Shown: piece after piece, positions 1 through 64,000 of the stretch | How positions within the stretch are numbered: position 1 is the stretch's first letter | How the letters are laid out: the number at the start of each line of letters is the position of its first letter | NCBI GenBank assembly: GCA_965199495.1 | Contig: CBDASK010000003.1 | Span: forward strand, 1,440,001-1,504,000 | Length of the DNA: 64,000 bases | Direction of reading: 5' to 3' | Source: Abditibacterium sp. | GTDB lineage: Bacteria > Armatimonadota > Abditibacteriia > Abditibacteriales > Abditibacteriaceae | Program-made: the position numbers and the translations under genes | The notes under the pieces: model-generated | What the model was told of the DNA's origin: nothing | Database searches by the model: none | Seen by the model: only the letters and a program-made list of their open reading frames with translations

Positions 1-206
1 TTCCTCTCGCGAAAATAAGCAACTTTGTCGAGAGCTTCCTGAATATAATTTTCGCCAAAATCGGTCAAACCGGCGGCGAAGTAAGGTTCCAAGCGCGCGG
101 CCTCGACGGTTTTGGAGGCGCCGATGAGTTGCACGCCCTGCGGGTCGCGCCCGACGCGTGCGCAGGCGGCGTTGATATTGTCTCGAATAATTTGAAGCGA
201 TTGCAT
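1..206 (-). CDS. yggS: YggS/PLPBP family pyridoxal phosphate-binding protein (5' part; runs off window)
   Basis: Hand translation from ATG 206: MQSLQIIRDNINAACARVGRDPQGVQLIGASKTV...FGENYIQEA; SK(T) PLP lysine and FGENYxQE motif. Not in ORF track. Confidence 0.9.
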   Translation of the reverse strand, partial: MQSLQIIRDNINAACARVGRDPQGVQLIGASKTVEAARLEPYFAAGLTDFGENYIQEALDKVAYFRER

Positions 207-268
207 GAATGGAGCTGATGAACGGCGAATATCGCGTTTTGATTATCTCACGATATGAGTCGCACCGT

Positions 269-2371
269 TTAGTTCGTCCTCTGTGCCCACACCGCGATGT
301 CGCGCGAAACGGACGGAATTTGCAACTTCAAACCTTGCTTATCCGCGCGCGCTATCGTCATTTGTAGCGGTTTGCCCGCGACCGTATCCCACCACGTCAC
401 GCGATAATTGCCCGGTTTCATCGGCGAAATCAACGCCGTTCCGCTCGCGCTACTCTGCGGCGTGGCTGCTTCGATGTTGTCGCGATTGTAGAACCAACCA
501 ATCATCCAATGGTCGTTGGCTTTGGCATAACCGCTCAAAACTGGCGCGGCGTTTGGCACGCTCAAATTGTTAAAAACGATCCAATCCTGTCCGGTGTTTT
601 CCAGCGCGAGGGTTTGCGGCCCGGCGCCGACCGGAATCGAAATTTCTTTATCCAAATTAGTATCGTTTTCCGTCGCTGCGAACGGATATTCCGTGGTTTT
701 GCCGCCGCTCGTCACACGCAAGTTGGCGCCCGCTTTGGCGACCTGTTTGAGCGTTAAAATCAGCGTCGTCGGTTTGGGCAAATCCAATTTGATTTGAAGC
801 GGTTTCGGGTTCATAGCGCGGTGATTCTCGCCCTGAAAATACGATGACAACTTGCCGAATTCGGCCACGTCATCGGGCTGGGACAAATCGAAATCGCTCC
901 GCACGAGCGCGCTCCAGCCGCCCGAAAAACTCAGTTTTAAATCGGTGCGGTCAGGCGTATCAATCGTCGCGCTAACGCGCCGCACCATCTGACGTTTATC
1001 CTGCGCCGCGAAACCACTTTGTTTCAATAACGCACTGGCCGATGCGAAATGGAAATAAAGATGGTCGCGCTCGACGCGGTCGCCTTCCCAATACTGCGCA
1101 GCGCCCGCGACATCGCTCATCAAACCGGCCCACAAACCCGAATGCAGCGTCCACTCGTCGGGCCGGTCTTTGGTGTTATCGGGGCCAAATTCGCCGACGA
1201 ATTCGGGTTTGACCGGCCACTCTTTGCCATTAAAATGCTCCGCGCTTAAAACCGGAATCAGATTGATCGGATAGGCGTGACGCTGATAATAATCTACCGG
1301 CGCGAAAACGGACGCGGGCACTTCGGAACTTGTAGTGATGAGATGATCGTAAATATCTTGGGCGCGCAGAAAGTCCGCCATCTCGCGGTGCCAAGCAGCC
1401 ACGTCGTCCCACTTGCCGTCTTGCGCGGCGGCGCTAAATTGGACTTCATTCCACAATTCCCACGCCATAATATGCGGCGAATAACCGTAGCGTGCCACGA
1501 TGTAGCGCAGTTTGCGTTTGGTCAATTCGCGGGCGCGGGCGTTGGTAAAAAATTCGTCGGGCGTGTTCAAGAAGCCGCCATTTTCGACGTTCCACGGGTT
1601 ATCGTCCCAGTTCGGATTAACCTTGAGCGAATACTGGCCGTGATGCTGAATCGTCATCTGCACGTAAACGTTGTGGCGGTCGGCGCTCTGAATAATATCG
1701 TCCCAAGTGTGCGCGACTTTCAAATCAAGGTCGCCGATGGGCAAGTGGTCGGATTGCGTCCAGTCCAAATTTTTGGAGTCCCAGTGATTCATCCAAATGC
1801 GCGACCAATTCAGCCCCGCGTTTTGAAGATCGGTGAATTTCGCTTCGTAACCCTTTTGCTCGCCGCCAATCCACGCCTGATTCAGGCCGAACGGATAAAA
1901 GCGCTTTCCATCTGCGAGGCTAAAACGCCGCGCGTTTTTGGCGTCAACACGCACCCACGCGCCGCTCAAAACGCTGGTTTTGCCGACTTTAAAGCGTTGC
2001 GGTTGCGCATTTAAATTCAATTTCTGGCCGTTATCGAAAACGCCGACAACTTTGTAAATCCCCGGCGTTTTGGGCGTGTGGCGCGCACGCCATGTGGTGC
2101 CGCCGTCGAAAAACGCGGGCAGCAAAATCGTTTTAGCATCGGGCATTTTCACAGCCACGCGCACGTCGTGGCTGAGGTAATCGAACGGATCGCCGACGAA
2201 GCCCGGCCACTCGAACGCGACCTCGATTTTCGCATAAGCGCGCACGCCCTGCTGGTTAACCGGTATAGCAAGGCGATTTGTTGGCGCCGAAGTTTGTGCC
2301 AAGGCGTAACTGGCCGAAATCAAGATGGCAGTTAAAGCCAGAGAAAAACAACGAAATTTGGATTGGGACAT
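269..2371 (-). CDS. Secreted glycoside hydrolase-like protein (DUF5060-like N-terminus, GH5-like TIM barrel)
   Basis: Signal peptide; FFDGGTTWRARHTP; IMAWELWNE acid/base motif; FVGEFG nucleophile-like motif. Confidence 0.7.
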   Translation of the reverse strand: MSQSKFRCFSLALTAILISASYALAQTSAPTNRLAIPVNQQGVRAYAKIEVAFEWPGFVGDPFDYLSHDVRVAVKMPDAKTILLPAFFDGGTTWRARHTPKTPGIYKVVGVFDNGQKLNLNAQPQRFKVGKTSVLSGAWVRVDAKNARRFSLADGKRFYPFGLNQAWIGGEQKGYEAKFTDLQNAGLNWSRIWMNHWDSKNLDWTQSDHLPIGDLDLKVAHTWDDIIQSADRHNVYVQMTIQHHGQYSLKVNPNWDDNPWNVENGGFLNTPDEFFTNARARELTKRKLRYIVARYGYSPHIMAWELWNEVQFSAAAQDGKWDDVAAWHREMADFLRAQDIYDHLITTSSEVPASVFAPVDYYQRHAYPINLIPVLSAEHFNGKEWPVKPEFVGEFGPDNTKDRPDEWTLHSGLWAGLMSDVAGAAQYWEGDRVERDHLYFHFASASALLKQSGFAAQDKRQMVRRVSATIDTPDRTDLKLSFSGGWSALVRSDFDLSQPDDVAEFGKLSSYFQGENHRAMNPKPLQIKLDLPKPTTLILTLKQVAKAGANLRVTSGGKTTEYPFAATENDTNLDKEISIPVGAGPQTLALENTGQDWIVFNNLSVPNAAPVLSGYAKANDHWMIGWFYNRDNIEAATPQSSASGTALISPMKPGNYRVTWWDTVAGKPLQMTIARADKQGLKLQIPSVSRDIAVWAQRTN

Positions 2372-2446
2372 TTGCAATTGATCCATAAAATGGAACAGTA
2401 GTTTGACCCAATCCAAATTTCGTTGTTCAAGACGCCAACCTTAATT

Positions 2447-3199
2447 TCAGGGAAGCGTCGGCGGATTGGTGGTGCCACCGCCGCCCGCCAACGTGCTGCC
2501 CGCAGTAATGGCTCCCGCCGTCGAGCCGCCAGAAGTTGTCGTGCCCGTCGTGCCGCCAGCCGTCAAACCAGTTGTTGTTCCACCCGCCGTCGTGTTGCCC
2601 GCCGTTGTTGCTCCCGTCGTCGTTCCAGCTGTTGTGCCCGCCGTCGTCGTTCCAGTTATGCCGCCAGCCGTTGTGCCGCCAGAAGTTGGTGTTGGCGATA
2701 CAACCATTGGCGGCACAACGCGACCGCGCAAAACGCTGTCGCCCGCTTTGAAGGGCGCGCTAATCGAGATCAAACCGTCATCGTCAAAATTTCCGGTCAG
2801 GCGAAATTTGGGGCCACCCTGATAGGAACCGTTCACATCGAGGTCGTAATCGAAACCGTTGGTGCCATCGAGAGCATTGCCCGTCAGGATATAAGTGCCG
2901 GGCGGCAATGCAACTGTAAAACCGATGGGATTTTCGGTCGCGGGCTTGGGATTGGTGGCGTCCACGACTTGCAGCGTGCCCGCCGCGCGCGTTGGGAACG
3001 CGGCCTGATCGGCGAATCTGATGGTCAAAATGCCGCGATATTGGGGAAAATCGAGGAACTGAATATCTTTCTGGCGCCCAAAACGTAACTCATCCGTGGA
3101 GCCGGAGCTGGAGCCACCGCCACCACATCCGGGCAAAAGTAAGGTTCCAGAAGCCAAAATTAGCGTCAAAGCGCCCGCAATTAAAAAAGAAGATTTCAT
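2447..3199 (-). CDS. Hypothetical lipoprotein with Thr/Gly-rich C-terminal tail
   Basis: MKSSFLIAG...LLPGC-GGGG lipobox-like; repeated GTTAG/GTTTG units. Confidence 0.6.
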   Translation of the reverse strand: MKSSFLIAGALTLILASGTLLLPGCGGGGSSSGSTDELRFGRQKDIQFLDFPQYRGILTIRFADQAAFPTRAAGTLQVVDATNPKPATENPIGFTVALPPGTYILTGNALDGTNGFDYDLDVNGSYQGGPKFRLTGNFDDDGLISISAPFKAGDSVLRGRVVPPMVVSPTPTSGGTTAGGITGTTTAGTTAGTTTGATTAGNTTAGGTTTGLTAGGTTGTTTSGGSTAGAITAGSTLAGGGGTTNPPTLP

Positions 3200-3342
3200 G
3201 AAAGTTAAAGCCGCTCCGGCGCGCGTCCGAAACTGCGCAAACATAGATTGCCACACATCTGCCATTGCGCCCGTGGGCGTCGCCAATTTTTGGGCGAAGA
3301 ATCTGCTATTTGGTGCGCGCGGTTTTGTGGCCGCGTATTATT

Positions 3343-3648
3343 ATGCAATATGAAGTCGGTTCATTGGAAGATTTGCCCGAAGGCGAGGGATTTTTGTTTC
3401 GCCGCGGCCCCTATCAAATCGCGCTGTTTCGCGACGGCGAGCGGGTGAGCGCCATTGACAACGAATGTCCGCACGCTGGAGCCTCGCTGTGTGGCGGCGA
3501 TACCGATGGACACATCGTCGCCTGCCCGTTTCACGGTTGGGAGTTCGATTGCCAAACCGGCGAATGTCTGTCGGTCGAGGGCTTCGACGTGGCTGTCTAT
3601 CCCGTCGTCATCGAAAACGGCGTCGTCAAAGTCAGCGTGCCGGATTGA
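3343..3648 (+). CDS. Rieske [2Fe-2S] ferredoxin (NirD-like)
   Basis: CPHAG...CPFHGWEFD Rieske motifs. Confidence 0.9.
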   Translation: MQYEVGSLEDLPEGEGFLFRRGPYQIALFRDGERVSAIDNECPHAGASLCGGDTDGHIVACPFHGWEFDCQTGECLSVEGFDVAVYPVVIENGVVKVSVPD

Positions 3649-3657
3649 GGTGCAACA

Positions 3658-5028
3658 TCATCCGCTATCCGCAGCCGAGACCACGCAATTTTTGCCTTCG
3701 TCTTTGGCTTGGTAGAGCAGTTCGTCAACGCGGTGAAGCGCGTTTGTTGCGGTGAGCGTGTGGCCCGGTTCGAGCGTGAGGGCGCCCACGGAAATCGTGA
3801 CTTTGCCCAATAGTGAGTTTTTGCCAAAGCGAATTTCGAGTTCGTGCAACACGCGCTGATGCAAACGGCGCGCGATCTGTTGCGTCTGTTTTTGGTCGGT
3901 TTCGGGCAAGATAATCAGAAACTCGTCGCCGCCGATGCGCGATAAATCGTCCACTTCGCGCAGTTCGCCCTGCGCCGATTCGTGGACGGCGATCAAAACG
4001 CGGTCGCCCGAAGCGTGGCCCAGCGTGTCGTTGACCGGCTTGAAGTTATCGAGATCGAACATCAACAGCGAAAGCGGGCGGCCAAAACGGGCGGCGCGCG
4101 CCAGTTCGGTTTCCAAAACGCGCTCGCAGTGGCGCCGGTTGTAACCGCCCGTCAGCGAATCGGTTTCGGAAATCGCCTTCATTTTCAAGGCTTGCAACGC
4201 CAAATCAAACGCCGAATCGAAGACGCGGCGCCGCAACACGGCGTTGAACTGCGACAATAACACAATAAATAGCGCCACGGTGCCCACGACCCAGACCGCG
4301 CCCGCCATTGAAATCGTCTGCATCGAAGCGGGAGTCGCCTTCAATCCCATAATTAACGTGCCCACCACAATGCCGCTGATGAGCATCGTTTCGCGAAATC
4401 TGAGCGGCAACACCAGCGAAGTGAGCAGAATATGGCAAAACGACGACGCGATGACGAACTGAACCGCGCGCGCGCCCGCGAATTGCGGCGAAGCGACGGG
4501 CGCAAAAACCAGCGGCAGGGCGAGGGCCGTAGTCGCGGAAAAGAGCGCGAAGCCCGCCAAAGTCAAAAGTCGCGCCTGAGCCAGCGAACGCACACGAAAT
4601 GTCAACGCGATTTGCGCAGTCATGCCAAAGATAGCCACGGCCCCATCCAATAAAATTTCGCGCGCCAGCCCGGAATATAATACGAAATAAAAACCGATGA
4701 AACTCGTCAGACAAACGATGCCGATGGTCGCCGCCAAACGCAAACGCACGATAAAAATGCGCAACCACTGCTCGCGAAAAAGCGGCTCGCGCGCGGCCTC
4801 GGTCAACGCAGACGCCTCGATCACGCCGGGCGCATCCGGCGCATCCAGCCCGCCGGGCGCATCTTCCAAATCGAAAATCGGATGCTCGCGCAACGAATCC
4901 GACAGCGCATCCCAAAGGTCTCGCCAATTCGATGCTCGCCACAACGAACTTCGCCACAACGAACCTCGCGTTCCGCTTTTGGAACGCGAGCGGTGGGCCG
5001 AGCGAGAAGAACGTGACATAAAAGTCAT
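3658..5028 (-). CDS. Membrane-bound diguanylate cyclase (GGDEF)
   Basis: About 6 TM segments, then TDSLTG, FDLDNFKPVNDTLGH, RIGGDEF. Confidence 0.9.
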   Translation of the reverse strand: MTFMSRSSRSAHRSRSKSGTRGSLWRSSLWRASNWRDLWDALSDSLREHPIFDLEDAPGGLDAPDAPGVIEASALTEAAREPLFREQWLRIFIVRLRLAATIGIVCLTSFIGFYFVLYSGLAREILLDGAVAIFGMTAQIALTFRVRSLAQARLLTLAGFALFSATTALALPLVFAPVASPQFAGARAVQFVIASSFCHILLTSLVLPLRFRETMLISGIVVGTLIMGLKATPASMQTISMAGAVWVVGTVALFIVLLSQFNAVLRRRVFDSAFDLALQALKMKAISETDSLTGGYNRRHCERVLETELARAARFGRPLSLLMFDLDNFKPVNDTLGHASGDRVLIAVHESAQGELREVDDLSRIGGDEFLIILPETDQKQTQQIARRLHQRVLHELEIRFGKNSLLGKVTISVGALTLEPGHTLTATNALHRVDELLYQAKDEGKNCVVSAADSG

Positions 5029-5241
5029 CCCTGGGGCGATAAAATGTCAAAGCCCATTTTTATCGAAATACGCGGTCTTGCAACGGTAAAAAACAGTCAT
5101 TTTTCATCGCACCTAAAGAATATCTTATATTCAATATAAACGATTTTGGCCAATTATAACACCGGTTAAAATCGGACTACAGCAACTCTTTTGCTCATAT
5201 CGCCGTAACGCATTTTCGTTCGACACTTGTTTTCTCTTGCT

Positions 5242-6396
5242 TCACGAGCCACGCCACGAAGTCGGCGTAAAAATCTCGGCAAAAGTTTGCGAGGCGAAAC
5301 GGTCGGTCATGCCCGCGATGTAATCGCAGACGCAGCGCGCCAATTGTTCTTGGCTCAAATCGCGCCAATCGCCCGAAGTTGCCGGGCACAAAGTGCCCCG
5401 CATTACGCCGGGATTGTCCATGAAATAATCGAACAAACTGTTGATAACGTGATAAACGCGCGGCTCTTCGTCGGCGGAGTTGACCAAGTAAACATGGTCG
5501 AACATCCAATTTTTCAAGGCATCGGTCGCTTCCATCACGTCGTCGCGCATGGCGATACGCGCGCACTGGCGCTCGCCATTCACGGTTTCGCTCGACGCCT
5601 CGATAATCGCGCCGACCATCGTCGCAATGCGTTGCGCGTGACGCTCGCCTAAAACGTTCAGACATGCGCGCGGCAACTGATTTTGCTCGATAAACCCGGC
5701 GCGTAACGCGTCATCAATGTCGTGGTTGACATAAGCCACGCGGTCGCAGATGCGAATGACCTGGCCTTCGAGCGTCGAGGGTTTGCCGACTTGCAGCCAT
5801 TTATCGAGGGATTCGCCCGCCAATAAATCGGATTTGCCCTTGGAGTGATGCAAAATTCCGTCGCGCACTTCCCACGTCAAATTTAAGCCTTGCCCGCCGT
5901 TTTCCAATTCGTCGAAGATGCGCAGCGAATGTTCATAATGCCGAAAGCGCGCCTTGGAATCGTGGCGCCGATAAGCTGCGTCGAGCGCTTCCTCGCCGAC
6001 GTGGCCATAGGGCGCGTGGCCGACATCGTGGCCCATGCCGATGGCTTCGGTCAAATCTTCGTTCAAACGCAACGCGCGCGCGACGGTGCGCGAAATCTGC
6101 GTGACTTCGAGCGTATGCGTCAGCCTCGTGCGATAATGATCGAATTCGGGCGAGATAAAAACCTGCGTTTTGTGTTTCAGTCGCCGAAACGCTTTGGAGT
6201 GAATAATGCGGTCGCGGTCGCGCTGCCAGTTGGTGCGAATCGGGTCGGGTGAGATGGGTTTTTCGCGGCCTTTGGAGAGCGCCGATTTGGCGGCGTTGGG
6301 GCCGAGCGTGGCGAACTCGCGCGCTTCGAGCATTTGTCGAATATCGCTTAAATCCGCGCGCGGCGCGATGTCGGTGGCGTCGTGGGTGTTGTTCAT
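5242..6396 (-). CDS. dgt: Deoxyguanosinetriphosphate triphosphohydrolase (HD domain)
   Basis: RDRDRIIHSKAFRRLKHKTQV, RTRLTHTLEV, HDVGHAPYGH, DYIAGMTD. Confidence 0.93.
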   Translation of the reverse strand: MNNTHDATDIAPRADLSDIRQMLEAREFATLGPNAAKSALSKGREKPISPDPIRTNWQRDRDRIIHSKAFRRLKHKTQVFISPEFDHYRTRLTHTLEVTQISRTVARALRLNEDLTEAIGMGHDVGHAPYGHVGEEALDAAYRRHDSKARFRHYEHSLRIFDELENGGQGLNLTWEVRDGILHHSKGKSDLLAGESLDKWLQVGKPSTLEGQVIRICDRVAYVNHDIDDALRAGFIEQNQLPRACLNVLGERHAQRIATMVGAIIEASSETVNGERQCARIAMRDDVMEATDALKNWMFDHVYLVNSADEEPRVYHVINSLFDYFMDNPGVMRGTLCPATSGDWRDLSQEQLARCVCDYIAGMTDRFASQTFAEIFTPTSWRGS

Positions 6397-6479
6397 AAAA
6401 AACTCTTTTCCCCAAAAGTCATCTTCTCCAGTTTGACGCCGATGCGTTCATACTAAATAGTCTGAAAAAGAAAAACGTG

Positions 6480-6603
6480 CCAGCGAATGAATTCGCGGCT
6501 GGGAGGCATTCTGCCGAGCGTCCCCCTACGGGGACGCAATCGCATCCTGTCCGCGCAGGCGGACTTCCGGCTTTAGCCTCCCAGCCGCGAATTCATTCGC
6601 TGG
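6480..6603. repeat. REP-like palindromic element, family A
   Basis: Inverted arms ccagcgaatgaattcgcggctgggaggc / gcctcccagccgcgaattcattcgctgg; right part near-identical to 42606-42661. Confidence 0.85.
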
Positions 6604-6659
6604 TTTGAATTTTATCGCTTTTCTTTGTTTCGATTAATTAACAATAGAGCCTTCTCCCG

Positions 6660-7538
6660 ATGAAACGTTTTTCCCCGCTCTTGTTGTGCGCGCTGCCGTT
6701 AATTTTATCGGTCAAACCGGCGCGCGCGTGGTGGCCGCAGGGCCACTCCATTATCGCGGCGGGTGCTGTCGCGGCGTTGCCCGATGATGTTCCGATTTGG
6801 TTTCGCGCCGGAGCCGGGCAAATCGCGCACGATGCGCAAGACCCCGATTTGCAAAAAAACAGCGCGCTGCCGATTATGACCGAGCGCGAATATCCGCAGC
6901 ATTTCTTCGACTGGGAATTGGTCGGCATGGAGAAATTGCCGCCAACGCGTCGCGCGTTCTACGCCGATTGCGCCAAACGCGGCGTCAACCCGTTCGATGT
7001 CGGCGAATTGCCCTACTCGCTCGCCGAATGGACGGGGCGCCTGACGATGGATTTCGCCGAAGCGCGCGCCTATCCCGGCAACGCTTATGTGCAAACCAAA
7101 ACTTTGGTGACCGCCGGAATTTTGAGCCATTATAGCGGCGACGCCACCATGCCGCTCCACGTCACCAACGATTTCGATGGCCACGTAAAACCGGACGGTT
7201 CGTCGCCCAAAACCGGCATTCACGCGCGCGTAGATTCGCTTATCGAAAAATTGGAGTTGACGCCGCAACAGTTAGCACAAAATCAAACTATCGAGCCGTT
7301 GCCCAATTTATGGCCCGGCATCGAAGCGCAGATGCGCGAGACTTACAGCCACGTCGGCCAAACCTACGATTTAGAAAGTCAGTTGCCGCTCGAAACTGGC
7401 GATTATAAACCAACGCCCGCCGTGCAAGCGTTCGCGCTCGAACGCGGACGGGCGGCGTCGCGTTTTACGGCGCAACTGTTTTTGACAGCATGGCGCGATT
7501 CGGCTGTGATCAAGTTGCCGGCGTGGCTCAAACGTTAA
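6660..7538 (+). CDS. Secreted S1/P1 nuclease / Zn-dependent phospholipase C-like protein
   Basis: Signal peptide ending ARA, mature N-terminus WWPQGH; HYSGDATMPLH; IHARVD Zn-ligand motifs. Confidence 0.8.
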   Translation: MKRFSPLLLCALPLILSVKPARAWWPQGHSIIAAGAVAALPDDVPIWFRAGAGQIAHDAQDPDLQKNSALPIMTEREYPQHFFDWELVGMEKLPPTRRAFYADCAKRGVNPFDVGELPYSLAEWTGRLTMDFAEARAYPGNAYVQTKTLVTAGILSHYSGDATMPLHVTNDFDGHVKPDGSSPKTGIHARVDSLIEKLELTPQQLAQNQTIEPLPNLWPGIEAQMRETYSHVGQTYDLESQLPLETGDYKPTPAVQAFALERGRAASRFTAQLFLTAWRDSAVIKLPAWLKR

Positions 7539-7548
7539 TGGGTTTGCT

Positions 7549-8361
7549 TTAATTCCGTTCGCGTCGCGCCCAAACCAGCCAAATGCCCCACGCCGCGCTT
7601 TGCGGCTCCGGCTCGCAAACGACGGTAAAGCCCTGCGCGCGCAGCAAATTTTCGACTTGGTTGACGCGTCCATTTTCGTCGTGAACTTCGGCGACGACCT
7701 GGCGAATGCACGGCCAATCGCGCGCGCTGATGCCGCGCAAAACGTCCCATTCGGCGCCTTCGACATCAATTTTGAGCAAGTCAACTTTCTCGATTTGCAG
7801 CGCGTGAACGATGCGGCTGAGCGTTTCGACGCGGCAACTGACTGGACGTGGCTGCATAAAAACGCGCACCATTCCCGCGACCAAAGCGTTGCGCAACCAA
7901 TGCGGCGCGCGGCGAAACCAACCGAAGCGCGGCGCGAGTTGCGCATCGTCCAAAACGGCCATCGCGCCCGACGCGGCATGGTTGCCGATCCATTCGGGAA
8001 AACGCGTCGAAAGCGCACTCATCCAGCGAAAATAAGCGAATTGCGCCACGCCCGCTTCGCCGCCCAAAGCCAAATTATGCGCGCGGATTTTATCGTCGCC
8101 AAACGCGCGCGCGTTGGCTTGTAAAGCGGCGAAAGTCGCGGGCATCGGCTCGAACGCCTGAACGTGGGCGCCGCGCCGCGCCGCTTCGAGCGAAAACAAA
8201 CCGATGTTGGCGCCAATATCCACCACGCAATCGCCGTCTTCGATGGAGATTCCGTGTCGCAGATACAGCTCGATTTGACCAGCCACGCCGCGCACTTCCT
8301 CGCGATTCGTGCAATAAATTAAGCGGCCATCGGGCGCAACGACGCGGGAAAGTTTGGGCAT
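7549..8361 (-). CDS. FkbM family methyltransferase
   Basis: VVDIGANIG SAM motif, AFEP, LLKIDVEGAE; the track's longer N-terminus runs through a repeat element. Confidence 0.88.
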   Translation of the reverse strand: MPKLSRVVAPDGRLIYCTNREEVRGVAGQIELYLRHGISIEDGDCVVDIGANIGLFSLEAARRGAHVQAFEPMPATFAALQANARAFGDDKIRAHNLALGGEAGVAQFAYFRWMSALSTRFPEWIGNHAASGAMAVLDDAQLAPRFGWFRRAPHWLRNALVAGMVRVFMQPRPVSCRVETLSRIVHALQIEKVDLLKIDVEGAEWDVLRGISARDWPCIRQVVAEVHDENGRVNQVENLLRAQGFTVVCEPEPQSAAWGIWLVWARRERN

Positions 8362-8368
8362 ATTTGGG

Positions 8369-8565
8369 TTTTGAGGTAATTGCGACGCCTCGCACCCCCT
8401 CTGTCCTTCGGACATCTCCCCCTCCGAAAGGGGGAGAGGCAGCTTTACCCTCGACATCGCCAGAACGAATGCAAATAATGAACGGTGAATGCGCACTCTC
8501 CCCCTTTCGGAGGGGGAGATGTCCGAAGGACAGAGGGGGTGCGAGGCGTCGCAATTACCTCAAAA
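8369..8565. repeat. Long inverted-repeat element, family B
   Basis: About 70-bp arms ttttgaggtaattgcgacgcctcgcaccccctctgtccttcggacatctccccctccgaaagggggagag and reverse complement, each with internal hairpins. Confidence 0.9.
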
Positions 8566-8600
8566 ATTACAAGTATTAAAACAAACGTGTTCCTAAAAAT

Positions 8601-9851
8601 TTAATCGTTATGTTCCAAAACCCAGCGACGCAATAAATCAATTGCCGTCAGCGCGGCGCGTTTGCGGATCGCGTCGCGGTCGCCGTGAAACTGTTTCTTC
8701 ACCACTTCGACGCCGCCCGGATGCGCCAGACCAATATAAACCGTGCCGACGGGATTGTCGGTTGCCGGGTCGGGGCCAGCTTCGCCGGTCGTGGAAAGTC
8801 CGTAAGTGGCATTCATCGCTTTTTGAACGCCGGTCGCCATTTGCGCGGCGATTTGTTCGGAAACCACGGTATATTTTTCGATGTCCGCCGCGCTGACGCC
8901 CAAAACTTCTTCTTTGATAAACGGCGAATAAGCCACGACGCCGCCCAGAAAAACCGCGCTGCAACCGGTCGCCTCGGTCATTGAGGAACCCAGCCAACCG
9001 CCAGTCAACGACTCAGCCACGGCGACCGTCGAGGAGCGCGCGCTGAGCATATCCACCAAAACCTGCGGCAAATGTTGGTCGTCGCGCCCGAAGATTTTGT
9101 CGCCGACGCGCTCGCGCACGCGGTCTTCCATCGCGTCCAAAAGTTGCGTCGCTTCGGCCTCGTCGCGGGCTTTGGCTGTCATGCGCAGATGCACTTCGGT
9201 GTTGCCGAAAATTAGCGGCGCCACGGTCGGATTGGTCGCCGTTGTCAAAATATCTTCGACCTCATCGGCCAACTGCGATTCGCCCACGCCAAAAGTGCGC
9301 AGCACGCGCGAGACGATAATCATGCGCTCGCCGCCGATTTTTTCCAATAATGTCGGGATAATCGTCGCGCTCATCATCGCGCGCATTTCGCGCGGCACGC
9401 CCGGCACGGCGAAGATGAGTTTGCCGTCTTGGTCATACAAAACGCCGGGCGCCGTGCCCGCCGGATTGTCGAACGCCCGCGCCGTGGCTGGGATGTAGGC
9501 CTGACGCAAAAACGTTTCCTGCATCGGAATCTCGCGGCCCGCGAAAAAAGTGCGCAGAGTTTCGGCCAAATTCTCGTGAAATTCGAGTTCGACGCCCAAC
9601 GCGGCGGCGATGCCTTCGCGCGTCAAATCGTCGGTCGTCGGGCCAAGCCCGCCGGTGATAATGAGAACATCGGCGCGAGATAACGCGCCTTGGATGCAAT
9701 CGGTGATGCGATCCAAATTGTCGCCGACGGTCTGTTTTCGGTGAAGGTCAACGCCCGCTCGTGCGAGTTCTTGGGCGATATAAACGGCGTTGGTGTCGGT
9801 GATTTGTCCCAGCAAAAGCTCGGAGCCGACACAAAGTATTTCTGCGCGCAT
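8601..9851 (-). CDS. cinA: Competence/damage-inducible protein A (MoCF-like + NMN deamidase domains)
   Basis: VGSELLLGQITDTN, GGLGPTTDDLTRE, AVAESLTGG, STTGEAGP. Confidence 0.93.
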   Translation of the reverse strand: MRAEILCVGSELLLGQITDTNAVYIAQELARAGVDLHRKQTVGDNLDRITDCIQGALSRADVLIITGGLGPTTDDLTREGIAAALGVELEFHENLAETLRTFFAGREIPMQETFLRQAYIPATARAFDNPAGTAPGVLYDQDGKLIFAVPGVPREMRAMMSATIIPTLLEKIGGERMIIVSRVLRTFGVGESQLADEVEDILTTATNPTVAPLIFGNTEVHLRMTAKARDEAEATQLLDAMEDRVRERVGDKIFGRDDQHLPQVLVDMLSARSSTVAVAESLTGGWLGSSMTEATGCSAVFLGGVVAYSPFIKEEVLGVSAADIEKYTVVSEQIAAQMATGVQKAMNATYGLSTTGEAGPDPATDNPVGTVYIGLAHPGGVEVVKKQFHGDRDAIRKRAALTAIDLLRRWVLEHND

Positions 9852-9946
9852 AAATTTGAGATGACCAGTCTAAGCGTTTTGCGCGCCAAAGTTGTTTTGG
9901 ATTTTGGGATAAGCCACCGAGGACGAAGAGAACACAAAGGATTACC

Positions 9947-10112
9947 ATAGTTGCGCTCGCGTTGTCATTTCGAGCGAAGCCGAGAAATCTTACGCCCGCG
10001 CGGCAGCGCAGAGAATGCGAGAGCTTGAACGTAAGATTTTCTCCAACTTGCGCTGCCGTGCGGGCGTAAGATTTCTCGGCTTCGCTCGAAATGACAACGC
10101 GAGCGCAACTAT
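9947..10112. repeat. Long inverted-repeat element, family C (TGTCAT...ATGACA type)
   Basis: Arms atagttgcgctcgcgttgtcatttcgagcgaagccgagaaatcttacgcccgc... and near-perfect reverse complement. Confidence 0.9.
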
Positions 10113-10158
10113 TGCCCTTGGTGTCTCTACAAAATTTGCAACCGATAAACTAAAAGCC

Positions 10159-11295
10159 GTGCCCGGAATTTACGTTCATATCCCGTTTTGCGCGCGGCGT
10201 TGCCCCTACTGCGATTTCGCCGTAACGATAAACTCGCGCGCCGATTTTCGGGCGGCTTACGTTGCGGCGCTCACGCGCGAGCTGCAAAACGAATTGAACG
10301 CGCGCGATTGCACGTTCGACACGGTATTTTTCGGCGGCGGCACGCCGACCGAACTCGACGTGGCTGCATTGAACGGCTTGCTTCAAACCATTCGCGAAAG
10401 CGGCAAATTGGCGAGCGATGCCGAAGTTGCGCTCGAAGCCAATCCCGAAAATCTCGATTTCGATTATTTGAGCGAACTCAAAAACGGCGGTTGGAATCGT
10501 CTGTCGCTGGGCGCGCAGAGTTTTTCGATTCAAGCGTTGGAAAAGTTTGGGCGCGCGCACGCTCCCGAAAAAATTGACGAAGTCGTCGCAGCGGCGCGCG
10601 CGGCGGGCTTCACTAACATTTCGCTCGACTTGATTTATGGCGAAGGTTTTACGTCGTTGCCCGCGTGGCGCGAAACGTTGCGGCGCGCTTTGGCGCTCGA
10701 TGTCGAGCATTTGTCGTGTTATTCGCTGACGATTGAATCGGGCACGCACTTCGGCACTTTGGCGGCGCGCGGATTGTTGAAAGTTCCGACCGATGACGCG
10801 CAGGCCGATTTGATGGAGGCAGCGACGCAAATGTTGGGCGCGGCGGGTTTGGAGCGTTACGAGGTTTCTAATTGGGCGAAACCGGGTTTCGAGTGCCGCC
10901 ATAATTTGAATTATTGGCGCGGCGGCGATTATCTGGCGGCGGGTTGCGGCGCGCACGGTCACTGGGGCGGCACGCGTTGGTGGAATGTCCGCGATGCCAA
11001 AAATTATATCGCGCGCATGAACCAAAGCGGAAGCGCGCGCGAGGGCGAAGAAAATTTGGATGCGCGCGAGCGTTTGAGCGAATATATTGCTTTGGGCGTG
11101 CGGTTGCGCGAGGGTTTCGATTTGGACGAACTGGACGTGCGATTGGGTTTGGACGCGCGCGCGCTACTTGGCGACGGTTTAGTGTTTCTAAGCCAAGCGG
11201 GCGCCCTTCAACAAGACGGCGCAAAAGTGCGCCCGGCGCCCGACGCGATGGCCATTGCCGATGGCATGGCGCTGCGACTGCTCCGCGAAATTTAA
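10159..11295 (+). CDS. hemW: Radical SAM heme chaperone HemW (HemN-like)
   Basis: YVHIPFCARRCPYCDF, FGGGTP, YEVSNWA, CRHNLNYW; GTG start chosen downstream of repeat. Confidence 0.9.
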   Translation: MPGIYVHIPFCARRCPYCDFAVTINSRADFRAAYVAALTRELQNELNARDCTFDTVFFGGGTPTELDVAALNGLLQTIRESGKLASDAEVALEANPENLDFDYLSELKNGGWNRLSLGAQSFSIQALEKFGRAHAPEKIDEVVAAARAAGFTNISLDLIYGEGFTSLPAWRETLRRALALDVEHLSCYSLTIESGTHFGTLAARGLLKVPTDDAQADLMEAATQMLGAAGLERYEVSNWAKPGFECRHNLNYWRGGDYLAAGCGAHGHWGGTRWWNVRDAKNYIARMNQSGSAREGEENLDARERLSEYIALGVRLREGFDLDELDVRLGLDARALLGDGLVFLSQAGALQQDGAKVRPAPDAMAIADGMALRLLREI

Positions 11296-11370
11296 TTTGG
11301 AAGTCGAGGGTCGGCAGACGTTTTACTGGCTCCTGACTTATTGCTCTCAACTTCTTATACTCCTATAAGC

Positions 11371-12957
11371 ATGAACATCACAAACCTCAGGGCACTCACC
11401 GGATTGACGTTGGTTGCAGCGGGAATCGCGATTCCCAATGCGCGTGCGCAAAGCCCACGCACGGTTTATCTTTACAATGCTTCGTTGGGAACATCTACGG
11501 CGAGTGTGGCGAGCGCCAAAACCGCGTCCTGGGGTAACGGCGAAATCAAAGCCACGCGCCAACCCGTCCAATATGAAGGCGCCAGCGTGTTGCAAGTCAC
11601 CACGCGCAACTTCGCCGAGGGCGCGCGCTTCGATCTGAAAACGCCCATCAACATTGATTCGTATATCGAAAAAGGTTTCGTTCGTCTGCGCCTGAAATTC
11701 GCCACCGATACCTCGTTCGCGGGCGGCTTCCCCGGACAAGGCGGCGGTTTTCCGGGCGGCCCCGGCGGTGGCGGCTTTCCCGGTGGCGGTGGTGGTTTCC
11801 CCGGTGGCGGATTTCCCGGTGGCGGCGGTGGCTTCGACCCGCGTGGTGGCGGCGGCTTTCAGGGCGGCGGCTTTCGCGGCAACGGATTGATGACGCCGCG
11901 CACGCAGGCCAACGCGCAGTTTGGCGCGCCCGGCGCGTTGCCACCGATAGGCGGTGGACAGGGGTTCGACCCGCGCGGCGGCGGCTTTGATCCACGCGGC
12001 GGCGGCTTTCCCGGTGGCCCCAGTGGAGGGTTTCCCGGCGGAGATGGATTGGACGGCGGCTTTTCTGGCTTTCCAACGGGGCCAGCGCCACAAAAGACCG
12101 ACATCACCGATTTGCGCGTGACGTTGGTGCGCGAGAACGGAGCGTTGGTCGGCAACATTCCCATAGATTTGGAGAAAACGACGCCCGACGATGGCGGTTG
12201 GCGCTTGTTCGTGTTGCCGATTAGCCAAATGAAGGCGACGCCCGGCAGCAGTGGCGCGGTTTCTCGCGTCGTGCTGACCAGCGATGAGGAAGACACCTTT
12301 TTCATGGCGCAGGCCGCGCTGGTGATCGAAACCGGCAAAATGGAAGTCTCCATTCGCTCAGCCGATTCCCCCGAAGGCTCGCAGGTGGCCGAGGTCACCG
12401 TCAAACCGGGGCCAGTCACGCTCATCGCCGATGTCGAAGCGGGCGCCGCCGACCCGCAGGTCGAATGGAATTTCGACGCCGATAACGTCGGCAACTTCGC
12501 TCCGCCCACACCGCCCGGTGGTTTCCCCGGCGGATTCCCCGGTGGCCCCGAAGGCGGCGGATTCGACCCACGAGGCGGTGGCGGATTTCCCGGTGCTGGC
12601 GGTGGCTTCGACCCACGCGGCGGCGGTGGTGGATTCGACCCACGCGGTGGCGGCGGTTTTCCGGGCGGTGGCGGATTTCCCGGCGCTGGCGGTTTCGACC
12701 CACGCGGCGGCGGTGGCGGTTTCCCCGGCGCTGGCGGTTTTCCGGGCGGTGGCGGTGGCTTTCCCGGCGGGCCGGGCGGCTTTGGCCCCGATGGTACGCC
12801 CATAGCGCTGGGGCCGCGCGTGGATGCGCGTGGTTTGACGGCGACGTTCACTTATCCCAACGAAGAGCAGAATTATCGGGTGGAAGTCAAAGTGACCGAT
12901 AAAAGCGGCAAGAAAGATCCAGTGACTTCATCAATCATCGTGAAAGTGCGTAATTAA
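11371..12957 (+). CDS. Secreted protein with two Gly-rich GGFPGG/GFDPRGG repeat blocks and C-terminal PKD-like domain
   Basis: Signal peptide; beta-rich segments; VEWNFD...ATFTYP...YRVEVKVTD PKD-like signature split by repeats. Confidence 0.7.
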   Translation: MNITNLRALTGLTLVAAGIAIPNARAQSPRTVYLYNASLGTSTASVASAKTASWGNGEIKATRQPVQYEGASVLQVTTRNFAEGARFDLKTPINIDSYIEKGFVRLRLKFATDTSFAGGFPGQGGGFPGGPGGGGFPGGGGGFPGGGFPGGGGGFDPRGGGGFQGGGFRGNGLMTPRTQANAQFGAPGALPPIGGGQGFDPRGGGFDPRGGGFPGGPSGGFPGGDGLDGGFSGFPTGPAPQKTDITDLRVTLVRENGALVGNIPIDLEKTTPDDGGWRLFVLPISQMKATPGSSGAVSRVVLTSDEEDTFFMAQAALVIETGKMEVSIRSADSPEGSQVAEVTVKPGPVTLIADVEAGAADPQVEWNFDADNVGNFAPPTPPGGFPGGFPGGPEGGGFDPRGGGGFPGAGGGFDPRGGGGGFDPRGGGGFPGGGGFPGAGGFDPRGGGGGFPGAGGFPGGGGGFPGGPGGFGPDGTPIALGPRVDARGLTATFTYPNEEQNYRVEVKVTDKSGKKDPVTSSIIVKVRN

Positions 12958-12974
12958 ACCAGCGATGCCAGCTC

Positions 12975-13018
12975 AATTCCACAAGTTCTCGCGCGAGTCG
13001 GAGCTTGTGGAATTTTTT
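12975..13018 (+). terminator. Probable intrinsic terminator
   Basis: aattccacaagttc...gagcttgtggaatt followed by T-run. Confidence 0.6.
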
Positions 13019-13048
13019 CTATCGAATTGTCGATTTCTCACTTTTTCA

Positions 13049-13906
13049 ATGAACAGCTGCGCAACTTTAGAAAATCCCATTGAAATTAGCGGCGTGGGTT
13101 TACATAGCGGACAATCGGTCAATGTGACTTTGCGGCCCAGCGCACGAGCTGGCATTGTGTTCGCGCGCGTTGATTTGCCCGGCACGCCGCAGGTCGAAGC
13201 CAGTTGGCGTAACGTCACCACAACCACGCACGCGACGACGCTGCAACAGAGCCACGCCAGCGTGATGACGACCGAACATCTGTTGGCCGCGCTGTGGGCG
13301 GGCGGCGTTACGCATTGTCGCGTCGAACTCGACGCGCCCGAAGTGCCGATTCTCGACGGCAGTGCAAAACTGTGGTGCGAGGCGATTGAACGCGCGGGCG
13401 TGCGCCCATTGGACGAAGCGCGCCCGACATTAACCCTGCGCGAACCCGTCTGGATCGCACAGGGAGAAACTTCGGTTTTCGCTCTCCCCTGTTCAGACTT
13501 TCGCGTTTCAGTCGCCGTAAATTTCGATGTCGCCCACGCGGGTGCGCAGGTTTTCGACGCATGGATTTCGCCCCAAACCTTCGCGGAAGCCATCGCCGAT
13601 GCGCGCACTTTTACCTTACAAAGTTGGATCGAGCCGTTGCAAAAAGCGGGTTTGATTCGCGGTGGCTCGCTCGACAACGCGATTCTCATTGACGATAACG
13701 GTTGGTCATCGCCACCGCGTTTTTCCAACGAGTTGGCGCGCCACAAAGCGCTCGATTTGGTTGGCGATCTGGCGTTACTGTTTGGCCCGGCGCGATTTTG
13801 TGGACATATCATAGCCACGCGTGCCGGACATGGCGCGCACCGATTGTGGATGGAAGAGTGCCGCCGCAAAAACGCCTTGGTAACAGCACAAAAACACTTT
13901 AGTTGA
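13049..13906 (+). CDS. lpxC: UDP-3-O-acyl-GlcNAc deacetylase
   Basis: GVGLHSG, TEHLLAAL, EVPILDGSA, ARTF, RHKALDLVGDL, AGH. Confidence 0.93.
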   Translation: MNSCATLENPIEISGVGLHSGQSVNVTLRPSARAGIVFARVDLPGTPQVEASWRNVTTTTHATTLQQSHASVMTTEHLLAALWAGGVTHCRVELDAPEVPILDGSAKLWCEAIERAGVRPLDEARPTLTLREPVWIAQGETSVFALPCSDFRVSVAVNFDVAHAGAQVFDAWISPQTFAEAIADARTFTLQSWIEPLQKAGLIRGGSLDNAILIDDNGWSSPPRFSNELARHKALDLVGDLALLFGPARFCGHIIATRAGHGAHRLWMEECRRKNALVTAQKHFS

Positions 13907-14084
13907 CAGATTTATTCTGTTAGACTATAGCAATACGTGCGATAATTAATGAAGCAGACGCCCTCGATTGCCAGTCTTCTATAATTATCTTAACCTTTCG
14001 GCTGTTTCAAAAGTGAGTTGCGCGGGTATAATTAAGGCGAGCCTTCGCAATTTTCCCAATTTCTCCGCGCGCTCTTTCGTTATT

Positions 14085-14759
14085 ATGTATTCCTTTCTCC
14101 CGAATTCCACTCCCCTTAAACGCGAGCGGAACGCTTTCACCCTTATAGAGCTGCTCGTGGTGATCGCCATAATCGCCATCCTTGCCGCCATTTTGTTCCC
14201 CGTCTTCGCCCGCGCCCGTGAAAATGCGCGCCGTAGCTCCTGCCAATCCAATCTCAGGCAAATCGGTTTGGGCATGATGCAATATACGCAGGATTATGAC
14301 GAGAAGTTTGTGACCCAAACCATCGATCCTACGGTGCCAACCAACTTTTTGTTTTTCGGCAATCAATTGCAGCCCTACCTCAAAAGCACGCAGATTTTCG
14401 TGTGTCCTTCCGCAAGCGGTTCGGAGTATTCATTGGCCAATCCCGGAACCGCTCCAACAGATGGAAAAGACCATGTTTGGACGGCACCAGCAGGTTCTAA
14501 CATCCCCATGAGTCCAATGAAAGGAACCTATGGTTTGAGTTCCATTGTGGATGGCTCTTCTTTGGCGGAGATTACGGTTCCCGTCAAGACGCCAATGTTT
14601 ATGGAAGCAACGGATATTTCAGCCGTTGGCGGCGCGACTCCGCAGATTCGCAATGCTCGCCGCCACTTTGACGGCAGCAACTTTTGTTTTGTCGATGGCC
14701 ATGTGAAATTTCAAACGGACGCACAAAGCTACGTCATGGATTTCTTCCCGACTTCTTAA
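14085..14759 (+). CDS. DUF1559-type prepilin N-terminal cleavage/methylation protein with H-X9-DG motif
   Basis: [57 protein letters not shown]. Confidence 0.92.
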
Positions 14760-14774
14760 ATAGCCCGACCCAAG

Positions 14775-14807
14775 AAAACGCCGCCCAAATTTTGGGCGGC
14801 GTTTTTT
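14775..14807 (+). terminator. Intrinsic terminator
   Basis: aaaacgccgcccaa-at-tttgggcggcgtttttt. Confidence 0.8.
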
Positions 14808-14845
14808 GACACGCGTTTGCGCGCCATGAAGTAAAATTTTAGGTC

Positions 14846-15607
14846 ATGGCTTACGGCGAATTTCATTATTTTTCTTCCGCGCTGGGCAAGGCAGCCACCT
14901 GCAACGTCATCTTCCCCGAAGAGACCGACTCGCCCGGCCCCTACCCGGTTTATTATCTGTTGCACGGCCTGAGCGACGATTACTCGGCGTGGCAACGGCG
15001 CACCTCCATCGAGCGTTACGTTCAAACTTTGCCGCTCATCGTCGTGATGCCCGACGGCGGGCGTGGCTGGTATTCCAACGCGCACGCGGGCGCCAAATAC
15101 GAAGACGCGATAATTAACGATTGCATTGGTTTCATTGACCGCACTTTCCACACCGATGCGCGACGCGAGGCGCGCGCGATTGGCGGGCTTTCGATGGGCG
15201 GTTACGGTGCGCTAAAACTGGCGCTGCAACATCCCGATAAATTTATCAGCGCCAACGGACATTCAGGTGCCTACGGATTTGGCCACGCGCAGTGGCGCAA
15301 CGAAGAAAGCGAATTTAGTCGGATTATCGGGCCGCAACCAAGCGGCGGGCCGCTCGATTTATGGAAAATAGCCGCCGATTGCGCGCCCGAAAATCGCCCG
15401 GCATTGCGCATTGACTGCGGCACCAGCGATTTTCTCATCGAATCGAATCGTGAGTTTCACGGGCACCTGAACGATTTAGGTATCGTTCACGATTATGAGG
15501 AGTTTCCCGGCGCCCACGATTGGGCGTATTGGGACAAGCACGTTCAAAGCGCGCTGCGTTTTCACGCGCGCCATCTGGGCATTTCTAAGCCGCGCGTGCG
15601 CGGGTGA
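14846..15607 (+). CDS. Alpha/beta hydrolase esterase (FrmB/tributyrin esterase family)
   Basis: YLLHGL, GLSMGG nucleophile, CGTSD, GAHDW. Confidence 0.88.
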   Translation: MAYGEFHYFSSALGKAATCNVIFPEETDSPGPYPVYYLLHGLSDDYSAWQRRTSIERYVQTLPLIVVMPDGGRGWYSNAHAGAKYEDAIINDCIGFIDRTFHTDARREARAIGGLSMGGYGALKLALQHPDKFISANGHSGAYGFGHAQWRNEESEFSRIIGPQPSGGPLDLWKIAADCAPENRPALRIDCGTSDFLIESNREFHGHLNDLGIVHDYEEFPGAHDWAYWDKHVQSALRFHARHLGISKPRVRG

Positions 15608-15658
15608 TTACTCCGATTTTACTGGAGTTATTGTCGGAGTATTCTTTGCAAATGCACG

Positions 15659-15825
15659 AATGCACCGTTCTGCGGGGCTGACGCCCTCTTCCAATCGGCG
15701 GTCTCTTCGAGGAACTTAGCCGATTGGAAGATTGTATCGCCTTACGAGCAGCATGAACGAGACTGCCCGCTCTCCGAAGAGACCGCCGATTGGAAGAGGG
15801 CGTCAGCCCCGCAGAACGGTGCATT
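15659..15825. repeat. Long inverted-repeat element, family D
   Basis: Arms aatgcaccgttctgcggggctgacgccctcttccaatcggcggtctcttcg and reverse complement, between convergent genes. Confidence 0.9.
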
Positions 15826-15851
15826 GGTCAGAAAATATTGTGAATAGGCGT

Positions 15852-16091
15852 TCAGCTTCCGATTTTGCTGGCGCTCGAACGCATCTGTTTGGGCGTGGCT
15901 TGCGAACCGCCGCCCTGCGATTTATCGGCGCTGGGATCGGGGCGTTTTTCTTTGGCGGCGCGATTGCTGGCCTGCGCGGATTGGCGCGCCTTTAATTTTT
16001 GCAGCGGAGTCATATTGGTCTGGCCCCCCGCTTCGATGGCGTCAATGTCGGCGGCGGGTTCGGTGGAAAGATTTTTTTCTGGTTTTGCCAT
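15852..16091 (-). CDS. Small hydrophilic hypothetical protein
   Basis: 79 aa, Lys/Ala/Gln-rich; AGGA upstream of ATG; fills intergenic gap. Confidence 0.55.
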   Translation of the reverse strand: MAKPEKNLSTEPAADIDAIEAGGQTNMTPLQKLKARQSAQASNRAAKEKRPDPSADKSQGGGSQATPKQMRSSASKIGS

Positions 16092-16207
16092 AATGTTTTT
16101 CCTGTTGTGGAGACGGTTAGTTTAATCTTTAACGCAGCCACGTCGGCGCCGTGGCTGCGATGTCGCTCTAAAGATTTTGGCAGAATTGTCGAAAACAGCC
16201 GTATTTT

Positions 16208-17149
16208 ATGAAATGGATTCGAGATCACTGGCGCTGGGCGCTCAAAGGCGTGGTGCTGGCGGGCCTTTTAATCGCGGGCGCCAAATATCTGAGCGGCGGC
16301 CAATTCTGGAACGCCATCGGTCATTTTCGCTGGATTTATGCGCTACCGATTACAGCTTTGACGCTACTTTATGTGATGATTCGCGGCGCTCGCTTTGGCG
16401 TGCCGCTGCATTATCTCGCCGGATTAAACCGCCTGACGGCGGGCGTGGCTTCGGCGTCGGGTGAGGGCGCCGCACTGATGCCCGGCGGCGTGATGACTTA
16501 TCTCGCGATGCTCAAAGAAGTCGGTGTCAAAGTCGGGCGTAGCGGCGCCACGGTCGCTTGGGTCAGCGTTTTAGATCAAGGATTATTCGTTTCGCTTTCC
16601 CTCATTGCCTCGCTGTGGCTGCCCGCCGCACGCCGGGGCGCCTTCGCGGTTTTGACAATGTTAATCCTCTTCGGTGTATCGCTGGCGATTCCCATGACGC
16701 GCCTGTGGCTGAGCGTCGCGTGGGAAAGTTTGCTGCTCAAAATCGGCGCGTTGGTTTCGTGGCGCGACGGCTTGAGCGCGATGCGCGATTTGCTCAACGC
16801 GCGCGTGATGGGCGAGGGATTATTGCTCACGCTGGGCGCGGCGTTGGCGATGGCGGGCGCGCTCAATCTGGCGGTTTCGGGATTGGGCGCCGACATCACG
16901 TTTGCCTCGGCTTTGCTCGCCTACACGCTCTCTTCGATGCTGGGCCGCCTGACGCCTTTGCCGGGCGGCGTTGGTGTGACCGAAGCGGCCCTCGTGGGCG
17001 TATTGCACCAAGTCGGCGGCCTCAATTTGGAGCAGGCCGCAGCAGCCACGGCGATCTTTCGCGTCGGCACGACGCTGTTTAGCGCAGTCGTCGGCACGAC
17101 GGTTTATGCGCTGTGGTGGAATCGGCGCGTGGCGCACGAAGCGAGTTAA
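16208..17149 (+). CDS. Flippase-like / lysylphosphatidylglycerol synthase TM family (UPF0104) protein
   Basis: Multi-TM; PLPGGVGVTEA motif. Confidence 0.8.
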   Translation: MKWIRDHWRWALKGVVLAGLLIAGAKYLSGGQFWNAIGHFRWIYALPITALTLLYVMIRGARFGVPLHYLAGLNRLTAGVASASGEGAALMPGGVMTYLAMLKEVGVKVGRSGATVAWVSVLDQGLFVSLSLIASLWLPAARRGAFAVLTMLILFGVSLAIPMTRLWLSVAWESLLLKIGALVSWRDGLSAMRDLLNARVMGEGLLLTLGAALAMAGALNLAVSGLGADITFASALLAYTLSSMLGRLTPLPGGVGVTEAALVGVLHQVGGLNLEQAAAATAIFRVGTTLFSAVVGTTVYALWWNRRVAHEAS

Positions 17150-17217
17150 ATGACTTCGCTCAATCTCTGAAGCCAATTAATCGGGAAAAAGAAGCTCGGT
17201 AGTATTCAACTCAAACC

Positions 17218-17342
17218 AGCGACTAAAGTCGCGGCAACATAGAGCAAAGTCCGCCTACGCGGACTGAAATTATAACCGTTTAGGTTTCGCTCGCAGTCCG
17301 CGTAGGCGGACTTTGCTCTATGTTGCCGCAACTTTAGTCGCT
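17218..17342. repeat. REP-like inverted-repeat element related to family A
   Basis: 49-bp arms agcgactaaagtcgcggcaacatagagcaaagtccgcctacgcggactg with 1 mismatch; between convergent genes. Confidence 0.88.
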
Positions 17343-17372
17343 TGCAAAAGATTGGTTTCTTTTTCTGACTAC

Positions 17373-18359
17373 TTAATTTTTATTTCCCTCTGCATTGGAA
17401 TCACCCTTCGTATTGTCCTTCGCGCGTAGAGACGCCGCGATTTTCGATTTTTCGGGCGCCTGTCCCTCGCCTTTGGGCCAGCCTTCGCGCTGAGCCGCGC
17501 GGTCGCCGTCGGTGGCTTCGGTTTGGTCGTGCCACAAAATCTGTTGAGTCGGGAACGGCATATCAATGCCCGCCTGAGTCAGCGCGCCTTTGATCTGTTC
17601 CAAAACTTTGTCCTGCACATTCAGCACATCGGCCTGACGCGGCGGCGCCACCCAGTAACGAATGCGAATATTTACGCTACTGCCCGCCAGATCAACCACG
17701 ATGGCATCGGGCGCCGGATCATCCAAAACTTCTTCGATATTTCGCATCACGCCCAACATTATTTTTTTGGCCTTAGCGATGTCATCGCCATAACCGATGC
17801 CGACATCATATTGCAAACGGCGCTTTTCGTTGGCCGTATTGACCGTCACCGAGTTGGTAAATAAATTCGAGTTGGGAATCACCACGGTGCGCCCGTCGTA
17901 GGTATGAATAAAAGTCGCGCGCGTTTGAATTTCTTTGACGGTACCCTCGAAATCGTTGACTTTAATTTGGTCGCCGATGCGAAACGGCTCGGACAAAAGT
18001 ATTAAAATGCCAGCGAGAAAATTTTGCAAAATATCGCGAAAAGCAAAGCCCAGAGCCACGCTCGAAAGTCCCAAACCGCTCACCAACTGGCCGGGCGTAA
18101 AGCTGGGAATCGCGATGACTAAAGCGATGAGCAGACCGATAAAAATCATCACACCCTGCGCCAATCGGCCCAAAACCAAACCCAGACTGTAATGCTGCTG
18201 GTTGCGCTCGGCCAGTTTGCGCACCAGACTGCGCACTAATTTCCCCACAAAAAAGAAGATAAAGAAAATGATAAGGCCCAGCACGATGTAGGGCACGCGC
18301 AACAAAAATCCAGCGACCATTGTTTGCAATGAGGATGTCGCTTCCGAAAGATCGAACAT
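17373..18359 (-). CDS. mscS: Small-conductance mechanosensitive channel
   Basis: GFAFRDILQNFLAG, PFRIGDQI, VIPNS, IGYGDDI, MPFP. Confidence 0.9.
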   Translation of the reverse strand: MFDLSEATSSLQTMVAGFLLRVPYIVLGLIIFFIFFFVGKLVRSLVRKLAERNQQHYSLGLVLGRLAQGVMIFIGLLIALVIAIPSFTPGQLVSGLGLSSVALGFAFRDILQNFLAGILILLSEPFRIGDQIKVNDFEGTVKEIQTRATFIHTYDGRTVVIPNSNLFTNSVTVNTANEKRRLQYDVGIGYGDDIAKAKKIMLGVMRNIEEVLDDPAPDAIVVDLAGSSVNIRIRYWVAPPRQADVLNVQDKVLEQIKGALTQAGIDMPFPTQQILWHDQTEATDGDRAAQREGWPKGEGQAPEKSKIAASLRAKDNTKGDSNAEGNKN

Positions 18360-18444
18360 ATGGAAAACAAATGCGCCGCAAAGCCAGTGCCGCTTTCTGA
18401 GAAGAAACTCGACGGCACAAATCGCGCATCTGCGTCGTGTTCTC

Positions 18445-19338
18445 ATGCCCGAAGGCCCCGAAGTCCGCCGCTATGCCCAACAACTCGCGCAGGTTTTGGA
18501 CGGCGGTGAAATCCTCCATTTCTCCGCGCGAACCAAAGCCGCCAAGGCGTGGTTGCTCGAACACGTCACCGAACTGACCGGACAAAGAATCCTCGAAGTT
18601 CGCTCGCACGGCAAACATTTGTATGGCCGTATCGAAGGCGGTTATGGCTTTCATTCGCACTTGATGATGTGGGGCCGTTGGTTCGTGCATCCCGGCGACC
18701 AAATCGTCGAGACCGACAAGCGCGAACGCGCGCGCATCGCTACAGCCACGGCGATTGCGGTTTTGTTTTCCGCGCCGATTTTCGATGTTTTCGCGGGCGA
18801 TCCCTACGAGCAAATCGAGAATTTAGCCACGCTCGGCCCCGACATCATTCCGTATAGCGGCGCTTTCGACGCCGCCGAATTCAATCGCCGATTGCTCGAA
18901 CACGGCGACCGCGAAATTGGCGCCGCACTTTTGGATCAACGCATTTGCGCCGGAATTGGCAATTACATTCGCGCCGAAGTTTTGTTCTTCTGCGGCATTA
19001 ACCCCTTTACTTTGATTCGCGATTTAACCGCTACCAATTTCGCTTGTTTAAACCAACAAATCCCGCTCGTCGGCGGGCGCGCGTGGGCCGAACCGGGCGT
19101 ATCGGTGCCGCCGGAAATGCGCGCGCGTTTGCTTTCGGAAAACGAGTTATCTTACGGAGAAGAAATTCGCGAATTCGCCGCACGCCACGCGGTTTTCCGT
19201 CGCACTAATTTGCCGTGCTTAAATTGCGGCGAGAAAATTAAGCAAAAGCGTCAAATAATTCTCAAGTCGGAAGAAGAAAACGAGAAAGACAAATCGCGCA
19301 TCATCTATTTTTGCTCGAATTGCCAGCAAGTTGGATAG
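18445..19338 (+). CDS. Fpg/Nei family DNA glycosylase/AP lyase
   Basis: N-terminal PEGPE, HGKHL, LLDQRICAGIGN H2TH motif, CxxC...CxxC Zn finger. Confidence 0.9.
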   Translation: MPEGPEVRRYAQQLAQVLDGGEILHFSARTKAAKAWLLEHVTELTGQRILEVRSHGKHLYGRIEGGYGFHSHLMMWGRWFVHPGDQIVETDKRERARIATATAIAVLFSAPIFDVFAGDPYEQIENLATLGPDIIPYSGAFDAAEFNRRLLEHGDREIGAALLDQRICAGIGNYIRAEVLFFCGINPFTLIRDLTATNFACLNQQIPLVGGRAWAEPGVSVPPEMRARLLSENELSYGEEIREFAARHAVFRRTNLPCLNCGEKIKQKRQIILKSEEENEKDKSRIIYFCSNCQQVG

Positions 19339-19486
19339 ATTATTTTCCTGAAATTAGCCGTTTGTGCGTTCGCCGTTCCGTTCGCCGTGGCTGCATTCGT
19401 TGGGCGGATTAAACGTTATAAACGGTTTGCCTCAACGCCGATAAAAAGACGATTTCGTAGCTGAAAAACTCGCGCCTTTAGCTTTC

Positions 19487-19679
19487 AATTTAGGAGTTAC
19501 GCAGTGGCCCTCTGCTTGTCATTCTGAGCGCAGTGAGGCACGAACGAAGTCGAAGAATCCACCGGTCGCGACGAAGTTTGACGTTCGTCGGCGAATTCAC
19601 GTCATGGATTCTTCGACTTCGTTCGTGCCTCACTGCGCTCAGAATGACAAGCAGAGGGCCACTGCGTAACTCCTAAATT
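19487..19679. repeat. Composite inverted-repeat (MITE-like) element
   Basis: Outer ends taggagttacgca / tgcgtaactccta; inner tgtcattctgagcg...gaagaatcc arms; about 75-bp perfect arms. Confidence 0.9.
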
Positions 19680-19728
19680 TTTTCTTCTCCAACTCGACAC
19701 AGTAATTTTTTTTTGTTAAATTGTCTTG

Positions 19729-22700
19729 ATGTTTTCGACGAAACATCAAGACAAAACGCTCGGCGATTTCGTTAAAGCCCGCCGTTTTCCCGCCGTGATT
19801 ACCGGCGCGCACATTCGCGAGTTACGCGAAAATCCCGATTCCGACGAAACGCTCGATTTCGTCGGCGGCTATTTAGGTTTCGACGCCCGTTCGCATCACG
19901 CCCTCGAAGCGTTATTGACGAGTTTGAGCGGCGACAAAGGCGGCGCGTTCTGGCTCAACGGCGTTTACGGCGCAGGCAAAAGCCACTTGCTGGGCGCCGT
20001 GGCTCTATTGTGCGATGGCGCCGCGCACGAAGTTTTCGGCGCGCTTTATCCGGCGTTCGCGCCGTTGTTAAAACGGTTCGCGCCGCGTCTGGTGATTTCG
20101 ATTGCGTTGGACGATTACAGTGCGCGCACCTTCGATTTGGAAGGAATTTTCTGGCGCGAACTCGATACGCAAGCCGCGCGGCAAAACCTGAATTTGCCCG
20201 CGCGCAAAGCCGATGAATCGCGCGCGGAAAACTTCGCGCAATTGGAAAACGCGTTGCGCGAAAACGGTTTGAGCGGCCTCGTCATTTGCATAGACGAAGT
20301 TTCGCTGTTTTTGGGCGGGCGCGAGCGCGAGGGCTTGCAAAGCGACGCGGCGTTTTTGCAGTTTTTGGGGCAACATTCGCGGCGTTCGGCGCTGTGGATC
20401 GTCGGCGCCATCCAAAAAACAGTCGAAGACATCGGCGATTTGGAAACCTATTCGTTGAGTCAAATTCGTGACCGCTTCACCACGTTGCCGCTTTCGCTGG
20501 CGCATTTGCCGGCCCTCGTCGAGGCGCGCTTGCGCGTGATTTCTGATGCGCAAGCCGTTGACGAATTGTGCGCGCAAACTTTCGCCGCGCAGAGCGAAGC
20601 GTTGCCGCGTTTGGATTTCGGGCCGCAGGAATGGCGCGCGCTGTTCCCATTTCATCCCTCTGCGATTGATTTACTCGAAAAGGTGACCAGCCGATTTTTC
20701 TCGCGCACACGCAGTGCGGCGTTGTTTTGCGTTCACGCGTTGGATAAGTGCGGCGATGAGGCAGCCACGGCGCGCGTGGGGCCGGAACGAATTTGGGATT
20801 ATTTCGTGCCCGAACTCGAATCGCACCCCGATTTGCGCGCGCTGGGCGAAGTCTGGGAAAGCTGGGAGCCGCTCGCCGCTTCGATTGCGCCTTCGGACTC
20901 GGACGATATGCGGAGAACGATGAAATTTTTGTTGGTCAGCAAAATCGCCGGACAAAACCCGACGCCGCTTCACGTCGCCAACGCATTGGGATTCGATGTC
21001 GGATTGGGCGGCGACGGCAACCTTGATTACGCGCGACAGTTATTAGAAAAATTGCGCCGCAACGCGCCGTTTGTCGCGCTCGAACGTGGCGACGAGGCCT
21101 TGGGCGACCGTTACGCGATTGATCTGGGCAAGCGCGTCGGCGAATTGGCGCGGCGCCAAATCGCCCAATCCGCCGAAGGTTTGAGTGTGGGCGACGCACG
21201 TTTGATGGCGCAGGCGCTACGCGCCGCTGGGGCCGAGCCGATGCCGCTATCGCAATTGAGCGGTGGCAATATCGCGACGATGTGGGCCAACTCGCCGCGC
21301 GCGATTGCGGTTGATGTCGAAAGCGGCGCGAGTGCTGCGACTTTGGCCAATCGCATCTTGTCCACGCGCGAAGCGGGCGCGTTGGCCAGCGCGTTTTTAT
21401 TGATTTTGCCGCCGTTTTCTTTAGATGAATGGGACAGATTTGGCGTGATAAATCTACTCGAAGACCCGCGCGACCGCGCCGCGTTTTGGATGTGGAAGCC
21501 GCGCCCACCCGCGCGAGACGAATGGGAATTGTGCCGCGAAAGCGAGGCGGCGCGTTTAGCGGCGTCCGATCCGGCACTGGCCGACAACCGGCGCGGACGA
21601 GCGATCACAGAACATCTCGAAAAAGGTGCGTCCGCCCGCGACGCGCAACTTGCGCGCGTGGTGACGCGACTTTATTTGGAAGGCGAATTGGTGTTGGGAA
21701 CCGGCGTGGCTCTGGAAGCCGCCGAACTGGCGCGCGGCGAAACCTTCGCGGCGCTGTTGGAAAGCGTTGCCGACTTCGCTTTGCCGCAACTGTTTCCGCG
21801 CTGGCCCGAAATCGCGCCGCGCGCGCGACTTCTCACGCCATCCAACGCCGACGCTTTGTGTCTCGAAATTCTGCGGCGCCCGACGAGCGAACCGTTTTTC
21901 GCGCCCTCGCTCGAACGCTTGGCGCGTCACGTCGCGATGCCGCTCGGATTGGCGACTTCGAGCGCCGGGCGCTGGAAAATCGCGCCCGGTTTAGACGCGT
22001 GGCGCGAGCCGTTTATCCAAAGCGTCGGCGGCGGCGCGACATTGAGCGCGCTCGAAGCGATGTGGGCGAAAAACGAATGGGGCTGGCCCGCCGAAACGTT
22101 CGCGCTCGCGGTTTGCGCGTTGCTACGCGACGGCGAATTGAGCGCACTCGATGCGCGCGGCCAAGTTTTGTCGCCCGCGCAAATCGGTTTGCCTTTGCGC
22201 CGCAGCGTCCATTCGCTCAAACCGGGCGAGTTGCCCGACAACCAAATGTGGACGCGCGCGGCGAGTTTCGCCCACGTCGTTTTGCGCGAAAAAGTCGGCG
22301 CGCCGTCGTTCGAGGCGACGCAGCAATTGGCCGCGCGTATCGCGAATTGGCAAAGCGAAACCACGCGCGAACTCGAATTGGCGCGCGCCCGCGCCGCGCA
22401 GTGTCGCCGCCAATTGAATCACGATTCGCAAAGCTGGCCCCATTTTGAAGCGGCCTCGAATACGATTGGCGAGGCGTTGCAATCCTTGCCGCGTGATGGC
22501 GCGCCCGACGCGCTGATAGCAGCCACGGCGAACGTGGACGGCGAAGCCTTAGCGCGCGCGTTGCGCGAATTGGAAGTGACGGGCGCGCTTTTGGAAACGC
22601 GTTTGCCGACGCTTTTATCCACGCACGCGATGTTGGGTGACGGACAAAATGCGGCGCCATCACAGCTTTCGCAAAGTCGCGGCGAACTGCGTGCGCGTTT

Positions 22701-23373
22701 TGCGGCGGGCGAAAGCACGTTGCGCGACGACGATTTGCTCGAAAGCGCGGCCAAATGGAACGCCGAATATGCTGAATCTTACGCTCAATGGCACGGCGCG
22801 CAACACGACGCCGCGCGCTGGAATTCGCTGCGCCGATTGAACCAATCCGATGGTTTACGCGCGCTCGAACGACTGGCGATTTTGCGTCATCGTCCGCTCG
22901 AAGGCGGCGCGAAGATTCGCGAAATGTTGGACGGAGAGTTGTCCAAATTTTGCGCGCGCGATGGCCAACTCGAACGCGGCGGCGCGACGTGCGCTTCGTG
23001 CGATTTGCGCTGGGGCGAGCGTTTGCAGTTAGCCGATCCAATTCAAATCGCAGCGCAAATCGAAAACGGTTTAGCGCCACTGCGCGATTGGCTCGCGGAT
23101 AAAGAAGTGCGCCCGCATTTGGAACGGCGCCGTAGCGCGTTGTTGGATTGGAACGGGCAAGCGAGCGAATTGAGTGCGCTTTTAACGCCCGCAACTTTGG
23201 CCGATTTGGACGCGGCTCTGGCGCCGCGCCGCCGCGTTACGCGTTCGATGGGCGAGTTGGAAAGCGCGTTAAAAGAGTGTCGCACGCAAAGCGAGTGCGC
23301 GGCGACGTTCGCGATTTGGCTCGATGGCGGACAAGGTTTGGCGGGCGAAGACGAGATCGCGTGGCAGGATTGA
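19729..23373 (+). CDS. Large P-loop ATPase, DUF6079 / BREX BrxC(PglY)-like
   Basis: Walker A GVYGAGKSH, Walker B LVICIDE, IRDRF, FPFHP, C-terminal C..CxxC motif; about 1214 aa. Confidence 0.7.
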   Translation: MFSTKHQDKTLGDFVKARRFPAVITGAHIRELRENPDSDETLDFVGGYLGFDARSHHALEALLTSLSGDKGGAFWLNGVYGAGKSHLLGAVALLCDGAAHEVFGALYPAFAPLLKRFAPRLVISIALDDYSARTFDLEGIFWRELDTQAARQNLNLPARKADESRAENFAQLENALRENGLSGLVICIDEVSLFLGGREREGLQSDAAFLQFLGQHSRRSALWIVGAIQKTVEDIGDLETYSLSQIRDRFTTLPLSLAHLPALVEARLRVISDAQAVDELCAQTFAAQSEALPRLDFGPQEWRALFPFHPSAIDLLEKVTSRFFSRTRSAALFCVHALDKCGDEAATARVGPERIWDYFVPELESHPDLRALGEVWESWEPLAASIAPSDSDDMRRTMKFLLVSKIAGQNPTPLHVANALGFDVGLGGDGNLDYARQLLEKLRRNAPFVALERGDEALGDRYAIDLGKRVGELARRQIAQSAEGLSVGDARLMAQALRAAGAEPMPLSQLSGGNIATMWANSPRAIAVDVESGASAATLANRILSTREAGALASAFLLILPPFSLDEWDRFGVINLLEDPRDRAAFWMWKPRPPARDEWELCRESEAARLAASDPALADNRRGRAITEHLEKGASARDAQLARVVTRLYLEGELVLGTGVALEAAELARGETFAALLESVADFALPQLFPRWPEIAPRARLLTPSNADALCLEILRRPTSEPFFAPSLERLARHVAMPLGLATSSAGRWKIAPGLDAWREPFIQSVGGGATLSALEAMWAKNEWGWPAETFALAVCALLRDGELSALDARGQVLSPAQIGLPLRRSVHSLKPGELPDNQMWTRAASFAHVVLREKVGAPSFEATQQLAARIANWQSETTRELELARARAAQCRRQLNHDSQSWPHFEAASNTIGEALQSLPRDGAPDALIAATANVDGEALARALRELEVTGALLETRLPTLLSTHAMLGDGQNAAPSQLSQSRGELRARFAAGESTLRDDDLLESAAKWNAEYAESYAQWHGAQHDAARWNSLRRLNQSDGLRALERLAILRHRPLEGGAKIREMLDGELSKFCARDGQLERGGATCASCDLRWGERLQLADPIQIAAQIENGLAPLRDWLADKEVRPHLERRRSALLDWNGQASELSALLTPATLADLDAALAPRRRVTRSMGELESALKECRTQSECAATFAIWLDGGQGLAGEDEIAWQD

Positions 23374-23423
23374 GCGCATCGCAATTTGCTCAAGGCGCCG
23401 CTTTTGCATGGCACAAAGCAATT

Positions 23424-24617
23424 GTGACAATTCATAAATTCGGCGTCGCGCTCACGATTATGAGCGGCGCCCTGTTCTGTTCTTCCCTTTCCGCACGCGC
23501 CACCGACAAGTTCGGTGCCCAAAACGCGGGCGGCGTTTCGGTCAAAGGTTTGAATCGCGACCAAGCGATTCAACGCCTCAAACGCGAGCTGGCGCCCAAA
23601 CTCGATAAGCCGATTCAATTGCGCGCCGGGCCAGCGAACGATATCAAAACCGTCACACGGCGGCGCAGCGATGTAGGTTTCAACGTGAACATCGGCAAAA
23701 TGCTGGCGCGCCTGGAGCGCGGCGACAAATATGTTCCGATCTTTTTTCGCGTGGATACCGACAAAGCGCAACGCGCGTTGCGGCGCGTGCAAAACGCGCT
23801 GAATACGTCGCCCACAGATGCGCGCCCGGTTTATTTCAAGAAGAAAGTGCGCATCAATTCGCAAAAGTCGGGCGGGCGTTTGGACATCGGCGCCAGCGCC
23901 GTGGCTCTTCGTCAGCGCGCCGAAAAAGACGCGGCGCAAACGCGTTTTCCGCTCGTGCGCAAGGCCGTCGCGCCCAAAGTTAGCGCCGCCGATTTGAAAG
24001 GTATTAACGCGATTTTGGCGACGTATACGACCGATTTGAACCCCAACAAAAAGGGCCGCACCACCAACGTTCGCGTCGCCAGCCAGACCATTGATGGCAC
24101 GGTGTTGAAGCCCGGCGCCGTGTTTTCGCTCAACGATACTGTGGGCGAGCGCACGCCTCAACGCGGTTACAAAAAAGCGATTATTTTCGCCAATCGCCAA
24201 CTCAAAACCGAATACGGCGGCGGCGTTTCGCAGGTGACGGGCACTTTGTTCAATGCTGCGCTCGAAGCCGGTTTGCCGATTGTGACTTATCGCGTTCATA
24301 CGCGCCCGGTCGAATATATTTCGCTGGGCCGCGACGCCACGGTTTCGTGGGGCAACTTCGATATGAAGTTCAAAAATAACACGGCGGCGCCGATTTATAT
24401 TTCCTATAAATTGGAAGGCAGCGAATTGACCGCGCGTTTATTCGGCCACAAAACCGGCAACAAAGTTAAAATCAGCGTCCGTTCGCAACACATCGGCGAG
24501 CGCGAAATCAAAGCGCAATTGTATCGCACAATTCGGCGCGATGGCAAAGTCATCACCAAACAACGCGTTGGCACTTCGCATTATAAATGGGAAAAAGACG
24601 AAAATCCCAACGATTAA
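23424..24617 (+). CDS. VanW family protein with N-terminal putative peptidoglycan-binding domain
   Basis: FSLNDTVGER, GGGVSQVTGTLFNA, GRDATV, DMKFKN; signal peptide; GTG start estimated. Confidence 0.85.
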   Translation: MTIHKFGVALTIMSGALFCSSLSARATDKFGAQNAGGVSVKGLNRDQAIQRLKRELAPKLDKPIQLRAGPANDIKTVTRRRSDVGFNVNIGKMLARLERGDKYVPIFFRVDTDKAQRALRRVQNALNTSPTDARPVYFKKKVRINSQKSGGRLDIGASAVALRQRAEKDAAQTRFPLVRKAVAPKVSAADLKGINAILATYTTDLNPNKKGRTTNVRVASQTIDGTVLKPGAVFSLNDTVGERTPQRGYKKAIIFANRQLKTEYGGGVSQVTGTLFNAALEAGLPIVTYRVHTRPVEYISLGRDATVSWGNFDMKFKNNTAAPIYISYKLEGSELTARLFGHKTGNKVKISVRSQHIGEREIKAQLYRTIRRDGKVITKQRVGTSHYKWEKDENPND

Positions 24618-24778
24618 AATTTCAATAGCCACAGAGTTCGCAGAGAACACACAGAAGGGCACAGAGAGAACGAAGAAATTAAAAGAACAGGAAATCGCTT
24701 TCTTTTTTTTTTAATTTCTTCGTTCTCTCTGTGCCCTTCTGTGTGTTCTCTGCGAACTCTGTGGCTATTGAAATTTTA
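24615..24778. repeat. Long perfect inverted-repeat element, family E (agccacagag type)
   Basis: 70-bp perfect arms running from the vanW stop codon to the rodA stop codon. Confidence 0.92.
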
Positions 24779-25924
24779 TCGCCGATGCGAACTCACGCTT
24801 TGCAAAAGTCCCGCGCACAACGAAAAATTGAGAAAACTCGATCCGCCGTAACTGAAAAATGGAAGCGGCACGCCGGTAATCGGCATCACGCGCATCGTCA
24901 TGCCGATGTTGATGATGCAGTGAAACGCCAACAGCGCCGTGAAACCGCCGCATAATAATACGCCAAAATAGTTATCGGCGAAAATCGCTAAATTGGTGGC
25001 GCGGTATAAAAGCAGAAAATAACAACCGATGAGGAGTGCGCCGCCCAGAAAGCCCAATTCTTCGGCGACGACGGTAAAGATGAAATCGGTCTGGTTGAAC
25101 GGAACGTAATTGGCGCGGTTTTGCATGCCCTCGCGATAACCTTGCCCAGTCAATTGGCCGCCGCCAATGGCAATCAAACTTTGGTCGAGTTGATAATTAT
25201 CTTTCGATTTCGGGTCGGCGAACGCGGTCAAGCGCGCGACTTGATGCGGTTTTAAGACGCCCGATTTGTAGGCGCCAAACATCAGCAATATTCCTATCAA
25301 CGTCACGATGAGCAGATGTTGCCAGCGCGCGCCGCCAAAAAACATGATGCCAAACCAGATGGACAAAATCGCCATCGCCGTCCCAAAATCGGGCTGTTTG
25401 AGAATCAGCAACAACGGCGGCGCCAGATACAGCAACGATAGCGCGACGGTGCGTCCCTCGTTGATACGCGTTTGGCGACGCGTGACGAACGCCGACAACG
25501 CCAGCAACAAAGCGAACTTGGAAAATTCGGAGACTTGCAGCGACAATGGCCCGATGAATATCCACGATTTGGCGCCATTGACTTCGCGCCCGACCAATAA
25601 AACGCCGACCAGCGCCGCCAGATTCATCCAATAAAGCCAGCCCTGCAAATACATCAGCCACCGGTAGTTGGCAAATCCCAGCGCCGTCATGGCGCCCAAA
25701 CCCAAAACGATAAAACCGATTTGTTTGGCCGCGTCGCTGGGTTGCCCGTGATGAAGTAAAGGCGTGCCCGGTGGCTGTGTCGCCGAAATTACGGTGAAGG
25801 CGCCCCACACCGACAGGAAAACCACGAGCGCCCACAACGGCCAATCGAAGCCCCAGATCGAGCCGCGCCCAGACGCGGAAATCGTAGCGGAAGTCGGGAG
25901 ATTGGATTGAGAAACGGAAGCCAT
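24776..25924 (-). CDS. rodA: Rod shape-determining protein RodA (SEDS family)
   Basis: NGAKSWI, LQVSEFSK, QPDFGT, TDFIF, EELGFLG, PITGVPLPFFSYGGSS. Confidence 0.92.
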   Translation of the reverse strand: MASVSQSNLPTSATISASGRGSIWGFDWPLWALVVFLSVWGAFTVISATQPPGTPLLHHGQPSDAAKQIGFIVLGLGAMTALGFANYRWLMYLQGWLYWMNLAALVGVLLVGREVNGAKSWIFIGPLSLQVSEFSKFALLLALSAFVTRRQTRINEGRTVALSLLYLAPPLLLILKQPDFGTAMAILSIWFGIMFFGGARWQHLLIVTLIGILLMFGAYKSGVLKPHQVARLTAFADPKSKDNYQLDQSLIAIGGGQLTGQGYREGMQNRANYVPFNQTDFIFTVVAEELGFLGGALLIGCYFLLLYRATNLAIFADNYFGVLLCGGFTALLAFHCIINIGMTMRVMPITGVPLPFFSYGGSSFLNFSLCAGLLQSVSSHRR

Positions 25925-25952
25925 CGCGAACACAGTTTAAGCGCGGCTCAGT

Positions 25953-27047
25953 TTAAGGGCGCGTTGCCATCTTTCCATCCACGCACCACACGCCGAAAAT
26001 CCCGTTAATCTTCGTGCTGGAAAGCGCACTCACAGTTTGCGAATCTTTGCTCCACAACGAATTCCACAGTTGGTTCGATGATTCAAGCGCCGCGAACGGA
26101 AACGAAATATCGGCGAAGTCGCGCGCATTTTCGTCGCCCGTCCAAACCGCCATGTGCGAGTGGTTCATATCGCCGTCGGGCGCCAGTTGCGCCGATAAAA
26201 GCGTGGTGCCGTCGCTCATTTGGCACAAATAAGGCGCGCCCGCGTAAGCAGCCACGGCGAGCGGCTCTTTGAGCGCGCCCCAACGATTGGGACTGGCGCC
26301 ATCAATATATCCATTGGTTTGCGGCGCGATGATCACCGGCTTGAAAGTGCCGCTCAAGCCGTTATCTTCGATGGCCATCACGATTTTTCCGTTGCGCAAA
26401 ACCAGCGAAACCGGCATTCCGTCGCGCGCTTGGGCACGAAAAGTGACGGTTTGTGGCACGCTCCAATTGTGGCCGTTATCGCGTGAAATCAAACGCGTTA
26501 TTTGCTGCTCGTTAGTCGTGGAATAAGGCGCTTCGTTGGCGAAGTAAAGTTGAATCGAACCGTCGGGCGCATTAATCGCGCGCGGTTCCCAGCAACCGTT
26601 CTCGAATGTCGTGCCCGCGCGATAAACCGCGACGGGCGCGCTCCACGTCAGGCCCGCGTCGGTGCTGCGACACGTCGCAATCGTGAACGGCAAACCGGTG
26701 TCGCGGCGCGGGCGCCCATTGAAACTGCACAGCCAATCGCCGCCAGGCACAATCAACAGTTCGGGATTGGCGGCGTGATAATTTGCTAAATCGGCGACAT
26801 TGATTTCGTCGCCCCACGTTACGCCATTGTTGCTGCTGCGTTTTACGCGAATGCCACCGCCATGTTCGTAAATGCACGCGACGTTGCGCGCGTCAACGCG
26901 CGCAACGCGGGCGTAATTGCCGCCGCTTTGAATCAATTGCAAAGTTTGGTTTTGCCATTGAATCGGCGCGGCCACAGCAAGCAGAGAATACCAAGGCGTC
27001 ATCAGACAAATGAATATCCAGATTTTGGCATGGCGCGAGAAGTTCAC
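25953..27047 (-). CDS. Secreted sialidase-like BNR/Asp-box repeat protein
   Basis: Asp-boxes SSNNGVTW, STDAGLTW, SRDNGHNW. Confidence 0.75.
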   Translation of the reverse strand: MNFSRHAKIWIFICLMTPWYSLLAVAAPIQWQNQTLQLIQSGGNYARVARVDARNVACIYEHGGGIRVKRSSNNGVTWGDEINVADLANYHAANPELLIVPGGDWLCSFNGRPRRDTGLPFTIATCRSTDAGLTWSAPVAVYRAGTTFENGCWEPRAINAPDGSIQLYFANEAPYSTTNEQQITRLISRDNGHNWSVPQTVTFRAQARDGMPVSLVLRNGKIVMAIEDNGLSGTFKPVIIAPQTNGYIDGASPNRWGALKEPLAVAAYAGAPYLCQMSDGTTLLSAQLAPDGDMNHSHMAVWTGDENARDFADISFPFAALESSNQLWNSLWSKDSQTVSALSSTKINGIFGVWCVDGKMATRP

Positions 27048-27189
27048 GAACGAATTGGAAAAACGCGGGCGCGGCGAAGTTGCGATTTGAATTCAGACGC
27101 TTTAACTGGAAGCGCCCGACAGCTCTAAAACGTCAAGGTTTTCCCGCGCTACTCCAACCGTCTTTTGGAGACCTTTCTAAACTCACCTC

Positions 27190-29421
27190 GTGCCCGTTTC
27201 TTCCGTTTCCGATTCTCCTTCCACCCATCCGCTCTCGGCCTCCGACGACCGCCAACTGACCAAAATTTTGGGCACGGACGGTTTCATGGCGAACATGATG
27301 GCGGCGCAGAAACGGCACTTCGAGGCGCGACCCGAACAATTGGAAATGGCCAAAGCGATTTTTGCCGCCGCGCGCGAGAAAAATCATTTGTTGGTCGAAG
27401 CCGGAACCGGAACCGGCAAATCTTACGCGTATCTGGTGCCGCTGATTTTGTGGGCCGTCGAAACCAAAAAACGCGTAATGATAGCCACCGGCACCAAGGC
27501 ACTGCAACAACAGTTGGTCGAGCGCGATTTGCCGTTTTTGCACGAACTGTTCAAGTCGCACATGGGCACCGACATCAAGTTCGCTTTATGTCTGGGAACC
27601 GGCAATTATGTGTGCCCGCGCCGATTAGCAAAAACCGAATCGCTGGGTTTGTTTGGCGACAGTAAAGAGGTCGAACAATTACAGCAGTTGCATCGTTTTT
27701 CGGCATCGTCGCCGACGGGCCGCAACGTGGATTTGGACTTTGAGCCTGCCCGTGGCTTGTGGGCGCAGGTCAATCGCGAATCGGATTTGTGTCTGGCGCG
27801 CAACTGCCCGCATTTCGAGCAATCGTTCTATTGGAAGGCGCGGCGCGAACAGGAAAAAGCGCAGATTTTGGTCGCCAATCATCATTTGCTGTTCGCCCAT
27901 ATCGCGGCGGGCGGCAACGCGGGCGGCGTTTTGCCCGCCTTTGACGCGCTCGTGATTGACGAAGCGCATCACGCCGAAGATGTCGCGGCGAGTTATTTGG
28001 GTTTGGAAATCTCGAACCTGAGCGCGGCGAAATTAATCGAATTATTGTCAAATCGTAAATCGGGCAAAACCGTGATTAGCGCGACCAAATGGCCGCAGCG
28101 TGGCGAACTCGAAAGCCGCTTGAACGAAGCCGCGACCGAAGCGCGCGAAGCCGTCGGCAGGTTTTTCGAGAATTTGCAACGCGCGATGAACTTTCACGAA
28201 GGCCGTAGCCAGACGATTCGCATTACGCGGCCCGGCATTATCGCCGACGAACTGGACGAGCCGATTCTGAAAATTGAAACCATTATCGGCACGGCGTTGC
28301 GGCTGGCAGTTTTGAGCGAGGACGAAGAATTATCGCGCGAGTTGGAAGGCTACGCCAATCGTTGCGCTGAAATGCGCCGCACCGTGCGCGATATTCTGGG
28401 CCAAACGCGCGACGGCTACGTTTATTGGACGCAAAGCGTGCCGCGTCTGCCCGATGGATTTGGCAAAGCCGAACGCGTGCCGAGATTAAGTTTGCACGGC
28501 GCGCCAATTGAAGTCGCACAATCCATGCGCGAATCGGTGTGGAAGCAGTTCAAACCGACGATTTTGACTTCGGCGACTTTGACGACCGGCGGCAGTTTCG
28601 ACTTTTTGGTCGAACGCTTGGGCCTGAGCGTGCCGCCAATTATCGCGGACGCGGCGGAAGATAAAAACGCGAAACTGACGAAAACGTCCGCCGCCAAAGC
28701 CAAGGCGCCCGATGCAGCCACGGCAACCGACTCCGAGGCGCCCGAAGAGTTCGACGTGCGCACATTGACGCTGGGCAGTCCGTTCGATTACGGGAAAAAC
28801 GCGCTGATTTACGTCGCGGCGGATTTGCCCGATCCTTCGACGAACGTTTCGTTTTGGGAAGAAGCCGCGATTAAACGCGCGGCGGAAATCATCAAGCGCA
28901 CCGACGGCAAAGCATTTATTTTATGCACCAGTTATCGTTTGGTTGACCAGACCGCGCGCTTTTTGGAGCGCGTGATGCCCGCACGCATCCGCATTTTGCG
29001 GCAGGGAGAAATGGCGCGCGGCAAATTATTGAGCGAATTTCGCAAAGACACCCATTCGGTTTTGGTCGGCACCACGAGTTTCTGGCAGGGCGTTGACGTG
29101 CCGGGCGAAAGCCTGTCGTGCGTGATTATCATGAAACTGCCGTTCGCCGTGCCCGACGAGCCGATGGTGCAGGCGCGCGTCGAAACCATCAAAGAGCGCG
29201 GTCAAGACGCCTTCGTCGGCTACCAAGTGCCGCAAGCCGTGATGATGTTTCGTCAGGGTTTTGGCCGTTTAATCCGCACCGCGACCGACCGTGGCATCGT
29301 GGCGATTATGGATCCGCGCGTCAAGACCAAACCCTATGGCCGCACGTTTTTAGAGTCATTGCCCGACTGTAATCGGACGGAAGAATTGGATCGCGTCAGT
29401 TTGTTCGTAACGGGCATTTAA
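27190..29421 (+). CDS. dinG: DinG/YoaA family ATP-dependent DNA helicase
   Basis: EAGTGTGKS, IDEAH, LTSATL, FWQGVDVPG, QGFGRLIR. Confidence 0.92.
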   Translation: MPVSSVSDSPSTHPLSASDDRQLTKILGTDGFMANMMAAQKRHFEARPEQLEMAKAIFAAAREKNHLLVEAGTGTGKSYAYLVPLILWAVETKKRVMIATGTKALQQQLVERDLPFLHELFKSHMGTDIKFALCLGTGNYVCPRRLAKTESLGLFGDSKEVEQLQQLHRFSASSPTGRNVDLDFEPARGLWAQVNRESDLCLARNCPHFEQSFYWKARREQEKAQILVANHHLLFAHIAAGGNAGGVLPAFDALVIDEAHHAEDVAASYLGLEISNLSAAKLIELLSNRKSGKTVISATKWPQRGELESRLNEAATEAREAVGRFFENLQRAMNFHEGRSQTIRITRPGIIADELDEPILKIETIIGTALRLAVLSEDEELSRELEGYANRCAEMRRTVRDILGQTRDGYVYWTQSVPRLPDGFGKAERVPRLSLHGAPIEVAQSMRESVWKQFKPTILTSATLTTGGSFDFLVERLGLSVPPIIADAAEDKNAKLTKTSAAKAKAPDAATATDSEAPEEFDVRTLTLGSPFDYGKNALIYVAADLPDPSTNVSFWEEAAIKRAAEIIKRTDGKAFILCTSYRLVDQTARFLERVMPARIRILRQGEMARGKLLSEFRKDTHSVLVGTTSFWQGVDVPGESLSCVIIMKLPFAVPDEPMVQARVETIKERGQDAFVGYQVPQAVMMFRQGFGRLIRTATDRGIVAIMDPRVKTKPYGRTFLESLPDCNRTEELDRVSLFVTGI

Positions 29422-29438
29422 GGGAGCGGAAAAAGGAG

Positions 29439-29468
29439 TTGACTTCGTCAACGAAAAAGAGTTATAAT
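29439..29468 (+). promoter_or_regulatory. Candidate sigma70 promoter
   Basis: TTGACT-18 bp-TATAAT, 29 nt before ATG 29498. Confidence 0.6.
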
Positions 29469-29497
29469 TGCAAAGCGTTAGTCATTGGAGCAACTCT

Positions 29498-30538
29498 ATG
29501 AAAATTTCTGTTTTGTCACGGTTTCCGATGATAGTTTTGGGCGCCGCATTGACAGTTGGAACTGCAAGTCAAGCACACGCGCAAACGGACGCGCCCGCAG
29601 CGACAGTTGCGCCAAAGCCAATGCAAACTATCGAGATTCCCCTCCGCAACGCGGATGCGGATGTGTTGGCTTACCGATTTAACGCTGAGCAAGTGATGAC
29701 GGCCTTTAGACTTTCACATGATAATGGAGGTTACTCTCAGGTAGGAGAGCTTCAGAGATTCCCTTGGGAGAGGGAGCGCAATTTGAAGATACCGGACGGA
29801 ATCGCCTCGATCTCAAGTGCGCCAAGCGGCAAGTCGTTATTCGCCTCTGGCACTACGCCGGGTCTGCAAGCCTTGATACAACAAATCGCCGAACTCGATG
29901 TGACGCCGCGTTTCGTGGAAGTTCAGATGCGACTTATGGGTATTCGCCCTGCCGATTTGGACGCGCTCAAGATTCCCTTTGGCACGGTTTTGCCCGGAGA
30001 AGTGGGCGCATATAGTGGCATCAAAGCCGGGTTTGTGCCGTCTTCTGCGCCTACGAGCGCGGGGAAAAATGTTCAAGTAGGGCTTAAGGAAAGTGAGTTG
30101 GAAGCCAAACTCACCGACCTAATATCCAAGGATAAAGCCTTATCAGTTACGGCATCTCGCTTAAATATTCGCGATGGTTCGACCCGCGAAACGGAATCGC
30201 ATCGCTCGATGATACTGAGAGTAACACCAACGACGGATGACCCAATTTCTTCGCCGCCACACCATGAGGACGAAGGGTTTGGCTCTTACAAAAGTTTAGG
30301 TTACAGCGATGTTATCGAGAACGGGTTCAAAGCGAGACCAATCATTAAAGACGGGTTTGTCGCGTTGAGTTTCCAAGTTATCCTGTCCAATCGCATCACG
30401 CAGATGAGCACGGTTTTCAAAGACGGTGAAACGCTCGTCGTGCAGATACCCGGCGCCAACGTCGGGCCAGATAACGTGGCGGTCGCGCTGGTAACAACCC
30501 GCATCGTGCCACGCAAAGAGATCGCCCGGCTGAATTAA
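29498..30538 (+). CDS. Secreted hypothetical protein with secretin (GspD/NolW)-like segments
   Basis: Signal peptide; IPLRNADA and IQQIAELDVTPRFVEVQM resemble the secretin N3-to-core junction. Confidence 0.5.
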   Translation: MKISVLSRFPMIVLGAALTVGTASQAHAQTDAPAATVAPKPMQTIEIPLRNADADVLAYRFNAEQVMTAFRLSHDNGGYSQVGELQRFPWERERNLKIPDGIASISSAPSGKSLFASGTTPGLQALIQQIAELDVTPRFVEVQMRLMGIRPADLDALKIPFGTVLPGEVGAYSGIKAGFVPSSAPTSAGKNVQVGLKESELEAKLTDLISKDKALSVTASRLNIRDGSTRETESHRSMILRVTPTTDDPISSPPHHEDEGFGSYKSLGYSDVIENGFKARPIIKDGFVALSFQVILSNRITQMSTVFKDGETLVVQIPGANVGPDNVAVALVTTRIVPRKEIARLN

Positions 30539-30611
30539 GCGAGGCCGTTCTATCGCGTCTAAAAATGTCGGATACGCTTTGTTGTATTCGACATTTTGAC
30601 GCGATAAATCG

Positions 30612-33230
30612 TCATTTCTCCGACAAACTCACGCGCCGCGAATACTTTCCTGCGCTGACCTCGAACGTTTCACCGTTTGGCAAAGTCACCTGTGCGCGCG
30701 TGTTGGCAGGCACGACAAAATCCCAGAGGAACTCGCCGTCTTCGGTGCGCCACGCGCTTTCGATGCGGCCAAAAAGCGAGTCGTAGTGCGCCGTGGCTGA
30801 TGTCAGGCCAGCGCCGGGTTGCGGTTGCAACTTAAAACTTTGGTAACCATCTTTGCCGGGCGCGATGCCAGCGACGACCTGCGCCAGCCAATCGCCGACG
30901 GCGCCGTAGGCGTAGTGATTGAACGAGTTCATGCCCGCATCCTGAAAACCGTTCTTTTGCGTCCAACCGTCCCAGCGTTCCCAAATCGTGGTCGCGCCCT
31001 GCGTGACGGCATACAAAAAACTCGGCCAATCGTGTTGCAGCAACAGTTCGTAGGCGGTCGAGTTCGCGCCGTTTTCGCTCAGGACGAACGGCAGATAACT
31101 GGTGCCGACGAAACCCGTCGAAAGTTTGCCGCCGCGATGCGCGATTTCTGCAACTAATTCGTTCGTCGCATCGGCGCGCAAATTTTCGGGCAATAAATTA
31201 AAGTGCAACGCCAAAACGTAGGGCGTTTGGTAAGGCGGCGACAACCGTCCGGCGGGCGTGACGAAACGTTCGCAGAAAGTTTTGGCGACGCTCTCGAACA
31301 GTTCGCGATAACGCGTTTGGTCGTCGGTGCGGCCCAAAACGCCCGCGATGCGGCTCATCAAATCGGCGTCGTGCGCGTAAAACGCCGTGCCAATGAGTTC
31401 TTTGGGCGTGCCTCCCATCGTTTGGCCGCTGCCGTCGAGCGCCAGCCAATCGCCGAAACCTTCCCAGTAATCCGCGCCTTTGGCGCAACGCACATTGTCG
31501 CGCGCGGTGTTTTGCAGATAATTGAAATAACGCTCGAAAACCGAGTAATTATCGCGTAAAATGCGCGTGTCCCCATAACGCTGGTAGAGCGTCCACGGAC
31601 AAATCAAAACGGCGTCGGCCCACGCCGGGCCGCCATCATGCCACGGGCCGAGCTGGCCGCCCTGCTCGCCGACAACGGCATCGCGCGCGCCGGGCAAGGG
31701 CACCACGCAGGGAACCGAACCGTCGGCGTGCTGCGCATCAGCCACGTCGCGTGCCCACTTCGTCCAGAACGCCGGAACATCGCGCAAAAAGCATGAAGTC
31801 CCCGCGAAAACCTGCGCGTCGCCCGTCCAGCCCAACCGCTCGTCGCGCTGCGGACAATCAGTGGGCACATCGAGTGAATTGCCGCGCCAGCCCCAATCGA
31901 TATTTTTTTGAAGCTGATTGACCAACGGATCGCTACACCTGAAATCGCCGGTTTGCGGCGCGTCGCTGTGCAAAACAACGCCGGTCAAAAAATCGTCGTC
32001 CGGCTCGGCGGTCAAACCGGTCACTTCGACGTAGCGGAAACCGTGAAAAGTAAAGCGCGGCTCCCACGTCTCTTCGCCGTCGCCGCGCAGCGTGTAATGG
32101 TTGGTCTGCTCGGCGGCTTGGCCGCGCAGGTTCGCCGTATAAATCGGGCCGGATGTGGCGAGCGGGCCGTCCGCCAACATTTCGGCGAAGCGAAATTTGA
32201 GCGTCTGCCCGGCCTCGCCGCTCACTTTGATATGAATGCGCCCGACCATGTTCTGGCCCATATCGAAAATCACCGACGCGCCGTGGCTGTGCGTGCCAAT
32301 CGGCTTGATTTCCTGCGCTTTAACAATCGGCGGCGATAAAGGCGCGCTGATTTCAATATCGGGTTGGGGCGCGACAAGCGCCGCGCGCCAATTGTCGGGC
32401 GCAAAACCGGGCGCGCTCCAACCGTCGAACTGCAAACGCGCGTCGAAGTCTTCGCCGATGAGCAAATCGGCGCTTAAAATCGGGCCGTAAGAAAACTGCC
32501 AACTGCTATCGCTGGAGATAATCTGGCGTGAACCGTCAGCGAACTCGATTTCGAGTTGGCCGCAAAAGTTCGGTTTGGCGCCATAATTCTGGCGGCGCCG
32601 CCAACCGATATGCCCGCAATACCAACCGTCGCCCAACACGGCGCCCAACACGTTTTCGCCTTGTTTTAATAGCGCGGTCACATCGTAGGTTTGATAATCG
32701 AGACGCACATGGTAATCCGTCCAGCCGGGCGCCAAAACCTGCGCGCCGACTTTGCGCCCGTTGATTTCGCATTCGTAAACGCCCAGCGCCGTCGCGTAAA
32801 GTCGCGCGCGTTTAATCGGTTGCGAAACTTCAAAACCGCGTCGCAAAAACGGCGAGGGCATCGGATTGTGCGGGCCGCCGACCAAATCGCCGCCGATAAA
32901 TTGAGCTTGCCAGTCGTCGCGCTCTAAAAGTCCCATTTCCCAGAACGCCTCGTCGCTACGCGTTTTGGCGCCGGTTTCGTCCTCGACTTCGACGCTCCAA
33001 ACAACGCGTTGGCGCGAAGTTAAAGCCGGGCCGTCGTATTCGATTTGCGTGGACTGCGCCGACTCGACGCGACCCGAATCCCAACCGTTATCGGTCGTGA
33101 CGCGATAGGCGACTTGGCGAGCGCCCGCGCGTTCGGTTTGCATTTGCCAGAAAAAACGGGGACGCGTGACACCCAAACCCAGCGGGTTTTCGAGGTATTC
33201 GCAGCGCAGACGATGGATTTGTAGGGACAT
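30612..33230 (-). CDS. Alpha-L-rhamnosidase (GH78)
   Basis: FDMGQNMVG, FTFHGFRYV, PTDCPQRDERLGWTGD, ATTIWERWD, SFNHYAYG. Confidence 0.93.
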   Translation of the reverse strand: MSLQIHRLRCEYLENPLGLGVTRPRFFWQMQTERAGARQVAYRVTTDNGWDSGRVESAQSTQIEYDGPALTSRQRVVWSVEVEDETGAKTRSDEAFWEMGLLERDDWQAQFIGGDLVGGPHNPMPSPFLRRGFEVSQPIKRARLYATALGVYECEINGRKVGAQVLAPGWTDYHVRLDYQTYDVTALLKQGENVLGAVLGDGWYCGHIGWRRRQNYGAKPNFCGQLEIEFADGSRQIISSDSSWQFSYGPILSADLLIGEDFDARLQFDGWSAPGFAPDNWRAALVAPQPDIEISAPLSPPIVKAQEIKPIGTHSHGASVIFDMGQNMVGRIHIKVSGEAGQTLKFRFAEMLADGPLATSGPIYTANLRGQAAEQTNHYTLRGDGEETWEPRFTFHGFRYVEVTGLTAEPDDDFLTGVVLHSDAPQTGDFRCSDPLVNQLQKNIDWGWRGNSLDVPTDCPQRDERLGWTGDAQVFAGTSCFLRDVPAFWTKWARDVADAQHADGSVPCVVPLPGARDAVVGEQGGQLGPWHDGGPAWADAVLICPWTLYQRYGDTRILRDNYSVFERYFNYLQNTARDNVRCAKGADYWEGFGDWLALDGSGQTMGGTPKELIGTAFYAHDADLMSRIAGVLGRTDDQTRYRELFESVAKTFCERFVTPAGRLSPPYQTPYVLALHFNLLPENLRADATNELVAEIAHRGGKLSTGFVGTSYLPFVLSENGANSTAYELLLQHDWPSFLYAVTQGATTIWERWDGWTQKNGFQDAGMNSFNHYAYGAVGDWLAQVVAGIAPGKDGYQSFKLQPQPGAGLTSATAHYDSLFGRIESAWRTEDGEFLWDFVVPANTRAQVTLPNGETFEVSAGKYSRRVSLSEK

Positions 33231-33358
33231 AAAATGGAGAACGAAAACAATTTTAACCCAACTCAAGCCGCGCGTGGGTCTCTGCTCTATGGCAAGCATA
33301 ATTTTGAACAAGCGCGATGATTTGAATGAATCGAGCAAACTAAATTAAATTCGCTTTT

Positions 33359-34054
33359 ATGCAATTCACCCTTCTTCTTTTCGCCACGCTCAAAGACATT
33401 GCGCCCAACGGTCAATTAACCTTGGAAGTGCCCGACGGCGCGCGCGTGGCTGATGTCTGGGACGCCGCGATTGCACGCGCGCCGCAACTGCAAAAGTGGC
33501 GCAATTACGCGCGCATGGCGGTCAACCAAAGCTACGCGCGCGATGACGAAATCGTGCCCGATGGCGCCGAAATCGCGCTAATTCCACCGGTTTCGGGCGG
33601 CGCGTCGGATAGCGAACCGTTTGTTGCGGTGCGCGAAACCGAGCTTTCCCTTGATGAAGTCGTGCGCGCGGTGCAAAGCGAAATGGGCGGCAGAGCGGGC
33701 GCGATTTGCACGTTTCTGGGCGTTGTGCGCTCGAACTCGACCGATCCCGACGGCAATCAACACGACGACATCGAATACTTGGATTACGAAGCCTACGCGC
33801 CGATGGCCGAAAAAGAGTTGCGCGCGATTTGCCAGCACGTCCGCGAAACGTGGGACGGCGCCTGTGCCATCACGCATCGCACCGGACGCTTAAACGTCGG
33901 TGAAGCGAGCGTAGCGATAGCAGCAGCCACGGCGCACCGGGCCGCGAGTTTCGAGGCGTGTCGTTATGCGATTGAGACGCTGAAAAAGCAGGTGCCAGTC
34001 TGGAAAAAAGAAACGGCGAGCGACGGTTTTTGGTGGGTTGAAAGTGCGGGATGA
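33359..34054 (+). CDS. Molybdopterin synthase MoaD-MoaE fusion (MoaX-like)
   Basis: ThiS-like domain ending PPVSGG fused to GAICTFLGVVR, LDYEAY, HRTG, VPVWKKE. Confidence 0.9.
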   Translation: MQFTLLLFATLKDIAPNGQLTLEVPDGARVADVWDAAIARAPQLQKWRNYARMAVNQSYARDDEIVPDGAEIALIPPVSGGASDSEPFVAVRETELSLDEVVRAVQSEMGGRAGAICTFLGVVRSNSTDPDGNQHDDIEYLDYEAYAPMAEKELRAICQHVRETWDGACAITHRTGRLNVGEASVAIAAATAHRAASFEACRYAIETLKKQVPVWKKETASDGFWWVESAG

Positions 34055-34128
34055 GGGGAAACGCACAAATCAGTTCTTCAAAATCCCAAAACAGGAACCC
34101 GCGACATTTCTCAATCGCCGAATCTATT

Positions 34129-34398
34129 ATGTCTAATTCAAACCAAAATCAGCCGAACGCCAGTGTGCCGCGTTGGGAAACATGGACGATGATCCTTTCG
34201 TTTGTGGCATTGTGGGTGTGGTTCATCGCGCATCAGAGCGCCGGGCGCGCGGGTCAACCACTTTCGTTGTGGTGGCAAATCCCGCTCGTCGTCAGTCTGG
34301 TATTTTTAATCTGGATTTTCGTGCGCCGCACGCGACGCGCGATGGCTGGAATTAAAGCTGTTAGTCCGGCGCGGCGCGGGCGTCCGGGGCAAAATTAA
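34129..34398 (+). CDS. Small two-TM membrane protein
   Basis: Two hydrophobic helices and basic C-terminus. Confidence 0.6.
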   Translation: MSNSNQNQPNASVPRWETWTMILSFVALWVWFIAHQSAGRAGQPLSLWWQIPLVVSLVFLIWIFVRRTRRAMAGIKAVSPARRGRPGQN

Positions 34399-34403
34399 AA
34401 ACC

Positions 34404-34438
34404 AAAAGCCGTCGCTCTATTTCGAGCGACGGCTTTTT
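34404..34438. terminator. Bidirectional intrinsic terminator
   Basis: aaaagccgtcgctc-tatttc-gagcgacggcttttt between convergent genes. Confidence 0.8.
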
Positions 34439-34441
34439 GCA

Positions 34442-34567
34442 TTATTTAGCTTCGGGTTTCCAGCCGCGATCCATGATCACGGTTTTGAGAATTCCGGCGG
34501 CGATCACGACGAAAGCCGAAACGAAAAAATAGAGCCACGAGCGCGTGCTTTTATCCAAATCTTCCAT
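34442..34567 (-). CDS. 41-aa single-TM small protein
   Basis: MEDLDKSTRSWLYFFVSAFVVIAAGILKTVIMDRGWKPEAK; AAGGAAG upstream; stop abuts terminator; below ORF-track cutoff. Confidence 0.6.
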   Translation of the reverse strand: MEDLDKSTRSWLYFFVSAFVVIAAGILKTVIMDRGWKPEAK

Positions 34568-34644
34568 GAGTTTGCACTTCCTTAATTAAATTTTTCGGTC
34601 GCTGCATTCAACGCTTCGATGGCAACGGCGCTCACGCGTTGTTC

Positions 34645-35286
34645 TCATAACTCTGTGCGCTTTGTTTGCCAAGGCAATTGGCGCGCCGATGACGTGTCAT
34701 CGGCGAATTTTGGTAACCGCGTTTCTTCGTCGTAAAAGGCGCTTTCGATTTGCTCGCGCCGCAGATGGCGCGCGCCCGATAAATCGGCACCGCGCAAATC
34801 AGCGTTATCCAGATTGGCGCGTTGCAAATTGGTCTGCCACAGCCACGCGCCGCGTAAATTGGCGCCATCCAACAGCGCGCCTTCCAAATCGCAATCGTAG
34901 AGCAGCGCGCCCGCGAAGCGAGCGCCGGGCAAAAACGCGCCGCGCAGCGCAATGCCGTGCAAATCGAGCGGCGCGACTTTTTCCGCGCGCTTCATGCGCC
35001 CCAACACCGCCAGCGCCGCTTGAACATCGCCCGGCACGCGCGTGTGAGCAGCCACGCCGAGTTCCGAACGCGCGCCACCCGCGCGTCGCCGCACGAGGGC
35101 CGCCAGAATTTCGCTGGCACTTTCGCTCGCGTTCGCGTCGCGGCGCACCAACGATTCCAACGCGTAAATGCCCGCCGCACGAGTCGAGATTTCTTCGCTT
35201 TCCAGCAGTTCGAGCGCGCCGCTCAATACGCCGAAATGCGCGCGCGCCCGCGTGCGTTGCGCCAAGGGAGAAAGAGATTGAGACAT
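34645..35286 (-). CDS. Pentapeptide repeat protein
   Basis: RAAGIYALESL domain followed by A(N/D)LxG repeats. Confidence 0.85.
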   Translation of the reverse strand: MSQSLSPLAQRTRARAHFGVLSGALELLESEEISTRAAGIYALESLVRRDANASESASEILAALVRRRAGGARSELGVAAHTRVPGDVQAALAVLGRMKRAEKVAPLDLHGIALRGAFLPGARFAGALLYDCDLEGALLDGANLRGAWLWQTNLQRANLDNADLRGADLSGARHLRREQIESAFYDEETRLPKFADDTSSARQLPWQTKRTEL

Positions 35287-35311
35287 AATTAATTTGCTGA
35301 TCCGCCAGTTT

Positions 35312-36313
35312 TCAAGCGCGCATTGAAGGCAATTTCAAATTTTCGGCACTGGCGCTGGCGGGCACATCTTTGGGCGCTCCGTTAGACGAATTTTTGGGCG
35401 ATGCGGCACTCACTTTGGCGGCGCTGGCCTGCGCCATAGCGCGCAGGTGCGGCGGAAATTTGGTCGCACCGTCGCATTGCGCGCCCTTCAACTGCGTTGG
35501 TGTCAAGCCAGAAACGCCGGTCAAGTCAGCGCCTTGCAATTGGGCGCCTTCGAGCGTGGCGTCGGTTAAGTCGGCGTTCCACAGGCGAGCGCCGCGCAAG
35601 TTGGCACCTTGCAAAATCGCGCCCTGCAAATTGGTCTGATACAAAAAGGCGCCCGCCAGATTGGCGCCCGGCAAATAAACCCGCGCCAGCGAAATCGCGT
35701 GCAAATCAATGTGGCCCTCGCTCGGATCGAACGCGGCGTGGCGACGCCCGATGACGGTGGCAATCGCCTGCAAATCGGCGGGCAGATGCGCGGCGACGGT
35801 TTCGCCCGCGATCCACGCGGCGTGATCGCGCAGCGTCGCCGCCAAAACTTCCATGATCGGCCCGTGATCGCTTTCCGATTCGCGCGCCAAGCGTTCGAGC
35901 GCGTAAACGCCGCCCAATCGAACTTCCAATTGCGACGAAGCCAAGAGCGCCATCGCCGCCGCGTAACGCTGGGTTTCGCCCGCCTGCGCCGCGAAAAACG
36001 TGGTGCGCTCGGCAGCCGCCAAGGTCAAGGCCGAATTTTCGATAACCGTGCCCAAACCCTGCAAATAACGCCAGACCGTCGTCGCGCCCCAGAAGATGAA
36101 AATGGCTTCGGCCACGCGCGTCAATGAATCGCGGAGGGCGCTTTCGGCCATCAACCGCGCGGCGGGCGCCAGCTTTTCGCCCGCGACCAAAACGTGCGGC
36201 AAAACCCACCACACAAGCAACAACAGCGCACCGCCGCCTATCAGAAAAGCCAGCCCATTTTGAGATTTATTTGGTGCCACGAAATCGGGCCGTTCCGATG
36301 AAGACGAGTTCAT
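35312..36313 (-). CDS. Membrane-anchored pentapeptide repeat protein
   Basis: N-terminal TMs, RLGGVYALERL, ANLxG repeats; paralog of neighbour. Confidence 0.85.
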   Translation of the reverse strand: MNSSSSERPDFVAPNKSQNGLAFLIGGGALLLLVWWVLPHVLVAGEKLAPAARLMAESALRDSLTRVAEAIFIFWGATTVWRYLQGLGTVIENSALTLAAAERTTFFAAQAGETQRYAAAMALLASSQLEVRLGGVYALERLARESESDHGPIMEVLAATLRDHAAWIAGETVAAHLPADLQAIATVIGRRHAAFDPSEGHIDLHAISLARVYLPGANLAGAFLYQTNLQGAILQGANLRGARLWNADLTDATLEGAQLQGADLTGVSGLTPTQLKGAQCDGATKFPPHLRAMAQASAAKVSAASPKNSSNGAPKDVPASASAENLKLPSMRA

Positions 36314-36370
36314 TGCCCTTACGCCATCAATAAACTGGCCTTTAATCCGATTCTTTTACAAATTTGGAAT

Positions 36371-36790
36371 TTAAGTCCAAGTTTCGGGACGGCATACCAG
36401 AACTTCAATCGAGGTTTGCTCGAACAAACGCGTGACCGTATCGCGCGCGCGGCTCACCACATCTTTGAGGCCGGAATCGGTCGAGAAATTAGAATTCTCG
36501 TCCTCGATCCAATCGGGAATCGGCAGCAAATCGCCCTGAATCGCGCTCAAAACTTCGCCGATAGAAATCTGGTCGGGGCTGCGGCTGAGTTTGTAGCCAC
36601 CGCCCTGCCCTTTCTTGGATTCGAGCAGACCATTGCTCTTCAAATCGAGCAAAACCTGTTCGAGATATTTGCGCGGAATCTCGCAATGCGCCGCGATGTC
36701 GCCGATCTGCGCCCGCTCATCGCGCGCGTGAGAACGAATCAGATAAGCCAACGCTTGAAACGCGTATTTAGTCGTGTTGCCGAGGCGCAT
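36371..36790 (-). CDS. Rrf2 family transcriptional regulator (CymR-like, no Fe-S Cys triad)
   Basis: KYAFQALAYL, YLEQVL, SKKGQGGGYKL. Confidence 0.88.
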   Translation of the reverse strand: MRLGNTTKYAFQALAYLIRSHARDERAQIGDIAAHCEIPRKYLEQVLLDLKSNGLLESKKGQGGGYKLSRSPDQISIGEVLSAIQGDLLPIPDWIEDENSNFSTDSGLKDVVSRARDTVTRLFEQTSIEVLVCRPETWT

Positions 36791-37194
36791 AATAAAGGAA
36801 CGAGACTCAAAGTTTATCCGCGCGCTGAGATTCGCCAATTTCAAAGGGCGCGAGCCGGGCATTTGAACGTTGCTAAGACGAATTTTTAAAACATTTCCGA
36901 ATTTCACGCGCGAAACCTTTTTTGCTGTGGCCACAGTTTTTGACTTCACCTCACCGGAGTGATAAGATATTCGCGACTGCTTTCCGCTCACAACTCATAT
37001 CTTCGCGATTTCAATCGCGCTTGTCTTCCTCAATTTTGTCGGTAGGAACGAGGGGCGTGCCTTTAATTTAGGGTGAGATTTGTGTTAAAATATCGCGCCC
37101 ATCAGTCGCGATTCCCGTTGTTTTTTGCGAACGATACAGGGAGTCAGGTTTAGGGGAGAAGGTCTTTCGGGGCCATCAATTTTCAGGATTTTCG

Positions 37195-40092
37195 ATGAGA
37201 ACTCGCTTTTCAAGTCAACCAACCATGCGATCTTTGCACACTGCGCCCACCGTTACTTCCGAATCTGCCTCCGCCGATTTATCCGCGTTGCGTCCCTTTG
37301 GGCGCGCGGGCTTTGGCGCGGCCAAGCGATTGACATTGGCTTTAGCAATGAGCGCGCCGTTTTGTGCGGGCGCATTATTGGCCAATCCAGCTCAGGCGGC
37401 GCCCACGGTCGAGAGCGATGAAAATGGGCCGATTGTTCAAATTCTCAAGCCGGGCTACAACGACATTCTCAAGGGCAACTATCGCATCTTGATTCAGGTC
37501 ACGGCGCGCAAATACAATCCCCAGTCGGTCGAGATGTTCATTGACGACGTATCAGCCACGCCGGGGCCGTTGGAAATTTCGAGTTTCGCTTCGTCGTCCT
37601 ACAACTTCGATACGCGCCTGATGACCGATGGCCGTCACAAATTGACGGTGCGCGTGACCGACTCGCAGGGATTCCGTGGCTGGAGCGAAGTCACGGTTTT
37701 CGTCAACAACAAAGGCATCGTTGACGATCAGGCGCCGCAATTGGACTGGAAAGGGATTGAGCCGTTCAAGGAATATTCCGGCCCGATGAAAATCGAAGTG
37801 GATGCCGCCGATAATTTCGGCGTCAAGATGATCCAGATTTCGATTAATCCGGCGGATTCTCCCAACAAACCGGCCTATTCGTGGATGATGAACCAGCCGC
37901 CGTATCGCGTCAATCTCGATACCATCGGCAAAAATATTCCCGACGGTTTGTATATTTTGAAAGCCAAGGGTTTCGACTCGCTCGACCAACAGGGTGAGGC
38001 CAAACCTCTGACCATTGGCATCCTCAATAACGCCATCAACGCCACGCGCGTCGGCGAGATGTTGGACGGCCAGCGCCAGATGGCCGATCTGCTCAAATCA
38101 GAGAAACCCGCAGAAGTCGCGACCGCCAAATCTGCAACGGCCAAAACTTCGGCGCCCGCCAAAGCCGCAGCAACACCCGACAAAGTGACCGCGACCGCCC
38201 CGGTTGCGGCGCCCGCTCCCGAAGCAGCCACGGCGCGCAGTTCGCAGCCAGCGCCGCAAACGCGCGCGGTGCCGCAGAACGCGCCCACGCTCAATATTCC
38301 GCAGCAAACGGCTTCCAATCCCGGCATCCAACTGCCACGCGTGAACGTGCCCGCCGCTCAAACGCCCGCCGCAACAGAGCCAACGCGCATCGCGGAAACG
38401 CGCATCGCGGAAACGCCCATTGCGGAAACGCCCACCCCGGAAGTAGATTCGACTTTAACCGAAGTCGTCCCGAATATTGCCGTTGATGCTGGAGTTGACG
38501 CCGCGCCCACCGAAGTCGAGGCCGCAACTGACGCATCTGCCAACACAACTGAAACGCCCGCGCCGACAAACCAAACGCAAGCCGCGCCAACCGAAACCTT
38601 ACCCGCGCAGACGAACGTTGCGACGGAGAAAGTTTTGGTCGCCGCTTTGCCGGGCGCGCCGATTGGGCGCCGCAACGCGGGCGAGGCCAGCCTGAGCCGC
38701 GCCGCCGCCGTCAATCTGGCGATGACTGCGTCGTCGCAAGTCGCGACGGTTGCCGCCAGCAACACGCGCTCTATGGCGCCGATTGAAGTCGCGCGTTTCG
38801 GTCAGCCACGCTTGCCCGGTCGCATGGTCAGCGATGCGCCGGTGTGGAGCCAGCACCCGCAGAGCGACGAATCGCGTTTGAGCAACGCCGAACTCGTGCG
38901 CACGCGCGCCAACAAAACGCGAGTTTTGAGCGCGGCCCGCTCGATCAATGCGGGAATCGCGACCGCTCCATCCAGCGCGCGTATGCTGCAAACCAGCGCG
39001 CCCACGCTCAGTGAGCGCCCGATTCTGAGCCGCACCATCAGTCCCGAAACGCTGACCGCGCCCGCGTCCAAATTGACGCGCCAAGTGCAAAAGCAGAGCG
39101 CACCTTTGGCGAAAAATGCGCCCGGAGCGGGCACTTTCTCCAAAGCGGTGCCGGTGACTCAGCGCGCCCTACCCATCGCGCCCCACATGGAAAGATTGGC
39201 GCCCGCCCCGGTGGCTGCTTTCGCCAAGACCAATACGCAGGGAGCGACGGACAAAGCCGCCGAACTCGAAGTTGCGCCCACGTTTATCGCCAAAAACACG
39301 GCGAAACCCGCCGCGCAAGCTCCGCAGATGAGCGCGATGTCCGCGCCGCGCATGAGCGAATCGGCGTCGGGATTGGGCGTGCCGTCCAAGCTCTCCAAAG
39401 CCGTCACCCGTCTGGCGGGCAAACAACAGAGCGCTTCAACACCCGCAGCCACGCGCGTCGAATCGCGCAATGGCGAGCGCATCGCGGCGTTGCCGCGTCC
39501 CGGCGCCGTCAACCGCCAGCAGAGCGGCGGCGCGGCCATCGTCGCCATTCCGCTCAACGAACCGTTACAGGTCGCCGATCCGACGATCATGCCGGTGCCC
39601 GCGACCTATCGCGCCGAGCACACCACGACATTGCGGGCCATCGCGGCGCGCTTTGGTTTGCCGGTCGAGTTGGTCGCGATTTCCAACGGTTGGACGAGCG
39701 AAATGAAAGTGACGCGCGGCATGGAAGTCAAACTGCCGCGTCCGCTCGATATTTCGTATAACGGCGTGCCGGTCAAAGGCGACGCGCCTTCGATGCTGGC
39801 GGGCGATACCGCCGTCACGGCGTTTCGCTTTATGTTCGAGAAATCCGGCGGCAAACTGCGCTGGGACGCCACCAACCAGCGCGTCATCGCGACCAAAGAT
39901 GGCCGCGAAATCGTGTTGACCATCGGCTCCGATGTCGCCAAAGTCGGCGACCGCGAAGTCATGATGGAAATCGCCGCGTTCCTGTTTCAAGGCCGCGCGA
40001 TGGTGCCGTTGCGGTTCTTCGAGGAAGGTCTCAACGCGCAGGTCGAATGGAATCCGCAGACGGGCCGTTTGGTCGTCGCGATGGCGGGCTGA
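37195..40092 (+). CDS. Large secreted protein: Ig-like domains, Ala/Pro/Thr-rich linker, LysM, copper amine oxidase N-terminal (stalk) domain
   Basis: FDTRLMTDGRHKLTVRVTD; TLRAIAARFGLPVELVAISN (LysM); GRAMVPLRFFEEGLNAQVEWN. Confidence 0.75.
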   Translation: MRTRFSSQPTMRSLHTAPTVTSESASADLSALRPFGRAGFGAAKRLTLALAMSAPFCAGALLANPAQAAPTVESDENGPIVQILKPGYNDILKGNYRILIQVTARKYNPQSVEMFIDDVSATPGPLEISSFASSSYNFDTRLMTDGRHKLTVRVTDSQGFRGWSEVTVFVNNKGIVDDQAPQLDWKGIEPFKEYSGPMKIEVDAADNFGVKMIQISINPADSPNKPAYSWMMNQPPYRVNLDTIGKNIPDGLYILKAKGFDSLDQQGEAKPLTIGILNNAINATRVGEMLDGQRQMADLLKSEKPAEVATAKSATAKTSAPAKAAATPDKVTATAPVAAPAPEAATARSSQPAPQTRAVPQNAPTLNIPQQTASNPGIQLPRVNVPAAQTPAATEPTRIAETRIAETPIAETPTPEVDSTLTEVVPNIAVDAGVDAAPTEVEAATDASANTTETPAPTNQTQAAPTETLPAQTNVATEKVLVAALPGAPIGRRNAGEASLSRAAAVNLAMTASSQVATVAASNTRSMAPIEVARFGQPRLPGRMVSDAPVWSQHPQSDESRLSNAELVRTRANKTRVLSAARSINAGIATAPSSARMLQTSAPTLSERPILSRTISPETLTAPASKLTRQVQKQSAPLAKNAPGAGTFSKAVPVTQRALPIAPHMERLAPAPVAAFAKTNTQGATDKAAELEVAPTFIAKNTAKPAAQAPQMSAMSAPRMSESASGLGVPSKLSKAVTRLAGKQQSASTPAATRVESRNGERIAALPRPGAVNRQQSGGAAIVAIPLNEPLQVADPTIMPVPATYRAEHTTTLRAIAARFGLPVELVAISNGWTSEMKVTRGMEVKLPRPLDISYNGVPVKGDAPSMLAGDTAVTAFRFMFEKSGGKLRWDATNQRVIATKDGREIVLTIGSDVAKVGDREVMMEIAAFLFQGRAMVPLRFFEEGLNAQVEWNPQTGRLVVAMAG

Positions 40093-40101
40093 GGAGCAAG
40101 A

Positions 40102-40241
40102 ATTCAGGAGACGGGGGACAGAAGACAGAAGTTGAAAATGCCGTAAAATAAAACAAAGCACCCGCCGGAAAGCGGGTGCTTTGTTTTGACTGACAGCGTC
40201 CAAATTCCCGTCTCCTGTTTTCCGTCTCCTGTCTCCTGAAT
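40102..40241. repeat. Inverted heptamer-like (ggagaca/gaagaca) arrays enclosing a terminator
   Basis: attcaggagacgggggacagaagacag ... ccgtctcctgtctcctgaat; internal hairpin aaaacaaagcacccgc...gcgggtgctttgtttt (40150-40187). Confidence 0.65.
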
Positions 40242-41570
40242 ATGGAATTTTTCGTTTGTAAATTCGGCGGTACTAGCCTGGCCGATGCCGTTCAAATCCG
40301 CAAGGTGCGCGAAATCGTGCGCGCCGATGCGCGCCGCCGCTTTGTTGTGGTTTCGGCGCCGGGCAAGCGCAATTCGGATGATCAGAAAATCACCGATTTG
40401 CTGTTGACCTGCTGGCATTTGGCCGGGCAAAACCTCGATTTTTCGCAGCCGTTGGGCTTGATTCGCCATCGTTACGCGCAAATCGCGATTGACTTAGGCA
40501 TCGAGCCGTTGCTTTATCCGATTGACGAAGCGCAAACCGAATTAGAAAAATTGGCGCGCGGCGAGCATTCTTTGGCCACGCGCGATTGGATGGCGGCGCG
40601 CGGCGAATTTTGTCTGGCCCTGGTTTTGGCCGAGTTCATGGGCGCGCAGTTCGTTCCGGCGGGCGAGTGCATTCGCTTTGACGACGATGGGCATTTGGAC
40701 GAAATTTCTTACGGAAATCTGCGCGCGCGCATGGGCGATACCGAAAAAATTTATGTCGTGCCCGGTTTTTATGGGCGCGATAAACAGGGTTTAATCAAAA
40801 CGTTTGGGCGCGGCGGCAGCGATATTACCGGCGCCGTCGTCGCGCGCGCGGTTGGCGCGCGCGTTTACGAGAATTGGACGGACGTTTCGGGTTTGCTGAT
40901 GGCCGATCCGCGCGTGGTGCCCAACCCTAAACCGATTGGCGAAGTGACCTATCGCGAACTGCGCGAGTTGGCCTATGCGGGCGCGCAGGTCTTGCACGAA
41001 GAGACGGTGTTTCCGGCGAGTGAAGCGGGCATTCCGATTCAAATTCGCAACACCAATGCGCCCGACGACGCGGGCACGCGCATCGTAGCCACGCGCGACG
41101 CCAGCAACGGCGATATCGTCGGAATCGCCGGACAAAAAGGTTTTTGGACGATTTATATCGAGAAAGCGTTGATGAACCAACAGCGCGGATTTGGTCGGCG
41201 CGTGTTGGAAATTCTGGAGAACCACGATATTTCGTTCGAGCATATGCCCTCGGCGATTGATTCGATGTCGGTTGTAATCTCGGACGAACAGTTGAACGGC
41301 AAAGAAGAACAGATCATGCGCGAAATGGAGCGCGTGCTGGAACCGGATCGCATCGAACTGTTGCCCAAAATGGCATTATTGGCGACTGTCGGCGAAGGCA
41401 TGAGCTATCGCGTCGGCGTGGCTGGCACTTTGTTCGATGCGCTACGCGAAGCGAGCGTCAACGTGCGCATGATCACGCAGGGCGCCAGCGAAATCAACAT
41501 CATCGTCGGCGTGGACGAAAGCGATTTCGCGCGGGCCATGAAAGCGATTTACGACGCGTTTGTTGTTTAA
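40242..41570 (+). CDS. lysC: Aspartate kinase (two ACT domains)
   Basis: KFGGTS, VVVSAPG, GRGGSDITG, WTDVSG, QGASEINI. Confidence 0.92.
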   Translation: MEFFVCKFGGTSLADAVQIRKVREIVRADARRRFVVVSAPGKRNSDDQKITDLLLTCWHLAGQNLDFSQPLGLIRHRYAQIAIDLGIEPLLYPIDEAQTELEKLARGEHSLATRDWMAARGEFCLALVLAEFMGAQFVPAGECIRFDDDGHLDEISYGNLRARMGDTEKIYVVPGFYGRDKQGLIKTFGRGGSDITGAVVARAVGARVYENWTDVSGLLMADPRVVPNPKPIGEVTYRELRELAYAGAQVLHEETVFPASEAGIPIQIRNTNAPDDAGTRIVATRDASNGDIVGIAGQKGFWTIYIEKALMNQQRGFGRRVLEILENHDISFEHMPSAIDSMSVVISDEQLNGKEEQIMREMERVLEPDRIELLPKMALLATVGEGMSYRVGVAGTLFDALREASVNVRMITQGASEINIIVGVDESDFARAMKAIYDAFVV

Positions 41571-41605
41571 CGAGCGAGCGCATAAGCCACGCCGCCATCC
41601 CTAAA

Positions 41606-42046
41606 ATGACCTACGCTCAACTCGATCATATCGCCGACGCGGTTAATCCTCTGCTGGCGATTGGCATTATTGGAGGCGCGATTTGGTTGGAGCGCGGGCG
41701 CGCATGGAACTTTCTGTTGCGCGCGGCAATCGCTTACTTATTGGTGCAGCAGGGCGCCAAATTAGTTCAAAAACTGGGGCCGTTGGGCCATCATTTTCCC
41801 TCCACGCATTTCGCGGTCGCGCTCTGTTTCGCCACTTTGCTGGCGTTGCTACATCGCAAACTTCTCATCGTCGCCAGCGTCGTGGCTGTGGGCTACGGCG
41901 CGCTGATGTTGTATCAACATTACCACACGCCGCTCGAATTAATTGGCGCGCTTTACGCGATTCCCGTCGCTTATTTTTGTTGGAGTTTCAAACGGCGCTT
42001 AGTGCAAACATCCAGTAAAACTGATACAATTATCAATAAGAGCTAA
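41606..42046 (+). CDS. Membrane protein, degenerate PAP2-like
   Basis: Multi-TM; FPSTH and YHTPLELIG resemble PAP2 motifs 2 and 3. Confidence 0.5.
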   Translation: MTYAQLDHIADAVNPLLAIGIIGGAIWLERGRAWNFLLRAAIAYLLVQQGAKLVQKLGPLGHHFPSTHFAVALCFATLLALLHRKLLIVASVVAVGYGALMLYQHYHTPLELIGALYAIPVAYFCWSFKRRLVQTSSKTDTIINKS

Positions 42047-42065
42047 TTTTTTATCAACAAATCCC

Positions 42066-42473
42066 ATGAACATCAAAACGGATAACTCCATTGGGCAACG
42101 CCAGACCCGGCAACGTGACGCGATTTTGCAGGTGATTAGCGAAGCGCCGGGGCCGCTTTCGGTGCCCGAAATCCACGAGAAAGCCACCGAAAAATTGGAA
42201 ACCCTGGGCATCGCGACGGTTTATCGCACGCTCAAACTTTTGCAGGAAAGCGAGCAGATTCAGCAGGTTATTTTGCCGACGGGTGAATCACGTTTCGAGT
42301 CGGCAGAACATGGGCATCACGAACATTTCCAGTGTCGTTCCTGCACACGCGTTTTCGACGTTCACACTTGTTCACTACCCAAAATGCACGGAGCGACTTT
42401 GCCCGGTGGCTTCGTCGTCGAAGACCACGAACTGACGTATTATGGCACTTGCCCGGATTGCGTGACGCGCTAA
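42066..42473 (+). CDS. Fur family transcriptional regulator (Zur-like)
   Basis: TRQRDAIL, ATVYRTL, HHEHFQCRSC, YGTCPDC. Confidence 0.92.
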   Translation: MNIKTDNSIGQRQTRQRDAILQVISEAPGPLSVPEIHEKATEKLETLGIATVYRTLKLLQESEQIQQVILPTGESRFESAEHGHHEHFQCRSCTRVFDVHTCSLPKMHGATLPGGFVVEDHELTYYGTCPDCVTR

Positions 42474-42484
42474 CGCCGCTTTAT

Positions 42485-42680
42485 TAGACCTCTTGCAAAA
42501 GTCGCAAACGAGCGTGAAAGCGCCCGTGCCAGCGAATGAATTCGCGGCTGGGAGGCTAAAGCCGGGAGTCCGCCTGCGCGGACACGAAGAACCGTCGAAT
42601 TCCTTTGTCCGCGCAGGCGGACTCCCGGCTTTAGCCTCCCAGCCGCGAATTTATTCGCTGGCACTTTTGCAAGAGGTTTA
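42485..42680. repeat. Composite MITE-like element containing a family A palindrome
   Basis: Outer ends tagacctcttgcaaaagt / acttttgcaagaggttta; inner arms tgccagcgaatgaattcgcggctgggaggctaaagccgggagtccgcctgcgcggaca. Confidence 0.88.
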
Positions 42681-43352
42681 TTGATTGGGCAGTAAATCGC
42701 AAAAAGCGAAACGTTCTTCGCGCACGACGACTTCGCCGCGCTGGCATTTCACGGGCGCGCTAAAACCGGGGCCGTCCCACACGAAGCTGTGGAATTCGCC
42801 GTTTTCACCGCACGGATCAATATTGGGCGGCAGGTCGCGCAACAGAGCCACGTCGAAGGCGCGCCCGGCGAAACTGGCGTCGAGCGCGTGCGTATCCACG
42901 CAACTCAAAACCGCCTGAAAGCCCGCGCCGATGAACTCGCGCGCCAATTCCGCCGTGTCGCGGTTCCACAACGGAAAATGCGCCCGCAGGCCGTGGCTGC
43001 TCAACATGGCCTCGCGATAATCGCGCACATCGCGCAAAAATAGATCGCCCGCCGCGACGCACGCGATATTCTGCGCGCGCAAACTTTGTAGCGCCGCGCC
43101 CATCGCGTTTTCATATTGCGCGTTGGTGCAACGCGCGGGCACAGCGACGATTTGTAGCGGCACGTCCAGCGCCGCCGTCTGCGCTTCCAACAAAACGCGG
43201 CGCACGCCGTGAATACTAATGCGGTCGTAATCTTGCGTCACGGTCGTCAGCAAAACGCGCACGTCGAAATTGGGATCGGCGCGCAGGGCGCGCAAGGCCA
43301 GCGCGCTGTCTTTGCCACCGCTCCACAATAAAGCTATCGGTTCGGGATTCAC
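42678..43352 (-). CDS. PP-loop ATPase, diphthamide synthase/DUF71 (Dph6-like)
   Basis: WSGGKDS, GDLFL, FPLW, DPCGENGEFHSFV; GTG start (track ORF overlaps rpmG antisense). Confidence 0.85.
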   Translation of the reverse strand: MNPEPIALLWSGGKDSALALRALRADPNFDVRVLLTTVTQDYDRISIHGVRRVLLEAQTAALDVPLQIVAVPARCTNAQYENAMGAALQSLRAQNIACVAAGDLFLRDVRDYREAMLSSHGLRAHFPLWNRDTAELAREFIGAGFQAVLSCVDTHALDASFAGRAFDVALLRDLPPNIDPCGENGEFHSFVWDGPGFSAPVKCQRGEVVVREERFAFCDLLPNQ

Positions 43353-43484
43353 CCCTTGAATGTAAAAGTTCGGCGCGCGTTCGTCAAGCGCACTTCTCCA
43401 CAGAAATTGGCGCCTGTTGTCCCTCAGCTTGCACTTCGATGGGTGAGTTAGTAAAATAGAAAGGCTGAAAATCAGGAGAATATC

Positions 43485-43646
43485 ATGGCTAAAAAAGGCA
43501 ACACCGTCATCGTCAAATTGCGCTCGTCCGAGAGCGATTACCGCTACTACACCACCAAAAACAAGAAGAACACCACCGGTCGCATGGAAATCAAAAAATA
43601 TGATCCCATCGTGCGCAAACATGTGGACTTCAAAGAGGAACGCTAA
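43485..43646 (+). CDS. rpmG: 50S ribosomal protein L33 (Cys-free form)
   Basis: MAKKGNTVIVKLRSSESDYRYYTTKNKKNTTGRMEIKKYDPIVRKHVDFKEER; AGGAG RBS; absent from ORF track. Confidence 0.95.
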   Translation: MAKKGNTVIVKLRSSESDYRYYTTKNKKNTTGRMEIKKYDPIVRKHVDFKEER

Positions 43647-43780
43647 AAACTCAACCAATCGCCTCCAAGGGCGAAGCCTTGACTTCGCCCGCGCAAAAGA
43701 GCGGAACGCAACAGCTTTCCGGGGCGTATTGGAACCTCTAATTGATAATTGCTTCTCTTTATCATAAAAACGTTCTCTCC

Positions 43781-44269
43781 ATGTTTCAATTTATCCGCAC
43801 CGACGATAGCGCCCCCATCGCTTCCTCCGCGCCGAACTTGCGCGCGTCCGCAACCGATGCAAATGACTTAACGCGTCTGGGCAAATTGGATCGAGCGGGC
43901 GCGACGGCTTCGTTTTTGTGCGCGATTCACTGCGCGTTGATGCCGCTTGTAGTGACAATATTGCCGCTATTGGGTTTGGGATTTCTCTCTTCCGAACCCG
44001 TCGAGTGGGCGTTGTTGACGGCTTCAGCGACGTTGGGCAGTTTGAGTTTGTGTCTGGGATTTCGCAAGCATCGCAAGCGCCGCACTTTCATGGTTTTGGC
44101 GATTGCGCTCGCGATTATGGTCGCCGGACGCATTTTCCACGAGCGTCATTTTGGCATCTGGGGGCCGGTTTTGATGGTCATCGGCGGATTGATGATGATG
44201 GGCGCGCATCTGCTCAATCATCGGTTGTGTCACTCGTGCGCGACTTGCAGTTCGCACGAGTGCGGTTAA
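43781..44269 (+). CDS. MerC domain-containing membrane protein
   Basis: LDRAGATASFLCAIHCALMP; 4 TMs; His/Cys-rich tail HRLCHSCATCSSHECG. Confidence 0.82.
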   Translation: MFQFIRTDDSAPIASSAPNLRASATDANDLTRLGKLDRAGATASFLCAIHCALMPLVVTILPLLGLGFLSSEPVEWALLTASATLGSLSLCLGFRKHRKRRTFMVLAIALAIMVAGRIFHERHFGIWGPVLMVIGGLMMMGAHLLNHRLCHSCATCSSHECG

Positions 44270-44426
44270 AATTTGGAAATGTGTGGAACGCCAGCGCGTC
44301 AAATTGAGTTTTGGCGCGCTGTTTTGCCCACAGTTCTTGGTGCCCTGCCCGCGCGTTACGAGTTCGCGAGCGCGCTCTTTATGTCAAACTTTCGCGGGTC
44401 AGTCATTTTTCCGGGAGATTTCTTCA

Positions 44427-45575
44427 ATGAACGCTAATCCTACCCTCAACGCGCCCGCGCCCAAGCCGGTGGCTCGCCGCGCGGTGCCCAATTCCTCGGC
44501 GACCGAAACTTTGCCGGTGCCCGCCAAGTGGCGCGCCGGGCAACTGTTCTTCATCGCGCTGGTCTTGCTGGGCGCCATCGCCTACAACCTGTTCTTCATT
44601 CAGTGGCCCTTCATCTTTAAAACGATTCAGGCGGGCAACCTCAAAGCGGCATTGCCGATGTTCGCGCTGGGCGACCAACTCGGCTTTGTGCTGCTGGCCG
44701 CGATGATCTGGCTCTGCACGCCTGCCGCTGGGACGGTCGCCGTGGCTACATTGCAGGAGGCGTTGCGGCGGCGCTGGGTCATCGGATTTTTGGCGTTCTC
44801 GACTATCGTGCTGCTCTTTTCCGGCTCGCTGACTTTCGTGCAATTGGGCGAGGAGCAGCGATTTTTGCAGGACATGGGGACTGGCTTCATCATCGCCATG
44901 ACGATTTTGATCGCCATCTTTTTGGGCGTGACGCTCGTGCCACCCGAAGTCGAGCGCCGCACGATTTTCACGATTTTGTCGAAGCCGGTCAATCGTCTCG
45001 AATTTCTCTTGGGCAAGTTTTATGGTTTGTGCCTGACTTTGTTCGTGTGTTTGTTCTGGCTCAGCGCGGTGTTTTTGCTGGTTTTCGTGGTATTCAACCT
45101 GCGGCAAAACCCCGCAGCGTGGACGACGGGCACCGCCTACGAACCAACAGCCACGTTGGGCTTTCAAACCCTCAATCTCGCCAAAGCGTTACTTTTGCAC
45201 TACGGCCAATTGATCGTATTAGCGGCGCTTTCTCTGATGCTTTCGCTGATCGTCACGCCCATCACGGCGATTACCTTTTGCTTTTTAGCCTTTTTCGGCG
45301 GACAGATGTCGTCTTATTGGGGCCATCTGGGCGGAGAAGGTCACGATACGCACGCTGAAGAAGCCGGACACGGCCTCAATGGCGCGATGCAAAACGTTGT
45401 CAAAATCGTTTATTACGCGTTGCCACGCATGGATCACTTCGACGTGCGCCCGCAGTTGGTTACCGATACCGCCATCGCAATTCCGGTGATGTGGAGGGCG
45501 TGGAGCGGCGGCTTGATTTACGTTTCGGTTTTGCTGACCATCGCTTATCTGATTTTTTCGGATCGCGAATTTTAA
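44427..45575 (+). CDS. ABC-2 type transporter permease
   Basis: EVERRTIFTILSKPVNRLEFLLGK; C-terminal FSDREF. Confidence 0.85.
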   Translation: MNANPTLNAPAPKPVARRAVPNSSATETLPVPAKWRAGQLFFIALVLLGAIAYNLFFIQWPFIFKTIQAGNLKAALPMFALGDQLGFVLLAAMIWLCTPAAGTVAVATLQEALRRRWVIGFLAFSTIVLLFSGSLTFVQLGEEQRFLQDMGTGFIIAMTILIAIFLGVTLVPPEVERRTIFTILSKPVNRLEFLLGKFYGLCLTLFVCLFWLSAVFLLVFVVFNLRQNPAAWTTGTAYEPTATLGFQTLNLAKALLLHYGQLIVLAALSLMLSLIVTPITAITFCFLAFFGGQMSSYWGHLGGEGHDTHAEEAGHGLNGAMQNVVKIVYYALPRMDHFDVRPQLVTDTAIAIPVMWRAWSGGLIYVSVLLTIAYLIFSDREF

Positions 45576-45587
45576 TCTTTCCTAAGC

Positions 45588-45627
45588 AAAAAGCCCCGCG
45601 CTCAAATCATCGAGTGCGGGGCTTTTT
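45588..45627. terminator. Bidirectional intrinsic terminator
   Basis: aaaaagccccgcgctc...gagtgcggggcttttt. Confidence 0.8.
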
Positions 45628-45642
45628 AATTTTGCTATCAAT

Positions 45643-46320
45643 TCACTCGACGCTACTCAAAACAGCTTGAACCACGATGCGATTGGAGGTGTGCGGCATG
45701 GTGCAGGTGATCAGCGTCAGAATCGGTGTTTCGCCGGGTTTGGGTTGCGCCATAATCGAATAATCGGTGTCGGTCGTGGTAAAGACGCGCCCGGTTGTGT
45801 AGGTAAATTTGCCGTCGCGATTTTGCAAAACGATGGGCGCGCCCGGCATAATCTGATCTACGTTATAAAAATAAGAGCCGTAAATATTGCGATGACCGGC
45901 CAAAACGCAGTTGCCCACGCCCGGCATCGCCGAGTTAGGATCGTGACCGGGGCCACGCCGCAACGCGGCTTCGTCCCAGCCCTGCACCGCGTAAGTTTGC
46001 AAATCAATATCGGCGATGCTCATTTTGGTCAAAGGCCACTTCTGTGGCGATTTCGCGACGATTTGTTGCCCCATCGTCGGATCATCGGACGACGATTTCG
46101 AGTTGACCGTAGGTTTAGCCGGTTTGAGCGCGATTTTCTTGGCGTTTTTTTTGGTGGACGTTTGGTTTTGCGCCTCCCACTGCTTTTCCAGTTGGCTTTG
46201 GTTATAACGCGCGTAAACGGTTTGGGCGAACGGCCAGCTCGCCAGCATCAGGCCGCCAACGATGGCGCCGTTGAGGAGCCAGCGCACGGAGCGGCGCGAA
46301 CCCGAAGGAGAAACGGACAT
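45643..46320 (-). CDS. Sortase (class D/E-like)
   Basis: N-terminal TM; LAGHR, LTLITC, NRIVV catalytic His/Cys/Arg triad. Confidence 0.92.
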   Translation of the reverse strand: MSVSPSGSRRSVRWLLNGAIVGGLMLASWPFAQTVYARYNQSQLEKQWEAQNQTSTKKNAKKIALKPAKPTVNSKSSSDDPTMGQQIVAKSPQKWPLTKMSIADIDLQTYAVQGWDEAALRRGPGHDPNSAMPGVGNCVLAGHRNIYGSYFYNVDQIMPGAPIVLQNRDGKFTYTTGRVFTTTDTDYSIMAQPKPGETPILTLITCTMPHTSNRIVVQAVLSSVE

Positions 46321-46340
46321 GGGGAAGAGTAGACGCGCAC

Positions 46341-46376
46341 AAAAAACGCCGGTTTCGCAGAGGAAACCGGCGTTTT
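46341..46376 (-). terminator. Intrinsic terminator between substrate and sortase genes
   Basis: aaaaaacgccggtttc-gcagag-gaaaccggcgtttt. Confidence 0.75.
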
Positions 46377-46414
46377 AATTTCAGCGCGCAAACGCGAATC
46401 TGCGCAATTAAACA

Positions 46415-46810
46415 CTACGCAGCGACTTTGCGACGCATCGCCACAGCCGCGCCCGCGATGGACAAACCGGCCAAAACCGCGATCATCGGCTCGCCGCCGG
46501 TGTTGGGAATCGAGGAGGTGTCGCCGCCCGAAGCCGCATCGTCGGGGGCCACAAAGCCACCGTTACCTGCGACAGAGCCATCGGGGCTAACGCCAGATGT
46601 GGTTGTGGTCGTTGTGGTGTTGGTGATGCCGCCAGTATCGGCGGAACCGGAACCGGCCGAGCCGAATTCACTAGAACCTCCGAACGAGCCGGAAGAAGAT
46701 GGTTGAGTTGGCGCGGGTTGCGGGACGTCACGGGAGCCGGGTTGGGCCTGAGCGATTTGGGTGGTGGCCACCAAAAGGCCACTCAAAAGAATCCAGCGAA
46801 ATTTTTTCAT
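46415..46810 (-). CDS. Small secreted protein with LPXTG-like (IPNTG) sorting signal
   Basis: Signal peptide, Ser/Gly/Thr-rich body, IPNTGG + hydrophobic helix + RRK tail. Confidence 0.85.
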   Translation of the reverse strand: MKKFRWILLSGLLVATTQIAQAQPGSRDVPQPAPTQPSSSGSFGGSSEFGSAGSGSADTGGITNTTTTTTTSGVSPDGSVAGNGGFVAPDDAASGGDTSSIPNTGGEPMIAVLAGLSIAGAAVAMRRKVAA

Positions 46811-47101
46811 GTTTTTCCTCACTTTCTAAATAGTGGGTCAAAAGCGAAGCCACTGACCCGAATCCCACAGTATGTTTCAAACTGCGTGCCGAGACAACAA
46901 ATTTCTCTTTTGCTCCCTAACGTTTTCTTGATACCAGCGTTTGGCCACCGAAAATTTTCGAGATTTTTCAAAAAAGCGCACCTTTTCTTTACCGCATTTT
47001 CGGCCAGAGGTCAAGTTAAAGCGAAGAATAATTCGCCCCGATTTCCCTCTGACGCTCTTTGCCGTTCCATTTTATCCTGTTAGCCCGCAGCTTTTTCGAT
47101 C

Positions 47102-48097
47102 ATGTTTTTTTCCCGCGCCGCCAAAATCGCTTTTTTGAGCGCGCTTTGTCTTCTCATCATCGCGGGCGCTCTATCCTGGGGCGCTCCGGTTCCGCTCTCC
47201 GATTTGTGGTCGGGCGACGCCAGCCACGCCGAAGTCGCGCGCCATATTTTTCTCGAACTGCGCCCGCCGCGCGCCGTGGCTGCCCTGCTCGTTGGCGCCA
47301 GTCTCGCCATCGCCGGAGCGGGTTTGCAAACGATGTTCAATAACCCGCTCGCCGAACCCTATTTATTGGGCATTTCGGCGGGCGGCGCGTTGGGCGCGAC
47401 GGTTTCGGTCGCGCTCAAACTGCCGCCAATTGGCGCCTTCGACGCGGGCGCCCTACTGGCGTTCGTCGGCGCCTTAATTACGGCATTGGCGGTTTACGCC
47501 CTCGGCCAACCGCGCGGCGAAACATCGGCGGCCAATAGCAGCGCACGATTGCTCTTGGTCGGCGTGGCGATTTCGGCGTTATTATCATCGCTGATGTCTT
47601 TAGTCATCGCGCTTTCGGGCCGTTTAGATTTCGCGCAACAAGTCTCGTTCTGGCTTTTGGGCAGTTTCGAGCGTTCGTCGTGGCCGCAAAACGCGGTTTT
47701 GCTGGGCGCGTTTATCACCGGATTACTACTTTTGTTGGGTAGCGCGCGCGATCTCAACGCGTTGCGCGCCGGAGAAGAGGACGCGTCGGCATTGGGCGTC
47801 GAAGTCCAAGCGGTGCATCGGCGCATTCTTATCGCCGCCAGCTTGCTGAGCGCGGCCAGCGTCGCGGCGGCGGGCCTCATCGGATTTATCGGCTTGCTGG
47901 CGCCCCATATTGTGCGACTACTGGGCGCGCGCGATGTGCGCGCCTTATTGCCCGCCTCGGCGCTGGGCGGCGCGACCTTGCTCATCGCGTGCGATGCCCT
48001 CGCGCGCGGCGCGTTCGCGCCCATCGAAATTCCAGTCGGCATAGTCACGGCACTTTTGGGAGTGCCGTTATTTCTTTCCGTCGCGCGGCGGATGTAA
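47102..48097 (+). CDS. BtuC/FecCD family ABC permease
   Basis: LRPPR, NPLAEPYLLGISAGG, GLIGFIGLLAPH, EIPVG. Confidence 0.92.
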   Translation: MFFSRAAKIAFLSALCLLIIAGALSWGAPVPLSDLWSGDASHAEVARHIFLELRPPRAVAALLVGASLAIAGAGLQTMFNNPLAEPYLLGISAGGALGATVSVALKLPPIGAFDAGALLAFVGALITALAVYALGQPRGETSAANSSARLLLVGVAISALLSSLMSLVIALSGRLDFAQQVSFWLLGSFERSSWPQNAVLLGAFITGLLLLLGSARDLNALRAGEEDASALGVEVQAVHRRILIAASLLSAASVAAAGLIGFIGLLAPHIVRLLGARDVRALLPASALGGATLLIACDALARGAFAPIEIPVGIVTALLGVPLFLSVARRM

Positions 48098-48213
48098 AAG
48101 CGAACCGATAAGCGCAGAGTTTGCGCTTGATGTATTGAAATTTGCCTGCGGCATCGGCGGCGCCATCAACCACGTCGCGCGCCACGCGTTGCCGCAAGGC
48201 AAACTGAAACTTC

Positions 48214-48858
48214 ATGAGCAGAGTCCAACCCAAAGTGCCGCAATTGTCCAGCGACGAACTCGAACCGTGCGATTTGTCCGAAATCGAACTGCGGCCCGAA
48301 GCCGACTGGAGTCACTTAACAGCCACGGGATTGGCCAGTGGCGACGCCAAAGACGCGATATTCGACGAGATCGAATGGCAGGCCGCGCGTCTGGGCGCGG
48401 CGCGTTGGGAGCGCGCGACATGGCGCGATTGTCGCTTTTTCGGTTGCGATTTGGCGGGCGCCCTCGCTACGCGCATCGCCGTGACGCGCACTGAATTTAG
48501 CGATTGTCGTTTGCGCAGCATTAACGCGCCCGAAAGCGATTGGAACGATGTCGAATTTCGCCATTGCAACTTGGCGGGCGCGCATCTGCGGTTTTCGCGC
48601 TGGAAACTTTGTCGCTTCACTGATTGTGATTTGAGCGGCAGCGATTGGACAAACGCCGATGCGCGCGGTCTGGTGTTTCAGGGTTGCGATTTGCGCGGCG
48701 CCAACTTTAATTTTGCCCGTCTAAGCGGCACCGATTGGCGCACTTGTCAAACTGAAAATCTGCACATCAACGACAAAGCGCTCAAAGGTTTAATTTGCGA
48801 ACCGCTGCAAGCCGCACAGTTCGCCAAAGTTCTGGGTTTGGATGTGCGCTGGGATTAA
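48214..48858 (+). CDS. Pentapeptide repeat protein (Qnr/MfpA-like)
   Basis: Continuous CDLxG/AxF repeats; C-terminal QAAQFAKVLGLDV helix. Confidence 0.85.
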   Translation: MSRVQPKVPQLSSDELEPCDLSEIELRPEADWSHLTATGLASGDAKDAIFDEIEWQAARLGAARWERATWRDCRFFGCDLAGALATRIAVTRTEFSDCRLRSINAPESDWNDVEFRHCNLAGAHLRFSRWKLCRFTDCDLSGSDWTNADARGLVFQGCDLRGANFNFARLSGTDWRTCQTENLHINDKALKGLICEPLQAAQFAKVLGLDVRWD

Positions 48859-48860
48859 AA

Positions 48861-48943
48861 ATCAGCCACCAAGAAGGAAAATATTAATTTGTAAAAGCAA
48901 GATTATAAAATTTAGTTCTTCTTTGTTCTTCTATGGCTGATTA
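48861..48943. repeat. Degenerate AT-rich element related to family E
   Basis: aatcagccaccaagaagg ... ttcttctatggctgatt inverted ends. Confidence 0.45.
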
Positions 48944-48949
48944 TTAAAA

Positions 48950-49732
48950 ATGAAACTCGATATTCAACATTTACAAGTCCAACTCGGCGCGCGCGCGGTT
49001 TTGAACGATGTTTCGCTCGCCGTCGAAGCGGGCGAATTGTGTTGCGTCATCGGGCCGAACGGGAGCGGCAAATCAACGCTGTTGCGCGCAATTGTCGGCA
49101 TCGTCAAGGCGCAAGCGGGCGCGATTACTTGGAATGGCGCGCCTTTACCCGACGAGCGCGCGGCGCGCGCGAGATTAGTGGCGATGTTGCCGCAAAATAC
49201 GGGAAGCGGCGGCGAAATGACAATCGAAGCGATGGCGATGCTGGGGCGAACGCCGCATCTGCCGCCCTATGGAACGCCCAGCCGCGCCGACCGCGAAATT
49301 GTCGAAGCGGCCCTCGAATTGGTCGCGCCCGATTTGCGCGGGCGCTTGCTGGGCGAACTTTCGGGCGGCGAGCGGCAACGCGCGTTGTTGGGCCGCGCGC
49401 TCGCGACGCAAGCGCCGATTTTGTTGTTGGACGAACCAATTTCGGCGCTCGATATTCGTTATCAACACGAGATTTTGGCTTTAATTAAACGCTTGACGCG
49501 CGAACGCAATCTGGCGACGATTTGCGTTTTGCACGGCATTAATCTGGCGGCGCAGGTCGCCGATTCGATGTTACTTTTGGACGAGGGCGGCGCCGTGGCT
49601 GCATCGGGCGCGCCGTCGCAAGTAATGACCGAAGCCAACATGACGCGGGTTTATGAGGTGCCGCTCAAAATAGCGCCGCACCCGCAAAGCGGTAGGCCGC
49701 AGGCGCAAACGTGGTGGGATTTTGGAGGTTGA
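48950..49732 (+). CDS. BtuD/FecE family ABC ATP-binding protein
   Basis: GPNGSGKST, LSGGERQR, LLLDEP. Confidence 0.92.
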   Translation: MKLDIQHLQVQLGARAVLNDVSLAVEAGELCCVIGPNGSGKSTLLRAIVGIVKAQAGAITWNGAPLPDERAARARLVAMLPQNTGSGGEMTIEAMAMLGRTPHLPPYGTPSRADREIVEAALELVAPDLRGRLLGELSGGERQRALLGRALATQAPILLLDEPISALDIRYQHEILALIKRLTRERNLATICVLHGINLAAQVADSMLLLDEGGAVAASGAPSQVMTEANMTRVYEVPLKIAPHPQSGRPQAQTWWDFGG

Positions 49733-49755
49733 AGCAAACTATCCAACATCAACCA

Positions 49756-50661
49756 ATGCAATTCTCCAAGATTCTGCGCGCGCTCCCGCTTTTCGCTCTC
49801 CTCGCTGGATGCAGCGCGCCCCAACCAACAGCCACGGCGCCCGCCTCGAACGTTCAAAGCGCGCAGTTTCCCAACGATGATCTGAATCGGCCCGTTGATT
49901 TGAAGGCGCCCGCCAAACGCGTGATCGTGATTGGGCCGGGCGCCGTCGAGACGATGTTTGCCATCGGCGCTGGCAAGCAACTCGTCGGGCGCGATAGTTA
50001 TGAGGGCATCCCGCCCGCCGCCAAAGACGTGGCAATTGCGGGCGATTTCAAGGGGCCAAACGTTGAACAATCGGTCGCGCTGCGGCCCGATTTGATCATC
50101 GTGCAGGGCGAAACTTACGACAAAGCGCGCGTCGAAAACTGGCAAACCAAAATCGGCGTGCCCGTCGCTGCTCTGACGCCGACGACTCTCCAAATGGTGC
50201 GCGAAGATATTCTCAAAATGGGACAATGGACGGGCCAAACCGCGCAAGCACAAAAAGTCGCGGACGCTTTGAATGTGCCCGCGCCGACCAAAACTGGCGC
50301 CAAAGCGTTCATCGAAATCGAGCGCAGTCCGCTCTATTCGGCGGGGCCAGAGACGCTGGTTGGCAACGTCATCGAAGCGGCGGGTTTGAGCAACGTCGCG
50401 CGAATTAAGGGTTACGCGCCCTATAATGTGGAGAGTTTGCTGAGCGACCCGCCCGACGTTTACATCGTCACTTCTGATAAACCCAAAACGCAAGTCGTGG
50501 CGGAATTGCGAAAATCACCGGCCCTTTCTAAATTGGATTGCATCCAAAAGGGCCGCGTCATCGTCATGGATGGCGACCTGATTTTGCGGCCCAGTCCGCG
50601 ACTGAAACAGGGCATCGAAAAACTCAAGGAACAAATGGCAGGGAACAAGGGACAAGATTAG
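49756..50661 (+). CDS. BtuF-like substrate-binding lipoprotein
   Basis: LAGC lipobox, PAKRVI, PNVE...PDLII, RPSPR. Confidence 0.88.
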   Translation: MQFSKILRALPLFALLAGCSAPQPTATAPASNVQSAQFPNDDLNRPVDLKAPAKRVIVIGPGAVETMFAIGAGKQLVGRDSYEGIPPAAKDVAIAGDFKGPNVEQSVALRPDLIIVQGETYDKARVENWQTKIGVPVAALTPTTLQMVREDILKMGQWTGQTAQAQKVADALNVPAPTKTGAKAFIEIERSPLYSAGPETLVGNVIEAAGLSNVARIKGYAPYNVESLLSDPPDVYIVTSDKPKTQVVAELRKSPALSKLDCIQKGRVIVMDGDLILRPSPRLKQGIEKLKEQMAGNKGQD

Positions 50662-50736
50662 GAACGCGAAAGTCCACTCACTTTCGCTCACCATCCTTGT
50701 CCCCTGTTTCTTGCTCCTTGTCCCTTACAAATTATT

Positions 50737-52605
50737 ATGTGTGGAATTGTTGGATACACCGGAGCGCAACAGGCCGCTCCCATTTTGACGCAAGGGCTGA
50801 GCAAGCTCGAATATCGCGGCTACGATTCGGCGGGGATCGCCGTCGCGCAGAATAGCGGCGTTGACCAAATCGAAATGCGCCGCGCGCTGGGCAAACTCGA
50901 AAACCTCAAGTCGTCGCTACGCAGTTCGCCCCTGAACGGTCACGCGGGCATCGGCCACACGCGCTGGGCCACGCACGGCGTGCCGTCCGAAATCAACTCG
51001 CATCCGCACGCCGATAATTCGGGACAGGTTTATGTCGTTCACAACGGCATCATCGAAAATTATGCGGCTCTGCGCGCCGAACTCGAAAGCGAAGGCATCA
51101 CCTTTCATTCGCAAACCGATACCGAAGTTTTGCCCAACCTCATCAATCGCGAATACGCGAAAAACGGCGGCAATTTTCCCGGCGCCGTGCGCGACGCGTT
51201 GAAGACCGTGCGCGGCGCTTATGCGCTCGCGGTTTTGCATCGCGAGCATCCCGATACCTTAGTCGCGGTGCGCCAGACGGCGCCGTTGGTCGTGGGACGC
51301 AGCCACGGCGAGAACTTCGTGGCGTCCGATCCGCTCGCGATTTTGCAATGGACGCGCGAAATTCTGTTTTTGGATGACCGCCAAATGGCCGTCGTCACGC
51401 CCGATTCCATCGAAATTCGCGATTTGCAAAGCGGGAAAGTCGTGGACAAAGATTTCGAGACCATCGAGTGGAGCGCCGAAAGTTCGGAAAAAGGCAATTA
51501 TCCGCACTATATGCTCAAGGAAATCCATGAGCAACCCGAAGTCATTGGTCGGCTTTTGCACCATTACGCGCCCGACGGCAAGACGATTCAATTCGAGCAT
51601 CTCGGCCTGACCGCCGACGATTTGCGCGGCGTGCGCCGCATTTTCATTCAAGCGTGCGGCACGTCTTGGCACGCGGGCTTGATTGGCAAATTATTGATCG
51701 AGCGTTTGGGCCTGATTTCGGTGGATGTGGATACCAGTTCGGAGTTTCGCTATCGCAACGTGGCGGCTCACACGCAGGGCGCGATTTTAGGCGAAGACAC
51801 GCTGGTTTTGGCGATTTCGCAATCGGGCGAAACCGCCGACACTTTGGCGGGCGTGCAAGAGGCGCGCGAGCGCGGCCTGAAAGTCATTTCCATCGTCAAT
51901 ATGCCCGCGAGTTCGATTGTGCGCGCGAGCGATGGCGTGATTTACACGCAGGCCGGGCCGGAAATTTCGGTCGCCTCGACCAAAGCCTACATCGGACAAA
52001 TCGGCGCGCTGTATTTATTTTCGCTTTATCTGGGCCAAATTCTCGGTCAAGTGGACGAAGCGCGGATGGAACGTCGTCTGAGCAAATTGGCCGAACTGCC
52101 GCAGTTGATGCGCCAAATTTTGGCCGACACGTCGGAGATAGAGCGCGTCGCCAACCGGTTTTGGGCGTGCCAACACGCGCTGTTTATCGGTCGCAATTTC
52201 GGCACGCCGTCGGCATTGGAAGGCGCGCTGAAGTTGAAAGAAATTTCCTACATCCACGCCGAAGGCTATTCGGCGGGCGAACTCAAGCACGGGCCTTTGG
52301 CGCTCATTGACGAATTGATGCCGGTTTTTGCTATCGCGACGCAGGGCGTGACTTACGAGAAAATTCTGAGCAACATGCAGGAAGTCCGCGCGCGCAAAGG
52401 CAAGTTGGTCGCGATTGCCGGGCAACTCGACCAAGAAATCGAAACGCAAGCCGACTACGTGTTGCGCGTGCCGGAACTGACGGAAAGTTTCACGCCGTTC
52501 GTCGTGGCGTTACCGCTACAATTGTTGGCTTATCACATCGCGGTTACGCGCGGCTACGATGTCGATCAGCCGCGCAATCTGGCCAAGAGCGTGACGGTAG
52601 AATAA
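50737..52605 (+). CDS. glmS: Glutamine--fructose-6-phosphate aminotransferase
   Basis: MCGIVG, LEYRGYDSAG, HTRWATHG, SQSGETADT, PRNLAKSVTVE. Confidence 0.97.
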   Translation: MCGIVGYTGAQQAAPILTQGLSKLEYRGYDSAGIAVAQNSGVDQIEMRRALGKLENLKSSLRSSPLNGHAGIGHTRWATHGVPSEINSHPHADNSGQVYVVHNGIIENYAALRAELESEGITFHSQTDTEVLPNLINREYAKNGGNFPGAVRDALKTVRGAYALAVLHREHPDTLVAVRQTAPLVVGRSHGENFVASDPLAILQWTREILFLDDRQMAVVTPDSIEIRDLQSGKVVDKDFETIEWSAESSEKGNYPHYMLKEIHEQPEVIGRLLHHYAPDGKTIQFEHLGLTADDLRGVRRIFIQACGTSWHAGLIGKLLIERLGLISVDVDTSSEFRYRNVAAHTQGAILGEDTLVLAISQSGETADTLAGVQEARERGLKVISIVNMPASSIVRASDGVIYTQAGPEISVASTKAYIGQIGALYLFSLYLGQILGQVDEARMERRLSKLAELPQLMRQILADTSEIERVANRFWACQHALFIGRNFGTPSALEGALKLKEISYIHAEGYSAGELKHGPLALIDELMPVFAIATQGVTYEKILSNMQEVRARKGKLVAIAGQLDQEIETQADYVLRVPELTESFTPFVVALPLQLLAYHIAVTRGYDVDQPRNLAKSVTVE

Positions 52606-52620
52606 ATTTCGGCGAGATAA

Positions 52621-52659
52621 AACGAACCCCGGCGCAAGTAATTTGCGCCGGGGTTCGTT
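52621..52659 (+). terminator. Hairpin/terminator after glmS
   Basis: aacgaaccccggcgcaa-gtaat-ttgcgccggggttcgtt; weak U-tract. Confidence 0.65.
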
Positions 52660-52714
52660 CATTGACATATCCGCTTAAATTCGCCGTCTCACGCTCGACA
52701 ATTACACTGTCCGC

Positions 52715-54214
52715 ATGGTTAATTTCCCCACGCGCGCCGTTTCGCTCGCGCTGTTCACAACTTTAATCGGCGCCGTGTCCGCGCAATCGCAACCGAATTT
52801 ACCGTCCATCGCGCACCTGAGAAACGATGGCGCGCCGCAAATTCATAGCGCACGCGTGGTAGGAGCCACGCCGGGCGCGCCGTTTCTGTTTGGGGTTGCG
52901 GCGACGGGCGACGAACCGTTGCTTTATCAAACGCAAGATTTGCCGCCCGGCCTGATTTTGGACGCCAAAACCGGCGTGATTCGCGGCACGTTGCTCTACG
53001 CGGGCGCGACGACAGTGCGACTGCGCGTCAGCAACGCGTTGGGCGAAACGACGCGAAATTTGACGATTATTGGCGGGCGACATCTGCTGGCGCAGACGCC
53101 GCCGATGGGCTGGAACTCGTGGAACGCTTACGGTTGCGGCGTGACCGGCGCGCGCGTGCGCGCCGCCGCCGATGATTTGGTCAAGTCGGGATTGGCCCGG
53201 CGTGGCTACGGGTTCGTGACGGTTGACGATTGCTGGCAAGGCGCGCGCGGCTCTGACGGAGTTTTGCGCGCGAATAATAAGTTCGGCGACATGAAAGAGT
53301 TGGGCGACGATATTCACGCGCGCGGTTTGAAGTTTGGGATTTACTCGGCGCCTTCGGCTTTGACCTGCGCCGGATTTACTGGCAGTTTCGGCCACGAAAT
53401 TGGGGACGCCCAAACCTTTGCCAATTGGGGCGTGGATTATCTTAAATACGATTATTGTTCGTATGACAAAGTCAAGCGCACGCCGGGGCGCGCGGGCATT
53501 ATCGAACCGTTCGCACTGATGCGGCGCGCACTCGATGCTTCGGGGCGCGACATCGTTTATAGCATCAGCCACTACGGGCGCGACGAAGATTGGACATGGG
53601 CTGGATTCGCGCCGGTGCAGGCGAATTTGTGGCGCACTTCGCGCGATCTCAAGGGAAATTACAATTCGATGGCGCGCATCGGTTTCGGACAAAACGGCTT
53701 ATATAATTACGCCGCGTCGGGCCGATGGAACGATCCCGATATGCTCTATTTGCACAAATTAAAACCGCAGGAACAACTGACGCAAATGACGCTGTGGAGT
53801 TTGTTGGCCGCTCCGTTATTTATCGGCAGCGATATTAGTCAACTCTCGCCGTTCACGCTCGATGTTTTGGGCAATTCGGAAGTTATCGAAGTGGATCAAG
53901 ACCCACTGGGCATCGGCGCGCGGCGCGTGAGCAAAGTCGGCGAAACCGAAGTTTGGGCGCGTCCGTTGTGGGACGGAACGGTCGCTGTTGGCCTGTTTAA
54001 TCGCGGAAAAAACGCGACGAAAGTTGAGGTTAATTGGAACGAAATCGGTTTGAGCGGGCAACAACCGGTGCGCGATTTGTGGCGACAACGTGATCTGGGC
54101 GCGGTGGAGAATTACGCGACGCAAGTGCCATCGCATGGCGCGATATTGGTGAAAGTTGGGACGCCCAATGCGGGCGATTATGTGCCGAATTGGATGGAAT
54201 CACCGGACAATTAA
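52715..54214 (+). CDS. Alpha-galactosidase (GH27) with N-terminal Ig-like domain
   Basis: TPPMGWNSWN, VDDCWQ, GLKFGIY, WGVDYLKYDYC, WNDPDML. Confidence 0.92.
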   Translation: MVNFPTRAVSLALFTTLIGAVSAQSQPNLPSIAHLRNDGAPQIHSARVVGATPGAPFLFGVAATGDEPLLYQTQDLPPGLILDAKTGVIRGTLLYAGATTVRLRVSNALGETTRNLTIIGGRHLLAQTPPMGWNSWNAYGCGVTGARVRAAADDLVKSGLARRGYGFVTVDDCWQGARGSDGVLRANNKFGDMKELGDDIHARGLKFGIYSAPSALTCAGFTGSFGHEIGDAQTFANWGVDYLKYDYCSYDKVKRTPGRAGIIEPFALMRRALDASGRDIVYSISHYGRDEDWTWAGFAPVQANLWRTSRDLKGNYNSMARIGFGQNGLYNYAASGRWNDPDMLYLHKLKPQEQLTQMTLWSLLAAPLFIGSDISQLSPFTLDVLGNSEVIEVDQDPLGIGARRVSKVGETEVWARPLWDGTVAVGLFNRGKNATKVEVNWNEIGLSGQQPVRDLWRQRDLGAVENYATQVPSHGAILVKVGTPNAGDYVPNWMESPDN

Positions 54215-54267
54215 AATTTTCTGAAATGTCCACTGGCGGATCAGAAAGCAGTGACATTCAGAAACTC

Positions 54268-54316
54268 AAAACATAAAAAAGCATCGTCCCAAACGGACGA
54301 TGCTTTTTTATGTTTT
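54268..54316. terminator. Bidirectional intrinsic terminator
   Basis: aaaacataaaaaagcatcgtcc-caaac-ggacgatgcttttttatgtttt. Confidence 0.85.
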
Positions 54317-54325
54317 CCACAAAAC

Positions 54326-54958
54326 TCAAGTTCCGATGCGTCCGCCCGGTTTTTTGTTGAGCACGACGAAACCGATGGCGGCCAAAATCGCGCCCACTAA
54401 AATACCGGGAACTAATCCGTGTAGTAGCAGATAACCGACGATAAAGCCCAACACGAAACCGCCGATGCCGCCGAAAATTGGCATCATGCCGTTGCCAGCG
54501 GGCGCCGACGGGCGCGGCGTCGAAGCAGCCACCGGCGGCGCGGGCGCCTTGATAACGCGCGGACGCGCAGGCACCTCTTGCTTGTCCTGCACGCCGAGCA
54601 GACTGGTTTTGTCGGCATCCGATTCGGCGGTGCCCAACAAATCGTTCATGAAAGTCTCGAAATCTACATCGGCGGTGCCCTGACGCGCCGCCGCCAAATA
54701 GGCGTCGTAGCGCGCGCGTTTGGGGTCTTCCAGCAGAGCAATGCGGGCGGCGGGCAACAGTTCCAACAAAGCCTGAAATTCGCGACGTTTGTTCAAGTTG
54801 CGATGATCGCGATTGGCCGAAGCGTAATTATAAAGCGCGCCGATTTTCGAGCGCAACGCTTCGGCATCGGCGTCGGGCGATTCTTCCAGCAACGTATAAA
54901 AATCTATGGTGCCGTTTTCCAATTGCGAGTCAGCCAGGTGATAGGTGATGTCTGCCAT
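54326..54958 (-). CDS. J-domain-like protein (no HPD) with two C-terminal TM helices
   Basis: DFYTLL..SPDA...LEDPKRARYD matches J-domain ends; Pro-rich linker; hydrophobic hairpin. Confidence 0.7.
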   Translation of the reverse strand: MADITYHLADSQLENGTIDFYTLLEESPDADAEALRSKIGALYNYASANRDHRNLNKRREFQALLELLPAARIALLEDPKRARYDAYLAAARQGTADVDFETFMNDLLGTAESDADKTSLLGVQDKQEVPARPRVIKAPAPPVAASTPRPSAPAGNGMMPIFGGIGGFVLGFIVGYLLLHGLVPGILVGAILAAIGFVVLNKKPGGRIGT

Positions 54959-54998
54959 GTTAATTTGGGTTGGGTAAATTACTTTACAACAAAGCGCC

Positions 54999-56534
54999 TC
55001 AAGAAATAATCGCCTGCGACAGCAACAACGCTTCTTCTTCGACTTCGGAATCTTCGCGCTCGCCGGTCAGCGAAATCAAGACGCGGCTTTCGCGTCCCGT
55101 ATCCGAATCGCGCGCGACCGCGATGATGCGCCCGTTTTCGTCGCAGCGAAACTCAACCGCGATGTTGGGCCGTCCCGCCGGACGCGCGGGCGTCGTATCC
55201 AGGTTAAACACGCCGATTGGCCCGTTGGGATAGGCTTCGGGATCGCGCGATTCGCCCTCGTAAATGCGCACCTGCACGCGTTCTTGGCCATCGAGCGTCG
55301 TCGTGTAGCCGCCGCGCGTCTGCGAACACGGCAAAGGCGAAAGCGCCGGAATAATATGATCAATTTGCGTGTGCCCGCCCTTGACAGTCGCCACACCCAA
55401 GCTGTGCGCCAAAACGTGGCCGACGTTGACTTCTTCGACGGTTTCGTCTTTGGTCAACAACGCCGCTTGCAGCGCGGCGCCTTTGGCGACGCATTCGTCG
55501 GGATCGTGCAACAGCGGGCGGCGGCCCGACAGGCGCGTCAACATTTCGCGCACCATCGGCATACGGCTCGAACCGCCCACGCACAGCGTTTCGGAAATAT
55601 CGTCCCAACCCAAACCCGACTGTTGCATCACGTTTTCCAGCAACAATTCGGTGCGCGACAGCAAATCCGCGCACATCTCCTCGAACTTTTCGCGCGTCAA
55701 TTCGACGCGAACCGGGATATAGGTTTCCATCGTGCCACCGCCGGTGGCTACGCTGCGCTTGGCCTTGAAGGTAATCGGCACCGCTGGGCGTCCGGTCAAC
55801 TGGCGTTTGGCGGCTTCGGCTTTGAGGCGCAGTTCCGCTTCGAGCGATGGGTCGGGTTCGAGTTCGTAGCCGAACTTCTGTTGCAACTCGTCCTCGATGA
55901 AGTTCATGATGCGGTCATCCCAATCTTTGCCGCCCAGATGAGGGTCGCCGCCCACGCCCAACACGTTCAAATTATCGTTGTCAATCGCCAAAATCGTCAC
56001 GTCGAAAGTGCCGCCGCCCAAATCGTAAACCATGATATTGCGGGGCCGACCGCGCCGCGAAATGCCATAACTCAAGGCCGCCGCCGTCGGTTCGTTGATG
56101 ATGCGCAATACATTTAAACCGGCCAGAGCGCCCGCTTCGTAGGTCGCGTGGCGCTGCGATTCGGTGAAGTAAGCCGGAACCGTGATGACGGCTTGGGTGA
56201 TGGTTTCGCCCAGCGTGTCTTCGGCCTCCTGAACGACTTTGCGCAGGATGACCGACGAAATGAATTCGGGTGAAAACGCTTGTCCGTCCACCATGACGCG
56301 GTAATCAGCCACGCCCATGAAGCGTTTGACGAACTGCACCACGCGCGATGGATCGGTCATCGTTGATTGCAACGCGACTTCGCCCACCACGTAATTGGGC
56401 GGGTCAACGAAGACGACCGAGGGCGTCGTCGTCTGTCCATCCGAGTTTTTGATCACCATTGGCTTGCCGTATTCGTCAACGCAAGCCACTGCGGTGTATG
56501 TCGTTCCGAGGTCAATTCCTATTGCGCGAGACAA
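54999..56534 (-). CDS. Hsp70/DnaK-like protein (short, lid-less)
   Basis: GIDLGTT, TVPAYF, INEPTAAA, DLGGGTFD, VGGSSRMP; 511 aa; AGGAG before TTG start. Confidence 0.92.
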   Translation of the reverse strand: MSRAIGIDLGTTYTAVACVDEYGKPMVIKNSDGQTTTPSVVFVDPPNYVVGEVALQSTMTDPSRVVQFVKRFMGVADYRVMVDGQAFSPEFISSVILRKVVQEAEDTLGETITQAVITVPAYFTESQRHATYEAGALAGLNVLRIINEPTAAALSYGISRRGRPRNIMVYDLGGGTFDVTILAIDNDNLNVLGVGGDPHLGGKDWDDRIMNFIEDELQQKFGYELEPDPSLEAELRLKAEAAKRQLTGRPAVPITFKAKRSVATGGGTMETYIPVRVELTREKFEEMCADLLSRTELLLENVMQQSGLGWDDISETLCVGGSSRMPMVREMLTRLSGRRPLLHDPDECVAKGAALQAALLTKDETVEEVNVGHVLAHSLGVATVKGGHTQIDHIIPALSPLPCSQTRGGYTTTLDGQERVQVRIYEGESRDPEAYPNGPIGVFNLDTTPARPAGRPNIAVEFRCDENGRIIAVARDSDTGRESRVLISLTGEREDSEVEEEALLLSQAIIS

Positions 56535-56685
56535 GGTCTGCTCCTGTTAATTGGGGACGCGAGGCGTCTGCGCCTCGCGTTCTGATTGGGTCAAAAGGCT
56601 CATTTTCCATCGAAATGAAGCCAGAAGAGTTAGCTTTACGGTTACTTGAAAAGAATCGGCCAAATCAGCCGATTTTCAAGAAAAA

Positions 56686-57519
56686 TTATTTGGTTTTCCC
56701 GTTATCGCCGGGCGACGTTTTGGTGGGCGCGCGGAATTTGCCGACTACAACTTCGGCGGGCCGCAGCAACTGTCCGTTAAGAAACCAGCCGCTACGCACC
56801 ACACGCACAATCGTGCCGTCTTTTTCGCGGTCAACTGGCATCACGTCAACGGCTTTGTGGAACTTGGAGTTGAACGCGCCGCGCGGCGCTTCCATGATGG
56901 TGACTTCGCACACTTGCAGCGCCTCGACCAACTGATCGCGGAAATATTCGACGTTCTCGCGCACCACAAACGCCGCCAAGGTGCCCGGCGTGGCTGTTGG
57001 ATTGGGCGCGGCATCTTGGGTCATCGCGACTTCGGTATCGAACTGCTCGATGGAATCGAACAGAAACAATAGCGGGCGCACAACCGGCTTGAGATGCTCG
57101 TAGAGAAAATCATTTTTGTAATCCGACAACTCGGAGTGCAGCGTGTCGAAAACGCGTTCTAAAGAACTTTCGCGCTCGTTGACCTGCGTGACCTGCTGCG
57201 CCAAACGCTCGATTTCGTCGCGCAACCCAGACAGTTCCGCCGCCACAACGCTCGACCGCGCGGGCGCGCCCGGTTGCCCGACTTGAGCGGGCGCGTCCGT
57301 GTGTGCCGCATCTGCGGGCTGAACTTGCGCTTGCATTGCAATTGCTTCGTCACGCGCCTCTGGGCCGGAGTTATCGGCGCTATCGGCGCTGTGAGTAAAG
57401 AATTTGGGCAAGCGAAAAACCGACGCGGAACCGCTACCCGCGTTGGGAATTTCGGTCGCTTCAGTTTCGCGCCCTTTGCCCTTTTGCGGGGCAACCGGTG
57501 TCTTATTAGAATCAGCCAT
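56686..57519 (-). CDS. grpE: GrpE-like nucleotide exchange factor
   Basis: Coiled coil; FNSKFHKAV, VVRSGW...LLRPAEVVV. Confidence 0.85.
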   Translation of the reverse strand: MADSNKTPVAPQKGKGRETEATEIPNAGSGSASVFRLPKFFTHSADSADNSGPEARDEAIAMQAQVQPADAAHTDAPAQVGQPGAPARSSVVAAELSGLRDEIERLAQQVTQVNERESSLERVFDTLHSELSDYKNDFLYEHLKPVVRPLLFLFDSIEQFDTEVAMTQDAAPNPTATPGTLAAFVVRENVEYFRDQLVEALQVCEVTIMEAPRGAFNSKFHKAVDVMPVDREKDGTIVRVVRSGWFLNGQLLRPAEVVVGKFRAPTKTSPGDNGKTK

Positions 57520-57671
57520 AACAAGTTAAAAATTGAAATCTGCCGCCGAACATCAAAAGCCGCAGCAAGAAACTACGACTTACTTATCAGCAACATTCTT
57601 TCCTTGTGAACTTTACGGCTTAAGTTTGCATCAATTGAAGCGCCATCATGAAAATCGCGCGTGCAAACGCC

Positions 57672-58514
57672 TTATTTTCGAGGGCGCGCGCTTTCCAATT
57701 CGCGAATTTTGCAATAAATCTGCGTGAAATAGTTCATTTTAAGCAACGCGAAAGTCAATCCTCGCACGCCGTCGAAAATACCGCCCATCGCGAAATAGGC
57801 GCCGATAAAATAAATTAAGCCCGAAAGTGGCGATTCCAAAATGCGATACTTAACTTTCTGTTTGGCCGTCATTTTTGCCGCGAAATTCGGATCGTTTTTC
57901 GATTGAATATAACGGTGCGCTTCCCACGACGAATATTCGTTGTGCTTGGTGACGTAGTAGGAAACACCGCGAAAATCGCGATGATCAATGCGTGATTTAA
58001 TCGCGCCGACTTCGCCATCCAAAATCGGATGCTCGTGAATTTCCATGTCGAGCGCGCTCCAACGTTGCTCGTCAATGCGCTCGTATTCGCCCGCGCCAAC
58101 GCGGAAAAGTGCAAGCTTATCTAACGGATAACCATGGCGCAGTCGTTTGCCCAAAAAATAAATCGAGTAAGCCAACCAGTAACCGGCTTTGTCGGAATTG
58201 GACAAAACGTGACGCACTTCGGTTTTCCATTGCGCAGTTAAAAATTCGTCGGCGTCGAGAAATAAAACCCATTTCGTCTGCGGCGTATGATTGCGCAAAT
58301 ACCAGTTGCGCTTTTTGGGAAATTGCCCGTTCCACCTAAAATCAATGATTTGCGCGCCATGCGCACGCGCGATTTCGGCGGTTTGATCTTCGCTGCTTGA
58401 ATCCACAATAACGATATGTTTGGCGAAATCCCGCCCGATGGCTTGGAGACACGCAGCCAAATTGCGTTCTTCGTTTTTGGCTGGGATCACGATAGTTAAA
58501 TCGATTGGCTGCAT
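57672..58514 (-). CDS. Glycosyltransferase family 2
   Basis: IVIPAKNEE, VDSSSED, LFLDADE, IHEH. Confidence 0.9.
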   Translation of the reverse strand: MQPIDLTIVIPAKNEERNLAACLQAIGRDFAKHIVIVDSSSEDQTAEIARAHGAQIIDFRWNGQFPKKRNWYLRNHTPQTKWVLFLDADEFLTAQWKTEVRHVLSNSDKAGYWLAYSIYFLGKRLRHGYPLDKLALFRVGAGEYERIDEQRWSALDMEIHEHPILDGEVGAIKSRIDHRDFRGVSYYVTKHNEYSSWEAHRYIQSKNDPNFAAKMTAKQKVKYRILESPLSGLIYFIGAYFAMGGIFDGVRGLTFALLKMNYFTQIYCKIRELESARPRK

Positions 58515-58523
58515 AAATAGAAG

Positions 58524-58561
58524 AAAAAGCGCGCCAGAATTTCGATTTCTGACGCGCTTTT
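58524..58561 (-). terminator. Intrinsic terminator of the pilin-like gene pair
   Basis: aaaaagcgcgccagaa...ttctgacgcgctttt. Confidence 0.65.
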
Positions 58562-58583
58562 AAGTATAGTTGTTAGTTGAGAT

Positions 58584-59402
58584 TTACGGCTTACCGGTGC
58601 CGTTAAACAGTTCGTTGCTCGTCAAATCGGCGTCTTGGTCAATATCGCCCAGATGATTGGCGCGCAGAGTTGCGGCGGGCGTTTTGAGATAGCCAACTTT
58701 ACCGATACGATAAATAGGGCGCATTAACTGAACGTGGCCGTCGCAAAATAAGACGTTGCCTTTGTCTTCATGGCGTGCGTGAAAATTGGGATAATCGCTC
58801 GAAGGCTTCGATAGATAAGTCGAAGGCCGCAATCGCCCGTTCCTGTTGAGTTGCGCCGCGTCGGCAAACGCGACGGTGCGCGCCGCGTTTTGAATCGAAC
58901 TCAATTTCACCGGACGCGGCGTTGGCGCGAACGCGGGCGCTGGCCCATAACGCGTCGGCGAAAGCGTGCCCGCATTGTAGCCGTAGGAGGCGAGGCCCAA
59001 CTCGCCGCCCTTTACAGTTGCAAAAGCGGGACAACTGTAAGATTTGCCGCTCGTCAAATAAGGTCGCAGCAAACTTTGCGAGGCGTCGTATTTATCGGCT
59101 TCTTGACTGCCCCACCAATAACGAGTCGAAGTGACGGACAACGAAGCGGCGCCCGTTGGAGCGACGCACAAATCGCAGGGTGCGTCTTGCGAAAAGCGCA
59201 TTAGCGTGTTGTCGGAGTCGCGCGCGTATTGCAGCCACGCCAACCCGATCTCGTGCAGATTCGATTGACAGTTGGTGCGACTGGCGTTTTGCCGCGCGCG
59301 TAAAAATGGGGGAAACGTGATCGCCGATAAAACGGAGAATGCGGCGAACACGAAAATGAGTTCGGAGGGCGCGAACGCCGCGTGGGGGTTGCGAGATTTC
59401 AT
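58584..59402 (-). CDS. DUF1559-type pilin-like protein with degenerate N-terminal helix
   Basis: AFAPSELIFVF...[30 protein letters not shown]; paralog of neighbour. Confidence 0.82.
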   Translation of the reverse strand: MKSRNPHAAFAPSELIFVFAAFSVLSAITFPPFLRARQNASRTNCQSNLHEIGLAWLQYARDSDNTLMRFSQDAPCDLCVAPTGAASLSVTSTRYWWGSQEADKYDASQSLLRPYLTSGKSYSCPAFATVKGGELGLASYGYNAGTLSPTRYGPAPAFAPTPRPVKLSSIQNAARTVAFADAAQLNRNGRLRPSTYLSKPSSDYPNFHARHEDKGNVLFCDGHVQLMRPIYRIGKVGYLKTPAATLRANHLGDIDQDADLTSNELFNGTGKP

Positions 59403-59459
59403 GGGAAAATAAAGCGCGCCGAAACCTTGGATTGCGGCGCGCTTGCGATTGACCGCGAT

Positions 59460-60278
59460 TTATGGCGTTCCTGTGCCGTTGAAAAGTTCGTTGGTGGCGA
59501 GGTTGCCATCTTCGTCAATGTTGCCGATAAAATTAGCGCGCAAAGCCTGAACGCGCGCGTTGTTGCCAGCGGGAAAAACCGCGCGCATGGCTTTGACGTG
59601 GCCGTCGCAAAACAAAACGTTGCCGGTTTCGAGATGGCGCGCGTGAAAGTTGGGATATTGGCCCGCCGAAGAGGGCGACGAAATATAGGTCGAGCGAATG
59701 ACGTTGAGCGCGGACGTGAAATCCAACTGGGCGCCATCGGCGAAACAAACGGTTTTGGCGCTGTCTTGGATGGCCGCCAAGCTGATGCCCGGAATGCCTG
59801 CGCCATAGGTCGGCGCCAAAGTGCCCGCGTTATAGGCGTAGCCGGTTGTGCCTTCGTAGGGATTGTTGGGAATCGCCGTAAACGATGGACAATTACGCAC
59901 TTGGTCGCTTTTCATATAGGGCTGAATCAATCCACCGCGATAATCGAAATTGGCGCCATCCCACGCGCCCCACCAATAAACCGCCGGATTGGTGGGCGTG
60001 GCCGAACTGGAACCGGCGCCCCGGTTGAAAGCCATCATTTTTTCGTCGTAGTCTTGCGCGTATTGCAGCCAGCCCAAACCGATTTGTTTGAGATTCGACT
60101 GACAAGAGGTGCGGCGCGCATTTTCCCTCGCGCGGGCGAAAACCGGGAAAAGTATCGCCGCCAAAATGGCGATTATCGCGATGACGACGAGCAATTCTAT
60201 CAGCGTAAATGCGGATTTTCCGTTCGAGTACGGTGCGGATGCCGTCGTGAGAGGCGGCGAGAAACGTGTTGTTTTCAT
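59460..60278 (-). CDS. DUF1559-type prepilin N-terminal cleavage/methylation protein with H-X9-DG motif
   Basis: [41 protein letters not shown]; alternative GTG start at 60434. Confidence 0.92.
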
Positions 60279-60464
60279 GGTGTTTTTGGCGCTCCCGACG
60301 AGCGCGAAAAACCAAAAAACCCGACTTCGAGAAAACGAAATCGGGGTGAGAACAAACGTAGTCGCGCGCAGCAGCCACGCCCACGGATGAAACCAATGGG
60401 GCGAGCGGAAACTCGGCGAAAACGGATGCTTCACCCCATTCCCTCGAAGGCGTGTTGCGCGCGC

Positions 60465-60645
60465 AGCCGGTTGTCTCCTGACTCATCGTTTCATCCTTCG
60501 CCCGTCTTCCCAGAAATTCAGAATTTCCAGTGACGTAATTTGGGCGTCGTCGGCGACTACAGTGGCGGGGCCGTCCATATGGGAAAGTCGAAATGCGTTC
60601 GGCTTTCCCTCCGTGTTCCGAAACCTTGCGGTTTCATTCCGGCTG
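60465..60645 (-). ncRNA. Cobalamin riboswitch (atypical 5' half)
   Basis: Minus strand: gccccgccactgta ... gtcactgg ... ctgggaagac ... gagtcaggagacaacc (B12 box); 5' boundary approximate. Confidence 0.82.
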
Positions 60646-60852
60646 TGCGTTGGGTTATTCGGTTGTTCATTGAGCTTAACCGATGAAACGAGTGCGAGAT
60701 AAGGCGCGTTTCGCGAATGACTGTGGCTTGAGTTAGCCAAGCGCACGCAACAGCATTAATTCAACTCAAGCGCGCGAAAAATTCACTTTCGGGGGCTTTC
60801 TCCGATTGACAACGAGCGCGAAATCGCTCCTACTTAGAAGTTGGAATTTTCT

Positions 60853-63800
60853 ATGCGCTTTTTCATGCCCGCTGCGGCAGCCTTGCTTCTGATAAGTCCC
60901 GTCATTCGCCTCGCACAGGCCCAGACAACCCCCGAAAAAATAACGCCGCTCGCGCCCAAAACGCAATCGCAATCCCTCGTCAACCAACTGCTGCGCGAAG
61001 GCAAAGTCATGCGCGCCTCAGACGCCAAACGCGGCATGAAAGGTTACGCGCTCAGCGTGTTTCAGGGCACCAAAATCGAGAAGTTCAACGTCGAAGTTTT
61101 GGGCACGCTCGAACGCGTGCAGGGCGGCGGCGACTTGGTAATGATTAAAGTTTTGGATGGGCCGGTCGTCACGCGACAGAGCGGTATTATTCAGGGCATG
61201 AGCGGTTCGCCGGTTTATATCAACGGTAAACTTCTGGGCGCCATCGCGATTGGTTTTGGCTTTCCCAAAGAACCGATTGGCGGCGTCACGCCCATCACTG
61301 AAATGATCGAGGGCGCCCTGCCCGATAATTCGCAGAAACCCAATCCCGTCAAAGTCGCGGAATTGCCCGCGTTGTCGCGCCGTGTGGCGAATTATAGCGC
61401 GGCCAAAGCCGATAAAGCGCAGGTTTTCACCGCGCCGCAACCGTGGATCGAAGGCGCGTATGTTCCCAAACAGCCGCTGCAAATCGGCGAGCATAACGTG
61501 ACGCGCGTGGCGGTTTCGTCCGACCTGCGCGTGCCCGATTGGAGCGGCGTGGCTGGTGCCGCCACGATGGCGATGCGGCCTTGCACGCGATTAGTTTTGT
61601 TGAGCGGCGTTTCGCCCGATTCTTTGCCGCGCTGGCAACGCTTGTTCGCGCCCTATGGTTTAACGCCGATGATCGGCGGCGGCGCGATGAGCAAATCGGC
61701 GCAAATGCAGGTTTTTGGCACGCCCTCGACCAAAACCGGCGTGCAAGCCAACTTGGCGCCGGGCGCGGCGATTGGCGTTCAACTCGCGTCGGGCGATGTG
61801 GACGCGACTGGCGTTGGAACCGTCACTTATCGCGTGGGCAATCGCCTATTGGCGTTTGGGCATCCGATGTTCAACTTGGGCAGCGTTTCGATGCCGATGA
61901 CGACGGCTTACGTTCACGATATTTTTCCGGCCTACGACATTTCGTTTAAATTAGCCTCGCCAATTAAGGTCGTGGGCGAGTTGCAGCAGGACACCAACTT
62001 CGCGATTGGCGGCACCGTCGGGCGCATCGCGCAGACCGTCCCGATGCACATTTCCCTCGTTGACCCGGCCAAGAAAATCAATCGCGATTGGAACATGAAG
62101 CTCATCAAAGACCCGCTGTTTACTCCGCAGTTGGCGAGCAACACCGCGCAGGAAGCGCTGACCGCCGCATTGGGTTTAGATTCGGGCAAAACCGTCAACG
62201 TCGCGTTTCGCATGCGTCTGAAAAATGGCGCGCTCATCAATCGGCACAACACGGTTTACTCGGACGGCCAAGTTTTGCAGGGCGCCTTGACCGAAATGCT
62301 GACGGCGCTGTCTTTAACGCAGCAAAACCCGTTCGAGAAGGGCGACATCGCCGGAATAGATTTGGCCGTCGAAGTCGTGCCCGAACGCAAAACCGCGACG
62401 ATTCGCGCGATTTCCGCCGACCGCAACAAAGTCAAGGCGGGCGAAAAAGTCACCGTGACCGTCGAATTGGAGCCGACCGGACAGCCCGACGAAACCGTTA
62501 CCAAACGATTTGTCGTGCCGATTCCCGCCGACTCACCTAACGGCACCTTGCGCGTGGCTGTTGGCCCCGCCGACTTGTTCTGGATGCTGCGCGCGCGCGT
62601 CGGTGGCACCCCGCCCAACCCCGGCAACCTGCCCGAACTGTTGCAAGCCTACGATAAAGTCGGCGCCTCCAACGTGTTGACTTTGCAGGCTTCGACGCCC
62701 GACCGATTTTTGTTGGTTGACCGCAAAAAAGTTTCGGATCCGCCGCCGTTGTGGGGTCGTTTGGTGCCGCAAGCCGCGTCGAGTTCGCTACGCGCCTATA
62801 ACGAGACCGTCGAGCAGCAGCAGAAAAGCGAATACGTGTTGTCGGGCCAGCAGTTTTTGGCGATTCCCGTTGAATCGGTGCGCCCCAGCGACCGCAACGA
62901 GCCAACGGACGCGACGCAAAATAGCGGCGCCAGCACCGCGAGCGATGCGACCGACGCGGGCGATATTCTGGACGGCGGACAAACCACGATGTCAACGCTG
63001 GGCGACGATGAAATGGCGACTGATTGGGATCAATTCGACACGCCCGCTCGCTATCGCGCCGTTTTGCGCAAGCTGAATTTGCGCAATCTGCAAATTCCGT
63101 CCAAGGGCAACGAACCGCCCAAACTGCCGCCGACCGAAACGCCCAAAACCACGCCCGCCGTGCCAGCCACGCCGACGCCCAAAGTCGAAGCGACGCCCGC
63201 GCCAACGCCGGTTCCGGCTCCGACGCCCGACCCAACGGCCAATAATATCGCGCGCCCGCCGGGCCGATGGATTCAAAACACGACCGCCGATTTCAACGGC
63301 GGCAATTTCTACGGTTCGGTCGTGAGCGACGACGGTTCGATTGTGCCCGGCCCGCGCGAAAAAGAATTGGTTTCGAGCGCCGAACCGGTCGCATGGAGTC
63401 TGGCGGTCGCACCCGACAACACGCTTTACGTCGGCACCGGTTTTCACGCGCGCCTGTTGCAAATTCGCAACGGCGTTTCGCGCGTGATGTTCGAGGGGCC
63501 AGAAGTCGCCATTACCGCCCTGGCGTTGGGCGAAGACGGCACCCTCTACGCCGGAGCCAGTCCGGGCGGACGCGTTTACCGGTTCAGGCCGGACGGCAAG
63601 CGCGAGGTTTTGCTGCAAACCAAAGAAACATTTATTCACGCGCTCAAAATTACGCCGCAGGGACTTTACGTCGGCACGGGCGGGCCGCGCGCCACGCTCT
63701 ATCGCATCGAAAACCCCGCGACGGTTTCGGCCAACCCGATTGCCAAACCGTTGGTCGTGTTGCCGCAAACGCATCTCAACTCGCTCGAAGTGCGCGGCTC

Positions 63801-64000
63801 CGACATCTATGCGGGCACCGGCGACGACGCGGTTTTGTATCGCGTGGACAGCGCGGGCACGGCGACGGCGCTCTATCAGGCGACCAATCCGACGGCGGCG
63901 AGCGGCGGCACGATTACGATTAGCGGCGCGGGCCAAACGCAGATCATCAACGTCGCGTCAACCGAGGGTGTGGGGATTGGCGGTATATCCGCCAATCCGC
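60853..64000 (+). CDS. Secreted SpoIVB-like peptidase S55 domain protein with C-terminal beta-propeller repeats (runs off window)
   Basis: Hand translation: signal peptide, GMKGYALSVFQG, GIIQGMSGSPVYINGKLLGA, LAFGHP; later YVGTG/YAG repeats; not in track because there is no stop in the window. Confidence 0.85.
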   Translation, partial: MRFFMPAAAALLLISPVIRLAQAQTTPEKITPLAPKTQSQSLVNQLLREGKVMRASDAKRGMKGYALSVFQGTKIEKFNVEVLGTLERVQGGGDLVMIKVLDGPVVTRQSGIIQGMSGSPVYINGKLLGAIAIGFGFPKEPIGGVTPITEMIEGALPDNSQKPNPVKVAELPALSRRVANYSAAKADKAQVFTAPQPWIEGAYVPKQPLQIGEHNVTRVAVSSDLRVPDWSGVAGAATMAMRPCTRLVLLSGVSPDSLPRWQRLFAPYGLTPMIGGGAMSKSAQMQVFGTPSTKTGVQANLAPGAAIGVQLASGDVDATGVGTVTYRVGNRLLAFGHPMFNLGSVSMPMTTAYVHDIFPAYDISFKLASPIKVVGELQQDTNFAIGGTVGRIAQTVPMHISLVDPAKKINRDWNMKLIKDPLFTPQLASNTAQEALTAALGLDSGKTVNVAFRMRLKNGALINRHNTVYSDGQVLQGALTEMLTALSLTQQNPFEKGDIAGIDLAVEVVPERKTATIRAISADRNKVKAGEKVTVTVELEPTGQPDETVTKRFVVPIPADSPNGTLRVAVGPADLFWMLRARVGGTPPNPGNLPELLQAYDKVGASNVLTLQASTPDRFLLVDRKKVSDPPPLWGRLVPQAASSSLRAYNETVEQQQKSEYVLSGQQFLAIPVESVRPSDRNEPTDATQNSGASTASDATDAGDILDGGQTTMSTLGDDEMATDWDQFDTPARYRAVLRKLNLRNLQIPSKGNEPPKLPPTETPKTTPAVPATPTPKVEATPAPTPVPAPTPDPTANNIARPPGRWIQNTTADFNGGNFYGSVVSDDGSIVPGPREKELVSSAEPVAWSLAVAPDNTLYVGTGFHARLLQIRNGVSRVMFEGPEVAITALALGEDGTLYAGASPGGRVYRFRPDGKREVLLQTKETFIHALKITPQGLYVGTGGPRATLYRIENPATVSANPIAKPLVVLPQTHLNSLEVRGSDIYAGTGDDAVLYRVDSAGTATALYQATNPTAASGGTITISGAGQTQIINVASTEGVGIGGISANP

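What the first reader, a model, noticed from the sequence alone, without database searches (positions are those of the whole stretch)
461..62559. Dispersed non-palindromic motif (C)AGCCACG at about 1 copy/kb: candidate DNA-uptake-sequence-like genomic signal
Seen: by eye I counted 70 exact copies, 41 AGCCACG (e.g. 1397, 2153, 4633, 8281, 9015, 17044, 20763, 22521, 26250, 28716, 33925, 38226, 48321, 51301, 59233) and 29 CGTGGCT (e.g. 461, 3588, 7847, 10359, 19386, 30792, 41881, 49594, 62553). A zero-order model at an assumed ~58% GC predicts about 12. Most copies extend to CAGCCACG and many to GCAGCCACG. The motif is read in different frames (A-A-T at 20761, S-H at 7347, R-G-W at 15062, A-W-L at 7521, R-V-A at 33443) and also sits outside genes (16136, 16150, 19386, 41585), so selection or drive looks DNA-level. 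Established: Neisseria DUS and Pasteurellaceae USS are non-palindromic, on both strands and near 1/kb; Chi/KOPS are strand-biased; cyanobacterial HIP1 is palindromic. Inference: an undescribed uptake sequence, nucleoid-protein site, Chi-like site or methylation-driven repeat in this lineage.
Basis: partly seen in the sequence, partly recalled or inferred. Interest (0 to 1): 0.88.

Follow-up and report, generated by a model that had tools for sequence, protein, structure and literature searches.

The report
Strand-tiled DNA word in Abditibacterium
This bacterium has written one short, one-way DNA word thousands of times into its chromosome, spaced out separately along each strand, and many relatives do the same with their own words, much like the self-tags some bacteria use to take up their own kind's DNA, but what reads the word is still unknown.

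Summary
Confirmed and extended. The window has 73 AGCCACG (shuffles: mean 7.9). The Abditibacterium chromosome has 4,533, consensus (A)GCAGCCACG(G/C/T)CG. It is the top over-represented word, survives protein-preserving codon shuffles (11-mer 1,938 vs 47-67), uses all six frames, shows no replichore bias, and is conserved at silent sites in a sister species.

New here: same-orientation copies avoid each other over about 1 kb (178 pairs vs 349 in strand-label shuffles), while opposite-orientation copies ignore each other. So each strand is tiled separately. 11 of 27 genomes of the family carry their own word at 0.6-1.1/kb, as single sites, inverted pairs or HIP1-like palindromes.

It works most like DUS/USS uptake tags (0.45). 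Competence genes are intact, and a DUS control shows weaker avoidance of the same kind. Uptake is untested and no reader was found. It is not classical Chi (no RecBCD or AddAB-like genes found) and not a lagging-strand signal. Intracellular repair or translocase loading remain real rivals.

My literature searches found no description. This scan noted similar strand-tiled words in viruses and Gemmatimonadaceae, but not this word.

The parts
458..63174 (.). Dispersed set of 73 AGCCACG copies (32 full CAGCCACGBCG), a sample of 4,533 on the 4.72-Mb chromosome
1397..63171 (+). 43 plus-strand copies, starts: 1397 2153 4633 5247 5734 7347 8281 8931 9015 11550 13250 13813 16136 17044 18054 18744 18825 20763 22521 26250 28716 31740 33925 34533 34841 35050 37554 38226 38804 39447 41087 41585 42846 45149 47222 48321 49830 51301 52864 56307 59233 60373 63165
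461..62559 (-). 30 minus-strand copies, starts: 461 2167 3588 7522 7847 9483 10359 15062 15894 16150 16444 19386 19998 21705 23900 27751 30792 32282 33445 37675 41417 41881 42992 44741 47275 49594 53201 56989 61548 62553
2152..2174 (.). Close inverted pair inside a gene (one site per strand within 23 bp)
16135..16157 (.). Close inverted pair between divergent genes; predicted hairpin -20.7 kcal/mol with flanks
3112..55749 (.). 18 copies of the tolerated variant AGCCACCG (+ 3112 9912 25656 27483 36595 42182 46555 54527; - 11826 12600 12753 13660 17510 25769 39209 42404 44467 55742). Genome-wide it is avoided near perfect same-strand sites (g=0.30), so it probably works as a site
20761..20772 (+). 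Example in the commonest sense frame (Ala-Ala-Thr)
33443..33454 (-). Example in the commonest antisense frame (x-Val-Ala), using the rare GCT codon; 8% of all GCT codons lie in the motif
50737..52605 (+). glmS, used only to place the lineage (relatives titled Abditibacterium, 73-96% aa identity)

Best explanation
A lineage-specific self-DNA tag, read on one strand or in one direction, and kept at about one site per 1.8-2 kb on each strand by selection or drive with diminishing returns. SHOWN: sites arise and change by point substitution in place, at permissive codons; they are conserved beyond their surroundings; a new site is disfavoured within about 1 kb of a same-orientation site and indifferent to opposite ones. 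INFERRED: a sequence-specific protein needs at least one correctly oriented site per roughly 1-kb piece of single strand. The most likely setting is natural transformation: the type IV pilus/ComEA/ComEC route imports one strand, and pieces bearing the tag are favoured for uptake, protection or RecA loading, as with DUS/USS and as proposed for HIP1. Inverted pairs and palindromes in relatives would be cheaper ways to put one site on each strand.
For: Top Markov word at k=6-10. 11-mer 1,938 vs 47-67 in 5 protein-preserving shuffles; all six frames used. Most one-off variants of the 11-mers number 0-54 against 421-1,051 perfect copies. Four-fold sites in the motif are 146/152 identical to G011 vs 0.75 elsewhere; 49/66 sites kept vs 0.40 for random 8-mers. 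Amino-acid identity is lower at motif codons (0.56 vs 0.70 against relatives lacking this word), as reported for uptake sequences (PMC2817400, PMC2397512 passages). Depleted in foreign-looking DNA: 0.2 vs 0.65/kb, 0.24-0.34/kb in islands and a prophage, 2 and 6 copies on the 25-kb and 65-kb contigs. Dialects with a shared core and hairpin-forming inverted pairs in G004 (30 pairs, mean -47.9 kcal/mol), as for DUS (PMC3630211 passages). Intact comEC, comEA, pilB/T/C/D and minor pilins in G000. DUS control shows same-orientation avoidance below 300 bp (39/84). PMC7811141 (passage) states that even spacing is expected from uptake drive.
Against: No uptake assay. ComEC (30 of 31 genomes), ComEA (29 of 31) and prepilin peptidase (28 of 31) do not track the words. 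No basic ComP-like pilin in the pilus operon (net charge -13 to -1 in G000); 47 prepilin genes remain unscreened. ComP mainly reads double-stranded DUS (PMC12061091 passage), which would not predict orientation-specific spacing. The DUS effect is weaker, shorter and rests on small counts (singles 10/24 same vs 28/24 opposite). One ParAB-bearing phage contig carries a relative's word at 33 sites in 43 kb, and earlier scan notes report strand-tiled words in viruses; both fit an intracellular reader at least as well. The family's words share no common core, unlike DUS dialects.
Confidence: 0.45

Rival explanations
1. Intracellular Chi-like self-mark for break repair: a directional resection, annealing or RecA-loading enzyme other than RecBCD/AddAB stops or loads at correctly oriented sites. 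Breaks fall anywhere (for example on drying), so both orientations are needed equally.
For: Per-strand tiling without replichore bias is what a polar stop or load site predicts. The AddA-like query of G012 finds nothing in G000, G004 and G011 but hits all 10 other genus members; 10 of 11 word-bearing genomes lack it with this query. A phage carries its host's word.
Against: G001 has both the AddA-like gene and a word; 7 word-less family members also lack it; kin are not independent. The Dna2-like helicase-nuclease of G000 also occurs in word-less G016. Consensus words of 11-19 bp exceed known Chi lengths (recalled). No 5'/3' asymmetry in spacing or divergence around sites.
Confidence: 0.22
2. 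Oriented loading or stopping site for a DNA translocase or nucleoid organiser (SMC-like or other motor) that tiles the chromosome in both directions.
For: An asymmetric site read by a one-way motor also gives orientation-specific spacing. A structural role was proposed for quasi-periodic HIP1 (PMC13756078 introduction).
Against: No 10.5-bp phasing or fixed period between sites. Patchy presence and unrelated words in sister species (G001 vs G008) are hard to square with a core housekeeping reader. No candidate protein found.
Confidence: 0.12
3. Priming or replication-restart site read on single-stranded template.
For: The 0.9-1 kb length scale is near Okazaki-fragment size (recalled). Replichore signals in G000 are very weak. 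Some word-bearing genomes differ in the DnaG zinc-binding strand.
Against: With oriC at dnaA, leading and lagging sites are equal in number (1,499 vs 1,584), avoidance (0.28-0.32 vs 0.34-0.38) and conservation (23/29 vs 26/37). The DnaG change is absent in word-bearing G001, G014 and G017 and present in word-less G013. No PF01896 primase in 5 of 5 genomes.
Confidence: 0.08
4. Methylation-driven ratchet or strand-discrimination signal for mismatch repair (one-strand methylation, HIP1-style).
For: An asymmetric methylated site would need independent tiling of each orientation. The palindromic words in relatives resemble HIP1, which is methylated (PMC13756078).
Against: No divergence gradient with distance from sites (0.73-0.76 in all bins). 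No shared methyltransferase among those compared; the best candidate occurs in word-less and is missing from word-bearing genomes. Soft flanks are unlike a methyltransferase site. Not all methyltransferase families were screened.
Confidence: 0.06
5. A REP-like mobile repeat that spread and decayed.
For: G004's long form reads GTAG... on the other strand and occurs as intergenic doublets; the G001 and G017 words are mostly outside homology-confirmed coding DNA (44/48, 74/79).
Against: In G000, 4,141 of 4,533 copies are in genes. Orthologous sites change by substitution in gap-free codon alignments. No hairpin covariation around the core. G000's real GTAG-REP family is a separate sequence. No RAYT search was run.
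Confidence: 0.04
6. By-product of codon or dipeptide usage or of restriction-site avoidance.
For: The genome avoids many palindromes, which inflates some neighbouring words 2-4.6 fold.
Against: 5.4-fold (7-mer), 10-fold (8-mer) and about 35-fold (11-mer) over protein-preserving shuffles; also intergenic. The 15 most self-avoiding of 711 frequent 8-mers are all parts of this word, median 1.25.
Confidence: 0.01

Closest known systems
DUS of Neisseriaceae and USS of Pasteurellaceae (PMC3630211, PMC2397512, PMC7811141, PMC2817400; passages read)
   Same: About 1 copy/kb, asymmetric, both strands, all frames, permissive codons, conserved, scarce in acquired DNA, species dialects, hairpin-forming inverted pairs, overlapping dyads in some species, even spacing.
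   Different: Unrelated sequence and distant lineage; uptake untested; no ComP-like reader seen. Same-orientation avoidance is stronger and reaches about 1.5 kb against about 0.3 kb in my DUS sample. 91% of G000 copies are in genes. Words in this family share no single core and include true palindromes.
HIP1 and other highly iterated palindromes of cyanobacteria (PMC13756078, first sixth of the text read)
   Same: Hyper-abundant, spread by substitution, conserved, regularly spaced, patchy with variants, proposed uptake role. The GAGTACTC and AAGTACTT words of six relatives look like HIPs.
   Different: G000's word is not a palindrome, which exposes per-strand action that a palindrome hides. 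No methyltransferase partner found.
Chi sites of RecBCD/AddAB (recalled)
   Same: Polar, single-strand-read, enriched in core DNA.
   Different: No leading-strand bias; RecC and AddAB-like genes not found in G000; longer consensus.
GTAG-family REP/REPIN elements (recalled)
   Same: G004's intergenic doublets resemble them.
   Different: G000 copies are single, coding and made by substitution.

Membership tests
DNA uptake sequence (DUS/USS) | Hundreds to thousands of exact copies far above codon-aware expectation, both strands | tested here: met
DNA uptake sequence (DUS/USS) | No replichore polarity | tested here: met
   strand share 0.476-0.516 over all half-splits
DNA uptake sequence (DUS/USS) | Conserved sites in permissive positions; scarce in acquired DNA | tested here: met
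DNA uptake sequence (DUS/USS) | Dialects in relatives and inverted-pair hairpins | tested here: met
   G004 dialect and pairs. In G000 itself pairs are few (86 within 40 bp vs about 40 expected) and mostly in genes
DNA uptake sequence (DUS/USS) | Competence machinery present | tested here: met
   also present in word-less kin; DprA, ComM and secretin not searched
DNA uptake sequence (DUS/USS) | Sequence-specific receptor (ComP-like minor pilin) | tested here: inconclusive
   none evident in the pilus operon; 47 prepilin genes unscreened
DNA uptake sequence (DUS/USS) | Motif raises DNA uptake or transformation | not testable with these tools
   needs a bench assay
DNA uptake sequence (DUS/USS) | Sequence kinship to DUS or USS consensus | tested here: not met
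   consensus is unlike the DUS/USS words printed in PMC3630211 and PMC2817400, apart from a CTG on one strand
Chi (RecBCD/AddAB) | Chi-reading enzyme in the genome | tested here: not met
   RecC 0 of 5 genomes; AddA-like and AddB-like not found in G000; PF12705 hits are a small stand-alone nuclease and a Dna2-like protein
Chi (RecBCD/AddAB) | Leading-strand bias | tested here: not met
Chi (RecBCD/AddAB) | Orientation-dependent action | tested here: met
   inferred from spacing only
KOPS / lagging-strand priming signal | Replichore polarity | tested here: not met
HIP1-type highly iterated palindrome | Palindromic word | tested here: not met
   G000, G011, G004, G001 asymmetric; met in G014, G018, G020, G022, G024, G042
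HIP1-type highly iterated palindrome | Cognate methyltransferase and methylation | tested here: inconclusive
   no methylome available
REP/REPIN | Intergenic hairpin element spread by insertion | tested here: not met
   for G000; G004's intergenic pairs unresolved
REP/REPIN | Associated RAYT transposase | not tested
   no PF01797 search was run

The most novel reading that the evidence does not exclude
This family exposes an unrecognised class of DNA signal that is read strand by strand by an unknown machine inside the cell, not at the uptake pore. Single asymmetric sites, inverted pairs and HIP1-like palindromes would be three solutions to one need: a correctly oriented site every 1-2 kb on each strand.
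Probability: 0.3. Interest if true: 0.92.

Novelty: new variant of a known kind. Interest (0 to 1): 0.8.

Why it matters
The papers I read describe uptake sequences for two families (Neisseriaceae, Pasteurellaceae), and HIP1's function has been open for three decades. Here one little-studied family holds at least seven different words in 11 of 27 genomes, with word-less sister species, and runs from asymmetric singles to palindromes. The asymmetric form shows something a palindrome cannot: the signal counts per strand. That gives a sharp prediction (orientation- and strand-dependent activity over about 1 kb), a gene-hunting design (word-bearing vs word-less sisters), and possibly a key to genetics in this lineage.

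Tried and rejected
Hairpin around the core: no covarying diagonal. Skew step around sites: none beyond about 100 bp. AddAB loss as the cause: looked perfect in the genus until G001's word was found. Dna2-like protein: also in word-less G016. ComEA, ComEC, RecA and DnaG alignments: no column that cleanly separates word-bearing genomes. Minor pilins: none basic; the fastest-evolving one differs most between G000 and G011, which share a dialect (49% identity). Methyltransferase g1918: 19 of 31 genomes, untied to words. Copies in rRNA spacers: dropped, because my probes found no 23S gene beside the 16S. CRISPR spacers: 1 of 130 holds the word, uninformative. Viral scans: G004 word 0 contigs; G000 pair 11 loci, none enriched; G020 word 119 loci, at most 0.2/kb; G001 word 3 loci with single copies. 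Sequencing runs: no RNA holder listed; the laid contigs were strain mixtures with only 40 of over 4,600 differences shown, so no test of polymorphism at sites. An early 20-kb sample of G014 showed no word and was misleading. G004's same-strand spacing is unclear because of short tandem copies and few sites. G028 was not scored (script stopped). No structure prediction was run, for want of a candidate reader.
Full report
OBSERVATION. The window holds 43 AGCCACG and 30 CGTGGCT; 100 dinucleotide shuffles give 7.89 +/- 2.73, max 15. It lies on the 4.72-Mb contig C3 of G000. Relatives of its GlmS are titled Abditibacterium or Abditibacteriales/-ota (8 loci, 73-96% identity). That this class sits in Armatimonadota in GTDB is recalled.

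GENOME-WIDE. C3 has 2,256 + 2,277 copies. Parts of the word rank first under maximal-order Markov models at k=6-10. The consensus is (A)GCAGCCACG(G/C/T)CG; CAGCCACGBCG occurs 1,067/1,046 times against 12/15 for the reversed control. With my own gene calls (3,946 genes, 84% coding; no standard gene finder was available), 4,141 of 4,533 copies are coding (1.04/kb) and 370 intergenic (0.50/kb). Five protein-preserving synonymous shuffles give 742-793 7-mers, 261-292 8-mers (observed 2,834) and 47-67 11-mers (observed 1,938); all six frames are used. There is no replichore polarity: strand share is 0.476-0.516 over all half-splits. With oriC at dnaA, leading and lagging sites match in number, spacing and conservation. 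Density falls to 0.2/kb in the 10 five-kb windows richest in avoided restriction words, to 0.24-0.34/kb in islands and a prophage, and to 2 and 6 8-mers on contigs C1 and C2.

THE NEW PROPERTY. Same-orientation 8-mers avoid each other: observed/expected 0.10, 0.21, 0.32, 0.34, 0.44, 0.67, 0.83, 0.90 in bins out to 1.5 kb. Opposite-orientation pairs stay at 0.78-1.08, with an excess only below 60 bp. Same-strand pairs at 60-600 bp number 178 against 349 +/- 13 (min 308) in 1,000 strand-label shuffles; the fitted length scale is 0.93-0.96 kb, with no helical period. Of 711 8-mers with at least 500 plus-strand copies, the 15 most self-avoiding are all parts of this word (median 1.25). The effect holds across genes of opposite direction (29 vs 56 pairs), so it is not tied to transcription. 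Used as a read-out, avoidance is lost for most changes within AGCCAC, and kept for changes at the first C and for AGCCACCG; several variants have few pairs. The window alone is too small to show it well (3 vs 10.8 same, 8 vs 10.3 opposite). G011 repeats it (2/14 vs 16/15.5 below 600 bp); G004 is unclear.

EVOLUTION. CAGCCACG is enriched in 3 of 31 genomes of the class: G000, G011, G004, a clade on the RecA tree (100/99, 28 rows). In codon alignments to G011, four-fold sites in the motif are 146/152 identical against 0.75 elsewhere; 49/66 distinct sites are kept against 0.40 for random 8-mers. Against G004 only 22/119 are kept (random 0.29), so sites turn over; several kept sites have shifted in place to G004's dialect GACACCAGCCACGTCC(T)A. 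Against genus members without this word 0/116 are kept, and motif codons are less conserved (0.56 vs 0.70). G004 also builds intergenic inverted pairs about 32 bp apart: 30 in 262 kb, 24 with an AAA or TTT outer flank.

OTHER WORDS IN THE FAMILY. Sampling and whole-genome counts show: G017 AGTACGGTCGA (1,335/1,374 for the pattern, often as abutting inverted pairs); G020, G024, G042 TCGAGTACTCGA; G022 cGAGTACTCg; G014 GCAAGTACTTGC; G018 AAAGTACTTT (14-kb sample only); G001 CCACAAAAAATGAAG (667/628). That makes 11 of 27 family genomes, at about 0.6-1.1 sites/kb. The 16 negatives rest on 14-160 kb each plus pattern counts, so some may hide a word. AGTACT is extreme in 5 of 251 phylum genomes searched, all in this family. 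Outside the G000 clade a larger share of sites is non-coding. G020 plus G022 palindromes also avoid each other (7/25 below 300 bp). Whether the words share one origin is not shown.

G000 has intact ComEC (three domains), ComEA, and a pilB-pilT-pilC-pilD-minor pilin operon, but so do most word-less kin; G012's comEA and comEC frames are short. No ComP-like basic pilin stands out. RecC was not found in 5 of 5 genomes. An AddAB-like operon is found in 10 of 13 genus members, not in the G000 clade, and in none of 14 other family members with that query; G001 has it together with a word. Methyltransferases and DnaG do not track the words. One phage contig with ParAB, terminase and portal carries G017's word at 33 sites in 43 kb.

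CONTROL. In 23 DUS-rich metagenome segments (385 kb, 470 sites) same-orientation pairs are 39/84 below 300 bp and near expectation beyond 600 bp; after dropping 215 paired sites, 10/24 same vs 28/24 opposite. So DUS leans the same way, weakly; the segments were chosen by a DUS match and their species are not known to me.

MECHANISM. Shown: selection or drive acts on the DNA word, per orientation, over about 1 kb. Inferred: a reader needs one correctly oriented site per short single-stranded or directional stretch. I put transformation-linked self-tagging at 0.45, non-canonical break repair 0.22, translocase or architecture 0.12, priming 0.08, methylation 0.06, mobile repeat 0.04, artefact 0.01.

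LITERATURE. Seen: passages of PMC7811141, PMC2397512, PMC3630211, bioRxiv 10.1101/2025.10.24.684340 (96), PMC12061091, PMC2817400; part 1 of 6 of PMC13756078; search listings only for the rest. No supplements were opened; tables of over-represented words there could bear on novelty. Searches: Abditibacteri + motif + uptake sequence, 0 papers; AGTACT + highly iterated palindrome, 0; Abditibacterium, 62 papers, 30 listed, none on motifs by title or abstract start; uptake sequence + spacing + orientation + evenly distributed, 1 listed. The library lacks most subscription papers. Chi, KOPS, REP and Okazaki properties are recalled. The scan's notes hold no look-alike of this stretch and no mention of this word, but list strand-tiled words in viruses and DUS-like words in Gemmatimonadaceae; these are unchecked leads.

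VERDICT. Real, selected, family-wide and not found in the literature I could search. It works like an uptake sequence; membership is unproven. Its per-strand tiling is the most informative and surprising feature.

Noticed in passing
G000:C3, dispersed (e.g. 83230-83330): Separate GTAG-type REP-like family starting GTAGAGAC, 142 + 152 copies, often as inverted doublets.
   Followed up: partly
G000:C3 about 2,766,000-2,775,000: CRISPR array of about 131 repeats; one spacer matches the chromosome fully (593119-593155) and one partly matches the prophage (4220123-4220148).
   Followed up: partly
G000:C3 872853-880963 (L320/L321); G004 L322: The giant last gene of the type IV pilus operon is duplicated (1,292 and 1,329 aa) in G000 and G004, single in G009, G012, G020.
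   Followed up: no
G000:C3 4111365-4115630 (L050): 1,421-aa Dna2-like protein (PD-(D/E)XK nuclease plus AAA_11/12 helicase) in a genome lacking the AddAB-like operon; also in G004, G016, G017.
   Followed up: partly
G000:C3 whole: Very weak GC skew and almost no gene-strand bias despite a normal rpmH-dnaA-dnaN region with DnaA boxes; strong avoidance of about 14 palindromes.
   Followed up: partly
L417-L419 (IMGVR_UViG_3300034031_000030): 58-kb phage with ParAB, related to G000's prophage at 4.22-4.24 Mb, carrying G017's word at near-host density.
   Followed up: partly
G000:C3 1860971-1862487 (L001): My probes found no 23S gene or tRNA next to the single 16S gene; the rRNA genes may be unlinked.
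   Followed up: no
window 60452-60658 (-): Cobalamin riboswitch; a B12-type ABC transporter cluster lies at 47102-50661.
   Followed up: no
window 19726-23373 (+): 1,215-aa protein with a weak BrxC-like P-loop match.
   Followed up: no
G008, G005, G007: 11, 7 and 2 exact copies of G001's 15-mer against 0 controls, clustered on few contigs: possibly DNA acquired from a G001-like donor, or remnants.
   Followed up: no
G041, G023 samples: Faint candidate words (AAGTACTT in G041, AGTCGAA in G023) that may be decaying or weak signals.
   Followed up: no
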